64,000 nucleotides of DNA, taken from Candidatus Zambryskiibacteriota bacterium (GTDB lineage Bacteria; Patescibacteriota; Minisyncoccia; Phycocordibacterales; WO2-35-19). The DNA lies in the NCBI GenBank assembly GCA_043799105.1, contig JAZDOB010000010.1, forward strand, positions 10,516-74,515, in the 5' to 3' direction. The translations under genes were made by a program, and so were the position numbers. The number at the start of each line of letters is the position of its first letter. Position 1 is the first letter of the stretch. Below the pieces are notes generated by a model. That model searched no databases. It was not told the origin of the DNA and saw only the letters and a program-made list of their open reading frames with translations. This document shows positions 1 to 64,000 of the stretch, piece after piece.

Positions 1-2
1 TT

Positions 3-785
3 CTTGATGTCTCTTATAGCGAAACCAAACCGACGCCCGAAGAAGTGAAGGGAGTTTTGAATAATTTAAATTTCAAAGACGCTTCTGTCAGGTCTTCGGG
101 CGAAGGTTTTTTCATAAGACTCAAAGAGATATCACAGGCCGAGAAGGACTCCATAGTGAAAAACCTTTCTTTTGGCGGAAAATATTCTCCTGTAGAAAAA
201 ACTTTCAGCACAGTAGGACCAATATTAGGTAAAGAAGCCATTCAGAAATCTCTGATATCAATAATTTTAGTTCTTTTGGCCATAGTGCTTTTCATTGCTT
301 TTGCTTTTAGGAAAGTTTCCAGACCCATATCGTCCTGGATTTATGGGCTGGTAACCGTGCTGGCTCTCCTCCATGATGTTTTGGTGCCCACGGGTATATT
401 TGCCATTCTTGGGCATTTTTACGGATTTGAGGTTGATACTCTTTTCGTGACCGCCCTTCTTGTGATTCTAGGATTTTCTGTTCACGATACCATTGTGGTT
501 TTTGACAGGATCAGAGAAAATCTGCACAAAAATGAAAATTATGGCGGTAAAAAAGATTTTGAAACCATCATAGGAGAAAGTATCAACGAAACTTTCATCC
601 GTTCCATAAACACTTCCTTGACCGTGCTTTTGGCCATTTTGGTTCTTTATATTTTTGGACCGGAAACTATAAAAAATTTCACCCTTGCCCTTCTTATAGG
701 TATTTTTATCGGCACTTATTCTTCCATCTTTATTGGTTCCACTCTTCTCATAACCATAAACAATTGGAAAAAAAATAGGATATAA
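3..785 (+). CDS. secF: Protein translocase subunit SecF (5'-truncated by window edge; frame is open from nt 3)
   Basis: Translation shows the C-terminal SecD/SecF-type membrane domain (…LVTVLALLHDVLVPTGIFAILGHFYGFEVDTLFVTALLVILGFSVHDTIVVFDRIREN…). No stop lies between nt 3 and the listed GTG at 45. Confidence 0.75.
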   Translation, partial: LDVSYSETKPTPEEVKGVLNNLNFKDASVRSSGEGFFIRLKEISQAEKDSIVKNLSFGGKYSPVEKTFSTVGPILGKEAIQKSLISIILVLLAIVLFIAFAFRKVSRPISSWIYGLVTVLALLHDVLVPTGIFAILGHFYGFEVDTLFVTALLVILGFSVHDTIVVFDRIRENLHKNENYGGKKDFETIIGESINETFIRSINTSLTVLLAILVLYIFGPETIKNFTLALLIGIFIGTYSSIFIGSTLLITINNWKKNRI

Positions 786-792
786 TACCCTT

Positions 793-1038
793 ATGCACAA
801 AAATAATTTTTATATTTCATTTGGCATTTGGCTCATAATTATTCCACTGCTCGGCATTCCGATTGATTGGGCAAGAATACTTGTTTTCCTTTCCGGATTA
901 TTTTTGATTCTGGTTTCTTTGGGGCCCGTCATTCTTAAAAAATTGCAAGTTAAGCCCAAAAAGAAACAGGATTCACCAAAACAAGAATTAAAATTTTCTC
1001 CGGAAAATAACCAAATAGAAAAGGAAAAAGAAATATGA
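793..1038 (+). CDS. Small membrane protein (2 predicted TM helices, K/E-rich tail), hypothetical
   Basis: ORF with hydrophobic N-terminal half, packed between secF and the next gene. Its stop overlaps the next start (ATGA). Confidence 0.4.
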   Translation: MHKNNFYISFGIWLIIIPLLGIPIDWARILVFLSGLFLILVSLGPVILKKLQVKPKKKQDSPKQELKFSPENNQIEKEKEI

Positions 1039-2225
1039 GAAATGTGAGCAGGATTATAGGCATTTTTATTGGAGGAACAGCCATGCTGTTTCTCATTTCT
1101 TCTTTTGTTTTTTCTTCGGAAGTTTCTTATCAAAAGGACACTAATAATTTGGCGTCAACGGCAGTACAAATAAAAGAAGTAAAGCATTTAAAAACCCCGG
1201 AACCGCTTAAGGGTATCTACATGACTCAATGTGTTGCCAGTATGCCGTCGTTTCGGGAAAAACTAGCAAAACTTATTGACGAGACAGAACTTAATTCTGT
1301 GGTTATAGACATAAAAGACTACACCGGTACTATTTCTTTCAAGACTGGCAATCCCGAGATAGATGTTCTGAGTGGTTCCGGTTGTAAGGTTTCTGATATG
1401 CAGGATTTTGTGGATAGTCTACATGACAAAAACATTTATGTTATAGGCCGAGTAACGGTTTTCCAAGACCCGCTCTATGTCAAAGCTCATTCGGAATTGG
1501 CAGTCAAAAAGAAAAGCGATGGGGGAATTTGGAAAGACAGAAAGGGCATTTCTTTTATAGATGTCGGAGCCAAACCATTTTGGGACTATGTAATTTCCAT
1601 AGCCACTTCATCGTATGCAATCGGATTTGACGAAATAAATTTTGATTACATTCGTTTTCCGTCCGACGGCGATATGAAGGATATACTTTTTCCCTATACA
1701 GGCACTACTGCTAAAAAGGAAATGCTACGTCAATTTTTTAGTTATTTGGACTCCAAAATTGCGGGAACGGGCATTGTCACTTCGGCCGACCTTTTCGGTA
1801 TGACTACCGCCAATATCGATGATTTGAATATAGGCCAAGTTTTGGAATATGCTTTGGAAAATTTTGATTACGTTGCTCCTATGGTTTATCCATCGCATTA
1901 TCCTCCCACTTTTAACGGCTGGCCTGACCCCAATAAAGTGCCATACGAAATTGTGAAATTCAGTCTGGATGCGGCTGTAGCCAGAAATAAATTTTTATAC
2001 TCGGAAATCTCAACAAGTACAGCCTCCACAACTCCAAATTTGGGTTTGATGAAAAGAATAAATCCACTGCAACTTCGCCCGTGGCTTCAAGACAACGACT
2101 ATCCCGTCCACTACACTCCGGCCATGGTCCGCGCCCAAATCCAAGCGACTTACGACGCTGGCCTCACTTCCTGGATGCTCTGGGATCCGGCGAATACCTA
2201 CACAAAGGAAGCGTTGCTTCCTTGA
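1035..2225 (+). CDS. Putative TIM-barrel glycoside hydrolase-like protein (COG1306/DUF4015-like), signal-anchored
   Basis: N-terminal TM/signal segment. Motifs GFDEINFDYIRFPSDGD and C-terminal …TSWMLWDPANTY resemble the 'putative glycosyl hydrolase' DUF4015 family. The last ~150 nt are conspicuously GC-rich. Confidence 0.5.
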   Translation: MRNVSRIIGIFIGGTAMLFLISSFVFSSEVSYQKDTNNLASTAVQIKEVKHLKTPEPLKGIYMTQCVASMPSFREKLAKLIDETELNSVVIDIKDYTGTISFKTGNPEIDVLSGSGCKVSDMQDFVDSLHDKNIYVIGRVTVFQDPLYVKAHSELAVKKKSDGGIWKDRKGISFIDVGAKPFWDYVISIATSSYAIGFDEINFDYIRFPSDGDMKDILFPYTGTTAKKEMLRQFFSYLDSKIAGTGIVTSADLFGMTTANIDDLNIGQVLEYALENFDYVAPMVYPSHYPPTFNGWPDPNKVPYEIVKFSLDAAVARNKFLYSEISTSTASTTPNLGLMKRINPLQLRPWLQDNDYPVHYTPAMVRAQIQATYDAGLTSWMLWDPANTYTKEALLP

Positions 2226-2400
2226 CCTCACCCCTTACCCCTCTCCCCCCGCTTCGCCAAGGCTACGCCGGGCGAGTAGCCTTAGGAGAGGGGAACCATA
2301 GTTGATATAGCGGTAGTCCCCCTTGTGTTTTTTCTTTCTCCCTTCCCCTTCGCAAGGGGAAGCCCGCCCGCCTGAGCGATTCGGGCGGGGGTTGGGGATG
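2226..2400. other. GC-rich island of three consecutive strong hairpins (candidate structured ncRNA / REP-like element / terminator cluster)
   Basis: cccctctcc…ggctac-gccgggcga-gtagcc…ggagagggg (nested), cccctt-cgc-aagggg, cccgcccg-cctgagcgatt-cgggcggg. GC content is far above the flanking AT-rich DNA. Confidence 0.5.
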
Positions 2401-2425
2401 AGGTCGTTCCTATGATATAATTTAT

Positions 2426-4141
2426 TTGATGGACGAAGGAGAAAAAATAACATATTTCGCAGAAACCGATGCGCGCAATAAGCGGGTGAAGTTTGGAATT
2501 AAAGCTGAAGATAGACTGAGGCACATTTACTCCATAGGGAAAACTGGCATGGGGAAATCAACCATGCTTGAGAATATGGCCATACAAGATATCCAAAATG
2601 GCGAAGGAATGGCCTTTCTGGACCCTCACGGCAAGACGGCTGATCTTTTGCTTGATTATGTTCCCGAGCACCGTATCAAAGACGTGATTTATTTCGCTCC
2701 TTTTGATACCGAGTTTCCTATTTCTTTTAATGTAATGGAAGATGTGGGGCCGGATAAAAGACATTTGGTGGTTTCGGGGCTTATGAGCGCATTTGAAAAA
2801 ATCTGGGTGGATGCTTGGAGCGCCAGAATGGCCTACATTTTGCAGAATACTCTGGCAGCGCTTTTGGAATATCCCGGAGCAACTATGCTTGGCATAAACA
2901 GAATGCTTTCCGACAAAACTTATCGCCAAAAAGTGGTTGATAACATAACCGATCCAACAGTCAAATCTTTTTGGGTTGACGAATTTGCCAAGTATACCGA
3001 TCGGTATGCTCAAGAAGCCACACCGGCCATCCAAAACAAAGTCGGTCAGTTTACCTCCAATCCACTCATAAGAAATATCATCGGCCAGCCCAATTCTTCT
3101 TTTGATATAAGGAAAATAATGGATGAAAAAAAGATTTTCATAGTTAACCTGTCAAAAGGGCTGGTGGGAGAAAACAATGCCAACCTCTTGGGTTCAATGA
3201 TTGTGACCAAAATATATTTAGCGGCAATGTCCCGAGCTGATGTCAGTCCGCAAGAGCTTAAAAAACTGCCCAACTTTTATTTATACGTGGACGAGTTCCA
3301 GTCTTTTGCCAACAAAAGCTTTGCCGATATTTTATCCGAAGCCAGAAAATATAAACTGGGTTTGAACATTACACACCAATACATAGAACAAATGGCCGAA
3401 GAGGTAAGAGCGGCGGTATTTGGCAACGTGGGAACAATGATTGCTTTCCGGGTAGGTTCATTTGATGCCGAAGTTTTGGAAAAAGAATTTGCGCCGGTGT
3501 TTACTATGGAGGATATCGTTAATTTGGGTTTGTATCAGATATATCTGAAGCTCATGATTGACCAAGTCGCTTCGCAGCCGTTTTCAGCCACCACTTTGCC
3601 GGGTATTCCAAAACCGGAAATTTCTTTCAGGGATAAAGCATTAGAAATGTCCAGAAAAACTTATACTCACCTCAAGGCGGAAGTGGAAAAGACAATAACG
3701 GAATGGCACCAGCCGGAGCAAAAGATAGTAGCCAGTAGCAAGCAGTCAGCAACAAGGATAGAAAAAAAAGAGGAGATGGGAAAAGAAATTATAGAACCCA
3801 AAAAAGAAACACCAAAAAGTGGCGTTTTAACAAAAGCCATTGAAGAAGCAATGAAAGAAAAGCCGGCGATAAAAATAGAATCAAAGCCCGACTTCGCTAA
3901 AGCTACGACGGGCAAGAAAGAAACTATGTCGCTTCAAGAATTAAGACATAGCCACAAAGATAGAAATAAAGGACCAACACCAGAAAAAATGAATGCGCTT
4001 AGGGAAGCGTTAAATAAAGTTCAAAATTCGAATATCAAAAATCAAAATTTGAACGCAGAAAAGAAAGAGGAAACAAAAAAACCCGAGCCAATCAAAGAGG
4101 TGCCCGAAAATGTTCTTAGAAGGATATTAAAGGGAGATTAG
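2426..4141 (+). CDS. Soluble P-loop NTPase resembling type IV secretion coupling proteins (TraG/VirD4/TrwB-like) with Lys/Glu-rich disordered C-terminal tail
   Basis: Walker A GKTGMGKST. Walker B-like hhhhDEF (YLYVDEFQSF) as in VirD4/TraG. No N-terminal TM helices. ~170-aa K/E-rich low-complexity tail. A TATAAT sits at 2415-2420, just upstream; ATG at 2429 is probably the true start. Confidence 0.5.
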   Translation: MMDEGEKITYFAETDARNKRVKFGIKAEDRLRHIYSIGKTGMGKSTMLENMAIQDIQNGEGMAFLDPHGKTADLLLDYVPEHRIKDVIYFAPFDTEFPISFNVMEDVGPDKRHLVVSGLMSAFEKIWVDAWSARMAYILQNTLAALLEYPGATMLGINRMLSDKTYRQKVVDNITDPTVKSFWVDEFAKYTDRYAQEATPAIQNKVGQFTSNPLIRNIIGQPNSSFDIRKIMDEKKIFIVNLSKGLVGENNANLLGSMIVTKIYLAAMSRADVSPQELKKLPNFYLYVDEFQSFANKSFADILSEARKYKLGLNITHQYIEQMAEEVRAAVFGNVGTMIAFRVGSFDAEVLEKEFAPVFTMEDIVNLGLYQIYLKLMIDQVASQPFSATTLPGIPKPEISFRDKALEMSRKTYTHLKAEVEKTITEWHQPEQKIVASSKQSATRIEKKEEMGKEIIEPKKETPKSGVLTKAIEEAMKEKPAIKIESKPDFAKATTGKKETMSLQELRHSHKDRNKGPTPEKMNALREALNKVQNSNIKNQNLNAEKKEETKKPEPIKEVPENVLRRILKGD

Positions 4142-4176
4142 TGGCTTAAACACTGGATTTTTGATACCATAGGGGA

Positions 4177-5352
4177 GTGGAAAAATCAAGAAAAATACTC
4201 ATATTTTCGACCGCGTATTATCCATTTGTTGGGGGAGCTGAGGTGGCAATAAAAGAAATCACTGATAGGATTCCAGATATACAGTTTGACTTGATTACAG
4301 CAAAGCTAAAAAGAAATTTGCCTAAAGTTGAAAAAGTAGAAAATGTAAATGTTTACAGACTGGGTTTCGGTATTCCTGTTTTAGACAAATTTCTTTTGCC
4401 TTTTTGGGGGGCCATAAAGACCATAAAACTAAACAATAAAAATCATTATTCTGCCTATTGGTGCATGATGGTAACTTTTGCCGGTGGCGCGGCATATGTC
4501 GCTAATATTCTGAGTGACAAAAAAATCCCTGTTGTCCTGACTCTTCAGGAGGGAGATTCGGAAGAATATTTGAAAACTAAATGGTTTGGCCTGATAGATT
4601 TATCGTGGAGACTTGCTCTAAAAAGGTCTTCCGCGGTTACGGTAATTAGCAATTATTTGGGACGGAGAGCCAAAGAGTTAGGATTTTCAGAGAAATCCAC
4701 TCTTATACCCAACGGGGTGGACGTTTCTCATTACTCAGAAATTTTTTCGCTGGAAGAATTAAAAGAATTGAGTGACAGGTTAGGCAGGAAAGAGGAAAAC
4801 ACAATTATACTTATAAGCACTTCCAGATTGGTTATAAAAAATGGTCTTGACCTTGTCATCAGGGCTTTGCCACTATTGCCGGAAAATATTCACTTTTTTA
4901 ACTTCGGTTTTGGTAAAGACAAAAAGTATTTGATTGATCTGGCCGGTACATTGGGAGTTGGGTCACGTGTGCATTTAGAGGATCACCCCGGTCATGATGT
5001 CTTGCCCCAATATTTGAAGATATCTGATATTTTTATTCGCCCTTCACGTTCCGAAGGACAGGGAATATCTTTTCTTGAGGCTATGGCAGCTAAAATCCCG
5101 GTTATCGCTACACCCGTTGGAGGTATTGTTGATTTTCTGCGTGATGGAGAAACCGGTTATTTTTGCCAACCGAAAGATCCTGAGAGCATAGCTGAAACGG
5201 TCAAAAAAGTTATTTCCGATCCAAATAAAAACAAAATTGTGGAAAATGCTTATAAAATGGTAAAAGAAAAATACGACTGGGATTCAATTGCCGGAAAAAT
5301 GGGGAACGTACTGACGGACGTAAGTATGCGCGTAATTATGAAATCAAAATGA
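4177..5352 (+). CDS. Glycosyltransferase family 4 (GT-B, 'group 1')
   Basis: C-terminal GT4 signature …RPSRSEGQGISFLEAMAAKIPVIATPVGGIVDFLRDGETGY. GTG start. Confidence 0.8.
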   Translation: MEKSRKILIFSTAYYPFVGGAEVAIKEITDRIPDIQFDLITAKLKRNLPKVEKVENVNVYRLGFGIPVLDKFLLPFWGAIKTIKLNNKNHYSAYWCMMVTFAGGAAYVANILSDKKIPVVLTLQEGDSEEYLKTKWFGLIDLSWRLALKRSSAVTVISNYLGRRAKELGFSEKSTLIPNGVDVSHYSEIFSLEELKELSDRLGRKEENTIILISTSRLVIKNGLDLVIRALPLLPENIHFFNFGFGKDKKYLIDLAGTLGVGSRVHLEDHPGHDVLPQYLKISDIFIRPSRSEGQGISFLEAMAAKIPVIATPVGGIVDFLRDGETGYFCQPKDPESIAETVKKVISDPNKNKIVENAYKMVKEKYDWDSIAGKMGNVLTDVSMRVIMKSK

Positions 5353-6374
5353 GAATTCTTATTACAACAGGTATATATCCGCCCAAAATAGGAGGTCCGG
5401 CACAGTATGCCAAGAACCTTAAGGACGCATTTGAAAAAATGGGCCATGTTGTGAACGTTAAGACTTATGGTATGGAAGATAGATTACCGACTGGCATAAG
5501 ACATTTATTTTTTTTCCTTAAGATAATTCCACAAATTGCAAAGAGTAACGCGGTTTTTATCTTAGACACTTTTAGCGTGGGATGGCCTGCAGTGTTGGCT
5601 TGCAAGATATTTGGCAAGAAGGGGATTATAAGAACCGGTGGGGATTTTCTTTGGGAGCAGTATGTAGAGAGAACAAAAAAGAAGATATTGTTTAGGGACT
5701 TTTATCAGACAAAAATGACAAGTTTTTCTATGAAGGAAAGAATCATATTTAAAATTACAAAATGGACTTTGAACAACACTTCAAAAATTATTTTTTCCAC
5801 TGAATGGCAAAGAGACATTTTTGTAAAAGCCTATGGTTTAAATGTGGCAGATACTTGTATTGTTGAAAATTATTACGGGCCGAAAGCCGCCTCCGCAGAG
5901 AGCTTCGGCGAGCCAGGGGAATCCAATAAAATATTTATCGGTTCGGCGCGCAATCTGGTTTGGAAAAATTTTAATGTATTGGAACGTGTTTTTGGTAAAA
6001 TAAAAACCAAGCATCCGAAAGTTGTCCTTTTTACAGACAGCCTGCCTTATCAGCAATTTATGGAAAAAATGAGCAAATCATACGCCGTTGTACTGGTTTC
6101 TTTGGGTGATATAAGTCCCAATATGATACTTGACGCCATAAGATTAAATAGACCTTTCATATGTACCAAAGAAGTGGGCATATTTGAGCGAATTAAAGAA
6201 GCGGGGATTTTTATCGATCCCTTAAACGAAAGAGAAATAGAAATGGCAATTTTAAATTTACTAACCGAGGAGGGATACAGGAGGGCTAAAGAAAAGGTGA
6301 GAAGCTTCAATTTCACGCATACCTGGAACGAAATTGCCTCGGAGTTTATTCGGACTTTAGATTCAACAGAATGA
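5349..6374 (+). CDS. Glycosyltransferase (GT4-like, divergent)
   Basis: N-terminus MRILITTGIYPPKIGGPAQYAKNL is typical of GT4 N-domains. Start overlaps previous stop (ATGA coupling). Confidence 0.55.
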   Translation: MRILITTGIYPPKIGGPAQYAKNLKDAFEKMGHVVNVKTYGMEDRLPTGIRHLFFFLKIIPQIAKSNAVFILDTFSVGWPAVLACKIFGKKGIIRTGGDFLWEQYVERTKKKILFRDFYQTKMTSFSMKERIIFKITKWTLNNTSKIIFSTEWQRDIFVKAYGLNVADTCIVENYYGPKAASAESFGEPGESNKIFIGSARNLVWKNFNVLERVFGKIKTKHPKVVLFTDSLPYQQFMEKMSKSYAVVLVSLGDISPNMILDAIRLNRPFICTKEVGIFERIKEAGIFIDPLNEREIEMAILNLLTEEGYRRAKEKVRSFNFTHTWNEIASEFIRTLDSTE

Positions 6375-7906
6375 AAGTTATATCTATAGGCACAGATAGG
6401 AAAATATTTGCAAAAGACTCTGCTGTCAGGCGTAGAGCTGTTAAGTACGGGGAATTTTTTGAAGAAATGCACGTAATAGTTTTTTCAAAAAGAAACCATA
6501 AACATTCAGATTTCCGATACCAAATATCAAATAAAATATTTGCTTACCCGACTAATTCAAAAAGTGGTTTTTTCTATATTTGGGATGCGTTTCGTATCGG
6601 AAAAACTCTAAAATCTAATATTAAAAACTCAAGTTGTGTTGTTTCTGGGGGTGATCCTTTTGAAACCGGGGCGGTAGGAGTATTGCTCAAACTATTTTTC
6701 AATTTACCTCTCCATATCCAAGTTCATACTGATTTAATGAACAAATACTTCAGTCAATTGTCTTTATTGAATAGGATTCGTTTTTTTATTGCAGAATTTA
6801 TTTTGAGATATTCCGATAGGGTTAGAGCCGTATCAGAAAGAGTCGGAAAATCAATCAGCCCATTTTCTAAAAGTATTGATATTTTGCCAATCAAGATGGA
6901 AATAGAAGAAAGAAATTATGAAAGTGTAAAAAAACCTTTTCCATTCACACTGCTTATGGTGTGCCGTTTGGAAAAAGAAAAAAATATAGAGACTGTTTTT
7001 CGTGCTGTTAAAACGGTAAAAAATAAAGATATCGGACTTTGTATAGTGGGAGACGGTTCGCAAAAAAACAATCTTGAAAACGTGGCTAAAAATATGGGGA
7101 TTTCGGAGAAAATAATTTTTGCCGGTTGGCAAAATAATTTGGCGCCATATTACAAAATGGCAGATATCTTTGTTTCTGCTTCTTTATATGAGGGCTATGG
7201 AATCTCAATCATGGAAGCCGCTTATTTTGGAAAGCCTTTGATTCTTTCTGAAACCGGAATAGCAGGAGATATTTTTAAAGAAAATGAATCGGCTTTTGTT
7301 TGTGACGCAAAAGATTCTGCCTGTTTTGCTAAAAATATTTTAGAAATTTATAAGGACAAAGACTTGGCGCAAAAAATGGGGCAATTGGCGAAAATATCTG
7401 CCGACAAGCATTTAATTTCTGAAAAGAATTATTTTAAAGAATATGCCGATTCTATCATAAAAACCGCTGCTAATTTTAAAGAAAGAAATTTTATTTCTAG
7501 GATTATAAATTTTAAAATAACGGCTTTTAGATCAATCAGATTTTTACGGTATTTTATATGCGGTATTATCTCCGCAGCCGTCAACATAATTTTACTGTAC
7601 ATATTTACCGATATTTGGAGCATATGGTATCTGTATTCTTCTATTTTTGCTTTTCTTATCGCTCTTATTGTAAGTTTTAATCTGCAAAAATTTGTGGTTT
7701 TCAAAGATGGTAATACCGATGGACTACACCGCCAGTTTTCCAAATTTTTTATTGCGGCTGTTTTGGGTGTCATTTCGAATACCATTTTGGTTTATGTTTT
7801 TACGGATATTATTAATGTTTGGTATATATTTTCCCAAATCATTGCTGGGATTTTTGTAATGGTTCAAAACTTTATTCTATACAGATTTTTTATATTCAAT
7901 AAATGA
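6371..7906 (+). CDS. GT4 glycosyltransferase fused to C-terminal GtrA-like polysaccharide-synthesis membrane domain
   Basis: GT4 core (…SASLYEGYGISIMEAAYFGKPLILSETGIAGDIF…). The C-terminal ~130 aa has 4 TM helices with the GtrA-like pattern (FLRYFICGIISAAVNIILLYIFTD…). Confidence 0.7.
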   Translation: MKVISIGTDRKIFAKDSAVRRRAVKYGEFFEEMHVIVFSKRNHKHSDFRYQISNKIFAYPTNSKSGFFYIWDAFRIGKTLKSNIKNSSCVVSGGDPFETGAVGVLLKLFFNLPLHIQVHTDLMNKYFSQLSLLNRIRFFIAEFILRYSDRVRAVSERVGKSISPFSKSIDILPIKMEIEERNYESVKKPFPFTLLMVCRLEKEKNIETVFRAVKTVKNKDIGLCIVGDGSQKNNLENVAKNMGISEKIIFAGWQNNLAPYYKMADIFVSASLYEGYGISIMEAAYFGKPLILSETGIAGDIFKENESAFVCDAKDSACFAKNILEIYKDKDLAQKMGQLAKISADKHLISEKNYFKEYADSIIKTAANFKERNFISRIINFKITAFRSIRFLRYFICGIISAAVNIILLYIFTDIWSIWYLYSSIFAFLIALIVSFNLQKFVVFKDGNTDGLHRQFSKFFIAAVLGVISNTILVYVFTDIINVWYIFSQIIAGIFVMVQNFILYRFFIFNK

Positions 7907-9339
7907 AAGACAAAATAATTTTAATCCAAATAAACACCGCGGAAGACCATTCGGAAAAAGTTTTGCCATTGGGTATTTTATCGGTTGGAAGCGCTCTCCA
8001 CAGAGCGGGTTTTGATGTTGAACTCATAAATATTACTGAAAAGGAAATTGAGAGAACCGTCGAATTTATAATAAAACAAGATCCTATGTTGGTGGGATTT
8101 TCTGTTATGACCGGCAGACAGACCAAACATAGCGCTGAAATGTCCAAGCTTGTAAAAAACAAATCGGGCGCACTTATTTTATGGGGCGGCATACATCCTT
8201 CGCTTTTACCCAAAGAGTGTTTGGCGGAAAATTACATAGATCTGGTTATTGTCGGCGAAGGGGAGGAAACTGCAGTGGAATTGGCCCAAAAATTGATGCA
8301 GAAAAAATCTTTAGACGGTATCTTGGGTTTGGGATTTAAAGGTGGTGGACAGATAAAATTAAATCCGGCGCGCCCATTTATAAAAAATTTAGATGAATGG
8401 CCCTGGGATTTTTCATTATTGCCTATGGAGAAGTATCTCTATAAACTCGGCAAATTTAAAAGAGTAATCGCTTACAAAACCAGCCGAGGATGCCCTTTTA
8501 ATTGCTCCTTCTGTTACAATCGCGCCTTTAATCAGAGTCGCTTTCGAGCCTGGTCAATTGACCATGTACAGAGAGACATCAGTTTCTTGAAAGAAAAATA
8601 TAAAATTGATGCCATTAAATTTTATGATGATAATTTTTTTGTTGATAAAAACCGAGCGCTGACGATTTTAAGAAAAACTAATCTACCTTCTCACCTTGAG
8701 GTCAGAATAGACATGATTGATGATAATCTTGCTAAAGAATTAAAAGATCAAAACGTCTTTGACTTGCTTATTGGGGCTGAGGCGGGTAGCGACCGCATCT
8801 TATCGCTTATTAATAAAAGGATCACGGTCGATCGCATTTATTCAGCAGTCAAATCTTTGGCCAAGTTTAACGTACCCGCCTGTTATTCGGTTATTGTCGG
8901 GTTGCCAACCGAGACCGAGGCCGAATTTGAAGCTACTATTAATTTGCTCTATCAGATATACAAGATTCATCCTGAGGCAACTTTTACTCTGGGGGCCTAC
9001 ATGCCATACCCGGGATCTTTGATGTATGATATGGCTATAAAAGCCGGATTTAAACCGCCGGTCAGGACTGAAGATTGGGGTAAAATTGACCGTTTCCGCA
9101 AAGACTTTTCTTCGCCTTGGGTGGATGGTGAATATGTTTGGCGAATTCGTGAATACTTTAAACTGCTAAAATTCAAACTGGGGCCGATTAATTCTTGGTT
9201 TGATTGGCGTTTGAAACATCGGTTTTTCGCTTGGCCCATTGATATTTATCTGGTAGAGTGGCTTTCAGGTCTGGCTATCGAGGAAAAAAGTTGGTTCGGG
9301 CATCTTTTGAGGAAAAGTTACAATTTTATCAAAAAATAG
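7903..9339 (+). CDS. B12-binding (class B) radical SAM enzyme, paralog 1
   Basis: N-terminal cobalamin-binding-type domain (KIILIQINT…LPLGILSVGSALHRAGFDVELINI). Radical SAM CxxxCxxC motif (SRGCPFNCSFCYN). Confidence 0.8.
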   Translation: MKDKIILIQINTAEDHSEKVLPLGILSVGSALHRAGFDVELINITEKEIERTVEFIIKQDPMLVGFSVMTGRQTKHSAEMSKLVKNKSGALILWGGIHPSLLPKECLAENYIDLVIVGEGEETAVELAQKLMQKKSLDGILGLGFKGGGQIKLNPARPFIKNLDEWPWDFSLLPMEKYLYKLGKFKRVIAYKTSRGCPFNCSFCYNRAFNQSRFRAWSIDHVQRDISFLKEKYKIDAIKFYDDNFFVDKNRALTILRKTNLPSHLEVRIDMIDDNLAKELKDQNVFDLLIGAEAGSDRILSLINKRITVDRIYSAVKSLAKFNVPACYSVIVGLPTETEAEFEATINLLYQIYKIHPEATFTLGAYMPYPGSLMYDMAIKAGFKPPVRTEDWGKIDRFRKDFSSPWVDGEYVWRIREYFKLLKFKLGPINSWFDWRLKHRFFAWPIDIYLVEWLSGLAIEEKSWFGHLLRKSYNFIKK

Positions 9340-9356
9340 GTTAAAATCTTCTTGTT

Positions 9357-9581
9357 ATGGTTAAAATATCTATAAATAAAAAAGAGTGTATTGGTTGCAG
9401 TTTTTGCACTGATTGTGCCCCGGAGATATTTGAAATTGATGAACAGGATTTTAAATGCAAGATAAAACAGGATGGAAAGCTGGTTAATTCAATGTCAGTT
9501 AATTTATCGGCAGAACAACTGAAGCAAGTGAAAGAGGCTAAAGATGGTTGTGCGGTTCAAGCCATTGAATTGGAAGAATAA
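9357..9581 (+). CDS. Ferredoxin, single [4Fe-4S] cluster (Pyrococcus/Thermotoga-type)
   Basis: 74 aa. CIGCSFCTDCAPEIFEIDE… plus a distal Cys (DGCAVQAIELEE). Classic monocluster ferredoxin layout. Confidence 0.75.
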   Translation: MVKISINKKECIGCSFCTDCAPEIFEIDEQDFKCKIKQDGKLVNSMSVNLSAEQLKQVKEAKDGCAVQAIELEE

Positions 9582-9583
9582 AA

Positions 9584-10618
9584 ATGAAGCTTCTAGTTAT
9601 AACGCAAAAAGTTGACAAAGAGGATTCGGTTCTGGGCTTCTTTCACGGTTGGATTATAGAATTTTCAAAAAAATTTGAAAAGGTTGTTGTTATATGTCTG
9701 GAAAAAGGGGAATACGAATTACCCGGAAATGTTAAAGTTTTTTCTCTGGGAAAAGAATCTAAAAAAAGTAAAATTAAATATGTAAAAAACTTTTTTAACC
9801 TAATTCTTGGTTTACATAAAGAATATGATTCCGTTTTCGTCCATATGAACCAAGAATATATCGTTCTGGGAGGATTTCTCTGGAAAGTTATGAGAAAGAA
9901 GGTATTTTTTTGGAGAAATCACCCGAACGGAAATATTTTTACCAGAGTGGCAGTTTGGTTTTCTGACAAAGTTTTTTGTACTTCTAAATTTGCTTTTGTC
10001 GCTGGATACAAAAAGACGAGTTTAATGCCAGTGGGAGTCGATATTGAAAGATTTAAAGATTTAAAGATTGAAAGATTAAAAAAATCAATCCTGTTTTTGA
10101 GCAGGATGAGTCCAATAAAGAGACCGGATTTGCTTATTGAAGCTCTGGAAATTTTAAATAAGAAAAATATAAATTTTGTCTGCGATTTTTATGGAGACCC
10201 ATTGCCCAAAGATGAAAATTATTATAATTTGCTAAAAAATAGAGTAAAAGAATTGGGTTTGGAAAACAAAGTAAGTTTTTATAAAAGTGTGGCAAATTAT
10301 GAAACGCCCAAAATTTATAACGAGCATAACATCTTTGTGAATCTGACACCGACAGGAAGTTTTGACAAAACCATATTAGAAGCAGCGATTTGCGGATGTT
10401 TGCTGGTCATTGCAAATAAATTTCTTGTTGGAGAAATTGATAAAAAAATGATTACGGAAAAAAGAACCCCCGGTGATGTTGCCAAAGTAATTGATTTTTG
10501 GCTAAATGCTAATGATGAGGAAAAAAGAAAAGTTTCGGAAGAACTCCAAAAATATGTTTTGGAAAATCACAGCTTGGATGTTTTAATGAATAAACTAGTG
10601 AAGCTGATTATTGTTTAA
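9584..10618 (+). CDS. Glycosyltransferase (GT-B fold, GT4/GT1-like)
   Basis: Overall GT-B two-domain pattern; the C-terminal half has the GT4-like nucleotide-sugar binding region. Confidence 0.55.
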   Translation: MKLLVITQKVDKEDSVLGFFHGWIIEFSKKFEKVVVICLEKGEYELPGNVKVFSLGKESKKSKIKYVKNFFNLILGLHKEYDSVFVHMNQEYIVLGGFLWKVMRKKVFFWRNHPNGNIFTRVAVWFSDKVFCTSKFAFVAGYKKTSLMPVGVDIERFKDLKIERLKKSILFLSRMSPIKRPDLLIEALEILNKKNINFVCDFYGDPLPKDENYYNLLKNRVKELGLENKVSFYKSVANYETPKIYNEHNIFVNLTPTGSFDKTILEAAICGCLLVIANKFLVGEIDKKMITEKRTPGDVAKVIDFWLNANDEEKRKVSEELQKYVLENHSLDVLMNKLVKLIIV

Positions 10619-10641
10619 GATCAACAAATTAAAGTCAAAAA

Positions 10642-11385
10642 ATGATTAATAACAAGAAAATAATTATAGTATTGCCAGCCTACAACGCAGCGAAAACACT
10701 GAAAGTAACACTTGACGCTATACCCAAGGGCATAGTAGACGATATTATACTTGTTGATGATGCAAGTAGTGATAACACCGTAGAAGTAGCCAAAAAGCTT
10801 AGTCTGAAAGTGTTTGTTCATTCAAAAAATTTAGGTTATGGCGGTAATCAAAAAACTTGCTATAGGGAAGCTTTGAAATTGGGTGCCGATATTGTCGTAA
10901 TGGTTCATCCAGATTTTCAATATGATCCGGTATTTATCCCGGAAATGATAATGCCGATAGCGAATAATGAATGTGATGCGGTGTTCGGCTCTAGGATGAA
11001 AATTCGCGGGAATGCTCTAGTGGGGGGTATGCCCCGTTGGAAATTTTTGGCTAATATTTTTTTAACCAAAATAGAGAACTTTGTTTTGAACAACAACTTG
11101 ACCGAATATCATTCGGGTTTCCGTGCTTATAACAGGAGAGTTATGATGTTACCCTTGGGTTTGAATTCTGACGATTTTGTGTTTGATACGGAAATTATTG
11201 TACAAATGAAAATCGCTGGTTTGAAAATTAAGGAAATTCCCATTTCAACTAAATATTTTAAGGAAGCATCCCAGATAAATTTTAAAAGAAGTGTTCAGTA
11301 TGGACTTTCCATTTTGAATGTTATGAAAAAATATCTGCTTTTTAAATACAAGATAATAAATTACGAGCAGTTTCAAATTCAATGA
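10642..11385 (+). CDS. GT2 glycosyltransferase (polyprenol-phosphate sugar synthase-like, DPM1/GtrB-type)
   Basis: IIIVLPAYNAAKTL…DDIILVDDASSDNT…: GT2 DxD region. Confidence 0.8.
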   Translation: MINNKKIIIVLPAYNAAKTLKVTLDAIPKGIVDDIILVDDASSDNTVEVAKKLSLKVFVHSKNLGYGGNQKTCYREALKLGADIVVMVHPDFQYDPVFIPEMIMPIANNECDAVFGSRMKIRGNALVGGMPRWKFLANIFLTKIENFVLNNNLTEYHSGFRAYNRRVMMLPLGLNSDDFVFDTEIIVQMKIAGLKIKEIPISTKYFKEASQINFKRSVQYGLSILNVMKKYLLFKYKIINYEQFQIQ

Positions 11386-12461
11386 AGAATTTTTTAATAA
11401 AAAACAAATTTTTGGTGGCGATCATGCTTTTTGCCGTTTTAAATATTTTTGTTTCTTATTATTATATCGGATATAATCCCGACCTTGGGAAAAAAGATGC
11501 TTACGAATATTCTGAAGCTGCCAGATTTTTGCAGGGTAATTCAGCAAATGACAATATGCAGCTAAACAGAGTGTTGACCACACCGCTCTTCCTCTACTCT
11601 TCCATTTCTGTCAACTATTTTTTTAATGATTTCAGTTTAAGTTTTGCTACTGTTAATGTTGTTTTTTATTTTCTTTGTGTTTTTGTTTTTTATCTTCTGG
11701 CATTTGAAATATATAAAGAAGAAAAAGTGGCAATATTAAGCTCTATTTTAGTTTCCTCTAATTTTTACATGATAGATCCTGGCAATTTGCACCTAGCTGA
11801 TTTTGGCGGTTGGTTTTTCTTCATTCTCGGCACTTTTTTAGCCGTTAAATACATAAATACATTTAATAGAAAGTTTTATTATCTATCAATTATAGTTTCG
11901 GCAGTCGGTGTTTTATTCAAAGAATATGGCGGTTTGGCGGTGGGGAATTTAATTTTGCTTATTTGCATTTCTGATATTCCATGGAGACAAAAATTAAAGG
12001 ATGTTTTAATTGCTGTTTCTTTGGTTTTGGCGCCTATTTTGTCATTTCACATTTTTATTTATTTGAAATATCACTACTTGTATTTTGACAGATATGTGGC
12101 TGTCGGGCGGTATGTCTCTCTTGAGACTCCAAAGAATTTTATTCTGCTCGTAAAAATTTTGGGTTGGCTGTTTTCTTTTGGTTGGTTGGCTTTTTGTTAT
12201 GGCGCATGGAAGGAATTAAAAACAAAAGATAAGAGGCGAATAAAAATTCTACTGGCCATTTTACCCGTCACTTTAACATTTTATTTTTGGCCGTCCATCA
12301 CCCAAAGATTAGCTGTGATGTTTATGATGTGGTTAGCTCTTATCGCCGGTTTCGGACTCTCCAAAATAAAATGGTATTGGTTGTATTTGTTCTTGGTAAT
12401 CTATATTGTATTTAACTATAATATAGAATCTCTAATTAAAATAATTAACCTGCCTTTTTAA
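11382..12461 (+). CDS. Polytopic membrane protein, probable GT-C-type glycosyltransferase or flippase-like component
   Basis: ~10 predicted TM helices and no soluble domain. Embedded in the glycosylation operon with coupled start. Confidence 0.4.
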   Translation: MKNFLIKNKFLVAIMLFAVLNIFVSYYYIGYNPDLGKKDAYEYSEAARFLQGNSANDNMQLNRVLTTPLFLYSSISVNYFFNDFSLSFATVNVVFYFLCVFVFYLLAFEIYKEEKVAILSSILVSSNFYMIDPGNLHLADFGGWFFFILGTFLAVKYINTFNRKFYYLSIIVSAVGVLFKEYGGLAVGNLILLICISDIPWRQKLKDVLIAVSLVLAPILSFHIFIYLKYHYLYFDRYVAVGRYVSLETPKNFILLVKILGWLFSFGWLAFCYGAWKELKTKDKRRIKILLAILPVTLTFYFWPSITQRLAVMFMMWLALIAGFGLSKIKWYWLYLFLVIYIVFNYNIESLIKIINLPF

Positions 12462-12471
12462 CCCATAAATC

Positions 12472-13188
12472 ATGTATAAAAATAAAAAAGTAAGCGTAGT
12501 TATACCAACCTATAATGAAGCCGAAAGCATCAGGGGAGTTATAGATGGTTTTTTTGAAACCGGTCTGGTTGACGAAGTGGTGGCAGTGGATAATAACGCT
12601 CTTGGAAATACTGAAGAAGAAATAAAAAAAACCAAAGCGACTTATGTTAAGGAAAGCAAAAAACAAGGATATGGTTTTGCTTTGATGAGGGGTTTAGAAG
12701 AGGCAAAAGGGGATTTGATTATAATGACGGAAGCCGACGGCACTTTCTTGTCCAAAGATGTTGAAAAACTTTTGTCTTACAGCGATGAATTTGACGCTGT
12801 CTTGGGCACACGCACTTCCCGTTCGGCTATCTGGTCCGGTGCCTTTATGCCTTTTCCTGTGCGCTTTGGCAATTGGTTGTGGGCAAAAATAATCGAAGTT
12901 TTATTTAATGGACCGGTTTTGACAGATGTTGGTTGCACCTATAAATTGATTTCTCGTAAAACTCTGGAAAAAATAAGACCACTGTTTCCAATGTCAAAAG
13001 GTGATGGCAAGTTTTCTCCAGAGCTTATGATTTGGCTTATAAAGAAAGACGTCTCCCTTATAGAAGTCCCCGTTATTTTTAAAGAAAGAGTTGGGCAGTC
13101 GATGTATACAGGCAGTACTTGGAAAGCGGCAAAGCTCGGGTTTAGGATGTTGCCTCTGATTATTAGATACAAATTTAGGAAAATATAA
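12472..13188 (+). CDS. GT2 glycosyltransferase (DPM1-like polyprenol-phosphate sugar synthase)
   Basis: KKVSVVIPTYNEAESI…VVAVDNNALGNT… GT2 fold. Confidence 0.8.
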   Translation: MYKNKKVSVVIPTYNEAESIRGVIDGFFETGLVDEVVAVDNNALGNTEEEIKKTKATYVKESKKQGYGFALMRGLEEAKGDLIIMTEADGTFLSKDVEKLLSYSDEFDAVLGTRTSRSAIWSGAFMPFPVRFGNWLWAKIIEVLFNGPVLTDVGCTYKLISRKTLEKIRPLFPMSKGDGKFSPELMIWLIKKDVSLIEVPVIFKERVGQSMYTGSTWKAAKLGFRMLPLIIRYKFRKI

Positions 13189-13195
13189 AACAATA

Positions 13196-13225
13196 CAGCT
13201 CGCTCCATGTTTTCGGAGCGAGCTG
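13196..13225. terminator. Bidirectional intrinsic terminator between convergent genes
   Basis: Perfect hairpin cagctcgctcc-atgttttc-ggagcgagctg with U-rich flanks on both strands. It lies between the + gene ending at 13188 and the - gene ending at 13229. Confidence 0.6.
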
Positions 13226-13228
13226 TTA

Positions 13229-13810
13229 CTAACTTGCCGGCTGACTGAAATTCCGCCGGATCATAAACTCAAGAACCGGTTTCCAGCGATAAGCCAAGAA
13301 GTCGGCGATAAGGTTAATCAAAAACCAGACTCGCCAGTATCTCTGAAACCACATGGGGTTTTTTTCGTCTGCTGCTTCCCAAGCCGGTACTGATTGGAAG
13401 CAAATTTCGGATTTTGGAAAAAAATATTTCCAAACTCGTTTGCATCGGCGCGAATGTGCCCCTTCAGACACAACGATTATCTTTTGTGTCGATCTTCTGG
13501 CTAAGCTTGTGGCCAATTTGATGATCTCGCATTCATCAGTGGAACTACTTACTTGGCCCACATAAAGGCTGTTTGGTAACACAACCCTTTTGATTTTTTG
13601 CTCAAGATTGTTGGAATTCTTTGAAAACGAACCCCAAGCAACTAAAGCTCGTGGGTATCGGTCAGATAAATTTCTGGCCAAGTCCATGACTTTTTGCGAG
13701 CTGTTCGTCAGACGATCCTTGGTCGCGGCGTATGAAATTACAGCAATAACGTCTGCTTTTTCGGGAAGTGGGTCATTTAAGGCCCACTTTTTAGCAAGCC
13801 ATTTAAGCAT
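13229..13810 (-). CDS. DUF218 (YdcF/ElyC-like) domain protein
   Basis: Shares an architecture/motif pattern with the two DUF218 paralogs at 36.7-38.0 kb (…IIVVSEGAHSRRCKRVW… vs …LVIVTSTYHIPRVKRTVGKF…). Confidence 0.5.
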   Translation of the reverse strand: MLKWLAKKWALNDPLPEKADVIAVISYAATKDRLTNSSQKVMDLARNLSDRYPRALVAWGSFSKNSNNLEQKIKRVVLPNSLYVGQVSSSTDECEIIKLATSLARRSTQKIIVVSEGAHSRRCKRVWKYFFPKSEICFQSVPAWEAADEKNPMWFQRYWRVWFLINLIADFLAYRWKPVLEFMIRRNFSQPAS

Positions 13811-13913
13811 ATTTTCACCCTGCCTTTCTGTTGTAGATTATAGCATACTCTGTTTAAAAATGCAAGAGGTGTTTTATGTTTATTTTAGGCCATTTTTTTG
13901 ATAAACTTTTTGT

Positions 13914-15401
13914 ATGAATTTGAAGTTATTTATTTTGGAAAACAGAAAAAAAATAATCTTGTTTTCTATTTTTATTTTAGCTATCTTTCTAATTACATTT
14001 CATTTTACAGATACTCCGAAAGTTTGGATTGATGAGGGTATATTTACAAACATTGCGGAGAATCTTTCTTTGCACGGGGTTTATGGAATTCAGACAGAAC
14101 CCGGTTCCTTTTTTCGGTCTGCAACTTTATTTACCACAAACTATCCAGTTATTTTTCCTGTGGCTGCCTCTTTTAAACTTTTCAATGTAGGACTTTGGCA
14201 GGCTAGATTGCCAATGATTATTTACATGTTTTTGTTGGTAGTTATTTTTTATTTATTTGTAAACAAAAGATATGGTTTTTATTCCGCCATAACCTCAGTA
14301 TTATTGCTTGTTTCTTTTGCGCCTTTCTACGGTAACGGAAGACCGGTTCAAGGAGAAGTGCCGGGTTTGGTTTTTCTAATTCTAGGATCACTTTTTCTGG
14401 CATATCTAGAGGGGGTTAATTTTGAAAGTAAAAAGTTGGCCATATTTTCTGGTCTTTTTTTGGGTTTGGCAGCGGCAACCAAGACACTTTATCTACTATT
14501 GCTTATAGTGGCATTACCCCTGGCGTTAATTTTTTGTATTAAGCAAATTCGAGATAAAAAAAATATACTGTTATTGCTAGTAACATTTCTTGTTCCTATC
14601 ATTTTATTATTTAGAATCAATTATCCAACTTTGGATTCAATGGCACAAATTATTCCAACTATTATTCACCAATCAGGTAATAATGGCGCTTCAACCATGT
14701 CTGATACTTCATTCTCGCTTTTTAATACTGTTATTGTTAATTTATCCAGATTTGTGAAAGAATCCACCCCAATTCTTTTTCTTTTTCTTTTTATTCCAGT
14801 CGCATTTACTTTTATTAGACGACATTTAAAAAAAGAAAATTGGAACATTAGTATTACTGACTACCTAATTTTTTTTGTTATTGTTTTGAATTGGCTTGGT
14901 TACCTTCTTGGAACCGGCTGGTACCGTTATTTTTTTCCCGCTAATGTTTTACTATACTTATTTTTTCCAGTTTCTATTGTGACTATGGCGGGTTTTTTCA
15001 AAAAAGAGATATTTAAAAAAATTGCAATTGGGGGAGTTGTCATGTTGATTTTATTTCAATTTTTTCATTTAATATTTCTTTCAATCACTTCTTTCGTTTC
15101 TATAAATACGACGAATGTTGAAACATCCAAAGCATTATCCATTGTGCCACCAACTCAAAGAGTTTTATTTTATAACACGATTGCATCGGTTGTTTTATTA
15201 AAAGGGGGAAATTACTCTCAATATCTGACTTTGCCTGGACTGTTTGAATTAGGAGATAAGAATAGCTTAAACAATACTTCCAACGAGTTTATTTTTATTA
15301 GTAATAATGACGAAATGATCAATAAAATTCCGTCTTGTTATATAAAAACATCGACTGGCAAATATAATTTGTTCAAGAAAACAACCGGTTGCGATAAATA
15401 A
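13914..15401 (+). CDS. GT-C fold membrane glycosyltransferase (ArnT/PMT, GT39/GT83-like), paralog A
   Basis: Polytopic N-terminal half with a periplasmic C-terminal domain. Gene start and first residues parallel the gene at 17114 (…ctttttgtATGAATTTGAA… / …ctttttgtATGAATTTTGA…). Confidence 0.5.
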   Translation: MNLKLFILENRKKIILFSIFILAIFLITFHFTDTPKVWIDEGIFTNIAENLSLHGVYGIQTEPGSFFRSATLFTTNYPVIFPVAASFKLFNVGLWQARLPMIIYMFLLVVIFYLFVNKRYGFYSAITSVLLLVSFAPFYGNGRPVQGEVPGLVFLILGSLFLAYLEGVNFESKKLAIFSGLFLGLAAATKTLYLLLLIVALPLALIFCIKQIRDKKNILLLLVTFLVPIILLFRINYPTLDSMAQIIPTIIHQSGNNGASTMSDTSFSLFNTVIVNLSRFVKESTPILFLFLFIPVAFTFIRRHLKKENWNISITDYLIFFVIVLNWLGYLLGTGWYRYFFPANVLLYLFFPVSIVTMAGFFKKEIFKKIAIGGVVMLILFQFFHLIFLSITSFVSINTTNVETSKALSIVPPTQRVLFYNTIASVVLLKGGNYSQYLTLPGLFELGDKNSLNNTSNEFIFISNNDEMINKIPSCYIKTSTGKYNLFKKTTGCDK

Positions 15402-15421
15402 ATTCAAGAACCTCTCTGATT

Positions 15422-16327
15422 TTAAGGAAAAGATTTTAAAAAATATCTTGGGTTTATATGGAGATCGTCTGAAACATTTGCGCTTAATGATTCTTTTCGT
15501 ATCCACAAAAGTCTTTCTAACCCATCCAGTACAGCTTTTTTGTTAATTTTTGTGATGGCAGAGTAAACAACTTGAACAAAAATTCTTGGGACAGGAAAAA
15601 AAATAGGGGTTTTTTTCTTAAATTTACATATTCTTTCCACCACCTGTTTTAGTGATAAATTTTCTGGTCCCGTAAGTGTGTATGTTTTACCATAAGAGAG
15701 TTTATTATCAACAGTAGCTAAAATGCCAGCTCGCACGTCATCTATATGTATTGGAGCGATGGTTGTATTTTTGTCAACAGCATAAGGAACGACGAAACTT
15801 TTTTCAACGAGAGAAACTATTTTTCCAAGACCTTCTGCTCTAGTAAAACTTTCATCATATGCTTCACCAACCCGGATAATTGTGTAAGGGATTTTGCTAT
15901 TTTTAGTATATTCTTCGGCTTTTTCTTTTGATGCTCCATATGCTCCACACTGGCTTCCTATTGTTCGAGTGCTAATATAAATAAATTGTTTGGCATTTTT
16001 TTCTTCGGCTATTTTAACAAGTTTTTTTGTGCCAAGAGTATTTATTTTCTCATAATTTTTTGGGTTATTAGTGTGGGATATGGAAGCAAGATGAATAACA
16101 ATATCTATGGAGGGTATTTCTGTTTGCCAGGCTGAAATATCTTCCATTCCTCCGTTGATTACTTTAATTTCTCCAGATGTTTTTAGCGGTTTATTATGTT
16201 TAAGAACCGTAATGTCGTACACATTTTTTAGTTTATCTATTAAACCCTCGCCCAGAAAACTGCTTGCTCCAGTTATGAATATTTTCTTCCTCATTTTTTT
16301 AGAATTCTTGATTCTCTCATTCGCCAA
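15422..16327 (-). CDS. NAD(P)-dependent epimerase/dehydratase (SDR family)
   Basis: Rossmann motif KIFITGASSFLGEGLIDKL. Length and pattern match nucleotide-sugar epimerase/reductase enzymes. Confidence 0.75.
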   Translation of the reverse strand: MANERIKNSKKMRKKIFITGASSFLGEGLIDKLKNVYDITVLKHNKPLKTSGEIKVINGGMEDISAWQTEIPSIDIVIHLASISHTNNPKNYEKINTLGTKKLVKIAEEKNAKQFIYISTRTIGSQCGAYGASKEKAEEYTKNSKIPYTIIRVGEAYDESFTRAEGLGKIVSLVEKSFVVPYAVDKNTTIAPIHIDDVRAGILATVDNKLSYGKTYTLTGPENLSLKQVVERICKFKKKTPIFFPVPRIFVQVVYSAITKINKKAVLDGLERLLWIRKESLSANVSDDLHINPRYFLKSFP

Positions 16328-17022
16328 ACAATAATATTTTTTATAAACTCAATATTGGCTTTAAGGGAGATAAAAGAAGGACGCTCCGGATTTTTTTTAA
16401 ATACAACTTCCATTTCGCCGATACGAAAGTTATTTCGACTAGCTTTTATCATAATCTCGGCATCAATAAACCAGTCATTGGATTCCAGATTTAATTTGTT
16501 ATAGGCCTCACGTGTAAAAATTTTAGGCTTGCCGTTTATATCATTTGAAATAATTCCGGGAAATAGTAATTGCATAATTCCATTAAATATGCGGGAAATA
16601 AATTTGCGATATATCCCATCACCACGTAAAATTCGTTTTCCTTTACACAGATCTAGTTTCTCGTCCACAAGTTTTTTGTAAAGTTTTGGTATGTCTTCTG
16701 GGGGCATTTGATCGTCACCGTCAATTACGGCAATAGTGCTACCCGTGGCCGCTTCCAGTCCGGAGCGCATATCCCAGCTCATGCCGTGTGTCTTATCTGT
16801 TTTTTTCTTAATGACCGATATCGTTCTGTCTTCGCTTATTGCTATTTGGCGGACTACCTCTGGAGTAATGTCACCCTTATTGGCCCAGAAGTTGCCAACA
16901 AGAACTATTTCATAATCCAAGTTATTGTTCTGCAGAATTTTTGCTACTTTTTGGTAGAATACTTTGGCGAAGTTACCAGCTTTATAACACAATATAACCA
17001 CCGAGATTTTGGGAATTGTCAT
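16291..17022 (-). CDS. GT2 glycosyltransferase
   Basis: ISVVILCYKAGNFAKV…IAVIDGDDQMPPEDI (GT2 DxD). Confidence 0.75.
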   Translation of the reverse strand: MTIPKISVVILCYKAGNFAKVFYQKVAKILQNNNLDYEIVLVGNFWANKGDITPEVVRQIAISEDRTISVIKKKTDKTHGMSWDMRSGLEAATGSTIAVIDGDDQMPPEDIPKLYKKLVDEKLDLCKGKRILRGDGIYRKFISRIFNGIMQLLFPGIISNDINGKPKIFTREAYNKLNLESNDWFIDAEIMIKASRNNFRIGEMEVVFKKNPERPSFISLKANIEFIKNIIVWRMRESRILKK

Positions 17023-17113
17023 ATATATTAAAGTAATATATCATGAATTCATACAAATTTCATATCTAAAAAATTATCTTTATATAAAGTTGTTTTTATG
17101 GTAGCCTTTTTGT

Positions 17114-18841
17114 ATGAATTTTGAATTTTTACGTAGAAAAGAGCTGGCTTGGTTCATAGTTTTACTGGCCATTTTTGCGGTTTTACGTTTACCGGCAATT
17201 CATTCTCCCTATCATCAGGATGAATATAAGTGGGTGCAATATGCTCATCCAGAAATAACACTGCCCGGTACTGTGCCACATCCGCCATTAACGGAATTTA
17301 TTTATGCCAAAACTCTCGGGCCCCTTTTGGGCGATAGCAATTTTCGTTTTATTCCCTTGATTTTTAGCGTTGCCAACCTGTTTCTGATCTTTTATTTAGC
17401 CAAAATCATTTTTGACCCATTGGACAAGCTCAGAGCAAGCAAGACTGCATTTTGGACGGCTTTTCTTTTTGTCACTTCTTTTTACTCCGTTCTCGCATCA
17501 CTGATGGTTGATGTTGATGGGGCAATTATGCCGATGTTTTTCTTAATTATGGCGATTGGATATTTTAAGCTTAAGACTTCGGGTTTTGAGCTTAGAGAAG
17601 GAAATTGGAAGTGGTTGGTCTTGTTAATTGTTGGGGCCGTGGGCGGGTTCTTGATTAAAGTCAGTGCTGTTCTTCCCATTTGTGCACTCGCTTTGGATTT
17701 TGCCATAGAGAAGGGTGCGTTTAGAGATAAAAGAAAAATAATAAAATATATCGTCTTTAGTTTTTTGGGCGCGGTTAGTTTGGTTGCGGTTTTGTTTTTG
17801 GCAAGATTTGTTTTTCCATTCTTTAATCTGGAATACTCATTTAATTATTGGAAACATTTTGCAAATTCATCCGGTTTTTTTGATAGGGGATGGCTCCAGA
17901 CGTTTATTCAGTTTGTAAAGGCCATTCTTTATACCTCGCCACTCTTACTTTTGCCGGCATTTTTCATAGACAAAGAAATTTGGCGAAAACTTAGACCCTT
18001 CTTTTTCTTTATTTTCATTGGTCTTATGTTCTACCTTTTTGTTTTTGATTTTTCCATTGGAGCGTTGGACAGGTATTTCCAATTTTTAGTGGTACCCCTT
18101 TGTATTATTTCAGGGGCTGTATTTGCAAAGATATTTAGGAACAAAGAAATAAAGCTGAAGAAAGAAGATTTTATTACGGTATTTATAATAACAATTTCAA
18201 TTTTTGCTCTTCAGTTTTTCAATCACACCGTACCACCTCTTTACCCAAAAACAGAATGGCTAAGCCGACTTCTTTCTCTCGAATGGAATTTCCTTTTTCC
18301 TTTTACTGGTGGATCCGGACCTCTGGGTTTTTATATTTCTTTTATTTTTATGGCTCTGTCATACATTTGCTCTGCCGTTCTTGCGGTTGCAATATGTATC
18401 AAAAAAGAGCTGAAACATAAAGTTTTTGCTGTAATTTTAATCATAGGCCTAGTTTATAATTTCTCTTTTATTGAAGAATATCTTTTTGGCAAAATAAACG
18501 GTTCAGCTCCGAAATTACTTTACGATGTCACGGAATTTATAAAAAACGATCCAGATATAAAAGCTGTGACAGTTTATAATGATAACGGTGGCTATGAAAT
18601 AATGAAAATAGGGAAGTACAGAAGAAGGCTTTATACCAGCCCGGCTTTTGATGTAAATCAGAAAATATCCACATTGAACGCTACCAAAGATTATTATCTG
18701 GAAATAAATATTCCACGGATAGACCCAAACAGTGTTTTCCGGAAATATTTTGATTCGTGCAATGTCGCTTATAGAGAAACAGATAAAAGTATTTCTGCGA
18801 CAGTTTATGATTGTAGAAATGCTCCTGATATAAAAAATTGA
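17114..18841 (+). CDS. GT-C fold membrane glycosyltransferase (GT39/ArnT-like), paralog B
   Basis: ≥10 TM helices (…HSPYHQDEYKWVQYA… loop) followed by a soluble C-terminal domain. Paralogous start region shared with 13914. Confidence 0.55.
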   Translation: MNFEFLRRKELAWFIVLLAIFAVLRLPAIHSPYHQDEYKWVQYAHPEITLPGTVPHPPLTEFIYAKTLGPLLGDSNFRFIPLIFSVANLFLIFYLAKIIFDPLDKLRASKTAFWTAFLFVTSFYSVLASLMVDVDGAIMPMFFLIMAIGYFKLKTSGFELREGNWKWLVLLIVGAVGGFLIKVSAVLPICALALDFAIEKGAFRDKRKIIKYIVFSFLGAVSLVAVLFLARFVFPFFNLEYSFNYWKHFANSSGFFDRGWLQTFIQFVKAILYTSPLLLLPAFFIDKEIWRKLRPFFFFIFIGLMFYLFVFDFSIGALDRYFQFLVVPLCIISGAVFAKIFRNKEIKLKKEDFITVFIITISIFALQFFNHTVPPLYPKTEWLSRLLSLEWNFLFPFTGGSGPLGFYISFIFMALSYICSAVLAVAICIKKELKHKVFAVILIIGLVYNFSFIEEYLFGKINGSAPKLLYDVTEFIKNDPDIKAVTVYNDNGGYEIMKIGKYRRRLYTSPAFDVNQKISTLNATKDYYLEINIPRIDPNSVFRKYFDSCNVAYRETDKSISATVYDCRNAPDIKN

Positions 18842-18854
18842 TAGAACTAAGTTT

Positions 18855-19937
18855 ATGAAAGTCTGCTATTTGATTCATGATATTAATCCTGTTAATGGCG
18901 GAGGTCGCTTGGTATTTGAATTGGTAAAAAATTTAGACAAAGATATTGTCACGGAAATTAAATTTTTAACTCAAATCAACAGCAGTAATAATGCCGAGGA
19001 AACAATTTTGCCCAACAGTATTGCTGGGCTAATTTTTTCTTTACCTAAAATACGTAATGCTTTGAAAAAATATGACATTATTCACGCCTTTGATGTTTTC
19101 CCTTACGGTATTATTACTGCGATAGCATTAATAGGTCTGAAGAAAAAATTTATTATTACCGTTGTTGGTAGCGGTTCCGTTAAACCTCTGCATAGTTTCT
19201 GGAGGCTGTGGTTTTCGGAATGGGCTCTTAAAAAAGCCGATAAAATAATTTCAATCAGTTCTTATACTGCCGAAGAAATTGAAAAAAAGGTTTCTGATGT
19301 AGAAATCGATATCATAAATCCGGGAGTAGATTATGATTATTTCAACAATCTTCCAAAAGATAATAGTTTTACTGATACCCGTCCCTATATTTTATCTGTT
19401 GGCGCAATTAAATCGCGTAAGGGGTATGAGATAAGTTTAAGAGTTTTTGCAGAAATAAACGCAAGTTTACCGCAATTAAAATATATAATTGTTGGCGCGG
19501 GTAGGGATAAATATTTTGAAAAACTGAAAAATTTAATAAAAGAACTGCATATTGAAGAAAAGGTGGTATTCAAAAAAGATATTTCTCGTGAGGAATTAGT
19601 TTCTTTATATAAGGGGGCAGAACTGTTTTTATTGTTGTCGCAGAATGATAATTACGATGTTGAAGGATTCGGTCTGGTTTTTCTTGAAGCGGCCGCCTGT
19701 GGGTTGCCTGTAATCGGCAGTACGAATTGCGGGGCTGAAGATGCTATCTGGAATGGAGGAAATGGATTTTTGGTAGATCCAAAAAATATAAGTAAAGCCA
19801 AAAAATATGCTCTAATAATTTTAAAAAACTTCGAGATGAAGTATAAATTTAAAGATAAATCTCTCGAGTTTGCCAGAAAAATGAGTTGGCAAAATGCGGC
19901 CCAAAAATATCTAAATATTTATAAAGAGCTATCATGA
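18855..19937 (+). CDS. Glycosyltransferase family 4
   Basis: …EGFGLVFLEAAACGLPVIGSTNCGAEDAIWNGGNGFLVDP…. Confidence 0.8.
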   Translation: MKVCYLIHDINPVNGGGRLVFELVKNLDKDIVTEIKFLTQINSSNNAEETILPNSIAGLIFSLPKIRNALKKYDIIHAFDVFPYGIITAIALIGLKKKFIITVVGSGSVKPLHSFWRLWFSEWALKKADKIISISSYTAEEIEKKVSDVEIDIINPGVDYDYFNNLPKDNSFTDTRPYILSVGAIKSRKGYEISLRVFAEINASLPQLKYIIVGAGRDKYFEKLKNLIKELHIEEKVVFKKDISREELVSLYKGAELFLLLSQNDNYDVEGFGLVFLEAAACGLPVIGSTNCGAEDAIWNGGNGFLVDPKNISKAKKYALIILKNFEMKYKFKDKSLEFARKMSWQNAAQKYLNIYKELS

Positions 19938-21472
19938 GAGTCCTTTTAATAAGACCGTATTTTGAAATGCTTAGACATGAATTGGTCTTTTTACCTTTTG
20001 AGCCGTTGGGTTTGGAATATCTAAAAAGTGCTCTACTCACAGAAAACCATAGAGTTGAGATATATGACTGCTTAACTGAACACCCCCAAAATATCAGGCA
20101 TTTAAAAGAAAAGAATCTTTTTAGATGTGGAAGCGAGGAAAAAGACATTGTAAAAAAAATCAAAGACTTTGAGCCGGATGTTGTCGGTATTTCCGGGATG
20201 TTCTATTCCCAAGCAAGTTCTTTTTACCGGATTGCGGATTTAGTAAAAAAAATAAACCCGCGCATCTTTGTCGTCGGAGGAGGGGCTTTCCCATCTGCTT
20301 ATAAGGAAAAAACATTGATGGAAAATAAAAATATAGATACTATTGTTATCGGCGAAGGAGAAGAAACAATGGTGGAATTGCTTAAAAAAATAAATAATCC
20401 GAGAGAGATTAAGGGAATTTGTTTTATAGACCCAAAGTCCAGAGAGATTGTCTGCAATGAACCGAGGATCATAAATATGAGCATAGACAAAATCATTTTT
20501 CCTTATAGAAATTTTTCAAAAATTTATGATTATTCAAAACCGATAGGCTATAATTATTCCGATAAATTTAATTTATCAAAACTCGTCAAAAGTTTTATTT
20601 TATATTCCGCTTTGTCCGTTCCGGTTCTTCGTTTTTGTTTCTCTAAAATATTTAACCTTAGGCATAAAAATAAAATCAAATCGCTTTTAATGCCTCACGG
20701 TTTTATCATTACTAGTCGCAGTTGTCCAAACCGTTGCGGTTTTTGCGCTATCCATAAAGTTTGGGGGAGTGTTTATCGGATGCGTTCCGCACAGAATGTT
20801 TTGGATGAGATAGGTCTGCTGGTAGAACACGGCATCAAAGAGATAGTTGTTGTGGACGACAATTTCACTGTCTCCAAAAAGAGAACCATAGAAATATGCA
20901 AAGAAATAGTTAGACGCAAATATAATATCCGCCTCCTGACTCCCAGCGGTATTTTCATTCCGTCTCTCGATAGGGAAGTTCTGGAACATTTATATGAAGC
21001 TGGTTTAAAAGAGCTCAAATTTGGCATTGAAAACGGTGACCAGGAATTTTTGAATAAAGTTATAAGAAAAAATGTGAATCTGGAACAGGCAAAAAAGATT
21101 ATCAAAGAGGCAAAGGAAATAGGGTTTTATACTCAGGCCTTTTTAATATTTGGTTATCCCGGCGAAACCAAAGACACGATGCTTAAAACCCTAAGATTTG
21201 CTTTTGAGTCTGGTGTTGATTCGGCAAGGTTTTATATTTTTCAGCCATTTCCTGGTACTCAAGCTTTTGAGGCGACCATAAAGATGGGAAATCATAATAC
21301 AAATTTTGACCTGGGCAGATTGAAAGCTATGACCGATGTTCCCCAGGTCGAGACAAAAGATTTTACCAAGAATGATGTCAAAAAAATATACGATCTGGCC
21401 TATCGCACCTTGGAAAAAGGGAACTATAATGATATAAAGGATAGATTGAAAGAAATATTAAAATGGCAATAA
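19934..21472 (+). CDS. B12-binding (class B) radical SAM enzyme, paralog 2
   Basis: MRVLLIRPYFE…LGLEYLKSALLTENHRVEIYDC. Radical SAM motif SRSCPNRCGFCAI. Confidence 0.8.
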   Translation: MRVLLIRPYFEMLRHELVFLPFEPLGLEYLKSALLTENHRVEIYDCLTEHPQNIRHLKEKNLFRCGSEEKDIVKKIKDFEPDVVGISGMFYSQASSFYRIADLVKKINPRIFVVGGGAFPSAYKEKTLMENKNIDTIVIGEGEETMVELLKKINNPREIKGICFIDPKSREIVCNEPRIINMSIDKIIFPYRNFSKIYDYSKPIGYNYSDKFNLSKLVKSFILYSALSVPVLRFCFSKIFNLRHKNKIKSLLMPHGFIITSRSCPNRCGFCAIHKVWGSVYRMRSAQNVLDEIGLLVEHGIKEIVVVDDNFTVSKKRTIEICKEIVRRKYNIRLLTPSGIFIPSLDREVLEHLYEAGLKELKFGIENGDQEFLNKVIRKNVNLEQAKKIIKEAKEIGFYTQAFLIFGYPGETKDTMLKTLRFAFESGVDSARFYIFQPFPGTQAFEATIKMGNHNTNFDLGRLKAMTDVPQVETKDFTKNDVKKIYDLAYRTLEKGNYNDIKDRLKEILKWQ

Positions 21473-21473
21473 A

Positions 21474-22106
21474 ATGACCTTTTTTTCTGATTTAAAATAT
21501 AAGGTTAAAGACGAAGAAGACCTCTGGTTTGAGGAGCTTTATTTCAACCGCTGGTTCGAGGACGTTAAGGGCCCGATTTTGGACATTGGTTGCGCTACCG
21601 GTAATTTTATGATGGTGAAACCGGAAATTTTTGAGGGAATTGAGATCGAAGATGACAGCTACAAAGTTGCCAAAAGCCGGGGATTGAAGGTGTTCAAACT
21701 TGATGTAGAAAAAGATTTGGGCGGTTTGGCCAGTGCTAAATATGAGGCAGTTTACGCCAAACAAGTGATTGAACATTTGAAAAATCCATTGATTTTTTTA
21801 AAGGAGATCAAGAGGATTTTGAAGCCGGGAGGAAAGGCGATAGTGCTGACACCCAATTGCCCATTCATGCTTAAATTTTTTTGGGATGATTATACACATC
21901 AACGTCCATTTACTAGAAAAAGTTTAAAAATGCTTGCTTATAATGCCGGTTTTAAGAAGATAAAGATTTATGAAGACTTCAGATGTTTCCCGGGGATTGG
22001 GAAAGTTATGCGGATTTTCCATCTTAAACCAAATACAGTTAGGTTCTTTCAGACAATTTTAGGTATTCGCGGTTATGCACTGATTTTGGAAGTTATCAAT
22101 AATTAA
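21474..22106 (+). CDS. Class I SAM-dependent methyltransferase
   Basis: ILDIGCATGNFM (motif I) …GGKAIVLTPN…. Confidence 0.7.
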   Translation: MTFFSDLKYKVKDEEDLWFEELYFNRWFEDVKGPILDIGCATGNFMMVKPEIFEGIEIEDDSYKVAKSRGLKVFKLDVEKDLGGLASAKYEAVYAKQVIEHLKNPLIFLKEIKRILKPGGKAIVLTPNCPFMLKFFWDDYTHQRPFTRKSLKMLAYNAGFKKIKIYEDFRCFPGIGKVMRIFHLKPNTVRFFQTILGIRGYALILEVINN

Positions 22107-22116
22107 AAAATTGTAA

Positions 22117-23154
22117 ATGAATAAAAATAATCAAAAAAGAGCTTTAATTACAGGTATTACCGGCCAGGACGGTTCTTATCTGGCTGAACTTTTGGTATCG
22201 AAGGGTTATAAAGTCTTTGGTTTAGTGCGTCGCACCAGTACCGACCCGTTGATGCGTATTGAAAAGTTGTATAGTGCGAAAAAAATAGATTTATTGAACG
22301 GCAATCTCCGAGATTCGGCTTCACTCGCTCGAGTTCTCCGAGAAGCCAATCCGGATGAAGTTTATAATTTGGCGGCCCAATCGGATGTCGGTATATCTTT
22401 CTCTTGTCCAGAAGAAACGTTTGAAGTCGACTATCATGGTCTCGGTCGTTTGGTGCTTGAAATAATGGCATTCAATCCAAAAATAAAGGTTTATCAAGCG
22501 TCTACAAGTGAAATGTTCGGCGCAACCAAACCTCCCCAAAATGAGAATTCTCCATTCAAACCTGTTAGTCCTTATGGTAAGGCCAAACTAAGAGCTCACG
22601 AAGATTATGTGGTTGGGTACAGAGAAAAACACAATCTTTTCATCTGTTCCGGTTTTTTGTTTAATCATGAATCACCAAGGCGAGGCAAGCATTTTGTTAC
22701 CAGGAAGATAGCTATGTCTATGGTCAAAATAAAACTCGGACTGCAAGATTATTTCGAATTGGGCAATTTAGATAGCAAGCGAGACTGGGGTTATGCAGGA
22801 GATTATGTCGAGGTTATGTGGCAAATGCTTCAACAAAAAGAACCACAGGACTTTGTAATTTCTACAGGCAAAAGCCATACAGTAAGGGATTTTGTGAACG
22901 AAGTTGCCAAAGCTCTTGAAATGGATATCAAATGGCAAGGCAAAGGTTTGAAAGAGGTGGCCGTTGATGAAAAGGGGAAAGTTATTTTGCGCATCAATGA
23001 AAAATATTTTCGCAAAACAGAAGTTGATTATCTTCTGGGTGATAGCAGTAAAGCAAAGAAAATCCTTGGTTTTGAGCCAAAATGCGATTTTAAAAATCTT
23101 GTAAAGATGATGGTGGAAGCGGATATGGAAAATATCAAAACTAATAAAAGATGA
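22117..23154 (+). CDS. gmd: GDP-mannose 4,6-dehydratase
   Basis: ALITGITGQDGSYLAELLVSKGYKVFGLVRRTS…YGKAKL…: canonical GMD sequence pattern and length. Confidence 0.9.
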   Translation: MNKNNQKRALITGITGQDGSYLAELLVSKGYKVFGLVRRTSTDPLMRIEKLYSAKKIDLLNGNLRDSASLARVLREANPDEVYNLAAQSDVGISFSCPEETFEVDYHGLGRLVLEIMAFNPKIKVYQASTSEMFGATKPPQNENSPFKPVSPYGKAKLRAHEDYVVGYREKHNLFICSGFLFNHESPRRGKHFVTRKIAMSMVKIKLGLQDYFELGNLDSKRDWGYAGDYVEVMWQMLQQKEPQDFVISTGKSHTVRDFVNEVAKALEMDIKWQGKGLKEVAVDEKGKVILRINEKYFRKTEVDYLLGDSSKAKKILGFEPKCDFKNLVKMMVEADMENIKTNKR

Positions 23155-24014
23155 AAAATTTTATAAATAAAATAAGCAACCTTATATCGGAAAAAATAGG
23201 AATTGCAGAGATAAAAAGGATGATCGCCATGGACAGGAGATTATCGATCGCTAAATATTTGAATGATTATTTGTACCAAAATCCAAAATATATAAATTCA
23301 AACCGTATTAATAGATATGAATTTAGCATCCATTCTCAGGGGGGCGATGATGGTATCATAATAGAAATTTTTAAAAGAATAGGTGTTACAAATAAAAATT
23401 TCGTGGAATTTGGTGTAGGAAACGGTTTACAAAACAACACGGTATCTTTGCTGTTGGATGGTTGGTCTGGTTTATGGTTTGAGGGAGATTTAAAAAATTT
23501 CAAAGAAGTTGGTAAAAATCTAGAACTTTTAATAAATCAGAAGAAATTAAGCCTAATCTCCGCGCTTATTACAGCAGACAACGTGGAGAGCTTATTTAAA
23601 GAAAATAATGTTAAGAATGATGTTGATTTGTTGTCTGTTGATATAGACGGAAATGATTATTGGGTTTGGAAGGCCATAAAGAATTTTAAACCTAGAGTTG
23701 TAGTTTTGGAATATAATGCTGGGTATGGTCCGGATTTGGCGGTTGTTCAAAAATACGACAAAGACTATTTTTGGAAGAGGACACATTTTTATGGTTCAAG
23801 TTTAAACGCTCTTAATAAGCTTGCTAAAGAAAAGGGGTACTCTTTAGTCGCCTGTTGTTTTTCTGGTAATAATGCGTATTTTGTCAGAAATGATCTTATT
23901 CAAGATAAGTTTGATAAAAACCTGACAGTCAAAGATATATTTGAGGAGTTTAAACCTTTTCTTTTTCAAAATAGGAAATATTCGGACAAAATAATTGACA
24001 CGGTTCAAGTATAG
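23151..24014 (+). CDS. Hypothetical protein, possibly FkbM-like methyltransferase fold
   Basis: …NFVEFGVGNGLQNNT… and …DLLSVDIDGNDYWVWKAI… are reminiscent of FkbM motifs. Weak. Confidence 0.3.
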   Translation: MKNFINKISNLISEKIGIAEIKRMIAMDRRLSIAKYLNDYLYQNPKYINSNRINRYEFSIHSQGGDDGIIIEIFKRIGVTNKNFVEFGVGNGLQNNTVSLLLDGWSGLWFEGDLKNFKEVGKNLELLINQKKLSLISALITADNVESLFKENNVKNDVDLLSVDIDGNDYWVWKAIKNFKPRVVVLEYNAGYGPDLAVVQKYDKDYFWKRTHFYGSSLNALNKLAKEKGYSLVACCFSGNNAYFVRNDLIQDKFDKNLTVKDIFEEFKPFLFQNRKYSDKIIDTVQV

Positions 24015-24016
24015 AT

Positions 24017-25162
24017 ATGAATATAAAATACGTAACAGACGTCAGAATACCGACGCCAAGGGCTCAGGGTTATGCCATCATGAAAATGTGCTCGGAGTTT
24101 ACCAGAGCCGGAGCAGAGGTAGAACTTTTTGTGCCAGAAAGGGGTAATAATCAAAATAAGCAGGACCCCTTTGATTTTTATGGGATAGAAAAAAATTTCT
24201 ATATAAAAAGAATTCCAAGTTTTGATTTTTTAGGCAAAACTCCGAGATCTAGCAAAATTCTTTATTGGTTGGATGTTTTGTCGTTCGTTGCAGTGTCAAA
24301 ATTTTTGGTGAATTTAAAAACAGAAGACATACTTTATACTCGCGACTTTATAATACCTTTGTTTTTCTCCAAAAGATTTTTTATGGTTCTTGAACTCCAT
24401 AGTATTCCTAGGTCAAAATTTCTTTTTAATCTGAGCCTAAAAAAGACCAAACTTTTTGTAGTGTTGAACAGTAGTCTAAAAAATATTTTGGTGGATATGG
24501 GAATTTCCGATAAAAAAATATTAATCTCGCCGAGCGGAGTAGATTTGAATCATTTTGGAAACTTTACCGATGATTTTAAAATAAAAGGCATATCAGAAAA
24601 CGATTTTGTATATGGATATATAGGCATGCTGAAAACTATGGGCATGGAAAAAGGAGTAGCCAGTGGCCTTCAAGCTCTCAAGGAACTTCCATCTGAGTAT
24701 AAATTTTTAGTGGTAGGTGGTGAAAAACCCGATGTTGAATATTACAGGAATTTGTCCAATAAACTGGGCGTATCCGATAGGGCAATTTTTGTAGGCCGAG
24801 TACCTTATTCTGATGTTTCAAAATACGCTTCAAAGTGTAATGCATTTGTCGCCCCTTTTCCCGAGAATGAGCATTACAGCCTTTTTATGTCTCCACTTAA
24901 AATTTTTGAATATATGGCCAGTAAAAAGCCTATCATTGCGACAGATCTGCCTTCTTTGAGAGAAGTATTAACAGATGGAAGGAACTCCTTGTTAGTGCCT
25001 CCCGGTGATGCGCGAGCTTTGGCTTATGCCATTGTTAAACTCAAGGAGAATCCTGATATTGGTAATAAAATGGCGGATAAAGCCTACCTAGATGTTTCAG
25101 AAAAATATACATGGAAAATCAGGGCGGAAAAAATCATTTCATTTATAAAACTTAATTCATGA
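24017..25162 (+). CDS. Glycosyltransferase family 4
   Basis: …SPLKIFEYMASKKPIIATDLPSLREVLTDGRNSLLVPPGD…. Confidence 0.75.
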   Translation: MNIKYVTDVRIPTPRAQGYAIMKMCSEFTRAGAEVELFVPERGNNQNKQDPFDFYGIEKNFYIKRIPSFDFLGKTPRSSKILYWLDVLSFVAVSKFLVNLKTEDILYTRDFIIPLFFSKRFFMVLELHSIPRSKFLFNLSLKKTKLFVVLNSSLKNILVDMGISDKKILISPSGVDLNHFGNFTDDFKIKGISENDFVYGYIGMLKTMGMEKGVASGLQALKELPSEYKFLVVGGEKPDVEYYRNLSNKLGVSDRAIFVGRVPYSDVSKYASKCNAFVAPFPENEHYSLFMSPLKIFEYMASKKPIIATDLPSLREVLTDGRNSLLVPPGDARALAYAIVKLKENPDIGNKMADKAYLDVSEKYTWKIRAEKIISFIKLNS

Positions 25163-25862
25163 GTGAATAGAATCGGTCAGAAACTTTTTGCAAGTTTTCA
25201 AAATCAAACTCTTGTTTTTGATTGGTGGTTTTTTTATTTTTACATATCAAAAGGGCGTGACGGTTTAGAGAGCGGAACGAACAGGTTAGATATTCAAAAC
25301 GGCTTAAAAACCATGAAAAAATTCTAAATGGCAAAAGGCCGGCTATCGGATGAGAACCGAGGTTATCATGGCCGTTCCGCTCAAAAAAGCGCTCATACAG
25401 ACAACTTATAATGTTTCTATAATATATTTTTTTGACAGAGTTAAAATTGTTAGAAAACAATTTTAACTCCTCATTAAAATCGGCAGATAGAGATAATTCA
25501 CAAATAAAATTACCCTCTGGTGCTGTAATTCGCGAAAGCCCGGCAATTGCTCGAAGTCTCCTTTGAGACGGCAAGTAATTGAGAGTATTTGTTGAGACGA
25601 CGATGTCTATGCTATTTCCTGTAACAGTGTCAAGGTTTGCCACATCGGCGTGTAGACCTATAGTTTTGGAATCAGGATACTTTTTAAGACCGATTTTAAG
25701 TGATGCTCTGTCGATATCAAGTCCGATATACATATCAGTTTTAAACATATGCCGGTTTTTCATTCCGGCGGAAGCGGCATCCAAACCGATTTTGCCTTTT
25801 ATTTTAGAAAGTTCTTTTTGCAAAACCGGAAAGATAAAATTTTTTGAAGGTCTTATGTACAT
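25152..25862 (-). CDS. Class I SAM-dependent methyltransferase (type 11-like)
   Basis: …YIGLDIDRASL…GNSIDIVVSTNTLNYLP…LSRITAPEGNFI… Overlaps the convergent GT4 by 11 nt. Confidence 0.55.
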   Translation of the reverse strand: MYIRPSKNFIFPVLQKELSKIKGKIGLDAASAGMKNRHMFKTDMYIGLDIDRASLKIGLKKYPDSKTIGLHADVANLDTVTGNSIDIVVSTNTLNYLPSQRRLRAIAGLSRITAPEGNFICELSLSADFNEELKLFSNNFNSVKKIYYRNIISCLYERFFERNGHDNLGSHPIAGLLPFRIFSWFLSRFEYLTCSFRSLNRHALLICKNKKTTNQKQEFDFENLQKVSDRFYSLMN

Positions 25863-27103
25863 TTGTTTTTGATAATTTTATCGTAAAACTCCAACCATTG
25901 TTTTTTTATTTTATCAGATTTTAATTTTTTTAAGGTTGTCTGCCCACCGCTGACCAGTTTTTCTCTTAATTTTTTGTCTCCGGCTAATTTTATAATTGCC
26001 TGCGCTAGTTTTTCCGGATTTTTAGGCGACACTAGCAGACCGTCATAGTCGTCGGTTATGGTTTCCGTTAAGGCTGGCACGGCCGATGCCACCAGCGGTT
26101 TGTTGGCGGCAAAGGCTTCAACCGCGACTAGGCCGAATCCTTCATAGCGGGAAGGAATAGCGACAATTGAACTCAAATCATATATTTTTTTTAACAGTTG
26201 CTCGCTAATCTGGCCGAAAAAAATCACCCGTTCTTCAATTCCCAGCTTTTTAATAAGGTCAACTAAGTTTGGAGGCAGTTCTTTACACGTAGGAGTGACC
26301 AGCACGAATGAAGGCACGATATTTTTATCGACAAATCTGATCGCCTCGAGGTAAATATCCCAACCCTTTCGTAGTTTCAGCTGACCGACAAATAAAACTA
26401 ACGGCGAATTTAAGTTTTCGATTTTTTTTAAATTCATCAATTGACGGTCATCTTCCGGATTAAGCTCCCGGTTTATTTGCCAGCGGTCGTCGTCGAAAAA
26501 GTATGGCAAGTAGCGGCAATTTTTTAAACCCAACTCGGTGACTAAATCAAAATTGTGTTTTGAGACAAAGATTACTTGATCCGCGTGAGTCAGCGACCAG
26601 TGATAAAAATAATTTTTAAAGCTGGAAATTGGCGGGGCGCCATGTTTGGAGAAGATTTCATTGAATAGCTGTTTTAAATCAATAATTATGCCGTTTGGTT
26701 TTAGCGGTTTACCCAGGGGGTCATCGCGATCGTCAACCAGATAATGGTCGTGCAATAAACCATATTCGGTAAAAATCAGCGATATGGCTAAAAATTTAGA
26801 TAATATTCCACTCAAAGCACCCAGGCGATTATTTCTTAAATGGTATACATGGATTACGTCTGGCCGGCTTAAAAATAATATTTGTAATAAAAGAAAAATA
26901 CCTTGGCCTAAACTTTTATAACGTTTTATTATTATGCCCTTATAGCTATCCAGTTCAATAGTTTTTTCTTGCTGGCGGGTCAAGGCGGTTACTTGCCAGT
27001 CATTTTTTTCTAAAAGTCGAGCCGAAATAAATTCCATAAAATTAGCCAGGCGGTCGTTAAAACCGTAGGGTGTGACAATTAAAATTTTTTTCTTATTTAT
27101 CAT
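25853..27103 (-). CDS. Glycosyltransferase family 4
   Basis: …SRYEGFGLVAVEAFAANKPLVASAVPALTETITDDYDGLLVSPKN…. Confidence 0.8.
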   Translation of the reverse strand: MINKKKILIVTPYGFNDRLANFMEFISARLLEKNDWQVTALTRQQEKTIELDSYKGIIIKRYKSLGQGIFLLLQILFLSRPDVIHVYHLRNNRLGALSGILSKFLAISLIFTEYGLLHDHYLVDDRDDPLGKPLKPNGIIIDLKQLFNEIFSKHGAPPISSFKNYFYHWSLTHADQVIFVSKHNFDLVTELGLKNCRYLPYFFDDDRWQINRELNPEDDRQLMNLKKIENLNSPLVLFVGQLKLRKGWDIYLEAIRFVDKNIVPSFVLVTPTCKELPPNLVDLIKKLGIEERVIFFGQISEQLLKKIYDLSSIVAIPSRYEGFGLVAVEAFAANKPLVASAVPALTETITDDYDGLLVSPKNPEKLAQAIIKLAGDKKLREKLVSGGQTTLKKLKSDKIKKQWLEFYDKIIKNKCT

Positions 27104-27939
27104 TATTTTTTTAATAATAAATTAGCGTACCCGGTTTGGTACCAGTCTAAGTCCCCAATGTTTTCAAGAGATAATATTCCTGTTTTGGCGTGAGGAAGAA
27201 TTTGCAAAATGCTAAATCTGTAATTTTTAATTTTTTGCAGAAATTCAAGAGGGTTTATGTTGGCCGACTTTAAAGCTTGGGGAGAAAATTCCATAACTAA
27301 CAATAGGCCGGTAGCTTGGGAAAATAGTTTTTCCATGCCCATAAAGGCCAGTGGCTCGCCACCTTCAATGTCAATTTTAATGGCATTGATCTTTAAATTT
27401 TTTTGGCTGATATAATCATCAAGGTTGACAGCCGGCACGGTTATTTCTTCGGCGTTGTCCGTTGGAATAACGCTATGACAGCCAGTGCTGCCTTTTATTT
27501 TATAAAATTTAATAAAGCCGCTTAGTTTCGAAACGGCTTGCGGCACCAAGATAACATTTTTGTAGCGGGAGGTATTTTTTTGCAAGAGTTCGAAATTATC
27601 AGGATCGGCTTCAAAGGCGTAAACTCGGCCTTTTGGACCGACGAGTTTGGCAAAAAGGGAAGTATAGTAGCCGATGTGGGCGCCGATATCCACCACTGTC
27701 ATCCCTGGCTGGATGATCTTTTTAAAGAGTGCCGTTGTGTCTTTTTCATACCAACCTGCCAACATTTCCAGTTTCCAATCCCAGGAAAATTTTTTCGGGA
27801 AATAAAATTGGCGTGCCCCGGCCCATGAATTTATTAGTAGATCCAACGTTTGATGTAGAATTTTGTTTAAAACTTTCGATTGAAAAAACTGCTTATAAAT
27901 TTTCTTTGTTTTTGGAAAGATTTCAATAGTTCGTCCCAT
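27103..27939 (-). CDS. FkbM-family methyltransferase
   Basis: MTVVDIGAHIGYYTSLFAKLVGPKGRVYAFEADPDNFELLQKN…IKIDIEGGE…. Confidence 0.75.
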   Translation of the reverse strand: MGRTIEIFPKTKKIYKQFFQSKVLNKILHQTLDLLINSWAGARQFYFPKKFSWDWKLEMLAGWYEKDTTALFKKIIQPGMTVVDIGAHIGYYTSLFAKLVGPKGRVYAFEADPDNFELLQKNTSRYKNVILVPQAVSKLSGFIKFYKIKGSTGCHSVIPTDNAEEITVPAVNLDDYISQKNLKINAIKIDIEGGEPLAFMGMEKLFSQATGLLLVMEFSPQALKSANINPLEFLQKIKNYRFSILQILPHAKTGILSLENIGDLDWYQTGYANLLLKK

Positions 27940-27942
27940 AAA

Positions 27943-29445
27943 TTATATTTTTGATATTTCTTTTTTATAAGCTTGCCACAAAGCCGCTATCTCTTCCGGA
28001 GTGCCGCCTCTTTCCCAGATTTTGCTATAATTCACGTCAAACCCGGTATCATATACTGCTGAAACGTAATTTTCCAAACGACGCTCATATTCTTTGCCGG
28101 ACAAATCTTTTTTAAGAACCTCTTTTATTTTTGCAGTCAGAGTGGTCATATCTGTATGTTTAAATATGTTCGGTAATTTAAGTGTTATACCCAGGTTACT
28201 GAGTTGAATCGCGGGTTTATTTAAAAAAGCCGCTTCAGCCAAAGTGGTGCTACTCAAACTAATCACCAAATCACATCTTTTTAAAACTTCTTCGGTAGAT
28301 ATTTTATAATCAATCAATTTAACGTTGACGGTTCTGGCAAGTTTTTCAATATAAGAAGGCGACTGGTATCCAAGCATTGTCGGGTGTTCTTTTACCACGA
28401 GAGTATAATCATCCGGTAGAGACATGGCAATCTGCCGTGCCGTTTCCATCTGGTTGGTAAAATATGGAGCGGAGACATCAGTGCTGGCTTCCGGCTGAAC
28501 CTGGAGAGGAAAATAAACAAATTTCCTGATTTTATTAAGGGGGTAGTATTCAAAATTATTCATAAATTTTGTATATCTGTCTTTGCAATAATGGTCCCTT
28601 AAAATAATTCTCGGTGGGCGAAAGTCAATGGTAATACCGGTGCTTTTAAGTTCATTGATTGGTCGTTTAATATACCACCGGAGAATATGATAATAAGGTG
28701 ACCCAAAATGTCTTATTTTCTGGAGTAAGGTTTTTGGGGGCTCCTTTTTTATAAATGTCGGATATTTAAAATTCTTTCTGAATTCTGCTATATATTTCTT
28801 TGCCCTTTCTTGATTCTGACTTTTTTCATTTCCCGCATTGAGCAAATCTACTCTGTTCCAAAAAACTCCTGAATCTTCTAAATAATCATGAGAAAAAAGA
28901 GACATCCCGCTTATTTTGGAATCAGCCGTCCCAAGCATTGTTACACCTTTTTTCTTTGCGTACAGATTGAACATAATATGGGGGAAGCCGACAAACACCG
29001 GCGAAATAATTAAGTCCGGAGAGAATTGTTCAAAAATAAACTTTATGCACTTATAAACCGCCATTACATAATCAATAATCCCCCCATCAGAAACATTTTG
29101 CTTGGAACCATAATAAAACTTGTCCTTGTAAGAACGGACATGATTGCGGAGAGACATTACTATCGGCCAGATGGATTCAACACCGAGTGCCTCTTCAATT
29201 TCAGCTAATGTGTAGCTGTCTTCACCTAGGTATTCTTTTGGCCGACTTTCAATCTCGTCATTACTTATAGTGAGGTCGTAGGTTACTTCTTTTTGATTTA
29301 CAATAAATTCATGAGTAGTTCTTTTTAATGTGAAAGCAGCCAATTTGCATCCTTCACTTTGAAGTTTTTTTGCTAAAAAATGACCGATATTAATAGCCCA
29401 GCCTCTTTGTTGAAATATTAAAACTTTCTTACCTTTCATTTCCAT
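27943..29445 (-). CDS. Putative GT-B polymerising transferase (TagF/CDP-glycerol glycerophosphotransferase- or KpsS/KpsC capsule-synthesis-like)
   Basis: C-terminal …CDLVISLSSTTLAEAAFLNKPAIQL… resembles the TagF/Capsule_synth C-domains. Low sequence certainty. Confidence 0.4.
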   Translation of the reverse strand: MEMKGKKVLIFQQRGWAINIGHFLAKKLQSEGCKLAAFTLKRTTHEFIVNQKEVTYDLTISNDEIESRPKEYLGEDSYTLAEIEEALGVESIWPIVMSLRNHVRSYKDKFYYGSKQNVSDGGIIDYVMAVYKCIKFIFEQFSPDLIISPVFVGFPHIMFNLYAKKKGVTMLGTADSKISGMSLFSHDYLEDSGVFWNRVDLLNAGNEKSQNQERAKKYIAEFRKNFKYPTFIKKEPPKTLLQKIRHFGSPYYHILRWYIKRPINELKSTGITIDFRPPRIILRDHYCKDRYTKFMNNFEYYPLNKIRKFVYFPLQVQPEASTDVSAPYFTNQMETARQIAMSLPDDYTLVVKEHPTMLGYQSPSYIEKLARTVNVKLIDYKISTEEVLKRCDLVISLSSTTLAEAAFLNKPAIQLSNLGITLKLPNIFKHTDMTTLTAKIKEVLKKDLSGKEYERRLENYVSAVYDTGFDVNYSKIWERGGTPEEIAALWQAYKKEISKI

Positions 29446-29446
29446 T

Positions 29447-30928
29447 TTATTTGGTTAAAGCCTGACTATAAAGTTTTGAACGAAGGTTGTTGGCCTTTTT
29501 TGTTCTGCCTTCGGCCATTTTTATTTGAGGCCATATTTTTTCAGGCATTTTCAGATAAAGATCAAAAGTTTTAAGTAATCCCTCAACTTCAAGTGGGGGC
29601 ATTTTTGAAAAATTAAAAGAAGAAGCTTTTGAAACAGGAATTATGCGACTATTTCCATCTCTCAATTTTATCTCGTGTTTTTCACTTATAACGGTTTTTG
29701 GATACGGATAAATTATATAAACATTTGCAGCCTCAACATCAAGCTCTTTGTTTAACCTTATTGTTTCAAACACATTCTTACGTGATTCGTTGGGAAGACC
29801 GATCATATTAAAAGTCGATACCCTAATATTTTCAGTGTTTAGAAGTTTGATAGCGTTTTTAATTTGGTCGTTTGTCATCGTTCTGTTGAGAATTCCTCTC
29901 CGCAATTTTTCATTACCCGATTCAACCCCGACACTTGCTGCTACACAACCCATTTTTTTCAAAAGTTGAACTTTCTTGACAGTTGTGGTTTCTGGTCGAA
30001 CCGAACATCCGAATTTTATGTGGAGTGGCGCTAGTCCGCCAGCCAATTCCTCAAGGTATTCTTCTGATAAAAGCATTATGGAATCATCAGCAAACTTAAA
30101 CCAAGTTGCGCCGAATTTTTCTTTCAAATACGTCAGCTGTTTTATTGTTGTTTTTGGTGATTGAAAACGAAAATACCTGCCGCAATCTTTCAAAGTTTTT
30201 CTCAAAGAACCATTTACACAGTAAGTGCACAATTGAGGACAACCCCGTGACATTGTGTAAAAACTGCCACTGTAAATTTTGCCCATAAAGGGTCGGAAAA
30301 GATGTCTCTCATCAAAAAGTGACCAGTCGGGGATCGGCAACTTATCCATGTCTACAAATGGCCGGCATTCATTAATTTGTATTTTACCGCGTTTCCTAAA
30401 CCCCAAATTTTTTAGATTTGAATAGTCTTTGTGTTTCTCCAGACATTCGCATAATTCCAAAATCAATTCCTCTCCCTCGCCAACACAAGCAAAATCAATC
30501 TCTTTAAATTTCAAAACATCTTCAGGGCAAAGCGTGGCATGGACTCCGCCGACAACAATCTTGCAGTTTGGCTTAACTTTTTTCAAAAGATCTATCACTT
30601 TATCAAACTGGCCCGTCATAACAGAGATGGCTATTAAGTCCGGTTTGAATTCACTCAACTTTTTTTTGAAAGCTTTTTCCAATGATTGAACAGGGTCATT
30701 GGCTACCAAATCTTCAATTGAATACTCGGTTTTCAAATAAATTCCTGCGTTTGCTCTTTTCGGTTCCTGTTCGGTTTTTTGAGTTTTGACAAAAGTAAAA
30801 TCAAATAAACCAACGTTGTAGCCCCCTTTTTTCAAGATTGCAGATAAAGTGGCAATTCCAGAGGGAATACCTATGCTTAAATAATCGTTTGGGTGGACAA
30901 ACAATATTTTAAATTCATGCTTCTTCAT
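29447..30928 (-). CDS. B12-binding (class B) radical SAM enzyme, paralog 3
   Basis: FKILFVHPNDYLSIGIPSGIATLSAILKKGGYNVGLFDF. Radical SAM motif SRGCPQLCTYCVN. Confidence 0.8.
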   Translation of the reverse strand: MKKHEFKILFVHPNDYLSIGIPSGIATLSAILKKGGYNVGLFDFTFVKTQKTEQEPKRANAGIYLKTEYSIEDLVANDPVQSLEKAFKKKLSEFKPDLIAISVMTGQFDKVIDLLKKVKPNCKIVVGGVHATLCPEDVLKFKEIDFACVGEGEELILELCECLEKHKDYSNLKNLGFRKRGKIQINECRPFVDMDKLPIPDWSLFDERHLFRPFMGKIYSGSFYTMSRGCPQLCTYCVNGSLRKTLKDCGRYFRFQSPKTTIKQLTYLKEKFGATWFKFADDSIMLLSEEYLEELAGGLAPLHIKFGCSVRPETTTVKKVQLLKKMGCVAASVGVESGNEKLRRGILNRTMTNDQIKNAIKLLNTENIRVSTFNMIGLPNESRKNVFETIRLNKELDVEAANVYIIYPYPKTVISEKHEIKLRDGNSRIIPVSKASSFNFSKMPPLEVEGLLKTFDLYLKMPEKIWPQIKMAEGRTKKANNLRSKLYSQALTK

Positions 30929-30978
30929 TGTTCACCATCATACTTTATAAATATAAAAAAGTATACTCAAGAGCCTTA

Positions 30979-31007
30979 TTGACACCCTATGACACTTCTC
31001 ATATACT
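30979..31007 (+). promoter_or_regulatory. Sigma70-like promoter TTGACA-17nt-TATACT driving the HTH gene (near-leaderless)
   Basis: TTGACA at 30979-30984 and TATACT at 31002-31007 with a 17-nt spacer. The ATG at 31018 is ~11 nt past the -10. Confidence 0.5.
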
Positions 31008-31017
31008 TAATGCGACT

Positions 31018-31266
31018 ATGACTGATGAAATAAAATCGCATGCTGTTTATACTACAGGAGAGGCAGAAAAGCTTCTAAAAGTGAGCAATAGCACTATGAA
31101 AAGGCTACTCAAGCATGGTATACTGCGTGCCAATAAAGTAGGCAGACAGTATCGTATTTTAGGCAAAGAGATTTTAAGAGTTATTTCGCCACAACTTGAG
31201 GGAAAAGCTATCGAATCGTATCTGGGTTTGAAACACAAAGTTGTCGATAAAATTAATAAATGGTAA
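31018..31266 (+). CDS. Small HTH DNA-binding protein, excisionase/HTH_17 (MerR-superfamily) type
   Basis: MTDEIKSHAVYTTGEAEKLLKVSNSTMKRLLKHGILRANKVGRQYRILGKEI (GRxYRI motif). The ORF-track start at 30928 (TTG) would overlap the divergent gene start and run through the promoter, so the ATG at 31018 is preferred. Stop overlaps the ABC gene start. Confidence 0.5.
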   Translation: MTDEIKSHAVYTTGEAEKLLKVSNSTMKRLLKHGILRANKVGRQYRILGKEILRVISPQLEGKAIESYLGLKHKVVDKINKW

Positions 31267-33071
31267 AGAATATGCCTCAAGAAACATCAAAAAAATCGCG
31301 GATTATTTCCTTTCTCAGACTTTACAATTATGGTTTTGGCAAATATAAGTGGCACATAGTTTTTTTGGCGATCTTGGGGTTGTTGGCGGGGTTGCTTGAA
31401 GGAATAGGTGTCAATGCTCTCATCCCACTTTTCTCTTTTATTGTTGGAAGCGGCAGTACGGGAGATGACATAATTTCAAAAACTATAGGAAAAGTATTCC
31501 AGTACACTCACGTGCCCTTTACACTGAAGTACCTACTTATCTTTATGTGTTTGCTTTTTATTCTTCGGGCAGTGGTTTCAATTGCCAGTGGTTATATCAG
31601 AGCCCGTATTGCCAGTGATTATTCCGAAAAGACCAGAAGCGATCTGTTTGCTAAAACTCTTAAAACTAAATGGTCCTATCTCTTAACTCAAAAAATGGGC
31701 CATCTACAGACCGTGCTCATGACCAATGTGTTTAACACAGAAGTGCTTCTGAGTCATATCTCCGGAGTAGTGATTATTGTAAGTAGTCTTGTCGTTTACA
31801 TGTTTATTGCCATAAACATATCAATGTCTACGACACTCTTTACTATTGCGGTGACTGGCGTCTTTTTTGTGGTGTTTAAACCGCTTATGTACAACACTAA
31901 AGTTGCCAATAATGAAATCGAAGGCCTCAACAGGACGGTGGCTCATTTTGTTAATGAAAACGTTCTGGGTATGAAGACAGTAAAAGTTATGCTGGCTGAT
32001 AATAAGGTGATTGATATCGGGAAAGGATATTTTCGGTCCTTGAAAGACCTGACTTCCAGAATTAACTTTTTAAGGGTTATTCCAGATTCGCTAATGCAGC
32101 CTTTTGGGATAATTTTTATAATGATTCTTTTTGCGATCTCCTACAAATTGCCCGGTTTTAACGTTGCCTCTTTTGCCGCAGTAGTTTATCTGATTCAACG
32201 TATATTCCTTTATTTTCAGCAATTACAAGCGAGTGCTCAAATGATAAACGATACGACTCCTTATTTAAGAACTCTTATAAAATTTGAACAGGAAGCAAAC
32301 TCGTTTGAAGAAAAATATCATGGTACAGAGGAGTTTTCTTTCAGTAAAGAACTTGAATTTAAAAATGTTTCTTTTTCGTATCAAAATAGCAAACCGATTT
32401 TAAATGGACTGAACTTTAGAATTAATCAGGGTGAGATGGTTGGACTCATCGGTCCGTCCGGCGCCGGCAAGACTACTATTGTGGATCTTATGCTTCGGCT
32501 TTTTGAACCGACGGGGGGAAATATTTTGGTTGACGGGCGGAATATTTTGGATATTGATTTACGTTCGTGGAGGGAAAATATAGGATATGTGTCGCAAGAT
32601 ATTTTTCTTATGAATGATACGATTGAGAACAATATAAGATTTTATAATTCTGATTTGAAAAATGAGGAATTGATTGAGGCTGCCAAGGCGGCAAATATCT
32701 ATGATTTCGTCGAAACCCTCAAAGAAGGTTTTAATACGATTATTGGAGATCGTGGTGTTACGCTTTCGGCTGGGCAGAGGCAAAGGATAGTAATTGCCAG
32801 GGTATTGGCTCGCAAACCACAGTTTCTTATCCTTGACGAAGCCACCAGCGCCCTTGATAATGAGTCTGAGGTTCAGATTCAAGAGGTCATCGAGAATCTA
32901 AAAGGGAAGATGACCGTTTTGGTGATCGCTCACAGACTTTCAACCATTACCAATGCCGACAAACTTCTGGCGCTTGATGGTGGTAAAATTGTTGAAGAAG
33001 GCAAACCCGAGGAACTCCTCAAAAACGAAGATTCTTATTTCTATAAAATAAATAACCTCAAAAATATATGA
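31260..33071 (+). CDS. ABC exporter, fused permease-ATPase (MsbA/lipid-glycan flippase-like)
   Basis: 6-TM N-terminal domain. Walker A GPSGAGKTT. ABC signature LSAGQRQRIVIARVL. Walker B ILDEATSALD. Confidence 0.85.
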   Translation: MVKNMPQETSKKSRIISFLRLYNYGFGKYKWHIVFLAILGLLAGLLEGIGVNALIPLFSFIVGSGSTGDDIISKTIGKVFQYTHVPFTLKYLLIFMCLLFILRAVVSIASGYIRARIASDYSEKTRSDLFAKTLKTKWSYLLTQKMGHLQTVLMTNVFNTEVLLSHISGVVIIVSSLVVYMFIAINISMSTTLFTIAVTGVFFVVFKPLMYNTKVANNEIEGLNRTVAHFVNENVLGMKTVKVMLADNKVIDIGKGYFRSLKDLTSRINFLRVIPDSLMQPFGIIFIMILFAISYKLPGFNVASFAAVVYLIQRIFLYFQQLQASAQMINDTTPYLRTLIKFEQEANSFEEKYHGTEEFSFSKELEFKNVSFSYQNSKPILNGLNFRINQGEMVGLIGPSGAGKTTIVDLMLRLFEPTGGNILVDGRNILDIDLRSWRENIGYVSQDIFLMNDTIENNIRFYNSDLKNEELIEAAKAANIYDFVETLKEGFNTIIGDRGVTLSAGQRQRIVIARVLARKPQFLILDEATSALDNESEVQIQEVIENLKGKMTVLVIAHRLSTITNADKLLALDGGKIVEEGKPEELLKNEDSYFYKINNLKNI

Positions 33072-34096
33072 AGACCGACAATATTTCAAAGACAGATTTT
33101 CTAAAGAATAAAACGGTTTTAATAACCGGAGGCACCGGTTCTTTCGGTAAAAATTTCGCCAAACATTTGCTTGAAAATTCCGATTTAAAAAAACTGATTA
33201 TTTTTAGCCGTGATGAGCTAAAGCAATTTAATATGAGTGCCGAAATAAAAGATGAACGGGTGCGATTTTTTTTGGGGGATATCCGGGATTTACCTCGTCT
33301 GGAGAGAGCTTTTAACGGTGTTGATATCGTAGTACATGCCGCAGCTCTCAAACAAGTGCCAATGCTTGAGTACAATCCTTTTGAAGCTGTAAAAACTAAT
33401 GTTTTAGGCAGTCAAAATGTTATTGATGCCGCCATAGATAAAAAAGTCAAAAAAGTAATTTTAGTTTCCAGTGACAAGGCGGCGCACCCCGTTAATCTTT
33501 ATGGTTCAACCAAACTTTGCGCCGAGAAGCTTTTTATCAGCGGGAATTCATATGCCGGGCAAAAAACAAGATTTAGCTGTGTCAGATACGGAAATGTGGT
33601 TGGCAGCCGCGGAAGTATTGTTGATATCCTTATCAATAATCCGAATATACCCACGGTCAATATAACTCACGAAGAGATGACCAGATTTTGGATTGGTCTG
33701 GATCAGACTTTTAAGTTGGTACTTTTCGCTTTGAAAAATATGATTGGCGGAGAAATATTTGTACCTAAAATTCCAAGCATGAAATTGGTCAATCTCTTTG
33801 ATTGTTTGGCGCCGAAAGCCAAGAAAGTTTTTATCGGTATTAGGCCCGGGGAGAAATTGCATGAAGTGCTTTTGACTGCCGAAGAGGCGCGCCATAGTTT
33901 TGAACTTCAAGGTTATTACGTTATTTTACCCGAATACTGTGAAATCTCCAGCGTAGAGAAAAAATTCAAAGGAATTCTTTCCAAAGCAAAAAAACTGCCA
34001 CCCGACTTTTCTTTTATGAGTCACACTAATAAAAATTGGCTGACAAATGAAGAACTTGCCAAGTTTATAGAAATTAAAAAGAAAAAACATAGTTAA
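33068..34096 (+). CDS. UDP-N-acetylglucosamine 4,6-dehydratase (PseB/FlaA1/CapD family)
   Basis: KTVLITGGTGSFGKNF…YGSTKLCAEKL… Size and motif pattern of inverting UDP-GlcNAc 4,6-dehydratases. Confidence 0.75.
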   Translation: MKTDNISKTDFLKNKTVLITGGTGSFGKNFAKHLLENSDLKKLIIFSRDELKQFNMSAEIKDERVRFFLGDIRDLPRLERAFNGVDIVVHAAALKQVPMLEYNPFEAVKTNVLGSQNVIDAAIDKKVKKVILVSSDKAAHPVNLYGSTKLCAEKLFISGNSYAGQKTRFSCVRYGNVVGSRGSIVDILINNPNIPTVNITHEEMTRFWIGLDQTFKLVLFALKNMIGGEIFVPKIPSMKLVNLFDCLAPKAKKVFIGIRPGEKLHEVLLTAEEARHSFELQGYYVILPEYCEISSVEKKFKGILSKAKKLPPDFSFMSHTNKNWLTNEELAKFIEIKKKKHS

Positions 34097-34104
34097 AAAT
34101 TTTT

Positions 34105-35205
34105 ATGATTCCATATGGCAAACAATCAATAGATGGCAAAGATATAAGAGCAGTTGAATCTGTCCTTAAATCGGATTGGCTCACTCAAGGGCCAAAAATT
34201 GCTGAATTTGAAAATGCCCTGGCTGATTATTGCGGAGCAAAGTTTGCAGTAGCTGTTTCTTCCGGCACTGTCGCACTTCATATCGCTTATCTTGCTTCTG
34301 GTCTGAAAGCTGGAGACGAAGTTGTCACAACCCCAAACACTTTTGTGGCTACCTCCAATATGCTTTTAGCCGTAGGTGCCAAACCAGTTTTTTGCGATAT
34401 TCACTCTGATACCTACAATATTGACGAAACAAAAATTGAAAAACTGATTACAAAAAAAACCAGAGCCATTGCGCCGGTGCATTTTGCAGGGATCCCTTGT
34501 GAAATGGACAAAATAATGAATATAGCAAGAAGACACAAACTCATTGTTATTGAAGATGCCTGCCATGCTTTAGGTGCAAAATATAAAAATAAAAAAATTG
34601 GCAGTATAGGCCATATGACCGTACTCAGTTTCCATCCGGTTAAATCAATTACCACTGGCGAAGGCGGGGCGATTTTAACCGACAATAAAAAATATTATGA
34701 GAGATTGAAATTATTAAGAAGCCATGGGATTTACAAAGATAAAAACGGAAAGAATATTATGACTGAAATGGGCTACAACTACAGGATAACTGATATACAG
34801 GCTTCCCTTGGCATTACTCAATTGAAAAAACTAGACAACTTCATTAAAAAAAGGAAACAAATTGTTTCTTGGTATAAGGAATTTTTACAGGACTGCAAGG
34901 AGATTATTCTTCCGGTGAACAATCCCGATTCTGCAAACCACATTTATATTATCAGAACTAAAAAAATAACGGACAGATTACCGCTCTATAATTTTCTGCG
35001 CAACGCAGGCGTTGGGGTCAATTTCCATTATCCAGCGGTTTATTCTCATCCTTATTACCAAAAGATTGGATATGCCGGTTTGAAATTGCCAATGGAGGAG
35101 GCTTATCAAAATTCTTGCGTCACTCTGCCTTGCTTCCCCGGTTTGTCTAGGGCTTTAATTAAACGAATAGCAAAATCAATAAATTCATTTTATGAATCCC
35201 GTTAG
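34105..35205 (+). CDS. DegT/DnrJ/EryC1/StrS-family PLP sugar aminotransferase (PseC/LegC-like)
   Basis: MIPYGKQSIDGKDIRAVESVLKSDWLTQGPKIAEFENALADYCGAKFAVAVSSGTVALHIA…SFHPVKSITTGEGG…. Confidence 0.8.
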   Translation: MIPYGKQSIDGKDIRAVESVLKSDWLTQGPKIAEFENALADYCGAKFAVAVSSGTVALHIAYLASGLKAGDEVVTTPNTFVATSNMLLAVGAKPVFCDIHSDTYNIDETKIEKLITKKTRAIAPVHFAGIPCEMDKIMNIARRHKLIVIEDACHALGAKYKNKKIGSIGHMTVLSFHPVKSITTGEGGAILTDNKKYYERLKLLRSHGIYKDKNGKNIMTEMGYNYRITDIQASLGITQLKKLDNFIKKRKQIVSWYKEFLQDCKEIILPVNNPDSANHIYIIRTKKITDRLPLYNFLRNAGVGVNFHYPAVYSHPYYQKIGYAGLKLPMEEAYQNSCVTLPCFPGLSRALIKRIAKSINSFYESR

Positions 35206-35241
35206 AAGTTAAGAGCTAATGGAATAAATAAAAACAAAAAT

Positions 35242-36681
35242 ATGAAAACTTCTAACGGGATGAAAAAAATTAAAATTTTAGCGATAAATGTTTGTCTGCG
35301 GCCAAGTAAGCCGCAAATTATGTTTCCTCTCGGCCTGGCCTATGTCTTAAGCGCCGTTCACCGAGCGGGCTATGATTTTGAATTGCTTGACTTGGATAAG
35401 GATAGAAAAAGCGACAAGGAGATTGAAAAGTTCTTGGCAGAAAAGGAGTTTGATGTAGTCGCTTTCGGTTGCATCGTGACTGGCTATAAAATGATAAAAA
35501 ATCTGAGCCGGATGGTAAGAAAAGCTAATAAGAAAGCCGTTATTATAGCCGGAAATTCCGTGGCCGACTCAATCCCGCGCATTCTTTTGTCAAAAACCGA
35601 AGTTGATGTGGCGGTAATAGGGGAAGGGGAGATAACTATTGTTGAAGTTTTAGATAGAATAAAAAATGGCAAGGCGCTTGACGGGGTTAAAGGAATTTGG
35701 TTTAAGCGCGGTGGAAAAATTTTTCAAAACCCAAACAGAGAAGCTATCAAAGATATAGATTCTATACCTTCACCCGTTTGGGATTTATTTGATATGGAAG
35801 CTTACATTAAAGGTTTCCAAGAGTTGATTAACGAACCTTTGCCTATGCCTAGAGAGCAGATTCGCTCTTTTTTGGTGAATGCGGCGAGAGGATGTCCGTT
35901 TCGTTGCACTTTTTGCTATCAAGTTTTTCAACATTATAATTACCGGCATCGTGGAGTGGATTCTATAATCAAAGAAATAAAAAAGTTGCAAAAAAAGTAC
36001 AAGATTAACTATATACTTTTTTGTGACGATCTATCTTTCCCTTCAAAGACTTTGCTTAAGGAATTTGTTGACAGAGTATTAAAAGAGAAATTAAAATTTT
36101 TTTGGACAGCTTCTTGTCGATCTGATTTATTCAATTCGGAAGAAGACGTGCCGTTGTTGAAACGAATAAAAAAATCAGGTTGCGAAGGCTTTGGTTTTTC
36201 TTTGGAATCGGCCAATAAAGAAATTCTAAAAGCCATGAATAAACATTTAGTTCCGGAAAATTTTGTCAGGCAAAAAAAATTGCTGGACAAGGCGGGCATA
36301 TCTTCATGGACAAGCTTAGTGCTTGGGTATCCAGAAGAAACAAAAAAAACCATAAAAGAGACTATGGATCTTTGTTACAAGTGCGACACCTATCCCAGTT
36401 CGGGTTATTTATTGCCCCAACCCGGAACGCCGATGTATAAGTATATATTTGATAAAGGCATAGCCAAAGACGAGGAAAAATATTTATTATCGCTTGGTGA
36501 TCGGCAAGATTTTAGGATTAATCTAACCAAGATGTCGGCAGAGGAATTTCAGGCAGAGGTAAAATATCACTTGTACCGGATTTCGAAAAAATTAAAGCTC
36601 GGTCTGGGTGAAGACAATCTTTTAAAGACGACCTCTTATAAAGGCATAACAGCAAAAAGAAGAGAAGAAGATAATAAATAA
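35242..36681 (+). CDS. B12-binding (class B) radical SAM enzyme, paralog 4
   Basis: KILAINVCLRPSKPQIMFPLGLAYVLSAVHRAGYDFELLDL. Radical SAM motif ARGCPFRCTFCYQ. Confidence 0.8.
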   Translation: MKTSNGMKKIKILAINVCLRPSKPQIMFPLGLAYVLSAVHRAGYDFELLDLDKDRKSDKEIEKFLAEKEFDVVAFGCIVTGYKMIKNLSRMVRKANKKAVIIAGNSVADSIPRILLSKTEVDVAVIGEGEITIVEVLDRIKNGKALDGVKGIWFKRGGKIFQNPNREAIKDIDSIPSPVWDLFDMEAYIKGFQELINEPLPMPREQIRSFLVNAARGCPFRCTFCYQVFQHYNYRHRGVDSIIKEIKKLQKKYKINYILFCDDLSFPSKTLLKEFVDRVLKEKLKFFWTASCRSDLFNSEEDVPLLKRIKKSGCEGFGFSLESANKEILKAMNKHLVPENFVRQKKLLDKAGISSWTSLVLGYPEETKKTIKETMDLCYKCDTYPSSGYLLPQPGTPMYKYIFDKGIAKDEEKYLLSLGDRQDFRINLTKMSAEEFQAEVKYHLYRISKKLKLGLGEDNLLKTTSYKGITAKRREEDNK

Positions 36682-36697
36682 AAGCTCATGCAATATA

Positions 36698-37249
36698 TTA
36701 ACGAGGATAAATCAGAATGTCTCCTTTGTCTGAGTATGCGATAATTTTTTTAATCTCATCAATAATCTTGAGGAAAGAGTTGTGAATTTTCCAGTCCTCG
36801 GGATTTCCAACTGCTACAAACCGAATCTCTTCCGGAAGGAATTTTCCCACGGTTCTTTTTACTCTGGGAATATGGTAAGTGCTAGTCACTATAACCAGAT
36901 TCTTAAAATCTTTAGTTAACGGATCAGTGATTAAAATTTCAAACTGCGTCTTGGTATTTATAACACCAAGTTTACTACCGTCCTGAAAATGGCATAGTTC
37001 TTTGGGAATGCCCGACTGCTCCATTTGAGCCAGCTTTTCGGCACGACTCTCGGTAGCCCCGCTGAAGATTACCGGTATGGGACGGCCCAAAACTTTGAGA
37101 ACATTTAGTCCGCATTTTATGCGGGAGATGTCTTCTTCCTTGGGGTCTAAAGCTCCCTGGAGAATAACAAGAGCATCCGCATCTTTTGGAATTATTGGCG
37201 GGTTCTTATACAAATCCTCAAATTCTTTTATAAGCTCAATTGTGTCCAT
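36698..37249 (-). CDS. DUF218 (YdcF/ElyC-like) protein, AT-rich paralog
   Basis: 183 aa. …LVIVTSTYHIPRVKRTVGKF… Clear paralog of the next gene with the same order of motifs. Confidence 0.6.
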   Translation of the reverse strand: MDTIELIKEFEDLYKNPPIIPKDADALVILQGALDPKEEDISRIKCGLNVLKVLGRPIPVIFSGATESRAEKLAQMEQSGIPKELCHFQDGSKLGVINTKTQFEILITDPLTKDFKNLVIVTSTYHIPRVKRTVGKFLPEEIRFVAVGNPEDWKIHNSFLKIIDEIKKIIAYSDKGDILIYPR

Positions 37250-37363
37250 GGCTTGATTTAAAGCAGTGTTTATAATAGTATGCTTAAAATTACATGTCCA
37301 GTTTATTGAACATATATAAAACTCTAGAATAAATCAGTTTGCCGAGATCATCAAATAAAAAAG

Positions 37364-37393
37364 AAGGTCGTCCCAAGAACACGGGACGACCTT
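37364..37393 (-). terminator. Intrinsic terminator of the GC-rich DUF218 paralog
   Basis: Perfect hairpin aaggtcgtccc-aagaacac-gggacgacctt, followed on the minus strand by a U-run. Confidence 0.6.
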
Positions 37394-37412
37394 TTAATTT
37401 CTCTCTCAATCC

Positions 37413-37973
37413 TTAGGAGCGCGGGTGGGCTAGGATATCCCCCTTGGCCGAATACTTAACAATCCTCCCGATCTCACCCATAATCATCAGAAAACTGTTA
37501 CAGATATTCCAGTCTTCAGGGTCTGAAACCACCACAAACCTAGTTTGGGGCGGGAAAAACTTACCCGCTGTTCTCTTTGTCCTAGGGATATGATATGTGC
37601 TCGTTACGATCACCAAGTCTCTCATGTCCATAGTTGGGGGATTGCTGATTAATGCCCCAAACTGGGTCTTGGTATTGGCAACCCCTCGTTTTCCGCAATC
37701 CTGGAAGTGTGAGAGTGATTTTGGCACGCCGAGCTGCTCCATGAGCGCAAGCATCTCGGCCCGTTCCTCCGTTTCGCCACTGTAAATCACCGGAACCGGA
37801 TGGCCCAGGGTATTGAGAACATTCAACCCACACCTTATGCGGGATTCGTTCTCTTCCCTTGGCTCTACCGCCCCCGTTAGGATGACAATTCCATCGGTGC
37901 AGTTTGGTACAATTGGTGGGCTCTGCTTATATAAATCCTCGAACTCCCTCAAGAGTTCGATTTCTGTAACCAT
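37413..37973 (-). CDS. DUF218 (YdcF/ElyC-like) protein, GC-rich paralog
   Basis: 186 aa. …LVIVTSTYHIPRTKRTAGKF… Same family as 36698-37249 but encoded with visibly higher GC and different codon usage. Confidence 0.6.
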   Translation of the reverse strand: MVTEIELLREFEDLYKQSPPIVPNCTDGIVILTGAVEPREENESRIRCGLNVLNTLGHPVPVIYSGETEERAEMLALMEQLGVPKSLSHFQDCGKRGVANTKTQFGALISNPPTMDMRDLVIVTSTYHIPRTKRTAGKFFPPQTRFVVVSDPEDWNICNSFLMIMGEIGRIVKYSAKGDILAHPRS

Positions 37974-38089
37974 ACAGCCTCCTTTGGTTGTGGGGAAAAA
38001 TCTACCTGAATTTAGAACTTTGAATCTGGTAGTATTATAGCAAATCGTCAGATTTTGTCAAGTCGATAAAAACTACTATTTGTATTATC

Positions 38090-39010
38090 ATGACCGGGAT
38101 TATGGCTACTTTATTGAACAAACTAACATTAGGAACGGTTCAGTTCGGAATGGATTACGGCATCAATAATCCGAACGGCAAGCCATCTTTGGAAAAGTCC
38201 TTGGAAATGCTGGATTTTGCTTGGGCTAAAGGCATAAGAATTTTTGATACGGCCTATAATTATGGCGAGGCGGAAGAAATTTTAGGAGAATTTGTAAAAA
38301 CTCGTAATCCGGGGGCGGAAATGAAAATTATCACCAAACTGAAGCCCAATATTTTGTCCGAAGAACAGGGCAGAACATCCGACATTATTGAAAATAATTT
38401 AAAGGCTTCTTTAAAGCGACTAAATAGGGATTATGTTGACGGGTATCTTTTTCACACTCCGGCGTACATATATAACAAAGAAGCTGTTGAGGCAATGATT
38501 AGTTTAAAAAAGAAAGATTTGGTTAAAAATATCGGGGTTTCCATTTATGAAGAAAAAGACGCTGTTTATGCCGCCAAAATAAAAGAGTTTGATTACATAC
38601 AAGTTCCATACAGCATATTTGACCAGCGAGTAGATAGAGTTGGTTTTTTTGAAATCGCCAGGAAAAACAATATAAAGGTTTTTGCTCGCAGCGCTTTCTT
38701 GCAGGGTTTATTTTTTATGCCTGAAGACAAAATCCCGTCTCATTTGGAAATCGCCAAGCCTTATTTCAAGAAATTTGACGAGATTATAGGCAAATACGGT
38801 TTGTCCAGACAACAGGTGGCAGTATTGTTTACTCACAAAAATGAAGCCATAAATCATTTGGTTTTCGGGGTAGACAATTTGGAACAACTGAAAGAAGATA
38901 TAGAAATTGCCGAAAGAAATATGGATTGCGAAGATTGTCTCAAAGAGTTAAGGGAGAATTTTATAAACGTTGAGAAAAGCATAATCTTTCCCAGTTTATG
39001 GAAAAAATAA
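38090..39010 (+). CDS. Aldo/keto reductase family oxidoreductase
   Basis: …LGTVQFGMDYGINNPNGKPSLEKSLEMLDFAWAKGIRIFDTAYNYGEAEEILG…. Confidence 0.8.
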   Translation: MTGIMATLLNKLTLGTVQFGMDYGINNPNGKPSLEKSLEMLDFAWAKGIRIFDTAYNYGEAEEILGEFVKTRNPGAEMKIITKLKPNILSEEQGRTSDIIENNLKASLKRLNRDYVDGYLFHTPAYIYNKEAVEAMISLKKKDLVKNIGVSIYEEKDAVYAAKIKEFDYIQVPYSIFDQRVDRVGFFEIARKNNIKVFARSAFLQGLFFMPEDKIPSHLEIAKPYFKKFDEIIGKYGLSRQQVAVLFTHKNEAINHLVFGVDNLEQLKEDIEIAERNMDCEDCLKELRENFINVEKSIIFPSLWKK

Positions 39011-39780
39011 AAAACCTTTGTATCATACAGGCCAGAATGAATTCTGCTCGTCTACCGGGTAAGATTTTGATGAAAATAGGGGACAAAACCATTCTTGAGT
39101 ATGTTATAACCAGAGTAAAGCAAGCTAAAAATATAGACAAAATTGTCGTGGCTACTACCGACCGGAAGGAGGACGATGCTACAGAAAATATTTGTAAAAA
39201 AATTGGCGTCGATTGTTTTCGCGGTTCCGAAAATGACGTACTTGACCGATTTTATCAGACAGCCAAAAAATATGAAGCTGATACAATCATCCGAATTACC
39301 GGCGACTGCCCCTTGCTTCCCCCGGAAGTGATTGAACAGCTCTTGAATAAATTTAATGAAGGCAATTTTGGTATAGTTTCGAGCGGGCCTTCGTTTGCGG
39401 AAGGTTTTGACTGTGAGATTTTTTCTTTTAAGATGCTTGAAGTGGCTCATAAGAACGCTTCCAAGGTTTCGGAGCGTGAGCATGTTACTTTGTATCTTCA
39501 CACTCATCCGGAAGTTTGCAAAAAATGCGCGGTGGAAAATAAAACCGATGACAGCAAATATAGAGTGGTGGTTGACGAACCCGGAGATTTCACTGTTGTT
39601 AAAACAATTATAGAAAATTTTTATCCTCAAAATCCAAATTTCACAATTGATGATATCAAAAAATTTTTAGACCAGCATCCTGAAATAACCCAAATAAATA
39701 ATGACATCATTAGAAATGAAGGGCTCATAAAATCTTTAGCGGTAGAAAAAAATCAAGGCAAAAAATCCCATGAAAAATAA
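38998..39780 (+). CDS. Cytidylyltransferase (acylneuraminate/pseudaminate cytidylyltransferase, NeuA/PseF/SpsF-like)
   Basis: …NLCIIQARMNSARLPGKILMKIGDKTILEYVITR…IVVATTDR…: CMP-NeuAc-synthetase-like N-terminal pattern. Confidence 0.7.
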   Translation: MEKIKNLCIIQARMNSARLPGKILMKIGDKTILEYVITRVKQAKNIDKIVVATTDRKEDDATENICKKIGVDCFRGSENDVLDRFYQTAKKYEADTIIRITGDCPLLPPEVIEQLLNKFNEGNFGIVSSGPSFAEGFDCEIFSFKMLEVAHKNASKVSEREHVTLYLHTHPEVCKKCAVENKTDDSKYRVVVDEPGDFTVVKTIIENFYPQNPNFTIDDIKKFLDQHPEITQINNDIIRNEGLIKSLAVEKNQGKKSHEK

Positions 39781-40828
39781 AACTATAAAAATTGGAAATA
39801 AAATAATTGCAGAAAATATGCCAGCATTTATTGTTGCTGAAATGTCGGGCAATCACAATCAGGACATAAATAGAGCCTTCGCTATTATTGATGCTGCGGC
39901 TTCAGCCGGAGCAGATGCTGTCAAACTCCAAACCTACACTCCGGAGACCATAACCATTGACGCGAACAACAAGCATTTTGTCATCAAGAGTCCAAATAAG
40001 GATTGGAATGGTAAAACTCTCTTTGGGTTGTATGGAGAGGCTTACACTCCGTGGGATTGGCAGCCGAAACTGAAAAAGTACGTAGAAAGCAAGGGTTTGA
40101 TTTGTTTTTCCACCCCATTTGACGATACCGCGGTTGATTTTTTGGAAAAAATGAAAGTTGGAGTTTATAAGGTTGCTTCTCCGGAAGTGGTGGACATACC
40201 TCTCTTGGAGCGTATAGGCAAAACCAGAAAACCGGTTATCATGTCCAGAGGCATGGCTACCATTTCCGAAATAAAACTGGCGCTAAAAACCCTTAGAGAA
40301 AACGGTTGCTCACAAGTGATTATACTTCAATGTGTGAGCGCTTATCCCGCCAAAGCAGAGGATATGAATCTTCTTACTATCTCGGACATTGAAAAGCGTT
40401 TTAAAACCATAGCTGGTCTCTCCGACCACAGTTTGACGACGGATATTGCGGTGGCGGCCGTGGCTTTAGGTGCGAAAGTTATTGAGAAGCATTTGACGCT
40501 GAAACGTTCTGATGGCGGACCGGACGCTGCCTTCTCGCTTGAGCCGGATGAATTCAAAAAAATGGTGGAAGCTATTAGAGTCGTAGAAAAAGCAGTTGGC
40601 AAACCTTTCTACGGATCCAAGAAAGGGGTAGGTGAAAATATTATGGGCAGAAAATCTTTGTTTGTTGTTAAAGATGTTAAAGCCGGAGAAAAATTTACCA
40701 GAGAAAACCTCAAATCAATACGGCCTGGCTACGGTTTGGAGCCGAAATATTACAGAAAGGTTTTAGGAAAGCTGGCGGCAAAAAATATTAGCAGGGGAAC
40801 GCCATTAAAATTAAATATGATCATATGA
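39770..40828 (+). CDS. Nonulosonic acid synthase (NeuB/PseI/LegI family) with C-terminal SAF domain
   Basis: …IIAENMPAFIVAEMSGNHNQDINRAFAIIDAAASAGADAVKLQTY… plus C-terminal SAF-like …GRKSLFVVKDVKAGEKFTRENLKSIRPGYGL. Confidence 0.85.
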   Translation: MKNKTIKIGNKIIAENMPAFIVAEMSGNHNQDINRAFAIIDAAASAGADAVKLQTYTPETITIDANNKHFVIKSPNKDWNGKTLFGLYGEAYTPWDWQPKLKKYVESKGLICFSTPFDDTAVDFLEKMKVGVYKVASPEVVDIPLLERIGKTRKPVIMSRGMATISEIKLALKTLRENGCSQVIILQCVSAYPAKAEDMNLLTISDIEKRFKTIAGLSDHSLTTDIAVAAVALGAKVIEKHLTLKRSDGGPDAAFSLEPDEFKKMVEAIRVVEKAVGKPFYGSKKGVGENIMGRKSLFVVKDVKAGEKFTRENLKSIRPGYGLEPKYYRKVLGKLAAKNISRGTPLKLNMII

Positions 40829-42015
40829 AGAAAAAATTAATGTCTGTGGGTGCCGGTCCTTTTCAAAAGAAAGGCATTGAAACTGCCAGAAAAATGGGCT
40901 TATATGTGATTGCTACCGATATGGACCCCAAAGCTGCCGGATTTTCCAGTGCCGATAAATCATATACAGTCGATGTTCGCGATGCGGAAAAAAATCTTAA
41001 AATCGCCAAAGCGGAAAAAATAAACGGGGTGATAGCCATAGCTTCCGATGTAAGCGTCATGACGGTTGCCACCGTAAATAAAGCACTTGGATTGGCAGGA
41101 ATTAATCCCGATGTAGCCGAACGCTGTATTGACAAGGAGCTGATGAGAAAAGCTTTCGTCGCTGGCGGAGTGCCGGCGCCAAAATTCTTCGGCATCCACA
41201 ATCTTGAAGAGTTGATGGAAAAATCCAAGTTGGTTAAATTTCCGGTTGTAGTCAAACCGGCCGATAGCGCCGGCAGCCGGGGAGTACAAAAGGTGGAGCG
41301 GCCGGAAGATTTGCCGAGGGCTTATGAAAAGGCAATCGGATATTCTCATAAGAAAAAGCTGGTTTTGGAAGAATTCATGGAAGGAGTGGAAGTGAGCGTT
41401 GAAGCCATGGTAGTAGGAGGAAAAATACACATAATGGCTTTGTCCGATAAAATAAGAACTGAGCCGCCATATCTCTTGGATATTCAGATAACTTTCCCTT
41501 CCGCTTATCCTAAAAAAGTTCAGGAGAAAATTATTTATGTGGCGAAACGGGCCATAAAAGCAGTCGGCGTTACGACCGGCCCCATACACATGGAACTTAT
41601 GATGACTCCGAATGGCCCGGTGCCGGTGGAACTTGCCGCCCGAGGCCCCGGCTTCAAGATTTTTTCAGATATTATCCCGATGGTTACCGGTATAGATGTC
41701 ATGAAAGCCGCCATTGATTTAGTTATGGGCAACAGGCCGAAACTGAGGCACACCAGAAAAAAATCCTCCACAATAAAATTTCTCTCGGCCATTGCCGGTA
41801 CGGTCAAATCAATCAAAGGAGTTGAAGAAATAAGAAAAATGAAAGGTATTTATGAGATTGAAATGTATGTAAAGCCGGGAGACAAAACCAAAGCTTTAAC
41901 CAGCGGCTCGGAAAGAATCGGCCACATCATATCTTTTGCTTCCACCCGCAAGGAATCAGTGAACGTTATCAATAAGGCTGTTAAAAAATTGAATGTAGAA
42001 ATTATTCCCGACTAA
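40825..42015 (+). CDS. ATP-grasp domain protein (carboxylate-amine ligase, likely glycan/nonulosonate modification)
   Basis: Pre-ATP-grasp and ATP-grasp layout (…KFPVVVKPADSAGSRGVQKV…LEEFMEGVEVSVEAMVVGGK…). Confidence 0.65.
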   Translation: MKKKLMSVGAGPFQKKGIETARKMGLYVIATDMDPKAAGFSSADKSYTVDVRDAEKNLKIAKAEKINGVIAIASDVSVMTVATVNKALGLAGINPDVAERCIDKELMRKAFVAGGVPAPKFFGIHNLEELMEKSKLVKFPVVVKPADSAGSRGVQKVERPEDLPRAYEKAIGYSHKKKLVLEEFMEGVEVSVEAMVVGGKIHIMALSDKIRTEPPYLLDIQITFPSAYPKKVQEKIIYVAKRAIKAVGVTTGPIHMELMMTPNGPVPVELAARGPGFKIFSDIIPMVTGIDVMKAAIDLVMGNRPKLRHTRKKSSTIKFLSAIAGTVKSIKGVEEIRKMKGIYEIEMYVKPGDKTKALTSGSERIGHIISFASTRKESVNVINKAVKKLNVEIIPD

Positions 42016-42016
42016 A

Positions 42017-42643
42017 ATGAACACTAAGGACAAAAAAATAATCATTGAAAGATACAAAAACCGCTTTAAAGAACACGGCATAAATGTCAAAGCTTTAGCT
42101 TCGGGAAATACAGAACGCCAGAGAATGAGATTTAAAGTCTTGAGCGAAGTTGGCAATCTGGAAGACCAGATTATTTTGGACATAGGATGCGGATTTGGCG
42201 ATTTTTACGCTTATCTCAAAGAGCAAGGCATAAAAGCTAAATATGTCGGCTTAGATATCTGCCCTCCTTTTATTGATGTCTGCAAAGAACGTTTTCCAGA
42301 GGCGCGTTTTGAGGTTGGTGATATTGAAAATTCAGTTCCCAAAGGAAAATTTGATTACATTATTTCCTCCCAGACCTTCAACAACAAACTTCAGTTTGGT
42401 GACAACGAAAAAGTCATACGAAATATCATTAAAAAAGGTTATAAAATATGCGAGAAGGGTATGGCCATAGATATGCTCACCAAATACGTTGATTTTGAAG
42501 AACCCCATCTGCACTATTATAGTCCGGAAGAAATTTTTACATTTTGTAAAAAACTTACCAAACGGGTCACACTCCGCCATGACTATCCTCTTTATGAATT
42601 TATGATTTATCTTTATAAAGACTTTAAGGGCTGGAAATCCTAA
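42017..42643 (+). CDS. Class I SAM-dependent methyltransferase
   Basis: ILDIGCGFGDFYAYL (motif I). Confidence 0.7.
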   Translation: MNTKDKKIIIERYKNRFKEHGINVKALASGNTERQRMRFKVLSEVGNLEDQIILDIGCGFGDFYAYLKEQGIKAKYVGLDICPPFIDVCKERFPEARFEVGDIENSVPKGKFDYIISSQTFNNKLQFGDNEKVIRNIIKKGYKICEKGMAIDMLTKYVDFEEPHLHYYSPEEIFTFCKKLTKRVTLRHDYPLYEFMIYLYKDFKGWKS

Positions 42644-42662
42644 AAACAAAAACCGCTAAATT

Positions 42663-43568
42663 ATGCAAACAATTTACTTGACACTTACCGTAGACCTGGA
42701 CCCCGATAATTTTGACGCTTCGATATTTGGCAAGGTGGATAAAATGTCGTGGAAAGGAATAGATGAAGGTTTACCGCCTTTTCTGGAAAAAATTGAAAAT
42801 CTCAAAGACTCATTTGGCAGTAAACCTTTGATTACTTGGTTTGTCAGAGCAGATAAGGAATTGTTTGATGTTTATGGTGATTATAATTATCTTTTAGGCC
42901 GCTATTCTGATTTTTTAAACAGACGATTAAAAGCTGGAGATGAAATAGGCTGGCATCCTCATGAAAATAAAATGAAAGATTTAATTTCTGCTCATGAAGC
43001 TCTCAAGCCCATCGATAAAAATTTTGTTTCGGTTCGTGTGGGCAATTCTTTTCATAACAATGATTTTATGCACGCTTTCTCAAAGTGGGGATTTAAAGTA
43101 GACAGCACAGCCTTACCGGGCAGAATCAGGAGCGACAAAGAACGTATTTTAGATTGGCGAGAAACTCCGGAGAAACCATATTTCCCGTCTGCTTCCGATT
43201 ACCGTTTGTCGGGTGGGGATTCCAGCGAAATTCTTGAGGTTCCTTTTTCAATGATTGAAACTCAAAGCAGTGAAGATCAAAAACCCATAAAAAGATATTT
43301 AAATTTGTCTTATGAGCATAATTTAATACAAAATTCACTTCGCTCTTTAATTGCCGAAAAGCAGTTGCTTGTTTCCATTGTTCACCCTTCGGAACTTTTG
43401 GACAAACAACCCAAGCACTCCATTATCGCTTTTGGTACTGATATAGCGACCAAAAATCTGGCTTTTATTTTGAAAGAAGCAGAAACTTATGACAAAAAAA
43501 TAAAATTTACGACAATGAAAGAAACAGGAGAACTGGTTAACCAAAAAATTATTTCTTATGCCAAATAG
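42663..43568 (+). CDS. Hypothetical protein (possible polysaccharide deacetylase/carbohydrate-esterase-like fold)
   Basis: …LTVDLDPDN…GWHPHEN… is weakly NodB-like. No firm assignment. Confidence 0.3.
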   Translation: MQTIYLTLTVDLDPDNFDASIFGKVDKMSWKGIDEGLPPFLEKIENLKDSFGSKPLITWFVRADKELFDVYGDYNYLLGRYSDFLNRRLKAGDEIGWHPHENKMKDLISAHEALKPIDKNFVSVRVGNSFHNNDFMHAFSKWGFKVDSTALPGRIRSDKERILDWRETPEKPYFPSASDYRLSGGDSSEILEVPFSMIETQSSEDQKPIKRYLNLSYEHNLIQNSLRSLIAEKQLLVSIVHPSELLDKQPKHSIIAFGTDIATKNLAFILKEAETYDKKIKFTTMKETGELVNQKIISYAK

Positions 43569-44664
43569 AACAAACAAAAAAATACTTGAACAAAAATTGG
43601 CTGAAATGCACGGCCGTCGGCACTGTCTTTTTGTTAGTCGGGCTACGGTAGCCATTTATCTGGCACTCAAATCTTTGGGCCACAAAAACGGGAAAGTAGT
43701 TATACCTTCTTTGGTATGTTTGAGTGTTCCTAATGCGGTTATTTACAGCGGGCTTAAGCCGATTTACTGTGACGTTAGTCTCAAGGATTTTAATATTGAT
43801 TTAAATAAGCTTGAAAAAATCTTAAGCGAAGAAAAAAATATACGAGTGGTAATAGTTCCTCATATGTATGGACATCCGACAAATATGAATCGCCTTATGT
43901 CTCTGGCAAATAAATTCAAAGTGGCTGTTATAGAAGATGTCGCCCAAGCCATGGGGGGTGATTTCCGGGGAAAAATTTTGGGCTCGTTTGGAGACTTCTC
44001 GGTGTTGAGTTTTGGCCACACCAAAATCATAGAAACTTCTGGCGGGGGAGCGCTTCTCTTTGATAAAGACGAATATAAAGAAAAAATAATCGAAACAGAA
44101 AAAGAACTTGCTTTGCTGAAGCAAAATAAAAAACTTGCAGAAATTTATTCGGAAACATATTATGCTCTTATGCCGCTTGCTCGCAAGCAAAAATCTCTAG
44201 CAGCTCTTTTTTCATCATTTCCTTATATTTTCAAAGACCTCTATCTTTTTGGCAGTTTTGATAATAACGTTATTCCCGGAATTTATAAAAAATTGTCAGA
44301 AATTAAAGATGCAGTTTCCAAAAGAAACAAAAATGCCAGATATTACAAAGAACATCTCATCCATCCCGCTATTGTCCACCCAGACTACAAGGGAAACGGA
44401 GTGTCTTGGAGATACAGCTTCCTTATAAAAGGCGATAAGCAGCAAGAAATTGCCAATGCTATAAGAAAAAAGGGCATAGACATAAGCAACTGGTATCACC
44501 CTGTCCATTTGATGTATGAATTTAATCATCCCAAACTAAAGAATGCCGAATACATAGGGGACCACATTTTCAATCTTTGGGTTTTACCCACGCTGACCAA
44601 AAAAGAATTAAAGAAGAATTCGGATGCTGTACTTAAAGTTCTTAATAGCCAACACTTTAAATGA
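43558..44664 (+). CDS. DegT/DnrJ-like PLP-dependent sugar aminotransferase/dehydratase (divergent)
   Basis: …LAEMHGRRHCLFVSRATVAIYLALKSLG…VVIPSLVCLSVPNAVIYSGLKPIYCDV…SFGHTKI…. Confidence 0.6.
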   Translation: MPNRTNKKILEQKLAEMHGRRHCLFVSRATVAIYLALKSLGHKNGKVVIPSLVCLSVPNAVIYSGLKPIYCDVSLKDFNIDLNKLEKILSEEKNIRVVIVPHMYGHPTNMNRLMSLANKFKVAVIEDVAQAMGGDFRGKILGSFGDFSVLSFGHTKIIETSGGGALLFDKDEYKEKIIETEKELALLKQNKKLAEIYSETYYALMPLARKQKSLAALFSSFPYIFKDLYLFGSFDNNVIPGIYKKLSEIKDAVSKRNKNARYYKEHLIHPAIVHPDYKGNGVSWRYSFLIKGDKQQEIANAIRKKGIDISNWYHPVHLMYEFNHPKLKNAEYIGDHIFNLWVLPTLTKKELKKNSDAVLKVLNSQHFK

Positions 44665-45677
44665 AAACAAATATAATCAAAGCGGCAGATAAGGATTTTA
44701 AAAAATTGTGGCTATCACTACGATCATCGGATCAGACCGAGTATCCTCAGTACTCATTTTTGGATATTGACTATTCCATAGAATATTTTTCCAGTTCGGT
44801 CTCTGAAAATTTTTCTTTTATTATCACAAATGATAGCGTGCCTATTATGGGTGTCATAATTGCTGGAATGATTAACCAAGACAAAAAAAGGGAACTCTCG
44901 GGATTTGGAAGGCCGATTTTTTGTATTGAAAATAGAAAAAATGAAAATTTTGATATTGATGAGGTTAAATCTTTGTTTAAGGAAGAATTAAATAAAGTTA
45001 TTGAAAAATTTCAGCCTGATAAAATAATTTTTAGAAATTTTGGTGATAGTTTATCGCTGATGGGTAGATTTCTTTTGGATATGGGGGCACAAATTTCTCC
45101 TCAATTTACAAATGTCATAGACTTGTCTCTTCCCGAGGCAAAGCTTAAATACAATTTGAGACACAGTTATCGCAGTCTTATAAATTGGGGCCTTAAAAAT
45201 CTAAAAATAGAAATTATTGATTCTAAAAACATTAGTGAAGAAAAAATGGAAGCTTTTAGGAAATTGCACATAGAAGTGGCTGGCAGAGAAACCCGTTCAA
45301 AAAAAACCTGGCAATATCAACTTGAAATGATTAAAAACAAAGAAACTTTCGCCATTTTTGGGTATTTGGGTGAAGAATTGGTGACTGCTGCCCTGTTTGA
45401 ATATAGCTCAAAATATTGTTTTTACGGGGTTTCCGCCTCAAAAAGGGAATTGTTTGACAAGCCTATGAGCCACGCTTTAATTTGGACCGCTATTCTCTAT
45501 GCTAAAAAAATCGGCTGCATTTTTTTTGAGACAGGCAAACAATTTTTTCCTTATCACAAACAATCCATAAAAATATCAAATAAAGATTTTGGGATAAGCA
45601 CTTTCAAAAGAGGTTTCGGTGGGGAAATATTTATCCGTAATAATATAATCTGGGAAAAAAATGAAGAACAAAAATAG
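44661..45677 (+). CDS. Hypothetical protein (possible GNAT/FemAB-like acyltransferase fold)
   Basis: No strong motif; secondary pattern is weakly FemAB/GNAT-like. Operon position is inside the sugar-modification block. Confidence 0.3.
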   Translation: MKTNIIKAADKDFKKLWLSLRSSDQTEYPQYSFLDIDYSIEYFSSSVSENFSFIITNDSVPIMGVIIAGMINQDKKRELSGFGRPIFCIENRKNENFDIDEVKSLFKEELNKVIEKFQPDKIIFRNFGDSLSLMGRFLLDMGAQISPQFTNVIDLSLPEAKLKYNLRHSYRSLINWGLKNLKIEIIDSKNISEEKMEAFRKLHIEVAGRETRSKKTWQYQLEMIKNKETFAIFGYLGEELVTAALFEYSSKYCFYGVSASKRELFDKPMSHALIWTAILYAKKIGCIFFETGKQFFPYHKQSIKISNKDFGISTFKRGFGGEIFIRNNIIWEKNEEQK

Positions 45678-46974
45678 CGGACAAAAATTGTGGGAAAAAG
45701 CCAAAAAAATTATTCCTGGCGGTAATCAGTTGCTGTCAAAGAGGGCGGAAATGTTTTTGCCTGATGGCTGGCCGGCTTATTACAAAAAGGCCAAGGGCAT
45801 TGAGGTGACCGATTTGGATGGGAAGAAATATTTGGATTTTTCACTTATGGGAGTGGGCTCGTGTATTCTCGGTTACGCTGACCCTGATATAAATAAAGCT
45901 GTAAAAAAAGCTATTGATGACGGCTCTATGTCTACTCTGAATTGCCCGGAAGAAGTGGAACTTGCTGAAAAACTGCTCGCTCTTCATCCATGGCCTGGAA
46001 TGGTCAGGTTTGCCAGGACAGGAGGGGAGGCCAATGCTATAGCCCTGAGGATTGCTAGAGTATATAGCGGAAAAGACAAGGTAGCGTTTTGTGGTTATCA
46101 CGGTTGGCATGATTGGTATCTTTCCAGTAATTTGGCATCGGATGAAAATTTAGACGGGCATTTGTTGCCTGGCTTGGAGCCCAAAGGAGTGCCCCGTGGC
46201 CTCCTTGAAACGGCTTTGCCTTTCCGTTACAACCATTTGGAAGAACTTGAGGCCATAGTCAAAAGACACGACATAGGAGTTATTTTTCTTGAAGCTATCC
46301 GACATGATGAACCGGAGAATAATTTTTTGGAAAGAGTTAGAAAAATCGCTTCACGTATCGGAGCAGTACTTATATTTGATGAAGTTTCTTCCGGTTTTCG
46401 CGATCGATTAGGTGGCGCTTATACTCGTTTTGGCGTAGAACCTGACATGGTGGTTTATGGTAAAGCTCTTGGTAATGGTTTTCCTATTACAGCTATTGTG
46501 GGCAGAAAAGAAATAATGGATGCAGCACAGAAAACTTTTATAAGCAGTACGCTTTGGACCGAAAGGATTGGGCCGGTTGCGGCTCTGGCTGTTATGAAAA
46601 AATTCAAGAAAGAAAACGTAGCTTCTTACATAAAAACCATCGGAGCTGAAATTGGTAAAGGTTGGAGAGAACTGGCTAAAAAGCACGGCTTGAATATTGA
46701 TGTCCATGGTCCGGAATATGTTATCAACTTTGCTTTTAATTATGATAATGCCCAAGAATTAAAAACCTTATTCATTCAAGAGATGTTGGATCTTGGTTTC
46801 TTATCCACCAATTTGGTCTATGTCACTTTTGCCCATAAAAAATCTCACGTTAAAAATTATCTCAAAGCCGTGGATAAAGTTTTTGGCATACTGAAAACAG
46901 CTATTAATAAAAATGATGTCAAAAGCCGTTTGCGCGGACCGGTAGCTCACACAGGTTTCCATAGATTGACTTAG
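45661..46974 (+). CDS. Class III PLP aminotransferase (glutamate-1-semialdehyde aminomutase-like)
   Basis: …AKKIIPGGNQLLSKRAEMF…GIEVTDLDGKKYLDF…DEVSSGFR…: GSA-aminomutase-family pattern. Confidence 0.75.
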   Translation: MKNKNSGQKLWEKAKKIIPGGNQLLSKRAEMFLPDGWPAYYKKAKGIEVTDLDGKKYLDFSLMGVGSCILGYADPDINKAVKKAIDDGSMSTLNCPEEVELAEKLLALHPWPGMVRFARTGGEANAIALRIARVYSGKDKVAFCGYHGWHDWYLSSNLASDENLDGHLLPGLEPKGVPRGLLETALPFRYNHLEELEAIVKRHDIGVIFLEAIRHDEPENNFLERVRKIASRIGAVLIFDEVSSGFRDRLGGAYTRFGVEPDMVVYGKALGNGFPITAIVGRKEIMDAAQKTFISSTLWTERIGPVAALAVMKKFKKENVASYIKTIGAEIGKGWRELAKKHGLNIDVHGPEYVINFAFNYDNAQELKTLFIQEMLDLGFLSTNLVYVTFAHKKSHVKNYLKAVDKVFGILKTAINKNDVKSRLRGPVAHTGFHRLT

Positions 46975-46983
46975 ACCCATATT

Positions 46984-47011
46984 TTGATATTTATCACAAC
47001 TTTAGTATTAT
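46984..47011 (+). promoter_or_regulatory. Candidate sigma70-like promoter TTGATA-16nt-TATTAT upstream of radical SAM/SPASM gene
   Basis: Hexamers at 46984-46989 and 47006-47011 in an AT-rich intergenic region. Confidence 0.35.
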
Positions 47012-47075
47012 AGACTATCTGTAATCAAAAATTATTAAAAGATGAATTTGATAAAAAAATAATTAATTAAATTTT

Positions 47076-48134
47076 ATGGAATTTATTAAAACTGACAAAT
47101 ATAAAAAGGGCAATTTTAAAAAACCAATTAGTTTTGATGACTTAAAAACATTGGAAAAAGTAAAAGTTAACCAAAAATTAGAACTTTTGCCCGATACTGC
47201 CAATATAGCTTTACTTGATAAATATGCCAAGATGGGTTTGAAAGTAATTCCCATTCGACGCATTTCCAGTCGGGATTGGTCGCAGAGAAAAGATTTTCCC
47301 AATAGAGTTCTTTTGGAAATGACCTCGCGTTGTAATTATAATTGTCGAATGTGTCCGCGTTATAATCTGACAAGGCCTAGGATTGATTTTGACAAAGATT
47401 TATATCTCAAAGTAATTGACGAGCTTGACCAGCACGGTATCCAGGGCATCTGGCTTTTCAATTTGGGCGAGCCGATTTTGCACCCAGACTGGAAAGAGAT
47501 TGTTGATTATGTGGGCAATAAAAAGAATATTGAAATGATTTGGTTTAGCACCAATGGTTTCGCATTTGATAGCGACTGCGCTGATTTTGTTTTAAAATCC
47601 AATATTACTTTTTTGAATTATTCTTTGCATGGGACCAATTCTAAAACTTACGGTTATGTTGCTCCAAAAATTAATTACAAGACTGTCAGAAAAAACCTGG
47701 AATATCTGCTGAAGAAAAAACAAGAATTGGGCCAAGGCCCGATAGTCCACATCCAGATGATTGACCAGGCTGGTACCCATGATAATATCAATGAATTTTT
47801 AGAGACATTTTATCAAACCGGCGAGATTGTAAGTATCAATGCTTTGGAATATGCCAATCTGCCGAATAACCAATACGGCCTGAGTCGAAAAAGACCGTCT
47901 CTTGTTAAAAAATGCAATCGGCTATCGAGAGGCGATTGTTTTATTGTTTCCAATGGCGACATCCAACCTTGTGAAGCCGCTTATAATGGCGAAATTCCAC
48001 TGGGCAACGTTAAAGAAAAACCGGTTAAAGAAATCTGGAATTCTCCAATTCGGCTTAAGATGCTGAAGCTCAACGATAAAGGTGAATTATTTAAGATAGA
48101 TCATTGCAGTAAATGCACGGATTATGATTTATAG
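47076..48134 (+). CDS. Radical SAM enzyme with C-terminal SPASM/twitch-like Cys-rich domain
   Basis: CxxxCxxC (LEMTSRCNYNCRMCPR). C-terminal Cys cluster (…CNRLSRGDCFIVSNGDIQPCEAAY…DHCSKCTDY). Confidence 0.7.
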   Translation: MEFIKTDKYKKGNFKKPISFDDLKTLEKVKVNQKLELLPDTANIALLDKYAKMGLKVIPIRRISSRDWSQRKDFPNRVLLEMTSRCNYNCRMCPRYNLTRPRIDFDKDLYLKVIDELDQHGIQGIWLFNLGEPILHPDWKEIVDYVGNKKNIEMIWFSTNGFAFDSDCADFVLKSNITFLNYSLHGTNSKTYGYVAPKINYKTVRKNLEYLLKKKQELGQGPIVHIQMIDQAGTHDNINEFLETFYQTGEIVSINALEYANLPNNQYGLSRKRPSLVKKCNRLSRGDCFIVSNGDIQPCEAAYNGEIPLGNVKEKPVKEIWNSPIRLKMLKLNDKGELFKIDHCSKCTDYDL

Positions 48135-48244
48135 AACAATAAAAATCGGTAAGAGAACTGTTGGCTCTAGGAAGTAAGGGTCAACTAGAAATTGAGTTCT
48201 TAGCGGGAGAGCTAAATCCCCGCTAGTCTTACAAATGAATACCG

Positions 48245-48276
48245 GGGGTGGCCAACACAGGTCACCCCTTTTTGTT
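48245..48276 (+). terminator. Intrinsic terminator
   Basis: ggggtggcc-aacaca-ggtcacccc followed by TTTTTGTT. Confidence 0.6.
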
Positions 48277-48309
48277 GATATTTTGATTTATTTTAGTATG
48301 ATATAACCC

Positions 48310-50508
48310 ATGTCAAACAATCATTTTAGATACATCATATTGGCTGGCTTATTTGCCATACCGTTTGTGCCGTTTGTTGTGAGTTCTTCGCTTTTCTTTC
48401 CTTTTATCACTGGCAAAGCATTTGTTTTTCGTATAATTGTTGAAATAATTTTTGCTTGCTATTTGGTGTTGGCCATAAGAGACGAATCTTTCAGGCCCAA
48501 GTTCTCTTGGGTATTGGGCGCTCTGGTTGCCTTTTTGGTGGTGATGGGTGTGGCTGACTTTTTTGCGGTGAACCCTCTCAAGGCTTTTTGGAGCAACTAC
48601 GAAAGAATGGAAGGATACTCCCTTCTTCTTCATCTTGGAGCGTACTTTATCGTCCTGGGTTCTGTTTTCAAAACCGAAGGGCTGTGGAATAAACTCTTGG
48701 TTACCAGTCTCGGGGCTTCCGCAATTATGGCCGTCTATTCCTTTATGCAGTTGGCCGGTAGGATCACCATCAATCAGGGCGGGGTGAGAGTGGATGGGAC
48801 TCTTGGCAATGCTTCCTATCTGGGTATTTATATGGTCTTCCATATATTTTTGGCTATGCTTCTTTTTGTTCGTTTCAGGTCTAATTGGCAGAGATTACTC
48901 ATTGGTGTTGTCGCTCTAATGGATCTAGTAGTGCTCTATTTTACGGCAACCAGGGGGGCAATACTGGGTCTTATTGGCGGCGCCCTTGTTACTTTTGTGT
49001 TTTTGGCTTTAAAATCTGAAAAAGGAGACAAAATAAGAAAAATTGCCGGAGCGAGTCTATTGGGGTTGATTATTTTTGTGGGTTTGTTTTTTGCTTTTAA
49101 GAACGCTTCTTTTGTTCAGACAAATCCGGTGCTCAGCAGGTTTGCCACTCTCTCGTTTTCCGAAATTAAAACTCAGGGCCGATACTATGTATGGCCTATG
49201 GCGGTGAAAGGATTTATGGAGAAACCGATTTTGGGGTGGGGGCAAGAAGGTTTCAATTTTGTTTTTAACAAATATTATGATCCACGGATGGCCAATAATC
49301 AGGAACCTTGGTTTGATAGGGCTCACAGCACTCCGCTTGACTGGCTTATAGCCGGCGGGGCGCTTGGTCTTTTGTCTTATCTCTCAATTTTTTTTGCTGT
49401 TCTATATTATATATTTAAATCAAAAGATGAAAATTTGTCCAAAAACGAAAAGGCGATTGTACTGGGACTATTGGCCGCCTACTTCTTTAATAATATTTTC
49501 GTCTTTGATCAGATAAGTAGCTACATTTTGTTTTTTACCATTATCGCTTACATACATTCCCATGCGCCGGAAACACCAGTGTCCTGGTGGGATAGGATTT
49601 CGGCAAAAATCGGGAAAATGCTTAATAATGAAAGATTGAAACCCGTTTTGGAAGCATTCGTACTGATTCTTACGGTAGCTATAATATATTTTGTCGTTTA
49701 TGTGCCGTGGCGACAAAATAAAGATCTTCTGGAGGTATTAAAATTAAATAGCGAAGGGAAAATAGGGACGATAGAAGTCTATGCCAAACCTCTAGCTGAC
49801 GGTGATTTGGGTTTTCCCGAAAGTCTGGAGTTCACTTCTCAAACAGCCGTTAACGTAGCCTCAAGTCCGGATGCTCCACCGGAATTGAAACAAAAATTAT
49901 TTGATACGGTAGATAAAGCTTTTGTAAAGTATATAAAAAGAGTGCCGAATGATGCCCGTTACCGGCTTTTCTACGGAATCTTTCTTTCTAGGTTTGGCTG
50001 GTATGGGAGGGCGGTTGAACAATTAAAAGAAGCTCAAAAACTTTCTCCGAGTAAACAGCAGATATATTTTGAGTTGATAAGCAATCTTTTATTTGATACT
50101 AAAACAGATGAAGCTCTGCAGGATGCCAAAATTGCCTACGAACTGGAACCCTCATACGAGGAAGCCAGATTTATATACGGCATGACTCTTCTGGCTTCCG
50201 GAAACACCGTTCTTTCGGGAGAAATTTTGAAAGATGTACCAGAGAAAAAGATTATTTTTGATGACAGATACCTTACTATTCTTTTGGCTCTCAAACAATA
50301 TAACCAAATAATTGAAGTTGTAAAAAAAAGAATTGAACTTAGTCCGGGAAATCCGCAACATTATATAACTCTCACTGCCGCTTATTTGCAGGACAACAGG
50401 AGGCAGGAAGCTGTCCAGACACTGGAGGAACTTATAAAATTAGAGCCCTCTTTTAAAGAGAGAGGAGAATATTATATAAATGAAATAAAAGCCGGCAGAA
50501 ACCCTTAA
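48310..50508 (+). CDS. O-antigen ligase/polymerase (Wzy_C-like) membrane domain fused to C-terminal TPR repeats
   Basis: ~12 TM helices with a large periplasmic loop (…RGAILGLIGGALVT…). The C-terminal ~250 aa is TPR-like (…AVEQLKEAQKLSPSKQQIYFEL…). Confidence 0.7.
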   Translation: MSNNHFRYIILAGLFAIPFVPFVVSSSLFFPFITGKAFVFRIIVEIIFACYLVLAIRDESFRPKFSWVLGALVAFLVVMGVADFFAVNPLKAFWSNYERMEGYSLLLHLGAYFIVLGSVFKTEGLWNKLLVTSLGASAIMAVYSFMQLAGRITINQGGVRVDGTLGNASYLGIYMVFHIFLAMLLFVRFRSNWQRLLIGVVALMDLVVLYFTATRGAILGLIGGALVTFVFLALKSEKGDKIRKIAGASLLGLIIFVGLFFAFKNASFVQTNPVLSRFATLSFSEIKTQGRYYVWPMAVKGFMEKPILGWGQEGFNFVFNKYYDPRMANNQEPWFDRAHSTPLDWLIAGGALGLLSYLSIFFAVLYYIFKSKDENLSKNEKAIVLGLLAAYFFNNIFVFDQISSYILFFTIIAYIHSHAPETPVSWWDRISAKIGKMLNNERLKPVLEAFVLILTVAIIYFVVYVPWRQNKDLLEVLKLNSEGKIGTIEVYAKPLADGDLGFPESLEFTSQTAVNVASSPDAPPELKQKLFDTVDKAFVKYIKRVPNDARYRLFYGIFLSRFGWYGRAVEQLKEAQKLSPSKQQIYFELISNLLFDTKTDEALQDAKIAYELEPSYEEARFIYGMTLLASGNTVLSGEILKDVPEKKIIFDDRYLTILLALKQYNQIIEVVKKRIELSPGNPQHYITLTAAYLQDNRRQEAVQTLEELIKLEPSFKERGEYYINEIKAGRNP

Positions 50509-50622
50509 AATAAAGGTTTCTTGAGCCTTATCCACAAATGGTTTGCACAAAATCGTAGAATATGCTATACTTATAAGGTGAGTGTGGTGAAGCAATTTCC
50601 ACACAAATGAATGTCTGCGAAA

Positions 50623-50652
50623 GCGCCACCTAACGGTGGCATTTTCGTTTTT
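50623..50652 (+). terminator. Intrinsic terminator downstream of O-antigen-ligase gene
   Basis: gcgccacc-taac-ggtggc followed by attttcgttttt. Confidence 0.55.
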
Positions 50653-50677
50653 CAAAAATTTTTGTATACTTAAATAT

Positions 50678-50763
50678 GTGTCGTGGCGTGACCGGCGGTT
50701 CGCACTCACATAGACATTTGTTTTGGAGATAGCTTCCGCCGGTCGCGCGACGACATTTGTTTT
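50678..50763 (+). ncRNA. Candidate structured RNA: 21-bp GC-rich stem (1 mismatch, 2 G·U) enclosing a 37-nt loop, U-tail
   Basis: gtgtcgtggcgtgaccggcgg…(37 nt)…ccgccggtcgcgcgacgacat then ttgtttt. It sits in a 590-bp non-coding gap upstream of secA. Confidence 0.35.
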
Positions 50764-51099
50764 AGAAATTATTTTTGATATTTTTTTTATAAATTTTTTC
50801 TGAAAATAAAAAAGTTATCCACATATTTTGTAAAAAATCATTTACTTAAAATTTTTTTAGAGCGATAATTAGAACAAGGTCGATCGTCGCGTGAGATTTC
50901 TGAAAGAAATTTTTTACGCGACAAGCGCGCTTAAAAATAATCTCATTCTAATCCCGATGTTCTTCGGGAAAGGAATCTCACTAGAATGGCAAAAAAGAAA
51001 AAAGCATCAAAGAAGAAAAGAGCATAACAGCTTTTTCCTGCTTAACAAAGATTCCGCCTCTCGGCGGAGTTTTTGTTTTTGTGATAATATAAGCCTATT

Positions 51100-53472
51100 A
51101 TGTCGTTTTTGAACAAAATATTTGGAGATCAAAATAAGCGGTATATAAAGGAAATAGAGCATTTAATTCCTCAAATAAACAGCTTTGAAGAGACTGTTTC
51201 TAAATTGTCTGACCAAGAATTAAAAAATAAAACAGTTGAATTCAAAGAAAGATTGGAAAAAGGAGAAACACTGGAAGATATTTTACCTGAAGCTTTTGCT
51301 TGCGTACGCGAAGCGGCCAGGAGGACTTTAAAGGAGAGGCATTTTGATGTGCAACTTTTAGGAGGCATTGTGATGCATCGCGGAGGTATTTCCGAGATGC
51401 GCACCGGAGAGGGCAAAACTTTAGTGGCTACTCTACCGGCGTATCTCAATGCTCTGGAGGGCGAAGGAGTACATGTAGTGACGGTCAATGATTATCTTTC
51501 GCGTCGTGATGCTGTTTGGATGGGAGAAATTTATGATGCACTGGGTCTTTCAGTTGGAGTGATCGCTCACGAATCTTCTTTTATATATAATCCGCAGATT
51601 GAAAACGAAGAACAGGACAAAGAGAGAGACGAAAAGGGTTCTTTCCATATTGTTCATGAATTTTTGAAGCCTTGTAGCCGAGTGGAAGCTTATGAAGCCG
51701 ATATCACTTATGGCACCAACAGCGAATTCGGTTTTGATTACCTGCGGGACAATCTGGAGTATAAATACGAAAATGTGAGGCAGAAGAGGCACCACTTTGC
51801 TATCGTGGATGAAATAGACTCAATCCTTATAGATGAAGCAAGGACGCCACTTATTATTTCTGCGCCGGCGGCTGATTCCGATATTTTATACAGAAAATTT
51901 GCGGGCGTGGCCGATAGACTTAAAGAAAACGAACATTATACGGTGGATGAAAAAATGCACGCAGTGCTCTTAACAGACGAAGGCATCAGTAAGGCGGAGG
52001 AAATTTTGGGTTTGGCAAACATCTATGCGGAAGGAGGTATAAAGCTGGTGCATCATTTGGAAACGGCGGCCAAAGCCAAGGCTTTGTATCGCAGAGATAA
52101 AGATTACGTGGTTAAAGATGACGAGGTGATTATCGTTGACCCTTATACCGGCCGGCTTCAGCCGGGCAGACGATGGTCGGAAGGTTTGCATCAAGCCATT
52201 GAAGCCAAAGAAAATGTCAGTGTCCAAAAAGAAAGTCGCACTTTTGCTTCCATCACTTACCAAAACTATTTCAGAATGTATGAAAAATTATCGGGTATGA
52301 CCGGCACCGCTGCCACTTCCAGCGAGGAATTTTATAAAGTTTACGGTTTGAATACGGTAACTATACCGACAAACAAGTCTTCTGCCAGAGCTGACAAAAA
52401 TGATCTTATTTTTCAGACCGAAAATGGCAAACTTTTAGCTATTGCCCGAAAAGTAAAAGAACTCCAAAAAAAGGGTCAGCCGGTGCTTATAGGCACCATC
52501 TCCATTGAGAAAAACGAGCTTTTGGGTGAATACTTAAAAAGAGAAGGGGTAAATTTTGAAATGTTAAATGCCAAAAATCACGAAAGAGAAGGGGAAATTA
52601 TAGCTCAAGCCGGTCGAGAGGGGGGAGTGACGGTGGCTACCAACATGGCCGGCCGTGGCGTGGACATAAAACTTGGCGGAGCGCCTTTTGAAAAATCGGC
52701 TTACGAGAAAGTTAAAAGTCTGAATGGCCTTTTTGTTTTGGGTACCGAGAGACATGACGCCAGGCGCATAGATAATCAGCTGAGAGGACGCTCGGGTCGA
52801 CAGGGTGACCCGGGAGAGACGCAATTTTTCGTATCCATGGAAGACCACATCATGAGAGTTTTTGCGGCAGATACCGTCAAAAATATGATGGGACGCCTCG
52901 GCATCCCCGAAGATGAGGCCATTGAAAATAAACTTATCACCAGATCTCTTGAAAGCGCTCAGGAAAAAATAGAGGGTCTCAATTTTGACGCCCGCAAACA
53001 TATTTTGGAATATGACGATGTTTTGAATTTTCAGAGAAAGACTTTTTATGAAAGGAGAAGAAAAATATTAACGGAAGAAATGGACGAAAAAGTACGCAGT
53101 CTAAAATTGCAGGTTTACGATATGTTTTGGGTTGACCATTTGGAAATGATGGATTATCTGCGCAATTCGGTCAACTTGCGCGCTTATGGTCAAAGAGATC
53201 CTTTGGTTGAATATAAAAAAGAGGGCTTGAAACTTTTCAAGGAAATGGAAGAGAATATTGAAAATACCATTGCTGAGAATCTGAAAAAATTGGCGGAGTT
53301 TGGAAATATTTCCAGCGAGCAAAAGGAAATAGAAAACCAAGCGCTCAAAATCACAGGTGTCACTGATACTTCAAACAACCCCGCTGTTTCTAACGAACAT
53401 AAAGATGTTGGCAGAAATGACCCATGCTGGTGTGGTTCGGGTTTGAAATATAAGAGGTGCCATGGAAAGTAA
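51100..53472 (+). CDS. secA: Preprotein translocase ATPase SecA
   Basis: …LLGGIVMHRGGISEMRTGEGKTLVATLPAYLNAL…; DEAD-like motor. C-terminal zinc-binding CWCGSGLKYKRCHG. Confidence 0.95.
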   Translation: MSFLNKIFGDQNKRYIKEIEHLIPQINSFEETVSKLSDQELKNKTVEFKERLEKGETLEDILPEAFACVREAARRTLKERHFDVQLLGGIVMHRGGISEMRTGEGKTLVATLPAYLNALEGEGVHVVTVNDYLSRRDAVWMGEIYDALGLSVGVIAHESSFIYNPQIENEEQDKERDEKGSFHIVHEFLKPCSRVEAYEADITYGTNSEFGFDYLRDNLEYKYENVRQKRHHFAIVDEIDSILIDEARTPLIISAPAADSDILYRKFAGVADRLKENEHYTVDEKMHAVLLTDEGISKAEEILGLANIYAEGGIKLVHHLETAAKAKALYRRDKDYVVKDDEVIIVDPYTGRLQPGRRWSEGLHQAIEAKENVSVQKESRTFASITYQNYFRMYEKLSGMTGTAATSSEEFYKVYGLNTVTIPTNKSSARADKNDLIFQTENGKLLAIARKVKELQKKGQPVLIGTISIEKNELLGEYLKREGVNFEMLNAKNHEREGEIIAQAGREGGVTVATNMAGRGVDIKLGGAPFEKSAYEKVKSLNGLFVLGTERHDARRIDNQLRGRSGRQGDPGETQFFVSMEDHIMRVFAADTVKNMMGRLGIPEDEAIENKLITRSLESAQEKIEGLNFDARKHILEYDDVLNFQRKTFYERRRKILTEEMDEKVRSLKLQVYDMFWVDHLEMMDYLRNSVNLRAYGQRDPLVEYKKEGLKLFKEMEENIENTIAENLKKLAEFGNISSEQKEIENQALKITGVTDTSNNPAVSNEHKDVGRNDPCWCGSGLKYKRCHGK

Positions 53473-53499
53473 ATTGGAAATCAATTAAAATGATGTGAT

Positions 53500-53856
53500 A
53501 TGACAGACATAAGAATTATAAAAAAACCCATAACGAGAACAGAACTCAAGAAAATTGCCAAAGAGAGATTTGGCGATTTGGTCAAGGCAGCAGTCGATAT
53601 ACGGCAGGGAATTATGGCTGTCGGAGGTGAATTGCACGTTGATATGGAATCGCTTTTGGTTGAGCGGGAAAATTCTATCGGGACTGAAACTTGGGGGATC
53701 AACATCTATCCGGAAAATTTTGGCGAGGATTTTGTTGAGTTTGATTCCATGATTAATTTGAAACCAGCGCTTGGAAACAGGACGAGAAATGTAGAGGATG
53801 AAAAGCTGAGAAAAAAAATAATAGGAATTGTAAATGATTTAATAAAAGAGGGATGA
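53500..53856 (+). CDS. Small conserved hypothetical protein (resembles DUF5674 family)
   Basis: MTDIRIIKKPITRTELKKIAKERFGDLVKAAVDIRQGIMAVGGELHVD… Family assignment is from memory. Confidence 0.45.
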   Translation: MTDIRIIKKPITRTELKKIAKERFGDLVKAAVDIRQGIMAVGGELHVDMESLLVERENSIGTETWGINIYPENFGEDFVEFDSMINLKPALGNRTRNVEDEKLRKKIIGIVNDLIKEG

Positions 53857-54185
53857 ACCAAACGATTCACAAAGATCTCGCCGAAGGTAGATGGTTCACT
53901 ATGTCACTTGCGGAGCAAATGGGAAATATAGGCAGTGAGGTGTCTAGAGCCGGAAAGCAACAGGGAAAAAACGAAAATCTTTTTAACAAAGCGGTTGAAA
54001 GAGCGTTGGAACTTTTTTATTTGACTTTGCATGATAAAAGATGGAAGGGTCGCCTGAAAGAAATCGGTAGAGCAAAAGATGTTTTTTGCGATGCTGTTTT
54101 GGGTGGCAAAGACTATGATAGCAGTTTCAAAAATATACAAAAATATTTCGATTATTTTGGAATAGCCGCCAGATTGCATGTCTGA
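53853..54185 (+). CDS. Hypothetical protein
   Basis: 110-aa ORF coupled (ATGA) to the previous gene; no recognisable motif. Confidence 0.4.
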   Translation: MNQTIHKDLAEGRWFTMSLAEQMGNIGSEVSRAGKQQGKNENLFNKAVERALELFYLTLHDKRWKGRLKEIGRAKDVFCDAVLGGKDYDSSFKNIQKYFDYFGIAARLHV

Positions 54186-54197
54186 TATACTCAATAA

Positions 54198-54836
54198 ATG
54201 ATTGAATTTTTTGTACACTTTTTACAGGTAAACGTGTTGCCTTTGGGTGCCTTTGGGGTTTTCGTGGCATCTGTAATAGAAGAGGTGATAGCTCCTATTC
54301 CTTCGGCTTTGGTGATGACCATGTCGGGCTTCCTTTTGGTTACCGGTCCTGTCTCTTTTGGAGCTATTTCAGCCGTCATCTTTAAGGTGGCCATACCGGC
54401 AGCTTTGGGAGTGACCATTGGCTCTTATGTAGTCTATTTCATCGCTCGCTTTGGAGGCAGATTTGCTATTGAGAGATGGGGTAAATATATAGGTCTCTAT
54501 TGGACAGACATAGAAAAGTTTCAAAAACGTATGAGCGGGACCAGGCGGGACGATATTCTTATAGGAGTGGCCAGGATTGTGCCGATTATTCCGAGCACGG
54601 CCATATCGGCTTTTTGCGGTATTTTGGAAATGAATGTAATCAAATATTTTGTGATTTCTTTCGTCGGGGTGTTTTTTAGAGGCATTATTTTGGGCATTTT
54701 AGGTTGGCAGGTGGGAAATGTTTATGAAAAGTACGCCAGAGCCATATCCTCTGCGGAAAACGCGATCTTAATATCCACCATTTTAGCTGTTGTGATTTTT
54801 ATTGTGTTAAAATATAAGGGCAGTAAGAGAAAATGA
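54198..54836 (+). CDS. DedA/SNARE-associated (TVP38/TMEM64) family membrane protein
   Basis: …VLPLGAFGVFVASVIEEVIAPIPSALVMTMSGF… topology and size. Confidence 0.55.
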   Translation: MIEFFVHFLQVNVLPLGAFGVFVASVIEEVIAPIPSALVMTMSGFLLVTGPVSFGAISAVIFKVAIPAALGVTIGSYVVYFIARFGGRFAIERWGKYIGLYWTDIEKFQKRMSGTRRDDILIGVARIVPIIPSTAISAFCGILEMNVIKYFVISFVGVFFRGIILGILGWQVGNVYEKYARAISSAENAILISTILAVVIFIVLKYKGSKRK

Positions 54837-54888
54837 AAAGTTTCTCTTCTGTCTTTGTATCTCAAAAATCATACAACTTTAAAATAAA

Positions 54889-56172
54889 GTGGCTAATTTC
54901 AAATTACCAAGTGTCTTGATGTTCGGATGGGAATTTCCGCCGTTTAATAGTGGAGGTTTGGGTGTCGCCTGCGAGGGGCTTTCCAAAGCTTTGGCTTCGA
55001 GCGGAGTCGGTTTGACTTTTGTTTTACCTCTAAAAGTTCCCATATCTGCTTCCTGGTGTAAGTTTGTTTTTGCCAATGAATCGGACCTTATAGACGAAAC
55101 AGAAATAAAGGGTTTGTTTGCTGGTTATAACAGTCATAGTTCTTCTAAAACAGGAAAATACGGTCTGCCCGAGTTTGTATCCGGGAGTTTGATGCAAAGA
55201 GTAAAGGCCTATGCCCTGAAAGCTCCCGGTATTGCCAGAAAAAATTCGCACTCAGTTATTCATGCTCACGATTGGCTCACGTATCCAGCCGGCATTGCCG
55301 CCAAAGAAGCCTCGGGTAAGCCTTTGGTAGTCCATGTCCACGCCACCCAGTTTGACCAGAGCGCGGGAGACAATGTTAACAGAGAAGTTTACAACATTGA
55401 ACTTGAAGGTTATCGCAGGGCGGATATGGTCGTAGCGGTTTCTGGCCGCACCAGAGAAAAAATTATTCAAAAATACGGCATCTCGCCGGATAAAGTAAAA
55501 GTGGTTCATAATGGAGTGGAGTTTCAAAAGAGTAACGGCGGTGTACCGTCGTTTGTCAGGAAAATAAAAGAAGCAGGTGGCAAAATTGTTTTATTTGCCG
55601 GACGCATCACTTTGCAAAAGGGTCCAGATTATTTTGTGGCCATGGCCAAAAAGATTTTGGAGCATGAACCCAACACGTTCTTTGTGGTTTCAGGCAACGG
55701 CGATATGGAAGACCAGATGATAAGGCAAGTGTCGGGACTGGGCATTGTCAGGAATTTTATTTTTTGCGGATTTTTGCGTGGGGAAGAGCTGGCCACAATT
55801 TACAGAGACGCGGACATATATGTAATGCCCAGCGTCTCGGAACCTTTCGGTCTTCTACCGCTCGAATGTATGATTTCCGATACGCCGGTTCTGATTTCCA
55901 AAGAATCCGGCGTGAGCGAAGTGGTCAACTGCGTTTTGAAATCGCATTTTTGGGATATAGATGACATGGCCGACAAAGTAGTCTCGGTTTTGCGACATCA
56001 CAAATTAAAAAATCATTTATCCGTAAATGGCAGGGAAGAAGTGAAAGCTATCCACTGGAAAAAGGCCGCTGAATCTCTGGTTTCATTATATAATTCTCTA
56101 GACAATGCCTTCAGTGTGTTTTTACTTCCAAGTTCACCAGCCTTTGAGAGTGCGCAAGTACAGGATTTTTGA
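54889..56172 (+). CDS. Glycogen/starch synthase-like glycosyltransferase (GT5/GT4, archaeal-type)
   Basis: N-terminal …MFGWEFPPFNSGGLGVACEGLSKAL… (K/x-GGL motif region). C-terminal GT4-like …PSVSEPFGLLPLECMISDTPVLIS… The 3' end overlaps the next gene by 68 nt. Confidence 0.6.
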   Translation: MANFKLPSVLMFGWEFPPFNSGGLGVACEGLSKALASSGVGLTFVLPLKVPISASWCKFVFANESDLIDETEIKGLFAGYNSHSSSKTGKYGLPEFVSGSLMQRVKAYALKAPGIARKNSHSVIHAHDWLTYPAGIAAKEASGKPLVVHVHATQFDQSAGDNVNREVYNIELEGYRRADMVVAVSGRTREKIIQKYGISPDKVKVVHNGVEFQKSNGGVPSFVRKIKEAGGKIVLFAGRITLQKGPDYFVAMAKKILEHEPNTFFVVSGNGDMEDQMIRQVSGLGIVRNFIFCGFLRGEELATIYRDADIYVMPSVSEPFGLLPLECMISDTPVLISKESGVSEVVNCVLKSHFWDIDDMADKVVSVLRHHKLKNHLSVNGREEVKAIHWKKAAESLVSLYNSLDNAFSVFLLPSSPAFESAQVQDF

Positions 56173-57364
56173 TGTTGGTCAAAATAGCTCTTATTTTAAT
56201 GATGAAAGCGGGACGAGTTTGGACAACAAGGCCATTATAGAAAAGGTGGCCGGTAAATGTTATCTGCCAGCTAACGCAGTCCTGCTTGAGAACATAAAAA
56301 ACAATCCCGAGTTCAAAGCGAGCTTCAGCATTTCCGGCGTGGCTTTGGAACAGTTTGAAAAATATAAACCAGAAGTGATTGATTCATTCAAATCTCTGGT
56401 TGATACGGGCAATGTCGAACTTTTATCCGAAACCTATCATCATTCTTTGGCCTCTGTTTATGACGAAGAAGAATTTGTAAATCAAGTAAATCTCCATCGC
56501 AAAAAAATTCAGGATCTTTTTGGGGTCACTCCATCTGTCTTCCGCAATACTGAACTTATTTATTCAAACGATATAGCCAAAATGGCGGAGAAGATGGGTT
56601 ACAAAGGTATTTTGGCTGAGGGGGCCGACCACGTCTTGGGTTGGCGAAGTCCGACTTTTGTTTATAAACCTGCCGGCACCGATAATATAAAATTATTGCT
56701 CAAGCATTACCGTCTTTCCGATGACGTGGCTTTCAGATTTAGCCAACAAAGTTGGGAAAGCTGGCCCCTGACCGCGCCCAAATTTGCCGATTGGATCTCT
56801 TCTCATAACGGCAACGGTAATACCATAAATCTTTTTATGGATTACGAAACCTTTGGCGAACATCAATGGGAAGATACCGGTATTTTTAATTTCTTGAAAT
56901 ATTTACCGGCTGAGATTTTAAAAAATCCAGACAATGATTTTGCCACTCCGTCTGAAGTTATAGATAGATATGAGGCGAAGGGGGAACTGGATGTCCCTTA
57001 CAATGTCTCGTGGGCTGACACAGAGAGGGACCTATCTGCTTGGACGTCAAACGATCTTCAGAAGCAGGCTCTGGAAACCATTTATGCTTTGGGCAAGGAG
57101 ATTGTCCACATTGATGATTTGGAACTTATAGAAGATTGGCGTCGCTTGCAGACTTCCGATCACTTCTATTATATGTGCACCAAGTGGTGGAATGACGGCG
57201 ATGTCCATAAATACTTTTCGCCATACGAATCGCCCTACGAAGCTTTCATTGCTTATATGAATGTTATGCAGGATTTGCGTCTCCGCTTGGATTCTGCCAA
57301 GAAAAAACAAGAACACGAAGTCTCTCTCCACAAAGTCAAACCACTTCGCTTTAGCGAAGTATAA
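56105..57364 (+). CDS. Glycoside hydrolase family 57 (alpha-amylase/4-alpha-glucanotransferase/branching-enzyme-like)
   Basis: N-terminal …VCFYFQVHQPLRV… (GH57 HQP motif) and …DYETFGEHQWE… region. Confidence 0.7.
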   Translation: MPSVCFYFQVHQPLRVRKYRIFDVGQNSSYFNDESGTSLDNKAIIEKVAGKCYLPANAVLLENIKNNPEFKASFSISGVALEQFEKYKPEVIDSFKSLVDTGNVELLSETYHHSLASVYDEEEFVNQVNLHRKKIQDLFGVTPSVFRNTELIYSNDIAKMAEKMGYKGILAEGADHVLGWRSPTFVYKPAGTDNIKLLLKHYRLSDDVAFRFSQQSWESWPLTAPKFADWISSHNGNGNTINLFMDYETFGEHQWEDTGIFNFLKYLPAEILKNPDNDFATPSEVIDRYEAKGELDVPYNVSWADTERDLSAWTSNDLQKQALETIYALGKEIVHIDDLELIEDWRRLQTSDHFYYMCTKWWNDGDVHKYFSPYESPYEAFIAYMNVMQDLRLRLDSAKKKQEHEVSLHKVKPLRFSEV

Positions 57365-57388
57365 GCGGATTGTGATAAAATAAAGGGT

Positions 57389-59341
57389 ATGGCGCGATCA
57401 ATGGTTTTGGGGAACGGGAATACTTTGGTCTGTCTGGATAAGTTCGGACAGGTCAGGGATTTTTATTTTCCATATGTCGGACAGGAAAATCATATCGGTT
57501 CCAACCAACTGCACAAGATTGGAGTTTTTGTTGATGGCGAAACGCATTGGATAGATAATGGCGAATGGAATGTAGATATAAGATTTGAGAAAAGCACCAT
57601 GGTCTCCAAGATAGAAGCCACAAATGAAAAGGCCAAGATTTTTATGGTCTCGACCGATGTTGTTTATAATGAAAAGAATATTTTTTTGAGAAGAATCACA
57701 CTGACCAACAAGGATCACAGAGCGCGCGATATCAGGATATTTTTCAACCAGCAGTTTAAGATAGGGGATACCAACCATGCGGATACGGCATATTTTTCCA
57801 GCACTATTGAGTCCATCATTCATTACAAAGGCAGGAGAGTTTTTTTGGTTGGCGGTATGGGAGGAAACAACAAGCCGTTTGATGATTACAGCATAGGTTT
57901 TTGCGGAGCTGAGGGTAAAGAAGGCACCTGGAAAGATGCCGAGGATGGAGCTTTGTCTAAAAATTCCATTGAACACGGAGTGGTAGATTCGGTTATCGGC
58001 TGGCAGAGGAATATTCCGGCGGACGGTTCCATGACTTTATATTATTGGGTGATGGCTGGTGAGACTTACAAAGAAGTCTGTGAACTCCTTGAATATGTTT
58101 TTGAAAAGACACCCGAGCACCTAATTGAGTCCACTCAAGATTTTTGGAAAGCTTGGACGGGGCAAGTTGAGTTGTCTTTACCCGGACTGTCTGAAAGAGC
58201 CAAGAATTTGTTTTATGATTCTCTTTTGGTGATGAGGGCGCATTCTGATGACAGGGGGGGAATTTTGGCTTCGGCTGATTCTGGCAATGTGCAATATGGC
58301 GGGGATACTTATGGATACATTTGGCCCAGAGATGCCTGTTTTACGGCCTGGAGTTTTGATATGGCGGGGTTTTATGATGTTTCCAAGAGATTTTACGCTT
58401 TTGCCAACGATATTTTGACCGAGGAAGGTTATGTTTTGCACAAATACCAACCGGACCATTCTTTGGGGAGCTCGTGGCACCCCTGGGTCAAGGATGGGAA
58501 GAGACAGCTCGCTATACAAGAAGATGAGACGGCCGTTCTCCTTGTTGGACTTTGGGAGCATTATATAAGAGCCAAAGATCTGGAATTTATAGAAAGTATT
58601 TATAATAGTTTTATAAAGAAAGCGGCCGACTTCATGATTCATTACAAAGATATTCATTCGGGATTGCCCCTACCCAGTTATGATTTGTGGGAGGAACAAT
58701 TTGGAGTTTCGCCCTTTACTGCCTCTTTAGTCTATGGAGGTTTGATATCGGCTCACAATTTTGCTAAAACTTTGGGTAAAGAGGAGGATGCCAGCAGATT
58801 CTATGGGGAAGCGGAGACTTTGCGTAAGGCCATTATGGCTCTACTCTGGAATGAAGAAGGAAAATATTTTTTTAAACTAAACGGAGACAAATTAGAGAAA
58901 AATATCAATTTGGATGCCAGTAGTTTTTATGGGCCGTTTCGTTTTGGGGTGATATCCGCTGATGACCCGAGGATGAAAGAGGCATTTAAGATATTGAATG
59001 CCAAACTGAGCAGTGGTATAAGCATAGGGGGACTCGCGCGTTATGAAGGTGATAAATATTCTCACGTTGAAGGCGGGTCGGTTGGCAATCCGTGGTTTGT
59101 GACTACGTTGTGGTTCACTCAATATAAAATAGTGACGGCCAACTCTTTGGCGGAATTGGAGGAAGCGGCTAAAGATATAGAGTGGGTGGCAAAATTTGCA
59201 AGGTCAGGTATGCTTTCCGAACAACTCAACCCGTACACCGGCGAGCCTCTGTCAGCGACCCCTCTCACCTGGAGTCATGCCGAATACGTGCGTACTGTCA
59301 TAGAATATGATAAAAAGATTAAACAATGGCAAAAGATATAA
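57389..59341 (+). CDS. Glycoside hydrolase family 15-like (glucoamylase/glucodextranase, archaeal-type)
   Basis: N-terminal …LGNGNTLVCLDKFGQVRDFYFPYVG…, central …DTYGYIWPRDA… and C-terminal (α/α)6-barrel pattern. Confidence 0.75.
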   Translation: MARSMVLGNGNTLVCLDKFGQVRDFYFPYVGQENHIGSNQLHKIGVFVDGETHWIDNGEWNVDIRFEKSTMVSKIEATNEKAKIFMVSTDVVYNEKNIFLRRITLTNKDHRARDIRIFFNQQFKIGDTNHADTAYFSSTIESIIHYKGRRVFLVGGMGGNNKPFDDYSIGFCGAEGKEGTWKDAEDGALSKNSIEHGVVDSVIGWQRNIPADGSMTLYYWVMAGETYKEVCELLEYVFEKTPEHLIESTQDFWKAWTGQVELSLPGLSERAKNLFYDSLLVMRAHSDDRGGILASADSGNVQYGGDTYGYIWPRDACFTAWSFDMAGFYDVSKRFYAFANDILTEEGYVLHKYQPDHSLGSSWHPWVKDGKRQLAIQEDETAVLLVGLWEHYIRAKDLEFIESIYNSFIKKAADFMIHYKDIHSGLPLPSYDLWEEQFGVSPFTASLVYGGLISAHNFAKTLGKEEDASRFYGEAETLRKAIMALLWNEEGKYFFKLNGDKLEKNINLDASSFYGPFRFGVISADDPRMKEAFKILNAKLSSGISIGGLARYEGDKYSHVEGGSVGNPWFVTTLWFTQYKIVTANSLAELEEAAKDIEWVAKFARSGMLSEQLNPYTGEPLSATPLTWSHAEYVRTVIEYDKKIKQWQKI

Positions 59342-60741
59342 GTTGGAAAACAACCATAGGCCTAGAAATACATGCGGAGCTCAAAACAAAAACAAAGATG
59401 TTTTGTTCGTGCAAAAATGACACGGATGAAAAAAGGCCCAATGTAAATATTTGCCCTATTTGTATGGGGCACCCCGGCACGCTACCCGTCATAAACAAAG
59501 AGGCCGTGAAGAATGTCCTAAAAGTCGGGCTTGCGCTGGGGGGAAAACTGGCTGATTTTACAGAATTTGACCGCAAAAATTATTTTTACCCGGATATTCC
59601 GAAGGGTTATCAGATTAGCCAATACAAACATCCTCTGGTTTCGGGAGGAGAGCTTTTGGGAGTAAAAATAACGAGGGTTCACTTGGAAGAAGATACGGCG
59701 CGTTCGAGCCACGGAATGGGGGACACAGATGATTCGTCCCTTCTTGATTTCAACAGGGCCGGAGTGCCGCTTATGGAGCTTGTGACGGAGCCGGTAATAC
59801 ATTCGTCCGAAGAAGTCGTCAAGTTTGGCGAAGAATTGCAGTTGCTTTTGCAGTATCTGGGGGTGGCGGAGGCCAATATGGAAAAAGGGGAAATGAGGCT
59901 TGAGGCCAATATCTCAGTCAGCAATACCGATAAACTGGGCACAAAAGTAGAAATTAAAAACCTTAACTCCTTCCGGTCGGCGGAAAAAGCCATAGAGTTT
60001 GAAATAAAGAGGCAAATAGAAGCTCTAAAAAACGGCGAAAAAATAAGCCAAGAGACCAGAGGTTGGGACGACAAGAAGCAGGTTACCTTTTCTCAGAGGT
60101 CCAAAGAAGACTCGCACGACTACAGATACTTCCCTGATCCCGACTTGCCAAAACTTAAATTAAGCGAGACAGCCGAGTTTGACGAAAAAACATTGCGTAC
60201 CCAAATACACGAAACTCCTAAAGAAAAAAGGGAGAGATTAAAGAAAGATTACAATATAAAAGAGAGCGATATTGATTTTTATATTTCAAATATTAAACTG
60301 GGCTCTCTGTTTGAAAAAGCTTCACTCGGCCTCAGCCCCAGAGATTTTCAACTGCTCTCAAACTACATAGTGAGCGACATTGCCAGTTTGGGGGAGAGAG
60401 GGTTTTCCATAAATCCAGAGAATCTCTCGTCCCTGATTTCTATGTTTATAAAAGGGGAGGTGTCTTCACGGGGGGCGAAGGATATTCTTTCCAAAATGGC
60501 GGAGAGTGATAGGAACCCAAAAACAATAGCAGAAGAAGAAGGGCTGTTCCAAAAAAGCGATGAGGAAGAACTTGAAAAAGTTGCAAATAAAATAATATCC
60601 GAAAACACAGAAGCTGTTTTAGAGTATAAAAACGGCAAAGTTTCAGCTCTGCAATTTCTGGTTGGGCAGGGTATGAAGGCTACCGGAGGCTCGGCCAATC
60701 CTCAAATATTGAAGGCTATTTTTGAGAAACTTATCGGCTAA
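59326..60741 (+). CDS. gatB: Asp-tRNA(Asn)/Glu-tRNA(Gln) amidotransferase subunit B
   Basis: MAKDISWKTTIGLEIHAELKTKTKMFCSC… canonical GatB N-terminus; …YFPDPDLP…. Confidence 0.95.
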   Translation: MAKDISWKTTIGLEIHAELKTKTKMFCSCKNDTDEKRPNVNICPICMGHPGTLPVINKEAVKNVLKVGLALGGKLADFTEFDRKNYFYPDIPKGYQISQYKHPLVSGGELLGVKITRVHLEEDTARSSHGMGDTDDSSLLDFNRAGVPLMELVTEPVIHSSEEVVKFGEELQLLLQYLGVAEANMEKGEMRLEANISVSNTDKLGTKVEIKNLNSFRSAEKAIEFEIKRQIEALKNGEKISQETRGWDDKKQVTFSQRSKEDSHDYRYFPDPDLPKLKLSETAEFDEKTLRTQIHETPKEKRERLKKDYNIKESDIDFYISNIKLGSLFEKASLGLSPRDFQLLSNYIVSDIASLGERGFSINPENLSSLISMFIKGEVSSRGAKDILSKMAESDRNPKTIAEEEGLFQKSDEEELEKVANKIISENTEAVLEYKNGKVSALQFLVGQGMKATGGSANPQILKAIFEKLIG

Positions 60742-60745
60742 AGGG

Positions 60746-61393
60746 TTACAGGAGGGGTTCTTTCGCTGTACTGGTAGACACAAAATCCCTATATTTTGCC
60801 TGGTCTTTAAACTGTCTTAATACAATATCGGTAGAGATCAAATCGCCCCACCTGTTTAGACCTATGTAGTCCTGGTAGCTCGACCAGGGGTACTTGTCGT
60901 AGGTGTCTCCCCAGGCGCCGATCTCTTTCGGATTTTTGTGTATGTATGCTGATAAGTGCAAAAGCTGATTGTTGTTTTTAACATGTACCGCTCCGAACGG
61001 CCCGTGAAATACGTGACCCTTTTTGTTGTACTTGGCATTGAAATATTTACTGTAGGCGGTAAGTACTCGGTGCATATAAACGGAAAGAATACCGTCTTCC
61101 AAGTTTTGTATCAAAATATGGAAATGGTTGGGCATGAGGGCAAAGGCAACCAATTCAACATTTCTCTTTTTGAGCATGTCATCAATCTTATCTTTCTTTG
61201 TGCTGAATGAGTTTTTTTCAAGGAAGCTTTTGGTGTACCAAGATATGTTGTATATCCGGGTGGGGGATTGGAAATGGGTAATAAGAAATATAAATCTGGC
61301 GCGATCTTTATCGTCTAAAAATATTTTTTCTTTATTAACGCCTCTGCCGAAGAGATGATAATATTCTTTTTCTGCAAAATTTTCGTATCTCAT
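60746..61393 (-). CDS. HuH-Y1 transposase-like protein (IS200/IS605 TnpA / REP-associated tyrosine transposase, RAYT-like)
   Basis: HuH motif …MPNHFHILIQN… plus downstream Tyr-containing region (…VLTAYSKYFNAKY…). Convergent with and abutting gatB. Confidence 0.55.
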   Translation of the reverse strand: MRYENFAEKEYYHLFGRGVNKEKIFLDDKDRARFIFLITHFQSPTRIYNISWYTKSFLEKNSFSTKKDKIDDMLKKRNVELVAFALMPNHFHILIQNLEDGILSVYMHRVLTAYSKYFNAKYNKKGHVFHGPFGAVHVKNNNQLLHLSAYIHKNPKEIGAWGDTYDKYPWSSYQDYIGLNRWGDLISTDIVLRQFKDQAKYRDFVSTSTAKEPLL

Positions 61394-61461
61394 GATGTTT
61401 TTGGTATGGCAGTAGTATAGCAGGAGCTCAAAAGTGCCACTATTGGGTGTGTGGATAACTA

Positions 61462-61501
61462 CTAAACGCTCAGCGTCTAATATTAGACGCTGAGCGTTTA
61501 G
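61462..61501. repeat. Perfect 40-nt palindrome (20+20) upstream of the transposase-like gene
   Basis: ctaaacgctcagcgtctaat|attagacgctgagcgtttag is exactly self-complementary. Confidence 0.85.
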
Positions 61502-61556
61502 TATAGATTTTGGAGTGGGCGTATGGTGTAGTATGGAGATCTTTGGGGGTTGATTA

Positions 61557-61612
61557 AGGTCGAATTTTGGCTGGGTCGGGGTTAATTTTGGTCAGGTCGG
61601 AGTTTTATTAGG
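61557..61612. repeat. Three degenerate tandem ~19-21-bp repeats (RGGTCGRRGTTWATTTTGG)
   Basis: aggtcgaattttgg / gggtcggggttaattttgg / aggtcggagttttattagg in direct succession. Confidence 0.45.
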
Positions 61613-61836
61613 ATCGAACTGAGGAGGGGGTCAGACAAAGCTGGGGCGGGGGAGCCTGATTTAAGTTATTCCAATTTGATTTTAATATTTGAGACGAGAC
61701 CGGGTAAATAATAAAGTATAAAATAAGGATATAAAATTAGAATGAATAAAAAAATAATCACCATTAGGGTGATTATTTTGATTTGACTGGTTTTGTTGAA
61801 ATGGGGTATATATATGAGCAAGATCTATAATTTTGT

Positions 61837-62136
61837 TTATGATTTTTCCTCAATATCCGGGTTTCGTTCATTTATATTAACATCTCCCGAGGCGTGCTCT
61901 TCTTCCAGATGGCGGACGGCCAGTTTGCGAATCTCATCTTTTTTCTTTTTTACAATGAAAATATTACTCTCAATCATTTCTATGACTTTGTCAATGTCTT
62001 CTATTTTATAGACCCTATAGTTATTGAAGGGATGGCGGTGAGCTTTGAGCTTACCGGACTTGTCCCAATTTCTCAGAGTGATCTTGGACATACCTAATAT
62101 TTTAGCGGCGTCTTTGATTGTTATGTATGTGTTCAT
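61837..62136 (-). CDS. MerR-family HTH transcriptional regulator (small)
   Basis: ITIKDAAKILGMSKITLRNWDKSGKLKAHRHPFNNYRVYKIEDIDKV: MerR N-terminal HTH pattern. Confidence 0.55.
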   Translation of the reverse strand: MNTYITIKDAAKILGMSKITLRNWDKSGKLKAHRHPFNNYRVYKIEDIDKVIEMIESNIFIVKKKKDEIRKLAVRHLEEEHASGDVNINERNPDIEEKS

Positions 62137-62477
62137 TTTATTGGTTATTTTATTGTTTATTACTGAAAATTAAACACTACCAAACCTATATAAACATTAT
62201 TATATCACTATGTATGAATATAAAAGTTTAATAATGTGGATAACTCGCTGTACATAATTTTTTTAACACATTATAATAATTATAGTATTTTGATTAATTT
62301 TGAGTGCAATTATTGGTTTGGACGGTATTTGGGGGTCTTATAAAGATAAAACAACAATCAAACAAAGCAGACCGGAATGAGATAAAAATATATTAAAAAA
62401 GTTTAGAAAAAAATAAAAATTTCGATACTAAAAAATTAAATTTTTTATATTGATTTATCCCCAACTTTTTTATTCAT

Positions 62478-62560
62478 CTCGTCTAGCCGAGATTGTATAA
62501 TATCCTTAATGGATAAGGATATTAATCTCCACGGCAAGAAATATATCTCGGCTAGACGAG
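62478..62560 (+). promoter_or_regulatory. Nested palindromic operator-like element overlapping TATAAT (-10) and the start codon of the downstream large gene
   Basis: Outer perfect 16-nt arms ctcgtctagccgagat (62478-62493) / atctcggctagacgag (62545-62560). Inner perfect 11-nt arms taatatcctta (62498-62508) / taaggatatta (62514-62524) with loop ATGGA. TATAAT at 62496-62501. Confidence 0.5.
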
Positions 62561-64000
62561 CATCTGAAATCACGGGATACACTAGCGATTACGTTGGACA
62601 ATTATGTCGCGCAAAAAAGATTGATTCGAAGCTCATTGGACGCAGTTGGTATGTCTTAAAAAAAGACATTTTAAAGCACAAAAATTCTAATACCAAGTCT
62701 AGCGAAGAAATTTCAAGAAAACCTTTATTTGTCTCAAGTAAAGATTTTGGTAAAAAGAAGAAAACGGTAAATAAAACGAGAAGTAAAATACTTGAACCGG
62801 TAGTATTTAGATCCGGACTAAATACCAAAAAAATCGCTTATATCAAAGACGATTCGCCGCTTTTCCCCGTTATATCAAGGAAATTTGATTACGAAAGCAC
62901 AAAATACATTGCTTTAGAAAGTGTAGAGAAATCGTTAAATAAGCCCAGACGCAGTCCGTTTGTTGAGAAATTTGCCATAAATACGGCCGTAGTTTCTTTC
63001 GCTCTTCTCTTTGTTTTTGTTTATGTTTTCGGTGAAGAAAAGATTTCCAAGTTAATGCCTTATAAGTTTTTGGAAAATGCAGGCCAAGAAATTTCTTTAT
63101 TATACGGACCTTATATGAACGATGTTCGTGCCAGTTTTAATAAATTTGAACAAAATATTTCAAGCGTAAATCAGAGTGGTGGCCAGCTTGCTTCGGCCAT
63201 ATTTTCTGCGAACACCTGGAACTCGGTTGCCGGTTGGGTAAAAGATACGGCGTATAAAATAGTAAAGCCGTGGTTGAAAGATGATGTGGTTTTGACGACC
63301 TCATCTAACCCCCTTAATCCCCCTTACATTAAGGGGGAGACAGGAAGAGCGATTACAATGAACATCGTGGGGGCTAGCAAGGATTATGTGGATTCGCAAA
63401 TATCGGAATTGAAAAAATATTTTCTAACCCTACCCTTCACTTCCTCTATTGCTCCAAATGTAAACAGATATTACATAACAAACCAAAACGACAGAATTGT
63501 AGATTTAATAAACCAATCCTCGGGAACTTCAAGCGGTGGCGGTACTTCAAATGTTGCCAATCTTTCCGACTTGTCTGACCTCACCCTAACTTCCACCACT
63601 TATGGCGACGTTTTGATATATGACGGAAGCAAGTGGGTGAATACTGCCACCTCAACTTTGGGAATCACAGGCACAGGCGCTTCCTTCGGTCAGGCGTGGG
63701 AGGTAAATGCGGATGGATACCTTGCTCCGACCACGACAATTACGACTCTATTTGGAGATGGATTTCTATCAACAGCTTCCTCAACTATCGTCGGCAACGC
63801 GACTACCACCGGCTCTATGGGGGTCGGAGCTCTTTACATAAACAACGATTATATAACGGATCTTGTGGGGTCGGGACTTTCTCTTACGGGAGGAGTACTT
63901 TCGTCAACCGGGGGTACTGGCAATGTCTCAACATCCACAGTTCCAAATATTGGTGAACTAGCATATTGGACTGGAGACGGAACTCCTTCAACTCTCGGCT
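62509..64000 (+). CDS. Large protein (≥497 aa, 3'-truncated by window end): N-terminal excisionase-type HTH, Lys-rich linker, one TM helix, Ser/Thr/Gly-rich fibre/adhesin-like extracellular region
   Basis: Not in the supplied ORF track because there is no stop codon: frame 1 is open from ATG 62509 to nt 64000 (in-frame TAA at 62437-62439 upstream). N-terminus …KYISARRASEITGYTSDYVGQLCRAKKIDSKLIGRSWYVLKKDI (HTH_17-like). TM …FAINTAVVSFALLFVFVYVFG… Then …SSGTSSGGGTSNVANLSDLSDLTLTSTTYGDVLIYDGSKWVNTATSTLGITGTG…. Confidence 0.7.
   Translation, partial: MDKDINLHGKKYISARRASEITGYTSDYVGQLCRAKKIDSKLIGRSWYVLKKDILKHKNSNTKSSEEISRKPLFVSSKDFGKKKKTVNKTRSKILEPVVFRSGLNTKKIAYIKDDSPLFPVISRKFDYESTKYIALESVEKSLNKPRRSPFVEKFAINTAVVSFALLFVFVYVFGEEKISKLMPYKFLENAGQEISLLYGPYMNDVRASFNKFEQNISSVNQSGGQLASAIFSANTWNSVAGWVKDTAYKIVKPWLKDDVVLTTSSNPLNPPYIKGETGRAITMNIVGASKDYVDSQISELKKYFLTLPFTSSIAPNVNRYYITNQNDRIVDLINQSSGTSSGGGTSNVANLSDLSDLTLTSTTYGDVLIYDGSKWVNTATSTLGITGTGASFGQAWEVNADGYLAPTTTITTLFGDGFLSTASSTIVGNATTTGSMGVGALYINNDYITDLVGSGLSLTGGVLSSTGGTGNVSTSTVPNIGELAYWTGDGTPSTLG

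What the first reader, a model, noticed from the sequence alone, without database searches (positions are those of the whole stretch)
7903..36681. Four paralogous B12-binding radical SAM enzymes plus a ferredoxin embedded in one glycan-biosynthesis locus
Four genes (7903-9339, 19934-21472, 29447-30928 on the minus strand, 35242-36681) share the class-B radical SAM architecture: an N-terminal cobalamin-binding-like domain plus a C-P-x-x-C-x-F-C type cluster motif. They are interleaved with GT4/GT2/GT-C glycosyltransferases, a Pse/Leg-like sugar pathway and several FkbM/class-I methyltransferases. One paralog is followed 18 nt later by a monocluster ferredoxin (9357-9581), a plausible dedicated electron donor. 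Class-B radical SAM enzymes typically catalyse C-methylation or other chemistry at unactivated carbons. Four copies in a surface-glycan operon suggest extensive radical modification of the sugar units (C-methylated or branched sugars) on top of SAM-dependent O-/N-methylation, a glycan-tailoring system that is essentially uncharacterised.
Basis: partly seen in the sequence, partly recalled or inferred. Interest (0 to 1): 0.7.

Follow-up and report, generated by a model that had tools for sequence, protein, structure and literature searches.

The report
Four B12-radical-SAM enzymes tailoring surface sugars
A tiny-genome (CPR) bacterium carries a 46-kb surface-sugar gene cluster with four different vitamin-B12-type radical enzymes, two from uncharacterised families that sit beside pseudaminic-acid genes in many bacteria and archaea, pointing to an unknown step in making these sialic-acid-like sugars.

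Summary
All four ORFs carry a B12-binding domain, a Radical_SAM domain and a CxxxCxxC motif. A 74-aa single-cluster ferredoxin follows the first ORF after a 17-nt gap. The window comes from a Candidatus Zambryskibacteria (CPR) MAG and holds a 46-kb glycan locus.

The four are not recent duplicates. They are 24-30% identical and belong to four separate families, each tightly linked to its own sugar module:
- **Paralog 4** follows PseB-PseC. In its family, 29 of 30 well-flanked loci from many phyla, including cultured strains and methanogens, carry nonulosonic-acid genes within 10 kb. One member is fused to PseC.
- **Paralog 3** precedes a putative nonulosonic-acid transferase. Its family also sits in such clusters, from Pseudodesulfovibrio to Lokiarchaeia.
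- **Paralog 1** appears Patescibacteria-restricted, with conserved synteny. The ferredoxin is present in 3 of 6 loci.
- **Paralog 2** is rare and linked to a GT4-methyltransferase-Gmd module.

None reaches a curated family cutoff (BchE, HpnJ, PhpK, AprD4 and others). AlphaFold models match solved B12-radical-SAM structures.

Sugar tailoring is well supported by context. C-methylation and cobalamin binding remain inferences. No searched paper describes this. A testable link is to the unassigned "C10" ulosonic acids seen by mass spectrometry.

The parts
4177..50508 (.). Whole surface-glycan locus (46.3 kb). It runs from the first GT4 gene to the Wzy_C+TPR ligase/polymerase-like gene, and is flanked by SecF/DUF4015 and SecA.
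   Evidence: Pfam annotation of all ORFs; span computed; the same chromosomal site recurs in L087 and L088.
6371..7906 (+). GT4 glycosyltransferase fused to a C-terminal GtrA/DPMS transmembrane domain (4 TM). Its end overlaps the start of paralog 1 by 4 nt.
   Evidence: A GtrA-domain gene lies immediately upstream of the paralog 1 ortholog in L087, and upstream of the tandem rSAM pair in L083 and L089.
7903..9339 (+). Paralog 1 (478 aa), a class-B-type radical SAM. Every named relative is Patescibacterial.
   Evidence: Pfam; homologs at 59-79% identity; AF2 model pLDDT 84.7, with the 17 best PDB hits all B12-type rSAMs; N-domain matches TsrM and OxsB.
9357..9581 (+). Single-cluster ferredoxin (74 aa; C11, C14, C17 and C66 as ligands, plus C20 and C34). 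Candidate electron donor for paralog 1.
   Evidence: Fer4_13 41.9 bits and Fer4_15 38.4 bits, both above cutoff; sequence; homologs in L087 (41%) and L088 (52%, 7-nt gap after the rSAM), absent from three other loci.
9584..10618 (+). GT4 glycosyltransferase downstream of the ferredoxin; conserved partner of the paralog 1 module.
   Evidence: Orthologs at 62-64% in L087/L088 and 36-41% in L083/L089.
18855..19937 (+). GT4 glycosyltransferase; its end overlaps the start of paralog 2 by 4 nt.
   Evidence: A 30%-identical GT4 lies in the L090/L091 locus of the paralog 2 relative.
19934..21472 (+). Paralog 2 (512 aa), a class-B-type radical SAM with a family-specific linker of about 70 aa between the two domains. 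Rare family.
   Evidence: Pfam. Only about 15 full-length relatives among 1.84e9 representatives. The linker is present in all 13 aligned members. Context of the relative.
21474..23154 (+). Class-I methyltransferase (21474-22106) and GDP-mannose 4,6-dehydratase Gmd (22117-23154), directly downstream of paralog 2.
   Evidence: Gmd 396 bits; gaps of 1 and 10 nt; Gmd-like (47%) and MT-like (28%) genes in L090/L091.
27943..29445 (-). Capsule_synth-like protein (500 aa), a putative nonulosonic-acid (Pse) glycosyltransferase, 1 nt downstream of paralog 3.
   Evidence: PF05159 23.3 bits, above cutoff. Sub-threshold hit to the NCBIfam BFO_1060 glycosyltransferase family, E 4.9e-11. The same rSAM-then-Capsule_synth order occurs in Pseudodesulfovibrio L084 (46% identity).
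29447..30928 (-). Paralog 3 (493 aa), a class-B-type radical SAM from a family embedded in nonulosonic-acid clusters of bacteria and Asgard archaea.
   Evidence: Pfam; homologs at 51-86% identity; contexts L084, L085 and L086.
31260..33071 (+). Fused ABC exporter, first gene of the operon that diverges from paralog 3. It lies after the 331-nt intergenic region 30929-31259.
   Evidence: promoter-like site at 30979-31007 (11 of 12 matches, a consensus match only); the same ABC-...-PseB-PseC-rSAM order occurs in L002 and L003.
33068..35205 (+). PseB (33068-34096) and PseC (34105-35205), the first two enzymes of the pseudaminic-acid pathway.
   Evidence: TIGR03589 PseB 444.1 bits (cutoff 407.75); TIGR03588 PseC 443.2 bits (cutoff 423.5).
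35242..36681 (+). Paralog 4 (479 aa; GenBank start 6 codons later), a class-B-type radical SAM from a cross-domain family linked to Pse clusters. One member is fused to PseC.
   Evidence: Pfam; homologs; 505 genomic relatives; co-occurrence 29 of 30; fusion P0019; AF2 model pLDDT 91.3 and Foldseek hits.
38998..40828 (+). CTP_transf_3 cytidylyltransferase (38998-39780) and PseI pseudaminic acid synthase (39770-40828).
   Evidence: PF02348 129 bits; TIGR03586 PseI 452.1 bits (cutoff 340.25).
47076..48134 (+).
   Evidence: PF04055 plus PF13186. The C-terminal cluster domain matches BtrN, E 8.5e-7. Homologs at 42-45% occur in three Syntrophaceae nonulosonic-acid loci.

Best explanation
The window holds the 46-kb cell-surface glycan locus of a Candidatus Zambryskibacteria (CPR) bacterium. 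Four soluble enzymes, each with a cobalamin-type Rossmann domain and a radical-SAM barrel, act as cytoplasmic sugar-tailoring enzymes. Each serves its own sub-pathway.

- Paralog 4 acts in the pseudaminic-acid pathway, at or next to the PseC step. Its likely substrate is UDP-4-amino-4,6-dideoxy-L-AltNAc or a neighbouring intermediate.
- Paralog 3 acts on the same nonulosonic acid, or on its transfer step, together with a Capsule_synth-like transferase.
- Paralog 2 acts in a GDP-6-deoxyhexose branch (GT4-rSAM-methyltransferase-Gmd).
- Paralog 1 acts with a GT4::GtrA enzyme, and in this genome it takes electrons from the adjacent ferredoxin.

Proposed mechanism. The reduced [4Fe-4S] cluster cleaves SAM to a 5'-deoxyadenosyl radical. 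That radical removes a hydrogen from an unactivated sugar carbon. Methylcobalamin then delivers a methyl group, giving C-methylated sugars. For the Pse-linked pair the product would be a backbone-methylated 'ten-carbon' ulosonic acid.

What is shown: the domain architecture, the fold, the tight gene coupling, the conserved cross-phylum association with sugar genes, and the fusions. What is inferred: cobalamin binding, methyl transfer as the chemistry, and the exact substrates.
For: Architecture. PF02310 plus PF04055 score above cutoff in all four, each with one CxxxCxxC motif. The AF2 models (pLDDT 91.3 and 84.7) have TsrM, CysS, MgmA, OxsB, AprD4 and TokK as their 17 best PDB matches. The N-domains taken alone match the cobalamin domains of CysS and TokK (paralog 4) or TsrM and OxsB (paralog 1), and do not match AprD4.

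Coupling to sugar genes. There are 4-nt overlaps with GT4 genes for paralogs 1 and 2, a 1-nt gap to the Capsule_synth-like gene for paralog 3, and a 36-nt gap after PseC for paralog 4.

Conservation.
- Paralog 4 family: 505 genomic relatives. Of 30 loci at 46% identity or more with at least 15 kb of flank, 29 have PseI/B/C or a cytidylyltransferase within 10 kb, and 27 have a NeuB/PseI homolog. These include Acetivibrio, Pelosinus, Propionispira and Geomonas and Methanoculleus. P0019 is a PseC::rSAM fusion.
- Paralog 3 family: found in nonulosonic-acid clusters of Pseudodesulfovibrio, Lokiarchaeia and Patescibacteria.
- Paralog 1 family: conserved synteny in Parcubacteria, a ferredoxin in 3 of 6 loci, and five fusions to class-I methyltransferases.
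- Paralog 2: its relative lies in a Wzx/GT4/Gmd/methyltransferase locus.

Other support. None of the four has a TM segment. Every SSN group of B12-radical SAMs with a characterised member contains C-methyltransferases (PMC12931638). Unassigned Pse/Leg-type ulosonic acids with one extra backbone carbon have been reported (PMC8157484 and bioRxiv 10.64898/2026.04.20.719630).
Against: No member of any of the four families has been characterised. All NCBIfam hits are far below their cutoffs.

Cobalamin binding cannot be read from sequence, because class-B enzymes bind it base-off with no DxHxxG motif. AprD4 and ArsL have similar Rossmann domains but bind no cobalamin.

AprD4, a sugar diol-dehydratase, gives the best global TM-scores to both models (0.69-0.75).

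To my knowledge CPR bacteria generally cannot synthesise cobalamin, and this was not tested here. A B12-dependent pathway would therefore need an uptake system, which is not visible in this window.

The PseC fusion was seen only once. The ferredoxin is absent from half of the paralog 1 loci. I could not test whether the organisms that make 'C10' ulosonic acids carry these genes.
Confidence: 0.6

Rival explanations
1. The four enzymes do tailor sugars, but by radical chemistry other than methylation. Candidates are 1,2-diol dehydration/deoxygenation as in AprD4, epimerisation, ring contraction or rearrangement as in OxsB or HpnJ, or C-C bond formation. At least some of them might work without cobalamin, which would suit a CPR organism that cannot make B12.
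For: AprD4 acts on an aminosugar and has the highest TM-scores to both models (0.72/0.75 and 0.69-0.73). It is also the best profile hit in the PDB for both families. The 2026 review states that non-methylating members have no structural feature that sets them apart, and that AprD4 and ArsL lack cobalamin. In paralog 4 the GG(x)H segment of the B12 domain, seen in paralogs 1-3, is replaced by G-N-S.
Against: AprD4 aligns by sequence only to the radical-SAM core. The N-domains match true cobalamin-binding domains: CysS, TokK, TsrM, OxsB and a B12-mutase subunit. The AprD4 NCBIfam model scores 42-80 bits against a cutoff of 500. All characterised SSN groups contain C-methyltransferases. An extra-carbon Pse/Leg-type sugar with no known biosynthesis exists.
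Confidence: 0.25
2. The enzymes do not act on sugars. They would instead modify the polyprenyl carrier, membrane lipids, a tetrapyrrole or a peptide, as BchE, HpnJ/HpnR, the ladderane enzyme or RiPP methylases do. On this view they merely sit within a glycan locus.
For: By raw score the best NCBIfam hits are BchE, HpnJ, the ladderane enzyme, ApyD and P-methyltransferases. JGI annotates many homologs as 'anaerobic magnesium-protoporphyrin IX monomethyl ester cyclase'.
Against: All of those hits reach only 15-35% of the curated cutoffs. Neither the window nor the related loci contain tetrapyrrole, hopanoid, ladderane or precursor-peptide genes. The fusions are to PseC, to class-I methyltransferases and to a Glyphos_transf-like domain. 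The association with nonulosonic-acid genes is 29 of 30.
Confidence: 0.07
3. The clustering has no functional meaning. The genes would be decaying or inactive copies, or would be co-located by chance or by MAG mis-assembly.
For: The source is a metagenome-assembled genome. Paralog 2 has very few relatives.
Against: All four ORFs are intact with complete motifs. Three families are conserved at 50-88% identity across many independent assemblies. Synteny recurs in independent MAGs and isolate genomes. Start and stop codons overlap those of neighbouring genes.
Confidence: 0.03

Closest known systems
GenK, GenD1 and Fms7 (aminoglycoside sugar C-methyltransferases) and MoeK5: class-B radical SAMs that act on sugars
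   Same: They share the B12-domain plus radical-SAM architecture and are listed as Csp3 C-methyltransferases of the same superfamily (PMC12931638). From general knowledge, they methylate sugar carbons that carry O or N. That is the kind of chemistry proposed here.
   Different: They belong to antibiotic (secondary-metabolite) pathways of actinomycetes. The present families sit in primary cell-surface glycan loci of anaerobes, CPR bacteria and archaea. No sequence comparison with GenK or GenD1 was possible with these tools. None of the four reaches any curated family cutoff.
Fom3 (fosfomycin pathway), a class-B methylase acting on a cytidylylated substrate
   Same: It is a class-B C-methyltransferase. 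From general knowledge its substrate is nucleotide-linked (CMP-hydroxyethylphosphonate). That is a precedent for action on UDP- or CMP-linked sugars.
   Different: Fom3 acts on a phosphonate, not a sugar. No specific similarity was tested, and the context is unrelated.
AprD4 (PDB 6fd2), the radical SAM 1,2-diol dehydratase of apramycin biosynthesis
   Same: It gives the best global structural match to both models (TM 0.69-0.75, rmsd 4.4-4.8 over about 480 columns). It is of similar length (about 455 aa), has an aminosugar substrate, and gives the best PDB profile E-values.
   Different: AprD4 binds no cobalamin. Its N-domain is not detected by the N-domains of paralogs 1 and 4, which match true cobalamin domains instead. 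The AprD4 NCBIfam model scores 42-80 bits against a cutoff of 500.
TsrM, TokK, CysS, MgmA and OxsB: structurally solved B12-dependent radical SAM enzymes
   Same: They give the top Foldseek E-values (1e-23 to 1e-15) and share the three-part architecture, with homology in both the N-domain and the core.
   Different: Identity is only 15-20%. Their substrates are tryptophan, carbapenem or polyketide intermediates, a protein glutamine and a nucleoside. Most carry larger C-terminal extensions (530-730 aa against about 480).
BchE (anaerobic Mg-protoporphyrin IX monomethyl ester cyclase; COG1032)
   Same: It is the best raw NCBIfam hit for three of the four paralogs (129-163 bits). Automated pipelines give its name to many homologs.
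   Different: The scores are about a third of the 481-bit cutoff. There are no tetrapyrrole genes nearby, and the organisms are non-phototrophs. The label is a misannotation.
Canonical pseudaminic-acid pathway (PseB, PseC, PseH, PseG, PseI, PseF)
   Same: PseB, PseC and PseI pass their equivalog cutoffs, and a cytidylyltransferase is present.
   Different: No recognisable PseH or PseG was found. The cytidylyltransferase is not a PseF equivalog (26 bits against 206). The extra genes are two class-B rSAMs, an rSAM-SPASM, an ATP-grasp ligase, a FemAB-like protein, two further aminotransferases, an aldo/keto reductase and methyltransferases. The product is therefore probably a heavily modified Pse derivative.

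Membership tests
Class B (cobalamin-dependent) radical SAM enzymes | Radical-SAM core with a CxxxCxxC [4Fe-4S] motif | tested here: met
   PF04055 scores 67-85 bits (cutoff 29.5) in all four. Each has one CxxxCxxC motif, at residues 197, 264, 230 and 218.
Class B (cobalamin-dependent) radical SAM enzymes | N-terminal Rossmann-type B12-binding domain | tested here: met
   PF02310 scores 59.8-83.4 bits (cutoff 32.1) and covers profile positions 10-121 (40-119 for paralog 3). The N-domains taken alone hit the cobalamin domains of CysS and TokK, or TsrM and OxsB, at E about 2e-3.
Class B (cobalamin-dependent) radical SAM enzymes | Overall fold like solved B12-dependent radical SAM enzymes | tested here: met
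   AF2 models of paralog 4 (pLDDT 91.3) and paralog 1 (84.7) have TsrM, CysS, MgmA, OxsB, AprD4 and TokK as their 17 best PDB hits. Paralogs 2 and 3 were not modelled.
Class B (cobalamin-dependent) radical SAM enzymes | Actual binding of cobalamin (base-off) and its use in catalysis | not testable with these tools
   No diagnostic sequence motif exists. AprD4 and ArsL show that a similar domain can lack cobalamin. Purified protein is needed.
Class-B C-methyltransferases | Methyl transfer to carbon, with SAH and 5'-deoxyadenosine as co-products | not testable with these tools
   This is inferred only from the statement that every characterised SSN group contains C-methyltransferases.
BchE (TIGR02026) | Score at or above the curated equivalog cutoff of 481.35 bits | tested here: not met
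   Scores are 130.9, 140.8, 129.0 and 163.0 bits.
Lipid-tailoring class-B enzymes (HpnJ TIGR03471, HpnR TIGR04367, ladderane TIGR04072) | Score at or above the curated cutoffs (577.6, 650 and 360 bits) | tested here: not met
   Best scores are 147 (HpnJ), 111 (HpnR) and 126 (ladderane) bits. No hopanoid or ladderane genes occur in any context examined.
P-methyltransferases (PhpK TIGR04479, Sden_1168 NF038361) | Score at or above the curated cutoffs (600 and 575 bits) | tested here: not met
   Best scores are 124 and 165 bits.
AprD4 family diol-dehydratases (NF033070) | Score at or above the 500-bit cutoff, with homology along the full length | tested here: not met
   Scores are 54.7, 80.0, 46.5 and 42.4 bits. 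PDB profile alignments to AprD4 cover only the radical-SAM core. Global fold similarity is nevertheless high.
Pseudaminic-acid biosynthesis cluster | PseB, PseC and PseI equivalogs present | tested here: met
   PseB 444.1 bits (cutoff 407.75), PseC 443.2 (423.5) and PseI 452.1 (340.25).
Pseudaminic-acid biosynthesis cluster | PseH (N-acetyltransferase), PseG (UDP-sugar hydrolase) and PseF (CMP-Pse synthetase) present | tested here: not met
   No GNAT or PseG-type hit occurs anywhere in the locus. The cytidylyltransferase scores 26.3 bits on PseF (cutoff 205.7). A FemAB_IMCC1989-like protein (142.5 bits, cutoff 250) may stand in as the N-acyltransferase.
Single-cluster [4Fe-4S] ferredoxin | Fer4_13/Fer4_15 domain with CxxCxxC plus a distal Cys | tested here: met
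   Scores are 41.9 and 38.4 bits (cutoffs 24.5 and 22.4). The ligands are C11, C14, C17 and C66.
Dedicated ferredoxin partner of paralog 1 | Conserved adjacency to orthologs of paralog 1 | tested here: inconclusive
   Present in the window, L087 and L088. Absent from L083, L089 and the P0184 locus.

The most novel reading that the evidence does not exclude
The two Pse-cluster families (paralogs 3 and 4) are the missing enzymes that add a carbon to the nonulosonic-acid backbone. Their products would be the unassigned 'C10' Pse/Leg-type ulosonic acids seen by mass spectrometry in Magnetospirillum and Methanococcus. This would be a widespread, anaerobe-biased branch of sialic-acid-like sugar biosynthesis running from CPR bacteria to methanogens and Asgard archaea. 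It would also mean that CPR bacteria with minimal genomes depend on cobalamin supplied by their community or host to build their surface coat.
Probability: 0.3. Interest if true: 0.8.

Novelty: new variant of a known kind. Interest (0 to 1): 0.66.

Why it matters
Nonulosonic acids (pseudaminic and legionaminic acids) coat flagella, S-layers and capsules. They are targets for vaccines, phages and immune evasion. Their known biosynthesis uses no radical chemistry.

This work points to a radical-SAM enzyme family that accompanies PseB/PseC/PseI in dozens of phyla. It is sometimes fused to PseC and has never been characterised. That marks an unrecognised pathway step and probably a new sugar structure.

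It also gives a concrete gene candidate for the 'higher-carbon' ulosonic acids that two mass-spectrometry surveys could not explain. Cultured, tractable carriers are available for testing: Acetivibrio, Propionispira, Geomonas and Methanoculleus.

For radical-SAM enzymology it adds four unexplored class-B groups with a predictable substrate class.

For CPR biology it shows that a genome under extreme reduction still keeps five radical-SAM genes in a 46-kb glycan locus. This implies that surface-glycan chemistry, and possibly scavenged B12, matter to the episymbiotic lifestyle.

Tried and rejected
Ferredoxin and synteny statistics for paralog 1 therefore rest on only six loci.

2. A contig look-up for the DUF4015 ORF, meant to show the contig upstream of the window, found no record. 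The 11.7 kb of the source contig outside the window was not examined.

3. Membership in BchE, HpnJ, HpnR, the ladderane enzyme, PhpK, Sden_1168, ApyD, BzaD, MgmA or AprD4 families was considered and rejected on curated cutoffs.

4. The idea that the four genes are recent tandem paralogs was rejected. Identity is 24-30%, and the families have different phyletic ranges.

5. I tested whether the methyltransferase domain fused to paralog 1 orthologs is the window's MT_21474. The similarity is weak (24-41% over 39-103 residues), so they are not clearly orthologous.

6. Ten literature searches found no paper linking radical SAM enzymes to pseudaminic or nonulosonic acid biosynthesis, or to CPR glycan loci. 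A 2026 review of B12-radical SAMs does not contain the words sugar, glycan or polysaccharide.

7. Rfam and tRNA scans of the window found nothing. The ORF-poor 3' end is explained by a long ORF that runs off the window.

8. The promoter and terminator scan gave counts close to the shuffled expectation and is not used as evidence.

Full report
**1. The observation**

ORFs lie exactly at 7903-9339(+), 19934-21472(+), 29447-30928(-) and 35242-36681(+). All four score above the Pfam gathering cutoffs for an N-terminal B12-binding domain (PF02310: 75.6, 83.4, 59.8 and 62.8 bits; cutoff 32.1). They also do so for a Radical_SAM core (PF04055: 82.5, 84.8, 67.4 and 74.7 bits; cutoff 29.5).

Each has a single CxxxCxxC motif: CPFNCSFC, CPNRCGFC, CPQLCTYC and CPFRCTFC.

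The ORF at 9357-9581 is a 74-aa Fer4_13/Fer4_15 ferredoxin with C11-x2-C14-x2-C17 plus C66. It lies 17 nt after paralog 1 and 2 nt before the next GT4 gene.

- seven GT4 genes, one of them fused to a GtrA transmembrane domain;
- three short GT2 genes and two PMT-type GT-C proteins;
- Gmd, and FkbM and class-I methyltransferases;
- an ABC exporter and a Wzy_C+TPR protein.

PseB, PseC and PseI pass their NCBIfam equivalog cutoffs. The locus spans 4177-50508 (46.3 kb) between SecF/DUF4015 and SecA.

**2. Source**

Exact-sequence look-up places three of the paralogs, the ferredoxin and GatB on one 75,771-bp contig of a Candidatus Zambryskibacteria MAG (Patescibacteria/CPR). GenBank labels the paralogs only as 'radical SAM protein'. 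GenBank starts paralog 4 six codons later (473 aa).

**3. Four families, not four copies**

Pairwise identity among the four is 24-30%. Each has its own relatives.

*Paralog 4.* It belongs to a large family that keeps 50-55% identity in Omnitrophota, Bacillota, Desulfobacterota, Pseudomonadota and the archaeon Methanoculleus horonobensis. A scan of 185,579 species genomes confirmed 505 relatives.

I ran tblastn with the window's proteins against the best 80 loci. Among members at 46% identity or more with at least 15 kb of flank:
- 29 of 30 have PseI, PseB, PseC or the cytidylyltransferase within 10 kb;
- 27 of 30 have a NeuB/PseI homolog.

These genes usually lie on the same strand, 0-3 kb away. 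Orders include PseB-PseC-rSAM, PseB-rSAM-cytidylyltransferase-PseI in Acetivibrio, and PseI-rSAM in Geomonas and Syntrophaceae. Genomes have at most a few NeuB genes, so chance co-occurrence in a 20-kb window would be of the order of 1%. That figure is my estimate, not a computed one.

In Methanoculleus the gene abuts a complete Pse cluster. In a Falkowbacteria MAG one 834-aa protein is a fusion: residues 1-368 match PseC at 65% and residues 367-830 match paralog 4 at 67%. I saw this fusion only once.

*Paralog 3.* Its family is 51-86% identical in Patescibacteria, Lokiarchaeia, Promethearchaeota, Pseudodesulfovibrio, Omnitrophica, Actinobacteria and Elusimicrobiota. All three contexts examined are nonulosonic-acid clusters:
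- Pseudodesulfovibrio has NeuB ... rSAM then Capsule_synth, the same adjacency as in the window, with 46% identity between the Capsule_synth proteins.
- Lokiarchaeia has the gene beside PseC-PseB.
- Another Patescibacterium has it directly after PseC.

The window's Capsule_synth-like neighbour (27943-29445) has a sub-threshold hit to the BFO_1060 glycosyltransferase family. From my own knowledge that is the Tannerella nonulosonic-acid transferase family. I therefore read this gene as a putative Pse transferase.

*Paralog 1.* Its family is 59-79% identical, and every named source is Patescibacterial. In five other loci it sits in GT4-rich clusters that carry one or two further B12-radical-SAM genes of other families (32% identity or less to any window paralog).

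A GtrA-domain gene lies upstream in three of these loci, immediately upstream in one. The chromosomal site SecD-SecF-small ORF-DUF4015-~570 aa protein precedes the locus in two of them.

A ferredoxin homolog is present in two of the five. In L087 it is 41% identical and one gene downstream. In L088 it is 52% identical and 7 nt after the rSAM. It is absent from three, and one of those has a nitroreductase-fold gene instead. Five family clusters are fused to a C-terminal class-I methyltransferase domain.

*Paralog 2.* It is rare. Among 1.84 billion representatives only about 15 align full-length (63, 47, 43% ...). The rest split into two stretches around a family-specific linker of about 70 aa.

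Its 47% relative lies in a Wzx/GT4/deacetylase/methyltransferase locus. That locus has a Gmd homolog (47%), a GT4 (30%) and a methyltransferase (28%) matching the window's GT4-rSAM-MT-Gmd block.

**4. Architecture and family membership**

None of the four reaches any curated NCBIfam cutoff. For example, BchE scores 129-163 bits against 481, HpnJ at most 147 against 578, Sden_1168 at most 165 against 575, and AprD4 at most 80 against 500. The JGI label 'anaerobic Mg-protoporphyrin IX monomethyl ester cyclase' on many homologs is therefore a generic COG-level misannotation.

AlphaFold models of paralog 4 (53-sequence alignment; pLDDT 91.3, pTM 0.89) and paralog 1 (pLDDT 84.7) show a Rossmann domain, a partial TIM barrel and a helical C-terminus. 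In both cases the 17 best PDB matches are TsrM, CysS, MgmA, OxsB, AprD4 and TokK, followed by MiaB and RimO.

AprD4 gives the best TM-scores (0.69-0.75). By sequence, however, AprD4 aligns only to the core. The N-domains taken alone hit the cobalamin domains of CysS and TokK, or TsrM, OxsB and a B12-mutase subunit.

A 2026 review (PMC12931638) makes four relevant points:
- these enzymes bind cobalamin base-off, without a DxHxxG motif;
- AprD4 and ArsL do not bind it;
- there are more than 100 SSN groups, and most are unexplored;
- every group with a characterised member contains C-methyltransferases.

The class-B fold is therefore established. Cobalamin binding and methyl transfer are not.

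**5. How it most likely works**

All four proteins lack TM segments, and each is tightly coupled to a sugar gene:

| Paralog | Neighbour | Spacing |
|---|---|---|
| 1 | GT4::GtrA | 4-nt overlap |
| 2 | GT4 | 4-nt overlap |
| 3 | Capsule_synth-like gene | 1-nt gap |
| 4 | PseC | 36-nt gap |

I infer four cytoplasmic tailoring steps on nucleotide-linked or lipid-linked sugars, one per sub-pathway. The PseC fusion places paralog 4 at or next to the UDP-4-amino-4,6-dideoxy-L-AltNAc step.

The most probable chemistry is radical C-methylation. A 5'-deoxyadenosyl radical abstracts a hydrogen, and methylcobalamin then transfers a methyl group.

The rest of the Pse module suggests a heavily decorated sugar. 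It contains an ATP-grasp ligase, a FemAB_IMCC1989-like protein, two extra aminotransferases, an aldo/keto reductase, methyltransferases and an rSAM-SPASM. No recognisable PseH, PseG or PseF is present.

**6. A testable connection**

Two mass-spectrometry studies report Pse/Leg-type ulosonic acids with one extra backbone carbon. The marker is m/z 311.10 instead of 297.09, the CMP-sugars occur in a series spaced by CH2, and the extra mass is not lost the way an O-methyl would be. They were seen in Magnetospirillum gryphiswaldense and, at lower level, in Methanococcus. No structure or gene has been assigned (PMC8157484 and bioRxiv 10.64898/2026.04.20.719630).

A backbone C-methylase in nonulosonic-acid clusters would explain such species. 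I could not check whether those organisms carry orthologs.

**7. Rivals**

- Non-methylating radical sugar chemistry, possibly without cobalamin. This is supported by the AprD4 fold similarity and by the CPR lifestyle. Probability 0.25.
- Non-sugar substrates. This is contradicted by context, by the fusions and by the sub-cutoff scores. Probability 0.07.
- Chance or decay. This is contradicted by conservation and gene coupling. Probability 0.03.

**8. Novelty and verdict**

The enzyme class is known, and sugar-directed members exist in antibiotic pathways. In ten searches of the held library I found no description of class-B radical SAMs as conserved components of pseudaminic/nonulosonic-acid clusters, or of CPR glycan loci. 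The 2026 review does not mention sugars at all.

I rate this a new variant of a known kind.

Limits of this analysis:
- One planned scan failed, so paralog 1 statistics rest on six loci and paralog 2 on one relative.
- All functional statements beyond architecture and association are inference.

Noticed in passing
window 47076-48134 (+): A fifth radical SAM in the same locus. It is a SPASM/twitch type (352 aa), and only its C-terminal cluster domain matches BtrN, an aminocyclitol dehydrogenase (E 8.5e-7). Homologs at 42-45% identity occur in three Syntrophaceae nonulosonic-acid loci (L035, L038, L055).
   Followed up: partly
window 40825-46974 (+): A decoration module after PseI. It contains an ATP-grasp/L-amino-acid-ligase-like protein, a class-I methyltransferase, a 301-aa ORF with no family, a DegT of the PLP_IMCC1989 type, a FemAB_IMCC1989-like protein (142.5 bits, cutoff 250) and a glutamate-1-semialdehyde-aminomutase-like class-III aminotransferase. 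Together these suggest an amino-acylated, methylated Pse derivative.
   Followed up: partly
window 38090-39780 and 45661-46974; loci L005, L006, L012, L017, L048, L053, L055, L086: A trio of aldo/keto reductase, CTP_transf_3 cytidylyltransferase and class-III aminotransferase recurs in nonulosonic-acid clusters of unrelated phyla. Its role is unknown.
   Followed up: no
window 36698-37973 (-): Two tandem DUF218 genes on the opposite strand interrupt the Pse operon. A strong bidirectional terminator-like hairpin lies between them (37362-37395; 12-13 bp stem, 7 GC pairs). A perfect 12/12 sigma-70-like site lies at 38061-38034. DUF218 genes also occur in the Pse clusters of L002 and L086.
   Followed up: no
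window 45-4141; L087 1847-7380; L088 2109-7751: The glycan locus occupies a conserved chromosomal site in related Parcubacteria: SecD-SecF, a small ORF, DUF4015, then a protein of about 550-590 aa. In the window that protein (2426-4141) has weak TraD/TrwB coupling-protein-like hits. In L087 and L088 a Bac_transf initiating transferase lies just upstream.
   Followed up: partly
window 7903-9339, residues 11-24 of paralog 1: The family-invariant residues N11, D15, E18, L21, P22 and G24, together with the nearly invariant H16 and S17, lie in the loop after the first beta-strand of the B12 domain. Residues 14-18 are the only low-confidence stretch of that domain in the AF2 model (pLDDT below 50). 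His-on B12 proteins carry their DxHxxG motif in roughly this position. It could be a cofactor- or partner-binding loop.
   Followed up: no
L002 20715-21748 (Falkowbacteria MAG): A 972-aa protein that runs off the locus end combines B12-binding and Radical_SAM domains with a Glyphos_transf-like domain. It is a second fusion linking a class-B rSAM to a glycosyl/glycerophosphate-transferase-like domain in a Pse cluster.
   Followed up: no
proteins P0169, P0224, P0225, P0230, P0231; L083 10001-12196: Orthologs of paralog 1 are fused to a C-terminal class-I SAM methyltransferase domain (about 721-731 aa). This puts a radical SAM and a conventional methyltransferase in one polypeptide.
   Followed up: partly
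L089 13601-14245: A paralog 1 locus that lacks the ferredoxin carries a nitroreductase-fold flavoprotein gene among the GT genes. It may be an alternative electron donor.
   Followed up: no
homolog lists: JGI automated annotation names many members of these families 'anaerobic magnesium-protoporphyrin IX monomethyl ester cyclase' or 'YgiQ family'. Scores against the BchE model are about a third of its cutoff, so these labels are misleading.
   Followed up: yes
window 17114-18841 (+) and 13229-13810 (-): A 575-aa protein with about 11 predicted TM segments and a 193-aa protein both have no Pfam or NCBIfam hit, yet sit inside the glycan locus. The former could be an unrecognised polymerase, flippase or GT-C enzyme.
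   Followed up: no

Follow-up and report, generated by a model that had tools for sequence, protein, structure and literature searches.

Gene Content and Pathway Type

The window, as the whole stretch of DNA analysed is called here, is 64 kb long, in a genome of probably about 1 Mb. Its source is a Ca. Zambryskibacteria MAG (Patescibacteria/CPR), with which three of its proteins (P0001, P0060 and P0064) agree at 100% identity. The first-pass annotation of this DNA had correctly guessed a small-genome bacterium and had proposed a CMP-nonulosonate core accompanied by tailoring enzymes. In the ORF listing, the block starts with the first ORF at 33068 and finishes with the end of the last ORF at 46974, exactly as annotated. 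All 15 ORFs are at the positions given earlier, and the Pfam and NCBIfam profiles bear out the families named, except for the esterase-like ORF treated below.

Three core enzymes exceed the curated NCBIfam thresholds used as equivalog cut-offs. PseB, the inverting UDP-GlcNAc 4,6-dehydratase (33068..34096, + strand), scores 444.1 bits with TIGR03589 (cut-off 407.75); PseC, the DegT-family UDP-4-amino-4,6-dideoxy-beta-L-AltNAc transaminase (34105..35205, +), scores 443.2 bits with TIGR03588 (cut-off 423.5); and PseI, the pseudaminic acid synthase with NeuB and SAF domains (39770..40828, +), scores 452.1 bits with TIGR03586 (cut-off 340.25). Among the window ORFs, the LegB and LegC models fail at 58 bits (cut-off 475) and 264 bits (cut-off 420), respectively, and a reading of the PseI ORF as NeuB_NnaB was rejected at 314 bits (cut-off 399.65). 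With these three enzymes over their cut-offs and the Leg and Neu models under theirs, the pathway is of the pseudaminic-acid (Pse) type as judged from these profiles, which settles the choice among Pse, Leg and Neu. The profiles indicate that a gene cluster for a surface sugar of the Pse type is genuine in a CPR bacterium; the proposed core with tailoring enzymes is borne out.

Neither PseG, the UDP-sugar hydrolase, nor PseH, the GNAT N-acetyltransferase, gave a match in the 64-kb window by tblastn or by domain HMMs applied to six-frame translations, in agreement with the first-pass annotation. A PseH-like GNAT was found neither in the window nor in its closest relative, locus L086 (compared loci carry L numbers), and a canonical PseF is absent by profile, the cytidylyltransferase of the block reaching only 26 bits with the PseF model (cut-off 205.7). 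The earlier remark that the variant may be non-canonical is correct, and it can be sharpened by naming candidate stand-ins for PseG, PseH and PseF. The compared loci span about 10 kb on each side; since the window and the loci cover only part of the genomes, a gene for either PseG or PseH may lie outside them.

Tailoring Genes and the Proposed Acylation Step

The gene following PseI codes for an ATP-grasp ligase of the L-amino-acid-ligase type (40825..42015, +; ATP-grasp_4 and LAL_C2), which is proposed as an N-acylating enzyme and which matches BacD and L-amino-acid ligases in the PDB. It is followed by a class I SAM methyltransferase (42017..42643, +; Methyltransf_25/31/11), 67% identical to an orthologue at the matching position of the Uhrbacteria locus L001. 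The 301-aa product of the next ORF (42663..43568, +) matches nothing in Pfam, NCBIfam or the PDB sequences. The ORF, earlier called esterase-like, is real; the esterase label is not retained, as the predicted fold is that of a CE4/NodB deacetylase. The AF2 model has a pLDDT of 94.6, Foldseek returns the HP0310 deacetylase (2.8e-6) and ArnD (4e-6), and D11 is nearly invariant while H98 and H100 are invariant. The model suggests a CE4-fold N-deacylase-like protein.

The remaining two genes of this group code for a second DegT-family PLP enzyme, DegT2 (43558..44664, +; PF01041, 9.7e-50), and a FemAB-like protein with a double GNAT fold (44661..45677, +). In DegT2, the C-terminal domain is divergent and the catalytic Lys is retained, where SFGHTK aligns with SFYPTK of 7b0d. 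The FemAB-like protein matches TIGR04421 at 142.5 bits (E 1.8e-41), which agrees with the earlier suggestion of a GNAT/FemAB-like ORF, though the score is under the cut-off of 250; its orthologues are found in L001 (Acetyltransf_6) and L086. The ATP-grasp, methyltransferase, CE4-like and DegT2 genes are syntenic in L001 at 47–67% identity and are present in L086 as well.

From these gene families, the FemAB-like protein and/or the ATP-grasp enzyme appears to stand in for PseH. The 4-amino group would be acylated by either or both of these proteins instead of a GNAT PseH, and the product therefore probably bears a non-acetyl, possibly aminoacyl, group. N-acyl groups are probably swapped by the CE4-fold protein in concert with the FemAB-like protein, the methyltransferase and the ATP-grasp ligase; the deacylase, the ligase and the methyltransferase would exchange and methylate the N-acyl group.

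The same genes could serve a different sugar, a possibility that we regard as real but doubtful: the core would make plain Pse, and the ATP-grasp, methyltransferase, CE4-like, DegT2, FemAB-like and class-III aminotransferase genes would decorate, for example, an N-acylated perosamine-type 4-amino-4,6-dideoxyhexose of the same polymer. A dTDP-amino-sugar cluster lacking Pse genes (L002/L003) contains the ATP-grasp/CE4-like pair too, DegT2 has perosamine synthetases among its top PDB matches, and a GDP-mannose 4,6-dehydratase is encoded upstream of the block at 22117–23154; the tailoring may therefore target another sugar. Distant ATP-grasp relatives also generally adjoin DegT aminotransferases, across many phyla. 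However, the closest ATP-grasp homologues (35–62% identity) all lie within Pse clusters, in five phyla, often directly 3' of PseG or PseI. In addition, the cassette is, by its gene spacing, translationally coupled to PseI, with the ORFs from 38090 to 46974 overlapping or at most 19 nt apart, and the window has no PseH with which plain Pse5Ac7Ac could be completed.

Between PseC and the DUF218 genes lies a B12-binding radical SAM enzyme (35242..36681, +; Pfam B12-binding and Radical_SAM), a probable methyltransferase by its domains. No NCBIfam equivalog exceeds its cut-off for this protein, and the gene is missing from related clusters, including the Pse block of L086.

DUF218 Genes as a Candidate PseG Substitute

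Two genes on the strand opposite to the pathway genes code for cytoplasmic DUF218 proteins (PF02698). DUF218a (36698..37249, −), which is YdcF-like and proposed here as a UDP-sugar hydrolase, scores 27.4 bits against a cut-off of 27.6; its AF2 model has a pLDDT of 91.6, and T122, H126, R129 and R43 are conserved. Its paralogue DUF218b (37413..37973, −) scores 32.4 bits, over the cut-off, and is 65% identical to DUF218a. DUF218b has a higher GC content (0.50; GC3 0.58) and, from its composition, looks recently acquired. Upstream of DUF218b, a consensus scan gives a sigma-70-type promoter match (TTGACA-16-TG-TATAAT, 12/12; 38034..38061, −), and an intrinsic-terminator-like hairpin of 12 pairs followed by a T run lies directly 3' of its stop (37364..37393, −).

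The two genes belong to two DUF218 clades, and the window's clade is tiny: at E ≤ 1e-3, a set of 5.8 billion proteins yields 13. All 11 contexts of the DUF218 clades examined (the window, L004, L084, L085, L086, L088 and L167–L171) are inside Pse clusters that lack a PseG domain; a more distant DUF218, in L172, is outside any Pse cluster. Across 24 loci with PseB, PseC and PseI, 16 have only PseG, six have only DUF218, none has both and two (L112 and L159) have neither. The exclusion gives a Fisher p of 2e-4, a value inflated by shared ancestry because the DUF218 loci make up only two clades. In the Uhrbacteria locus L001, PseG is present and DUF218 absent; by gene content, both solutions exist within CPR. 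The gene order is PseB-PseC-DUF218-AKR-CT-PseI on a single strand in L086 (AKR and CT denote the aldo/keto reductase and cytidylyltransferase described below) and DUF218-GNAT-PseI in L168 and L169. Three homologues (P0088, P0089 and P0124) are fusions of an N-terminal DUF218 to a C-terminal GNAT, which by domain order mirror the common PseG-PseH fusions, found as PseG(N)-GNAT(C) in 21 of the 45 PseG proteins sampled. We infer from this comparison that DUF218 replaces PseG, in which case one or both of the cytoplasmic DUF218 proteins would remove UDP, normally the task of PseG.

It is rather unlikely, in our estimate, that the Pse pathway is an ordinary one with PseG and PseH encoded outside the window, and that the DUF218 proteins, merely sited in a glycan island, serve SanA/ElyC-like envelope or lipid-carrier housekeeping or SAM-binding tailoring. 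The E. coli DUF218 proteins influence the balance of peptidoglycan and ECA, with no enzymatic activity known (PMC12176290), and the genome is visible only in part. The Foldseek matches of DUF218a are weak and generically Rossmann-like, with SAM-dependent O-methyltransferases at the top (E about 3e-3), and YdcF has been reported to bind SAM; a non-hydrolase role is therefore possible. The opposite strand and the predicted promoter and terminator of the window genes also fit such a role. This explanation nevertheless leaves unaccounted for the lack of any locus with both PseG and DUF218 among the 24, the placement of DUF218, in CPR lineages independent of one another, between PseC or the AKR and GNAT-PseI, and the fusions to a PseH-like GNAT with the N-to-C order of the PseG-PseH fusions; the window proteins, moreover, have no SanA/ElyC membrane anchor in their sequences. 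The first-pass annotation had treated the DUF218 genes as bystanders; because of the comparative evidence from related clusters, they are instead probable members of the pathway. The association of DUF218 clades with PseG-less Pse clusters is new here, and the candidate role is directly testable.

Cytidylyltransferase, Aldo/Keto Reductase and Class-III Aminotransferase

The gene for the AKR (38090..39010, +; PF00248, 6.1e-41) overlaps by 13 nt that of the CT, an SpsF/EpaA-N-type enzyme (38998..39780, +; CTP_transf_3, 2.3e-37) with 6oew as its best PDB match (4.7e-46). The two are fused in one protein in L088. The CT is the only cytidylyltransferase among the window ORFs scanned, and from its family it is the presumed PseF substitute and CMP-Pse synthetase. 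The block closes with a class-III, GSA-aminomutase-like aminotransferase (45661..46974, +; PF00202, 3.6e-42), which scores 263 with PRK06209 against a cut-off of 486. At least 13 loci contain both it and the AKR, and by gene neighbourhood it is a regular companion of the AKR and CT genes.

EpaA of A. baumannii consists of CTP_transf_3 and Aldo_ket_red domains and, with EpaB, turns Pse into 8-epi-Pse (PMC12053666); a CT-AKR fusion is also found in a Vibrio Pse cluster (PMC7371886). By analogy only with this C8 epimerisation, the AKR and the class-III aminotransferase would alter the nonulosonate by redox chemistry. Since the transaminase occupies the place of the EpaB dehydrogenase, a keto intermediate may be aminated.

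A product that is another 5,7-diamino-nonulosonate stereoisomer (legionaminic, 8-epi-Pse or acinetaminic type) is improbable: the AKR and CT together carry the domains of EpaA, the CT is SpsF-like and the sps genes of B. subtilis have been reported to produce legionaminic acid, but the Leg and NeuB_NnaB models remain far under the cut-offs that the three Pse enzymes pass, and, as an 8-epi or 8-amino sugar would itself arise from Pse, such a product would refine the Pse explanation rather than replace it.

Probable Export and Transfer Genes

Upstream of the block on the opposite strand, a 500-aa KpsS/KpsC-like protein (27943..29445, −) gives a weak Pfam Capsule_synth match (E 5e-5). The Pse clusters of L085 (72% identity), L084 (51%), L004 and L086 each have a homologue beside them, and we infer that it is a candidate CMP-Pse glycosyltransferase. 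An HTH_17/excisionase-type DNA-binding protein (30928..31266, +; Pfam HTH_17, 9.4e-10), a candidate regulator with an 81%-identical protein at the matching position of L086, is encoded just upstream of an ABC exporter (31260..33071, +; ABC_tran and ABC_membrane). The HepA, MsbA and PglK models match the exporter under their cut-offs, its stop overlaps the PseB start, and it is kept beside PseB or PseI in L084–L086, L088 and L169; by its family, it is a probable lipid-linked glycan flippase.

Downstream of the block are a radical SAM/SPASM enzyme (47076..48134, +; profile match), a terminator-like site 3' of its gene (48244–48269; sequence scan) and an O-antigen-ligase-like Wzy_C membrane protein with C-terminal TPRs (48310..50508, +; PF04932, 1.2e-19, with TPR matches). 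The last is, from its domains, a probable glycan ligase or O-oligosaccharyltransferase; its homologues come after the Pse cluster in L084, L085, L088 and L168–L171, usually with SecA next. The export set is conserved across CPR loci. As to the pili or S-layer suggested earlier as possible targets of the sugar, the context offers only the flippase, the ligase-like Wzy_C/TPR protein and many glycosyltransferases, and no flagellin-type Maf transferase was found among the ORFs scanned against Pfam.

Proposed Pathway and Comparison with Known Systems

Taken as a whole, the locus is read, with a probability of roughly 0.6, as a CPR Pse-type CMP-nonulosonate pathway in which unrelated proteins stand in for three canonical enzymes and to which a tailoring and export set is added. 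In three steps supported by profiles, PseB would convert UDP-GlcNAc to a 4-keto-6-deoxy-L-sugar, PseC would aminate it at C4, and PseI would condense the freed hexose with PEP. The SpsF/EpaA-type cytidylyltransferase would then make the CMP-sugar, which the KpsS/C-like transferase probably uses; the ABC exporter would flip the lipid-linked glycan and the Wzy_C/TPR protein would attach it.

The canonical CMP-Pse route of Campylobacter jejuni and Helicobacter pylori proceeds through PseB-PseC-PseH-PseG-PseI-PseF, and the window shares PseB, PseC and PseI with it. The logic is common to both: UDP-GlcNAc is converted to a 2,4-diamino-2,4,6-trideoxy-L-altrose derivative, condensed with PEP and activated with CMP. 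Unlike the canonical route, the window lacks both a GT-B-fold PseG and a GNAT PseH, and it falls short of the PseF model; the place of PseG would be taken by DUF218, that of PseH by a FemAB-like or ATP-grasp enzyme, and that of PseF by a cytidylyltransferase of the SpsF type.

The window's DUF218 proteins share the family PF02698 with SanA, ElyC and YdcF of E. coli. They keep the Thr and His of the proposed SanA-type catalytic triad, a Thr/His/Glu triad that is essential in SanA (PMC12176290). They are, however, small and cytoplasmic and are found within nucleotide-sugar pathways, whereas SanA and ElyC have a membrane anchor and a periplasmic domain. The CE4-like protein matches the fold of ArnD (8t0j), HP0310 (3qbu) and WbmS (3hft) and keeps their metal-site pattern of Asp and two His, although the identity is only 10–14%, the TM-score is about 0.5 and PF01522 misses it. 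Both domains of EpaA, which in Acinetobacter baumannii prophages acts on Pse5Ac7Ac to give 8-epi-Pse5Ac7Ac, are present in the window as overlapping genes, a likeness at the level of domain content; the order, AKR then CT, differs from EpaA, and the partner is a class-III aminotransferase instead of the SDR EpaB.

The flagellin of Clostridium botulinum carries N-methyl-glutamyl legionaminic acid, an N-aminoacyl/N-methyl nonulosonate. The adjacent ATP-grasp ligase and SAM methyltransferase in the window would suit the synthesis of such an N-methyl-aminoacyl substituent, here on a backbone of the Pse type as against Leg in C. botulinum.

Pse-type core of the block

The block contains 15 ORFs within 33068-46974, exactly the extent first assigned to it, with 13 on the plus strand and two (36698-37249 and 37413-37973) on the minus strand, and each of the families named in the first-pass annotation was confirmed by Pfam and NCBIfam. 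That annotation had proposed the TIGRFAM Pse, Leg and Neu profiles as a check on each ORF, and these discriminate clearly, the Pse models being passed and the Leg and Neu models failed. PseB (TIGR03589, the inverting UDP-GlcNAc 4,6-dehydratase) reaches 444.1 bits, above the cut-off of 407.75, PseC (TIGR03588, the C4 aminotransferase) 443.2 bits against 423.5, and PseI (TIGR03586, the Pse synthase) 452.1 bits against 340.25. The window proteins stay below the cut-offs of LegB (TIGR04180; 58 bits against 475), LegC (TIGR04181; 264 bits against 420) and NeuB_NnaB (TIGR03569; 314 bits against 399.65). Because the first three pass their equivalog cut-offs and the latter three fail, the core of the block is assigned by these profiles to the Pse type, and a Leg or Neu pathway is rejected on the curated NCBIfam cut-offs. 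The product predicted for a Pse pathway is 5,7-diamino-3,5,7,9-tetradeoxy-L-glycero-L-manno-nonulosonate. Three proteins encoded in the window share 100% identity with proteins of a Candidatus Zambryskibacteria MAG. The organism belongs to the Parcubacteria/Patescibacteria, i.e., the CPR, so the early guess of a small-genome bacterium was right. Functional statements that go past family assignment are drawn from gene context.

The absence of PseG and PseH, also noted at first reading, holds for the whole 64 kb, where neither was found by tblastn or by HMMs. For PseG (TIGR03590, the GT-B-fold UDP-sugar hydrolase), no match in the window was given by tblastn with the PseG-like proteins of the comparison loci L001 (Uhrbacteria), L006 and L007, whose best family is TIGR03590, or by a domain-trimmed 45-member PseG HMM. 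For PseH, a GNAT HMM built from related loci returned nothing at E <= 10 from the six-frame translation of the window, no Acetyltransf Pfam match was obtained in any window ORF scanned, and the PseH-like GNAT is absent from the closest relative, L086, too. PseG and GNAT were scored only with domain-trimmed HMMs, since PseG-PseH fusions merge both families.

The cytidylyltransferase (CT, 38998-39780) does not reach the cut-off of PseF (TIGR03584, the CMP-Pse synthetase; 26.3 bits against 205.7), although the protein falls into the wider CTP_transf_3 family (2.3e-37), and it resembles PDB entry 6oew (E = 4.7e-46). The assignment of CT as a CMP-Pse synthetase is supported by the fact that canonical PseB/C/G/H/I loci can have a CT-type protein but no aldo/keto reductase (AKR).

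DUF218 proteins, proposed to replace PseG

PseI requires a free reducing hexose, which makes the UDP-removing step of the pathway obligatory. In minimal clusters, of which L169 is one, DUF218 alone is left as a conserved gene with no assigned role; the order in L169 is PseB-…-PseC-class-III aminotransferase-CT-AKR-DUF218-GNAT-PseI-ABC-Wzy_C/TPR. We infer that PseG is replaced by the non-orthologous DUF218.

A search of 5.8 billion proteins at E <= 1e-3 gave just 13 members of the DUF218 clade of the window genes, and all contexts retrieved for this clade are Pse clusters without PseG. The gene order in L084 is PseB-PseC-…-PseI-GNAT-DUF218; L085 adds AKR, CT and the class-III aminotransferase to this same core; and L086 carries PseB-PseC-DUF218-AKR-CT-PseI-ATP-grasp and onwards on a single strand. 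A second, distantly related DUF218 clade, first met in the Saccharibacteria locus L004 and in L088, comprises 63 homologues, several of which are labelled CPR (Peribacteria, Kaiserbacteria, Paceibacterota). The orders PseC-[DUF218-GNAT fusion]-PseI in L167, DUF218-GNAT-PseI in L168 and DUF218-PseI-GNAT in L170 and L171 were also observed. The PseG domain HMM matched 0/11 DUF218-clade loci, a result that applies to the visible parts of loci covering parts of genomes only. A still more distant DUF218 in L172 lies outside any Pse cluster. In L168 (Peribacteria), a 76-aa NeuB fragment (9774-10004), probably a rearrangement remnant, is located immediately 5' of DUF218, beside a full-length PseI.

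Co-occurrence was evaluated in a sample of 80 metagenomic loci found with a PseI alignment and pooled with the earlier loci. PseB, PseC and PseI are present together in 24 loci, of which 16 have only PseG, six only DUF218, two neither and none both; Fisher's exact test on this exclusion gives p = 2e-4, a value inflated by shared ancestry. Both solutions exist within the CPR, where the Uhrbacteria locus L001 relies on PseG. The domain architecture follows the same pattern: 21 of the 45 PseG proteins in the sample are PseG(N)-GNAT(C) fusions, and the database homologues P0088, P0089 and P0124 (364-366 aa) are DUF218(N)-GNAT(C) fusions with the same domain order. Such DUF218-GNAT fusions, as at L167 9339-10433, stand directly 5' of PseI. 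The AKR and the class-III aminotransferase were rejected as PseG substitutes, as both co-occur with PseG in L001, L006, L007, L137-L140 and L152.

The two window proteins, DUF218a (36698-37249, minus strand) and DUF218b (37413-37973, minus strand), are soluble paralogues with 65% identity. Both carry the PF02698 annotation in the database; against the Pfam gathering threshold of 27.6, DUF218b scores 32.4 bits and DUF218a 27.4, slightly under it. The GC content of DUF218b is 0.50 (GC3 0.58), compared with about 0.38 in its neighbours and 0.41 in DUF218a. A consensus scan found a perfect match to a sigma-70-type promoter 5' of DUF218b (38061-38034, minus strand) and a terminator-like hairpin 3' of it (37393-37364, minus strand). 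DUF218b looks like a second copy that was acquired recently and is expressed independently. A 193-aa ORF at 13229-13810 (minus strand), without a Pfam match, resembles the local DUF218 HMM very weakly (E = 1.4e-4); it may be noise or, within the island, a third DUF218-like gene that has diverged strongly.

Across both DUF218 clades, H126, R129 and R43 are fully conserved and T122 almost so, a detail in favour of the replacement. The AF2 model has a pLDDT of 91.6; on the opposing side, Foldseek yields only weak Rossmann-like matches, SAM-dependent methyltransferases ranking first and then GT9 halves and FAD synthetase, and the loci show parts of genomes only. The DUF218 alignment profile gave no YdcF and no other informative match among PDB sequences. 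The predicted fold speaks neither for nor against a hydrolase role.

The AKR, CT and class-III aminotransferase trio

The AKR (38090-39010) and CT genes are adjacent in the window and overlap by 13 nt. In the sampled loci, the AKR usually stands beside a GSA-aminomutase-like class-III aminotransferase (45661-46974 in the window), not an SDR, and this pairing occurs with PseG as well as with DUF218. Because the trio is present with either PseG or DUF218, it can be regarded as an independent module. By analogy, and speculatively, the nonulosonate would undergo redox chemistry by the AKR and then transamination by the class-III aminotransferase. Environmental Pse clusters often contain this trio, and the EpaA/EpaB case, which was solved recently, offers a handle on it. 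A search of a phage collection with the AKR for EpaA-like proteins returned unrelated AKRs alone, at about 25% identity.

Candidate substitutes for PseH and the tailoring cassette

The FemAB-like protein (44661-45677) aligns over its full length with TIGR04421 (FemAB_IMCC1989) at 142.5 bits (E = 1.8e-41) against a cut-off of 250, and by this score it is classed as a relative of the family, not a member. L086 likewise has a full-length relative (138 bits against 250). A sequence search with the FemAB-like ORF against the PDB gave no match. An ATP-grasp ligase with an L-amino-acid-ligase C-terminal domain is found in both the window and L086. Judged from gene context, either the FemAB-like protein or the ATP-grasp ligase could acylate the 4-amino group in place of PseH.

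The 301-aa ORF at 42663-43568 has no Pfam match at E <= 1e-3, PF01522 included, and none in NCBIfam or among PDB sequences. Its classification comes solely from structure prediction plus Foldseek: the model (pLDDT 94.6) folds like a CE4/NodB-type deacetylase, with HP0310 (3qbu, 2.8e-6), ArnD (8t0j, 4e-6), a chitin deacetylase and WbmS as its best matches. Sequence conservation points to a putative Asp/His/His metal site, with D11 nearly invariant and H98 and H100 invariant.

These genes are syntenic with the Uhrbacteria locus L001, where the identities are 57% for the ATP-grasp ligase, 67% for the SAM methyltransferase (MT), 47% for the CE4-like protein and 50% for the second DegT-like enzyme (DegT2, 43558-44664), which retains the catalytic lysine; L086 holds all four, too. 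A coherent reading of the cassette would be that an N-acetyl group is removed, that the amine is re-acylated with an amino acid or some other acid at the expense of ATP, and that a methyl group is added last. L086, L001, L004 and L007 have an extra HMGL-like aldolase, and L086 and L004 an extra class I/II aminotransferase, both of which are absent from the window; in those loci, the aldolase and aminotransferase could build an unusual acid.

The cassette may decorate another amino sugar instead of Pse: a dTDP-sugar cluster also has an ATP-grasp/CE4-like pair, DegT2 is similar to perosamine synthetases, and a GDP-mannose dehydratase is encoded upstream in the window. Close homologues of the ATP-grasp ligase occur in Pse clusters of Saccharibacteria, Victivallales, Planctomycetales, a deltaproteobacterium and Lachnospiraceae.

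In related CPR Pse clusters, WbuX and HisH/HisF-like genes, the N-acetyl sugar amidotransferase set, were observed at L084 5316-7812, L004 14635-17848 and L170 1217-1933, and this set predicts an acetamidino-Pse. Since the window is without this set, the N-acyl decoration of these relatives would differ.

Glycan island and proposed export route

The Pse block lies within a glycan island that occupies about 45 kb (window positions of roughly 4-50 kb) and contains many GT1/GT2/GT4 transferases, several methyltransferases and the GDP-mannose 4,6-dehydratase. Four B12-binding radical SAM genes (7903-9339, 19934-21472, 29447-30928 on the minus strand, and 35242-36681) and one radical SAM/SPASM gene (47076-48134) are present, and none of the five reaches an NCBIfam equivalog cut-off. 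Their family membership suggests radical C-methylation or another unusual sugar modification in this CPR glycan. The ORFs of 38090-46974 overlap or are <=19 nt apart, consistent with one operon, and the consensus scan places a terminator-like site 3' of the SPASM gene. No tRNA or Rfam element was found in the window.

Related CPR loci have conserved neighbours of the Pse cluster, namely a 500-aa protein that matches Capsule_synth weakly, an ABC exporter and a Wzy_C/TPR protein, usually with SecA next. The order Pse cluster, Wzy_C/TPR, (MurB), SecA is found in the window (48310-53472), L085, L168, L169 and L171. Because this order recurs across several CPR lineages, the place of the glycan locus on the chromosome, adjoining secA, is conserved. 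The gene set suggests that the glycan would be assembled on a lipid carrier, flipped by the ABC exporter and ligated to an acceptor by the Wzy_C/TPR protein. A flagellin glycosylation island was rejected, as Maf and flagellar genes are absent among the window ORFs scanned against Pfam and GT1/GT2/GT4 transferases, the ABC flippase and Wzy_C surround the block.

The left edge of the island carries a 571-aa ORF (2426-4141), preceded by a DUF4015 glycosyl-hydrolase-like gene, that matches TrwB/TraG (VirD4-like coupling protein) weakly, at E = 9e-5 and 5e-4. On the other side, 3' of SecA, 54889-59341 holds a glycogen-type set (GT5/GT4 synthase-like, GH57, GH15) unrelated to the Pse block, and an IS200-like Y1 transposase (60746-61393, minus strand; PF01797, 3e-10) adjoins gatB.

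Significance and comparison with known systems

The Pse pathway itself is established, and earlier work has described CT-AKR proteins and characterised them in part. The apparently new elements are DUF218 in place of PseG, the PseH-less version of the pathway with the FemAB-like protein and ATP-grasp ligase, the trio of AKR, CT and class-III aminotransferase, and the occurrence of such a pathway variant in CPR bacteria. Searches of the library used found no paper tying Pse or nonulosonic acids to CPR/Patescibacteria and none linking Pse with DUF218, and a search on triamino nonulosonates gave nothing relevant. We put at a little under one half the probability of the joint reading, namely that the small cytoplasmic DUF218 proteins of these CPR clusters are nucleotide-sugar hydrolases replacing PseG, and that the trio, the deacylase, the ATP-grasp ligase and MT lead to an undescribed Pse with extra or exchanged amino-acyl groups.

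DUF218 is widespread, and its members SanA, ElyC and YdcF of E. coli affect envelope integrity. If the joint reading is true, it would give the first enzymatic activity for the DUF218 domain, and would imply that the targets of SanA, ElyC and YdcF are sugar-diphosphate linkages, whether to a nucleotide or to undecaprenyl. With DUF218 standing exactly at the place of PseG, an in vitro assay with a defined substrate becomes concrete. CPR genomes are about a megabase, yet a large island is kept here for an elaborate surface glycan with a bacterial sialic-acid mimic, which bears on what hosts and phages encounter at the surface of these CPR episymbionts.

The Thr/His/Glu triad of SanA is essential, and an adenine-nucleotide-alpha-hydrolase-like fold is reported for YdcF (PMC12176290). 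The comparison of this triad with the window DUF218 proteins covers the Thr and His positions. For the AKR and CT, the nearest known system is that of A. baumannii, in which EpaA and the SDR EpaB convert Pse5Ac7Ac to its 8-epimer, as complementation and NMR showed (PMC12053666). A CT-AKR-type fusion in a Pse cluster of Vibrio was noted earlier (PMC7371886). L088 encodes CT and AKR fused in one 520-aa protein (6929-8491), which is the EpaA architecture of A. baumannii prophages, whereas the window has separate overlapping genes in the reverse order. The window has the EpaA-type pairing of CTP_transf_3 and Aldo_ket_red at the level of architecture. No SDR counterpart of EpaB is present within 33068-46974; EpaB is an SDR, whereas the partner that travels with the AKR in the window is the class-III aminotransferase.

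Follow-up and report, generated by a model that had tools for sequence, protein, structure and literature searches.

Is the transposase-like gene that lies against gatB in a Candidatus Zambryskiibacteriota bacterium the remnant of a mobile element, or a resident enzyme paired with the palindrome in front of it? The question is raised by one locus in a 64,000-nt stretch of this genome (contig JAZDOB010000010.1, positions 10,516 to 74,515; hereafter the window). The initial annotation, made from the letters alone, offered both readings, one being a domesticated RAYT accompanied by its cognate hairpin and the other an integrated element's edge. The locus is built from the following features.

59326 to 60741, plus strand: gatB, convergent to the Y1 gene (Pfam GatB_N, GatB_Yqey)
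60746 to 61393, minus strand: RAYT-like Y1/HUH gene (TnpA-Y1 class 2), 215 aa, identified by reading frame, Pfam and fold
61414 to 61422, minus strand: Y1 promoter, putative extended -10 box (sense TGCTATACT), assigned by consensus only
61450 to 61458, minus strand: TTATCCACA, a DnaA-box-like 9-mer that abuts the palindrome and precedes the -10 box by 30 nt
61460 to 61503, no strand: perfect palindrome of 44 nt with 22-nt arms and a spacer of 0, a REPIN-like doublet
61504 to 61511, plus strand: TAGATTTT tract (sense-strand AAAATCTA), directly after the hairpin
61837 to 62136, minus strand: MerR/excisionase-type HTH gene, 99 aa (Pfam MerR, HTH_17)

The minus-strand reading frame belongs to the Y1/HUH transposase superfamily, within its RAYT-like branch (TnpA-Y1 class 2). 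Its annotation as a 215-aa HuH/Y1-type protein is confirmed by a match to Pfam Y1_Tnp (PF01797; 40.7 bits, E 3e-10, cutoff 23), which 84 of 85 Y1 homologues share, and a protein search finds it as the sole copy within the window. The HuH motif (N89-H90-F91-H92, within MPNHFHILIQ) and the catalytic tyrosine (Tyr150, in SAYIHKNP) are both intact and conserved across the aligned homologues, and a 'YPWSSY' tail is present. The tyrosine belongs to a Y---NP motif (YIHKNP), which is the Tyr motif of TnpA-Y1 class 2, where IS200 has Y---Q (Quentin et al. 2018, PMC6006769); N154 is found in 68 and P155 in 77 of the 85 homologues. A sequence-profile search of the PDB gave marginal matches only (E about 0.5), so that a fold search was needed. 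The AF2 model (pLDDT 91.3) is closest to 4er8_A (E 3.3e-5), E. coli TnpA-REP in complex with a REP hairpin, followed by the IS608 and ISDra2 TnpA proteins (2vjv, 2xm3). The NCBIfam REP_Tyr_transpos equivalog NF047646 is not reached (42 bits, cutoff 80), and an exact-sequence look-up of the window's protein returned no record. C-terminal Pfam matches of the Bac_DnaA_C, HTH_23 or HTH_28 kind occur in none of the 85 members (E <= 0.1), which leaves a DnaA-domain-IV-like tail reading the TTATCCACA box with no Pfam support.

The palindrome is perfect and lies upstream of the gene, as first described, with its extent corrected from 40 to 44 nt (61462-61501 being the inner part) and its start lying 66 nt beyond the Y1 ATG. 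Two inverted 23-nt REP-like units compose it (61460-61482, centred on C61471, and 61481-61503, centred on G61492); each unit alone is imperfect. In individual 23-nt units, stem position 8/22 is recurrently mismatched. The 44-mer is far beyond chance, since no shuffle gave a match, and no other long perfect palindrome exists in the 64 kb. Folded as single-stranded DNA, it reaches -23 kcal/mol (z = -12.4). At up to 3 mismatches, the window contains no further copy of an arm or of the 17-nt core, and about 170 kb of relatives' flanks contains no other unit. One unit site in 64 kb falls short of the high copy number of REP/REPIN sequences, and the REP/BIME-like distribution suggested at the outset is absent from the window, its nearest equivalent being single units scattered at low copy number over related metagenome contigs. 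A conserved 5′ GT[AG]G foot is absent from the units. GTAG at one end of the 44-mer ('...AGTA|G') varies in relatives (TAATAG, TAGTAT, TAGTAC), and the feet read TAY.../...RTA in the Zambryskibacteria clade and TGT.../...ACA in more distant loci. Within this clade, units lie on the 5′ side of Y1 only, with none on its 3′ side. Rfam returned nothing for the whole window at gathering thresholds, and at E <= 1 the region gave only chance miRNA-hairpin matches far below thresholds. Three degenerate direct repeats of about 20 bp had also been described (61557-61612) and called iteron-like; TRF reports there a 21-nt unit in 2.0 copies at 80% identity (61563-61604, score 56), and the stretch is weak, unalignable in orthologous loci and not conserved, which rules out iterons.

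A comparison of related loci separates what is inherited here from what moves. The gene order of a big ORF, the MerR-like HTH gene, Y1, gatB and GH15 is kept in more than 40 related loci. MerR-like HTH gene, Y1 and convergent gatB are found together in L001-L015 and L074, which represent different GTDB species, in 21 metagenome loci and in L201-L206; the contig of L207 is too short to include the MerR-like gene, and its downstream ORF has no Pfam record. Genomes with two Y1 matches carry paralogues of about 50% identity, not duplicates. One window copy and identical synteny in more than 40 loci amount to the single-copy, vertical, housekeeping-like distribution of a RAYT. The Y1 gene is not mobile, and it is vertically inherited at a fixed place beside gatB. 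Some early claims are not upheld by the same comparison. The proposed boundary between conserved core and accessory region is contradicted by relatives, where synteny extends through the MerR-like gene to the large ORF that follows it (from 62509). The presence/absence comparison that had been recommended shows fixed synteny and argues against a mobile element, and the idea of a transposon end or integrated-element edge is not supported, given syntenic flanks at both sides in all relatives examined, one copy and no second end. The convergent arrangement with gatB stands, with the two stop codons 4 nt apart instead of 5.

The palindrome is conserved in a different manner from its surroundings. 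Most orthologous loci carry the 44-mer unchanged, in species that share only 74-84% identity between their Y1 proteins, and the block formed by AAAATCTA, the 44-mer and GTTATCCACA is near-identical where the proteins are only 62-84% identical, while the remaining 440-700-nt intergenic region is unalignable. The palindrome of L015 has five changes, all compensated, and that of L005 has one change. Across the orthologous 44-mers, 12 pairs have changed on both sides; shuffling gives 5.3, and none of 500 shuffles is as high. Because the palindrome is near-identical and covarying while the intergenic DNA around it is unalignable, these alignments point to selection acting on the palindrome itself.

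It also occupies the promoter region of the gene. The putative -10 box lies 20 nt before the Y1 ATG in the window; in relatives it reads TGTTATAAT and lies 9-11 nt before the ATG, and consequently the Y1 mRNA would be leaderless or nearly so. The box forms a conserved column block in the aligned orthologous intergenic regions and is also present in L201-L207. The TTATCCACA 9-mer is conserved in every orthologous locus, those with dead enzymes included, and occurs four times in the window against 0.51 expected. Its layout, box-N29/30-TGnTATAMT, recurs at 62235 and 50528, making three places in the window altogether. The copy at 62235-62243 belongs to a promoter-like layout of the MerR-like gene's own (TTATCCACA-N30-TGATATAAT), and that gene, constantly upstream of Y1 in the Zambryskibacteria clade, also has its own terminator-like hairpin (61751-61779). 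On its other side, the palindrome joins the TAGATTTT tract, conserved in orthologous loci, in an intrinsic-terminator-like match on the plus strand for transcription from the gatB side, antisense to Y1. The 4-nt gap between gatB and Y1 leaves no space for a terminator between the two genes.

The state of the enzyme and the state of the palindrome go together. All nine orthologues that have lost HuH or Tyr residues have a decayed palindrome, with 12-20 of 22 positions complementary (mean 16.7), compared to 18-22 of 22 (mean 21.5) at 26 non-redundant loci with intact H-H-Y (Mann-Whitney p = 2.6e-6, a comparison confounded by divergence and a statistic that ignores phylogeny). The dead lineages fall into at least three separate groups on an NJ tree. 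In these lineages the inner half of the palindrome decays while compensated outer arms are still kept, and therefore the symmetry is constrained by something besides catalysis too.

Distant Y1 homologues show a related pairing in another form. At 64 other Paceibacteria loci, whose Y1 proteins are 47-56% identical and stand in different genomic contexts, H-H-Y is kept in every case and a 23-nt unit, TGTYRAACAC-NNN-GTGTTYRACA, is found upstream of the gene (59/64), inside the coding sequence at +181 (53/64) and after the stop (59/64); 51 of the 64 loci have all three positions occupied. The internal unit has one fixed site, at about aa 57-64, before the HuH motif. Units share 93.8% identity within a locus and 71.1% between loci, so that the units of one locus evolve in concert, and they covary strongly (148 double-change cells against 66.5 in shuffles; 0/500). 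The upstream unit abuts the -10 box in 24 loci and supplies the -35 box in 17, and some loci have further upstream copies of the half-site in direct orientation (four in L036, three in L079). A 5′-UTR RNA element is unlikely: because they overlap the -35/-10 region, the upstream units of many distant loci are outside the mRNA, and no Rfam family corresponds to the palindrome. Loop orientation gives no strand, as the central triplet (CGA or TCG) is found both ways at all three positions, and in these loci its orientation has no link with distance from the ATG. Neighbouring genes form small syntenic groups only, with about half of the neighbours unique; the units are present at these loci even though the MerR-like neighbour is absent. 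Across Paceibacteria, the comparison thus presents the pairing of gene and hairpin as a family property.

Single units also occur away from Y1 genes. With the extended consensus ATAYTAAACGCTSAGCGTYTARTA, they are found at low copy in 38 metagenome loci; 37 of 40 dispersed units lie between genes, mostly 7-36 nt past a housekeeping gene's stop codon, with A- and T-tracts on both sides and often between convergent genes. After some of them comes TTATCCACA, ahead of a 95-aa ORF. The only hint that dispersed units and Y1 share a genome is the L149/L086 pair of contigs, from the same sample and with similar coverage. Of 99 metagenome matches that have no Y1 gene, about 60 do not show the extended consensus; these are probably chance 17-mer matches.

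We consider that the locus most probably encodes a domesticated RAYT-like enzyme together with its cognate REPIN-like hairpin, which probably serves as a promoter-proximal or terminator element as well; we assign this reading a probability of roughly 0.6. Of the two readings first proposed it is the one supported, by the PF01797 match, the TnpA-REP-like fold, the synteny, the covarying palindrome, its decay with catalytic loss and the units at distant homologues. By analogy to TnpA-REP and IS608 TnpA, the palindrome would fold to a hairpin when the region is single-stranded, or be extruded as a cruciform; the hairpin would be bound by the Y1 protein; and the DNA would be nicked and then rejoined by Y1 through its HuH metal site and Tyr150. 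Two roles in cis are probable because the palindrome lies just upstream of Y1's own promoter, with its TTATCCACA box, 30 nt and extended -10 box. The palindrome is probably a site of Y1 autoregulation, and the hairpin on the opposite strand, together with its T-tract, probably ends gatB-operon transcription that runs antisense through Y1. Binding, cleavage, autoregulation and terminator activity are all inferred, and every step of the mechanism is an analogy. It is conceivable, if on balance doubtful, that Y1 catalysis goes further and actively maintains the perfect 44-bp symmetry, for instance through conversion between the arms or through nicking and rejoining templated by the hairpin, and that the enzyme of the sister clade recognises, and perhaps cuts, its own single-stranded gene.

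Two alternatives would make the enzyme incidental to the palindrome. Perfect dyad symmetry just upstream of a conserved promoter could mark a double-stranded operator bound by a dimeric transcription factor (MerR/excisionase-type HTH, DnaA or another associated with the TTATCCACA box), unrelated to Y1 catalysis, with Y1 as a member of its regulon. The fixed 29-30 nt between TTATCCACA and the extended -10 boxes at three window places, the constant MerR-like neighbour in the Zambryskibacteria clade, the compensated outer arms retained by dead lineages and the TTATCCACA box after some dispersed units, upstream of the 95-aa ORF, are all consistent with such a site. We nevertheless judge it improbable. 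Units accompany distant homologues that have no MerR-like neighbour; they lie inside the Y1 coding sequence and after its stop, in concert with the upstream unit; most stem positions covary freely as base pairs, unlike fixed protein-contact bases; most dispersed copies lie just after stop codons and not at promoters; and the inner half decays with loss of HuH or Tyr. The same placement after stops (7-36 nt, with A-/T-tract flanks and often between convergent genes) instead recalls an ordinary intrinsic terminator or insulator, drawn from a reused hairpin family, that would stop plus-strand read-through from gatB or read-through into Y1, its adjacency to Y1 being incidental. The plus-strand terminator-like match, the conserved T-tract (sense-strand AAAATCTA) and the fact that none can fit between the convergent genes favor this function, which is compatible with a domesticated enzyme and its hairpin. 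A terminator alone is unlikely, however: base-for-base identity is abnormal when the neighbouring proteins are only 74-84% identical, the three-unit layout around and inside distant Y1 homologues and its concerted evolution are unexpected for generic terminators, at the distant loci the -35/-10 region of Y1 is overlapped by the upstream unit, and decay follows the loss of catalytic residues.

The remaining alternative keeps the enzyme and makes it mobile. A Y1 transposase fold, a hairpin ahead of the gene like the one IS200 has at its left end, and hairpins on both sides of the gene in distant homologues are what an IS200/IS605-type insertion sequence, active now or until recently, or an integrated mobile element's edge would show, with the palindrome as left-end hairpin. 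Such an element is very improbable here. Position and neighbours do not vary over more than 40 loci, which represent many species, and both flanks are syntenic; the window has one copy; the 4 nt to gatB make a right end impossible; the Tyr motif is Y---NP and not the Y---Q of IS200 (Quentin et al. 2018, PMC6006769); and the protein has 215 aa compared to about 150 aa for IS200 TnpA.

The domesticated enzyme and its hairpin can be placed among known systems, of which RAYT/TnpA-REP with REP/REPIN sequences (the 'REPtron'; PMC5581495, PMC6006769, PMC8266576) shares a single-copy, vertical Y1/HUH gene with Y---NP. The closest structural match of Y1 is likewise a protein of this system, E. coli TnpA-REP (PDB 4ER8); the gene is flanked by its own co-evolving palindromic element, here a doublet on the 5′ side only, and dispersed intergenic copies lie just after genes in related genomes. 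In contrast to these systems, the conserved 5′ GT[AG]G foot is missing and the 64-kb window has one copy; the doublet has zero spacer, is perfectly palindromic and provides units on the 5′ side only; the 44-mer stands in Y1's own promoter region beside a DnaA-box-like motif; the NCBIfam RAYT equivalog scores 42 against a cutoff of 80; and the host is a streamlined Patescibacteria genome. Compared by signature and length, the protein resembles TnpA-Y1 subclass 2.1 (Bertels group 1, 'TIRYT') in NH[YF]H ... F[Q] ... Y[IV]HxNP ... SS tail and about 215-240 aa; however, that subclass is reported without REP-like sequences and with a C-terminal Bac_DnaA_C-like HTH, whereas here there are palindromes and no such HTH. 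Subclass 2.4 has an in-frame REP inside tnpA-REP (Quentin et al. 2018), as the distant Paceibacteria homologues have a unit in their coding sequence, although in subclass 2.4 the REP falls after the HuH motif and before Tyr, and the Paceibacteria unit before HuH.

IS200/IS605 TnpA proteins (IS608, ISDra2, IS200) share the HUH/Y1 fold and imperfect palindromes as the element that, by analogy, would be recognised. They differ from Y1, which is immobile, single-copy and without a right end in the Zambryskibacteria clade, has Y---NP rather than Y---Q, about 65 extra residues and no tnpB partner; near-identical copies at variable sites with hairpins at both ends, as expected of IS200/IS605, were not found at this fixed single-copy locus. 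The left-end hairpin of IS200, upstream of the gene, can block incoming transcription, and the Y1 hairpin could do likewise. At the origins of rolling-circle Rep systems (geminiviruses, pT181-type plasmids), a hairpin and iterons overlap the rep promoter and Rep represses itself. The functional analogy is to an HUH gene with its own putative hairpin target in its promoter region, and the half-site copies of distant L036 and L079 are iteron-like. The differences are the absence of replicon signs, a transposase-type rather than a Rep fold, and a chromosomal syntenic locus.

The locus poses the question of the host function of RAYTs, and of their persistence as single-copy genes, with few components: one enzyme gene at a fixed locus, and one 44-bp target in its promoter region, the only copy seen so far. 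Patescibacteria genomes are streamlined, and a small host genome is expected. Natural catalytically dead orthologues with a decayed target allow intact and dead enzymes to be compared, and the wider comparative series (intact and dead, doublet and single unit, three-unit relatives) could serve to separate catalytic from regulatory roles, and the locus provides defined substrates for binding and cleavage assays. Our literature search surfaced no RAYT report from Patescibacteria, to which the pairing would extend REP/RAYT-type systems. If catalysis does maintain the symmetry, enzyme and DNA would form a self-maintaining pair: a REPtron pared down, in a streamlined CPR genome, to a single home copy. 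The sister clade has the cognate hairpin in frame within the enzyme's coding sequence, at one fixed place and co-evolving with the copies that flank the gene, which, if the enzyme does recognise it there, would imply feedback.

The Y1 gene lies on the minus strand beside gatB, with a long palindrome upstream of it.

60746..61393, minus strand: Y1 open reading frame, 215 aa
61460-61503: palindrome of 44 nt, its two 22-nt arms perfect and directly adjoining

The profile search called for by the initial annotation identifies Y1 as a Y1_Tnp protein (Pfam PF01797; 40.7 bits and E 3e-10, against a cutoff of 23). The protein carries an HuH motif (N-H-F-H at residues 89-92) and a class-2 tyrosine motif (S-A-Y-I-H-K-N-P, with Y150 as the tyrosine), and belongs to TnpA-Y1 class 2 (Y---NP); its score against the NCBIfam RAYT equivalog NF047646 is 42 bits, under the cutoff of 80. 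From 85 homologues, AlphaFold2 gives a confident model (mean pLDDT 91.3, pTM 0.89), whose closest fold in the PDB is 4er8_A (E 3.3e-5, target TM 0.66), Escherichia coli TnpA-REP in complex with a REP hairpin; IS608 TnpA and ISDra2 TnpA come next. Searching the PDB by sequence profile alone gave marginal matches. One protein of a Candidatus Zambryskibacteria MAG is 100% identical to Y1, and the approximately 1,370 homologues belong nearly throughout to Patescibacteria, most of those listed occurring on a single contig only.

We scanned GTDB species genomes and obtained 80 loci with Y1 homologues. Loci L001-L015, each from a different species and encoding Y1 proteins that have 62-84% identity with that of the window, share the gene order MerR-type HTH gene, Y1 and convergent gatB, followed by GH15 and GH57 genes wherever the contig extends far enough; the L011 contig stops short of the MerR-like gene. 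A more divergent locus (L074, 49% identity) reads MerR, Y1, gatB, GH15. The order of MerR-like gene, Y1 and gatB recurs in 21 metagenome loci, short contigs allowed for, and, among seven catalytically dead orthologues compared at the DNA level, in six (L201-L206); the seventh contig (L207) is too short to reveal a MerR-like gene, and its downstream ORF has no Pfam record. Synteny in relatives also takes in the large ORF past the MerR-like gene (from 62509). Because synteny holds on both sides, the locus is not an insertion, a transposon end or a boundary between core and accessory regions; the mobile-element edge and the boundary that had been proposed here both fall away, as do an active IS and the edge of an integrated element as candidates. 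The Y1 gene is fixed in place, without mobility, and the other reading offered initially, a domesticated RAYT with its cognate hairpin, is supported.

That initial description was largely correct in pairing a Y1 gene with a palindrome, and it erred on palindrome length and repeat count. The sequence is perfectly self-complementary, as noted, over 44 nt instead of 40, while the three direct repeats are really 2.0 copies of a 21-mer at 80% identity, for which an iteron reading is unsupported. The 44-mer is the sole long perfect palindrome within the 64 kb, where neither a second copy nor further half-sites were found at up to 3 mismatches, and it folds as single-stranded DNA at -23 kcal/mol (z = -12.4). 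Relatives have 440-700 nt of intergenic DNA between the MerR-like gene and Y1, unalignable save for one block, which in sense orientation reads as follows.

AAAATCTA, the 44-mer, GTTATCCACA, about 30 variable nt, TGnTATAMT, about 10-20 nt, ATG

At most orthologous loci the 44-mer is identical base for base, although the Y1 proteins are merely 74-84% identical. It has one compensated change in L005 and five in L015, the latter yielding perfect 24-nt arms. Across 18 distinct 44-mers, 12 pairs have changed on both sides versus 5.3 in shuffles, and none of 500 shuffles reaches 12. This pattern indicates that the palindrome is under strong selection. It consists of two inverted 23-nt units, each imperfect, that overlap by 2 nt.

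Units of the 44-mer: TACTAAACGCT-C-AGCGTCTAATA and TATTAGACGCT-G-AGCGTTTAGTA

The 44-mer thereby shares the inverted-doublet layout of a REPIN, a REP doublet that forms a hairpin (PMC5581495). L015 combines poor single-unit hairpins with a perfect long inverted repeat; therefore, within the window's clade, selection preserves the long palindrome.

We next compared the palindrome with the state of the enzyme. H90, H92 or Y150 is missing in 17 of 85 homologues (about 20%), with ORFs still full-length (proteins P0082-P0118; loci L013, L074 and L201-L207), and all those that could be placed lie in the MerR, Y1 and gatB locus.

Complementary positions in the palindrome, by catalytic state of Y1
H-H-Y intact, non-redundant: 26 loci, 18-22 of 22, mean 21.5
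HuH or Tyr mutated: 9 loci, 12-20 of 22, mean 16.7

The two classes differ with a Mann-Whitney p of 2.6e-6, a value that ignores kinship and compares against dead lineages that are more divergent; in a neighbour-joining tree the dead lineages form at least three groups. Their outer palindrome arms still carry compensated changes, and part of the symmetry constraint is therefore independent of catalysis. Dead lineages also keep the AAAATCTA tract, the TTATCCACA box and the -10 box, so these count as promoter or terminator features in themselves. Full-length ORFs in the dead lineages suggest that Y1 has kept a role other than catalysis there or is slowly decaying.

The other 64 genome loci encode Y1 homologues 47-56% identical, from other Paceibacteria and in different genomic contexts. 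A position-weight scan (23-nt consensus TGTYRAACAC-NNN-GTGTTYRACA) located units at three fixed positions: 10-50 nt before the ATG in 59/64, within the Y1 coding sequence centred at nt +181 in 53/64 (L016-L080, with Y1 on the plus strand), and directly past the stop codon in 59/64; 51/64 have the complete set. The internal unit is in frame at about aa 57-64, before the HuH motif, and encodes roughly F-V-K-H-S-V-F-N-I. Units are 93.8% identical inside one locus versus 71.1% between loci and therefore evolve in concert, a process that extends into the Y1 protein, as the peptide encoded by the internal unit changes along. In 74 upstream units, 81.7% of cells are paired versus 70.8% in shuffles, and 148 are double changes versus 66.5; none of 500 shuffles reaches either value. 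At most positions of the stem, base pairs are exchanged freely, which favours a base-paired hairpin over fixed protein-base contacts. The upstream unit adjoins a TATAAT box in 24 distant loci and provides its -35 hexamer in 17, and it therefore sits in the core promoter, outside the mRNA. The window's clade retains the upstream doublet only; the same scan found no internal or downstream unit there. From these sequences, the pairing of gene and hairpin is a property of the whole family.

Long perfect doublets, each composed of two imperfect units in inverted arrangement, arose upstream of Y1 independently of the window's clade in L018 (48 nt), L030 (27-nt arms) and L039 (36 nt), which hints at a recurrent mechanism that makes or homogenises inverted doublets. 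Some distant loci have extra direct copies of the left half-site, resembling iterons next to a hairpin: four of TTGTCAAACAC in L036 (about 5890-5960) and three of TTGTTAAACAC in L079 lie directly upstream of a complete palindrome, and further copies occur upstream of the palindrome in L073, L064, L076, L068, L044 and L046.

No second unit occurs in the window or in about 170 kb of relatives' flanks. A metagenome scan with TAAACGCTSAGCGTYTA returned at least 120 loci. Among the matches listed, 21 are Y1-linked doublets, and every doublet is Y1-linked; 38 loci have single units with the extended consensus ATAYTAAACGCTSAGCGTYTARTA and no Y1 gene inside the locus, and the rest look like chance. 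Those 38 loci contain 40 single units, of which 37 lie between genes. Most follow the stop codon of a housekeeping gene by 7-36 nt (examples are a Pif1-like helicase, TruB, a Mur ligase, DivIC and a TrxB-like protein), with A- and T-tracts on either side and often between convergent genes; a few have TTATCCACA after them, upstream of a 95-aa ORF. In five contigs (L113, L128, L152, L163, L195) a single unit follows the stop of a 545-554-aa ORF by 22-49 nt, so that at least some dispersed copies appear to occupy conserved positions; the L113 ORF is a Pif1-like helicase (PIF1 + HTH_40), with which the other four are equated by length and position only. Like coverage suggests that a Y1-linked doublet contig (L149, coverage 54) and a single-unit contig (L086, coverage 52) of the same sample come from one genome. 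Dispersal of single units is REP-like, at low copy number.

The DnaA-box-like 9-mer TTATCCACA occurs four times in the window, versus 0.51 expected.

61450-61458, minus strand: TTATCCACA
62235-62243, minus strand: TTATCCACA
50528-50536, plus strand: TTATCCACA
50815-50823, plus strand: TTATCCACA

Three of these sites are followed at 29-30 nt by an extended -10 box (TGCTATACT, TGATATAAT, TGCTATACT), in the sense of the downstream gene or transcript, and the site upstream of Y1 is kept in all orthologous loci, dead ones included. DnaA or another factor could use the 9-mer as a regulatory site near promoters, one typical of these genomes. At about 50566-50655 (plus strand), a promoter-like TTATCCACA-N29-TGCTATACT site has a terminator-like hairpin and T-run, identified by eye, about 50 nt past its predicted start (GCGCCACC-TAAC-GGTGGC-ATTTTCGTTTTT); this stretch could encode a small RNA, about 75 nt long, that is not annotated. 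At 50681-50757 (plus strand), within a 590-nt intergenic region ahead of a 790-aa ORF at 51100, an inverted repeat (GTCGTGGCGTGACCGGCGG ... CCGCCGGTCGCGCGACGAC) stands out as long and GC-rich in AT-rich surroundings. The window has no Rfam match at gathering thresholds, this repeat included.

By analogy, the Y1/palindrome element probably works like a RAYT/REPtron. Three features canonical for REP/RAYT systems are absent from it, namely the GT[AG]G foot, numerous copies and a score that reaches the NCBIfam equivalog cutoff. The nearest motif signature to Y1's NHFH, F[EQH], YIHKNP and SS tail is that of subclass 2.1 (Quentin et al. 2018), which is described as having a DnaA-C-like HTH and no REP sequences (PMC6006769); in contrast, the Y1 family has cognate palindromes, and Pfam detects no DnaA-C-like domain in 85 members. 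REP copies within a tnpA-REP gene are known for subclass 2.4 only, between the HuH and Tyr motifs (PMC6006769), whereas the internal unit of the sister clade precedes HuH at one fixed site. Our literature search found no paper linking RAYTs to Patescibacteria/CPR.

These comparisons establish a RAYT-like gene at a fixed locus with its catalytic residues intact, and a highly conserved cognate palindrome that co-varies with the gene, is tied to intact catalytic residues and lies just upstream of Y1's conserved promoter elements. Drawing on TnpA-REP and IS608 biochemistry (PMC8266576, PMC6006769, PDB entries), we propose that the Y1 protein would bind the folded single strand or an extruded cruciform, which it may nick and rejoin, and that hairpin occupancy or extrusion at the promoter would feed back on Y1 transcription.

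The gatB and Y1 stop codons are 4 nt apart (60741-60749), convergent as first described although not at the 5 nt then given, and across L001-L015 and L201-L206 the gap ranges from a 4-nt overlap up to about 20 nt. Because the gap is small in every relative, no terminator fits between the genes, and each transcript must run antisense into the other gene, those of gatB crossing Y1. On the plus strand, the hairpin with TAGATTTT is a terminator-like match, and as part of the proposed mechanism it would stop gatB-operon transcripts running antisense through Y1. As alternatives to that mechanism, the palindrome might be an operator bound as double-stranded DNA by the MerR-like protein or DnaA, or a plain terminator. 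Both are weakened by the three-unit layout around distant homologues lacking a MerR-like neighbour, by the copy of the unit within the Y1 coding sequence, by the concerted evolution of units and by the palindrome's tie to catalysis. A terminator or regulatory role is likely beside the cognate-hairpin role. The Y1/palindrome pair offers a minimal, comparative handle on the function of RAYTs.
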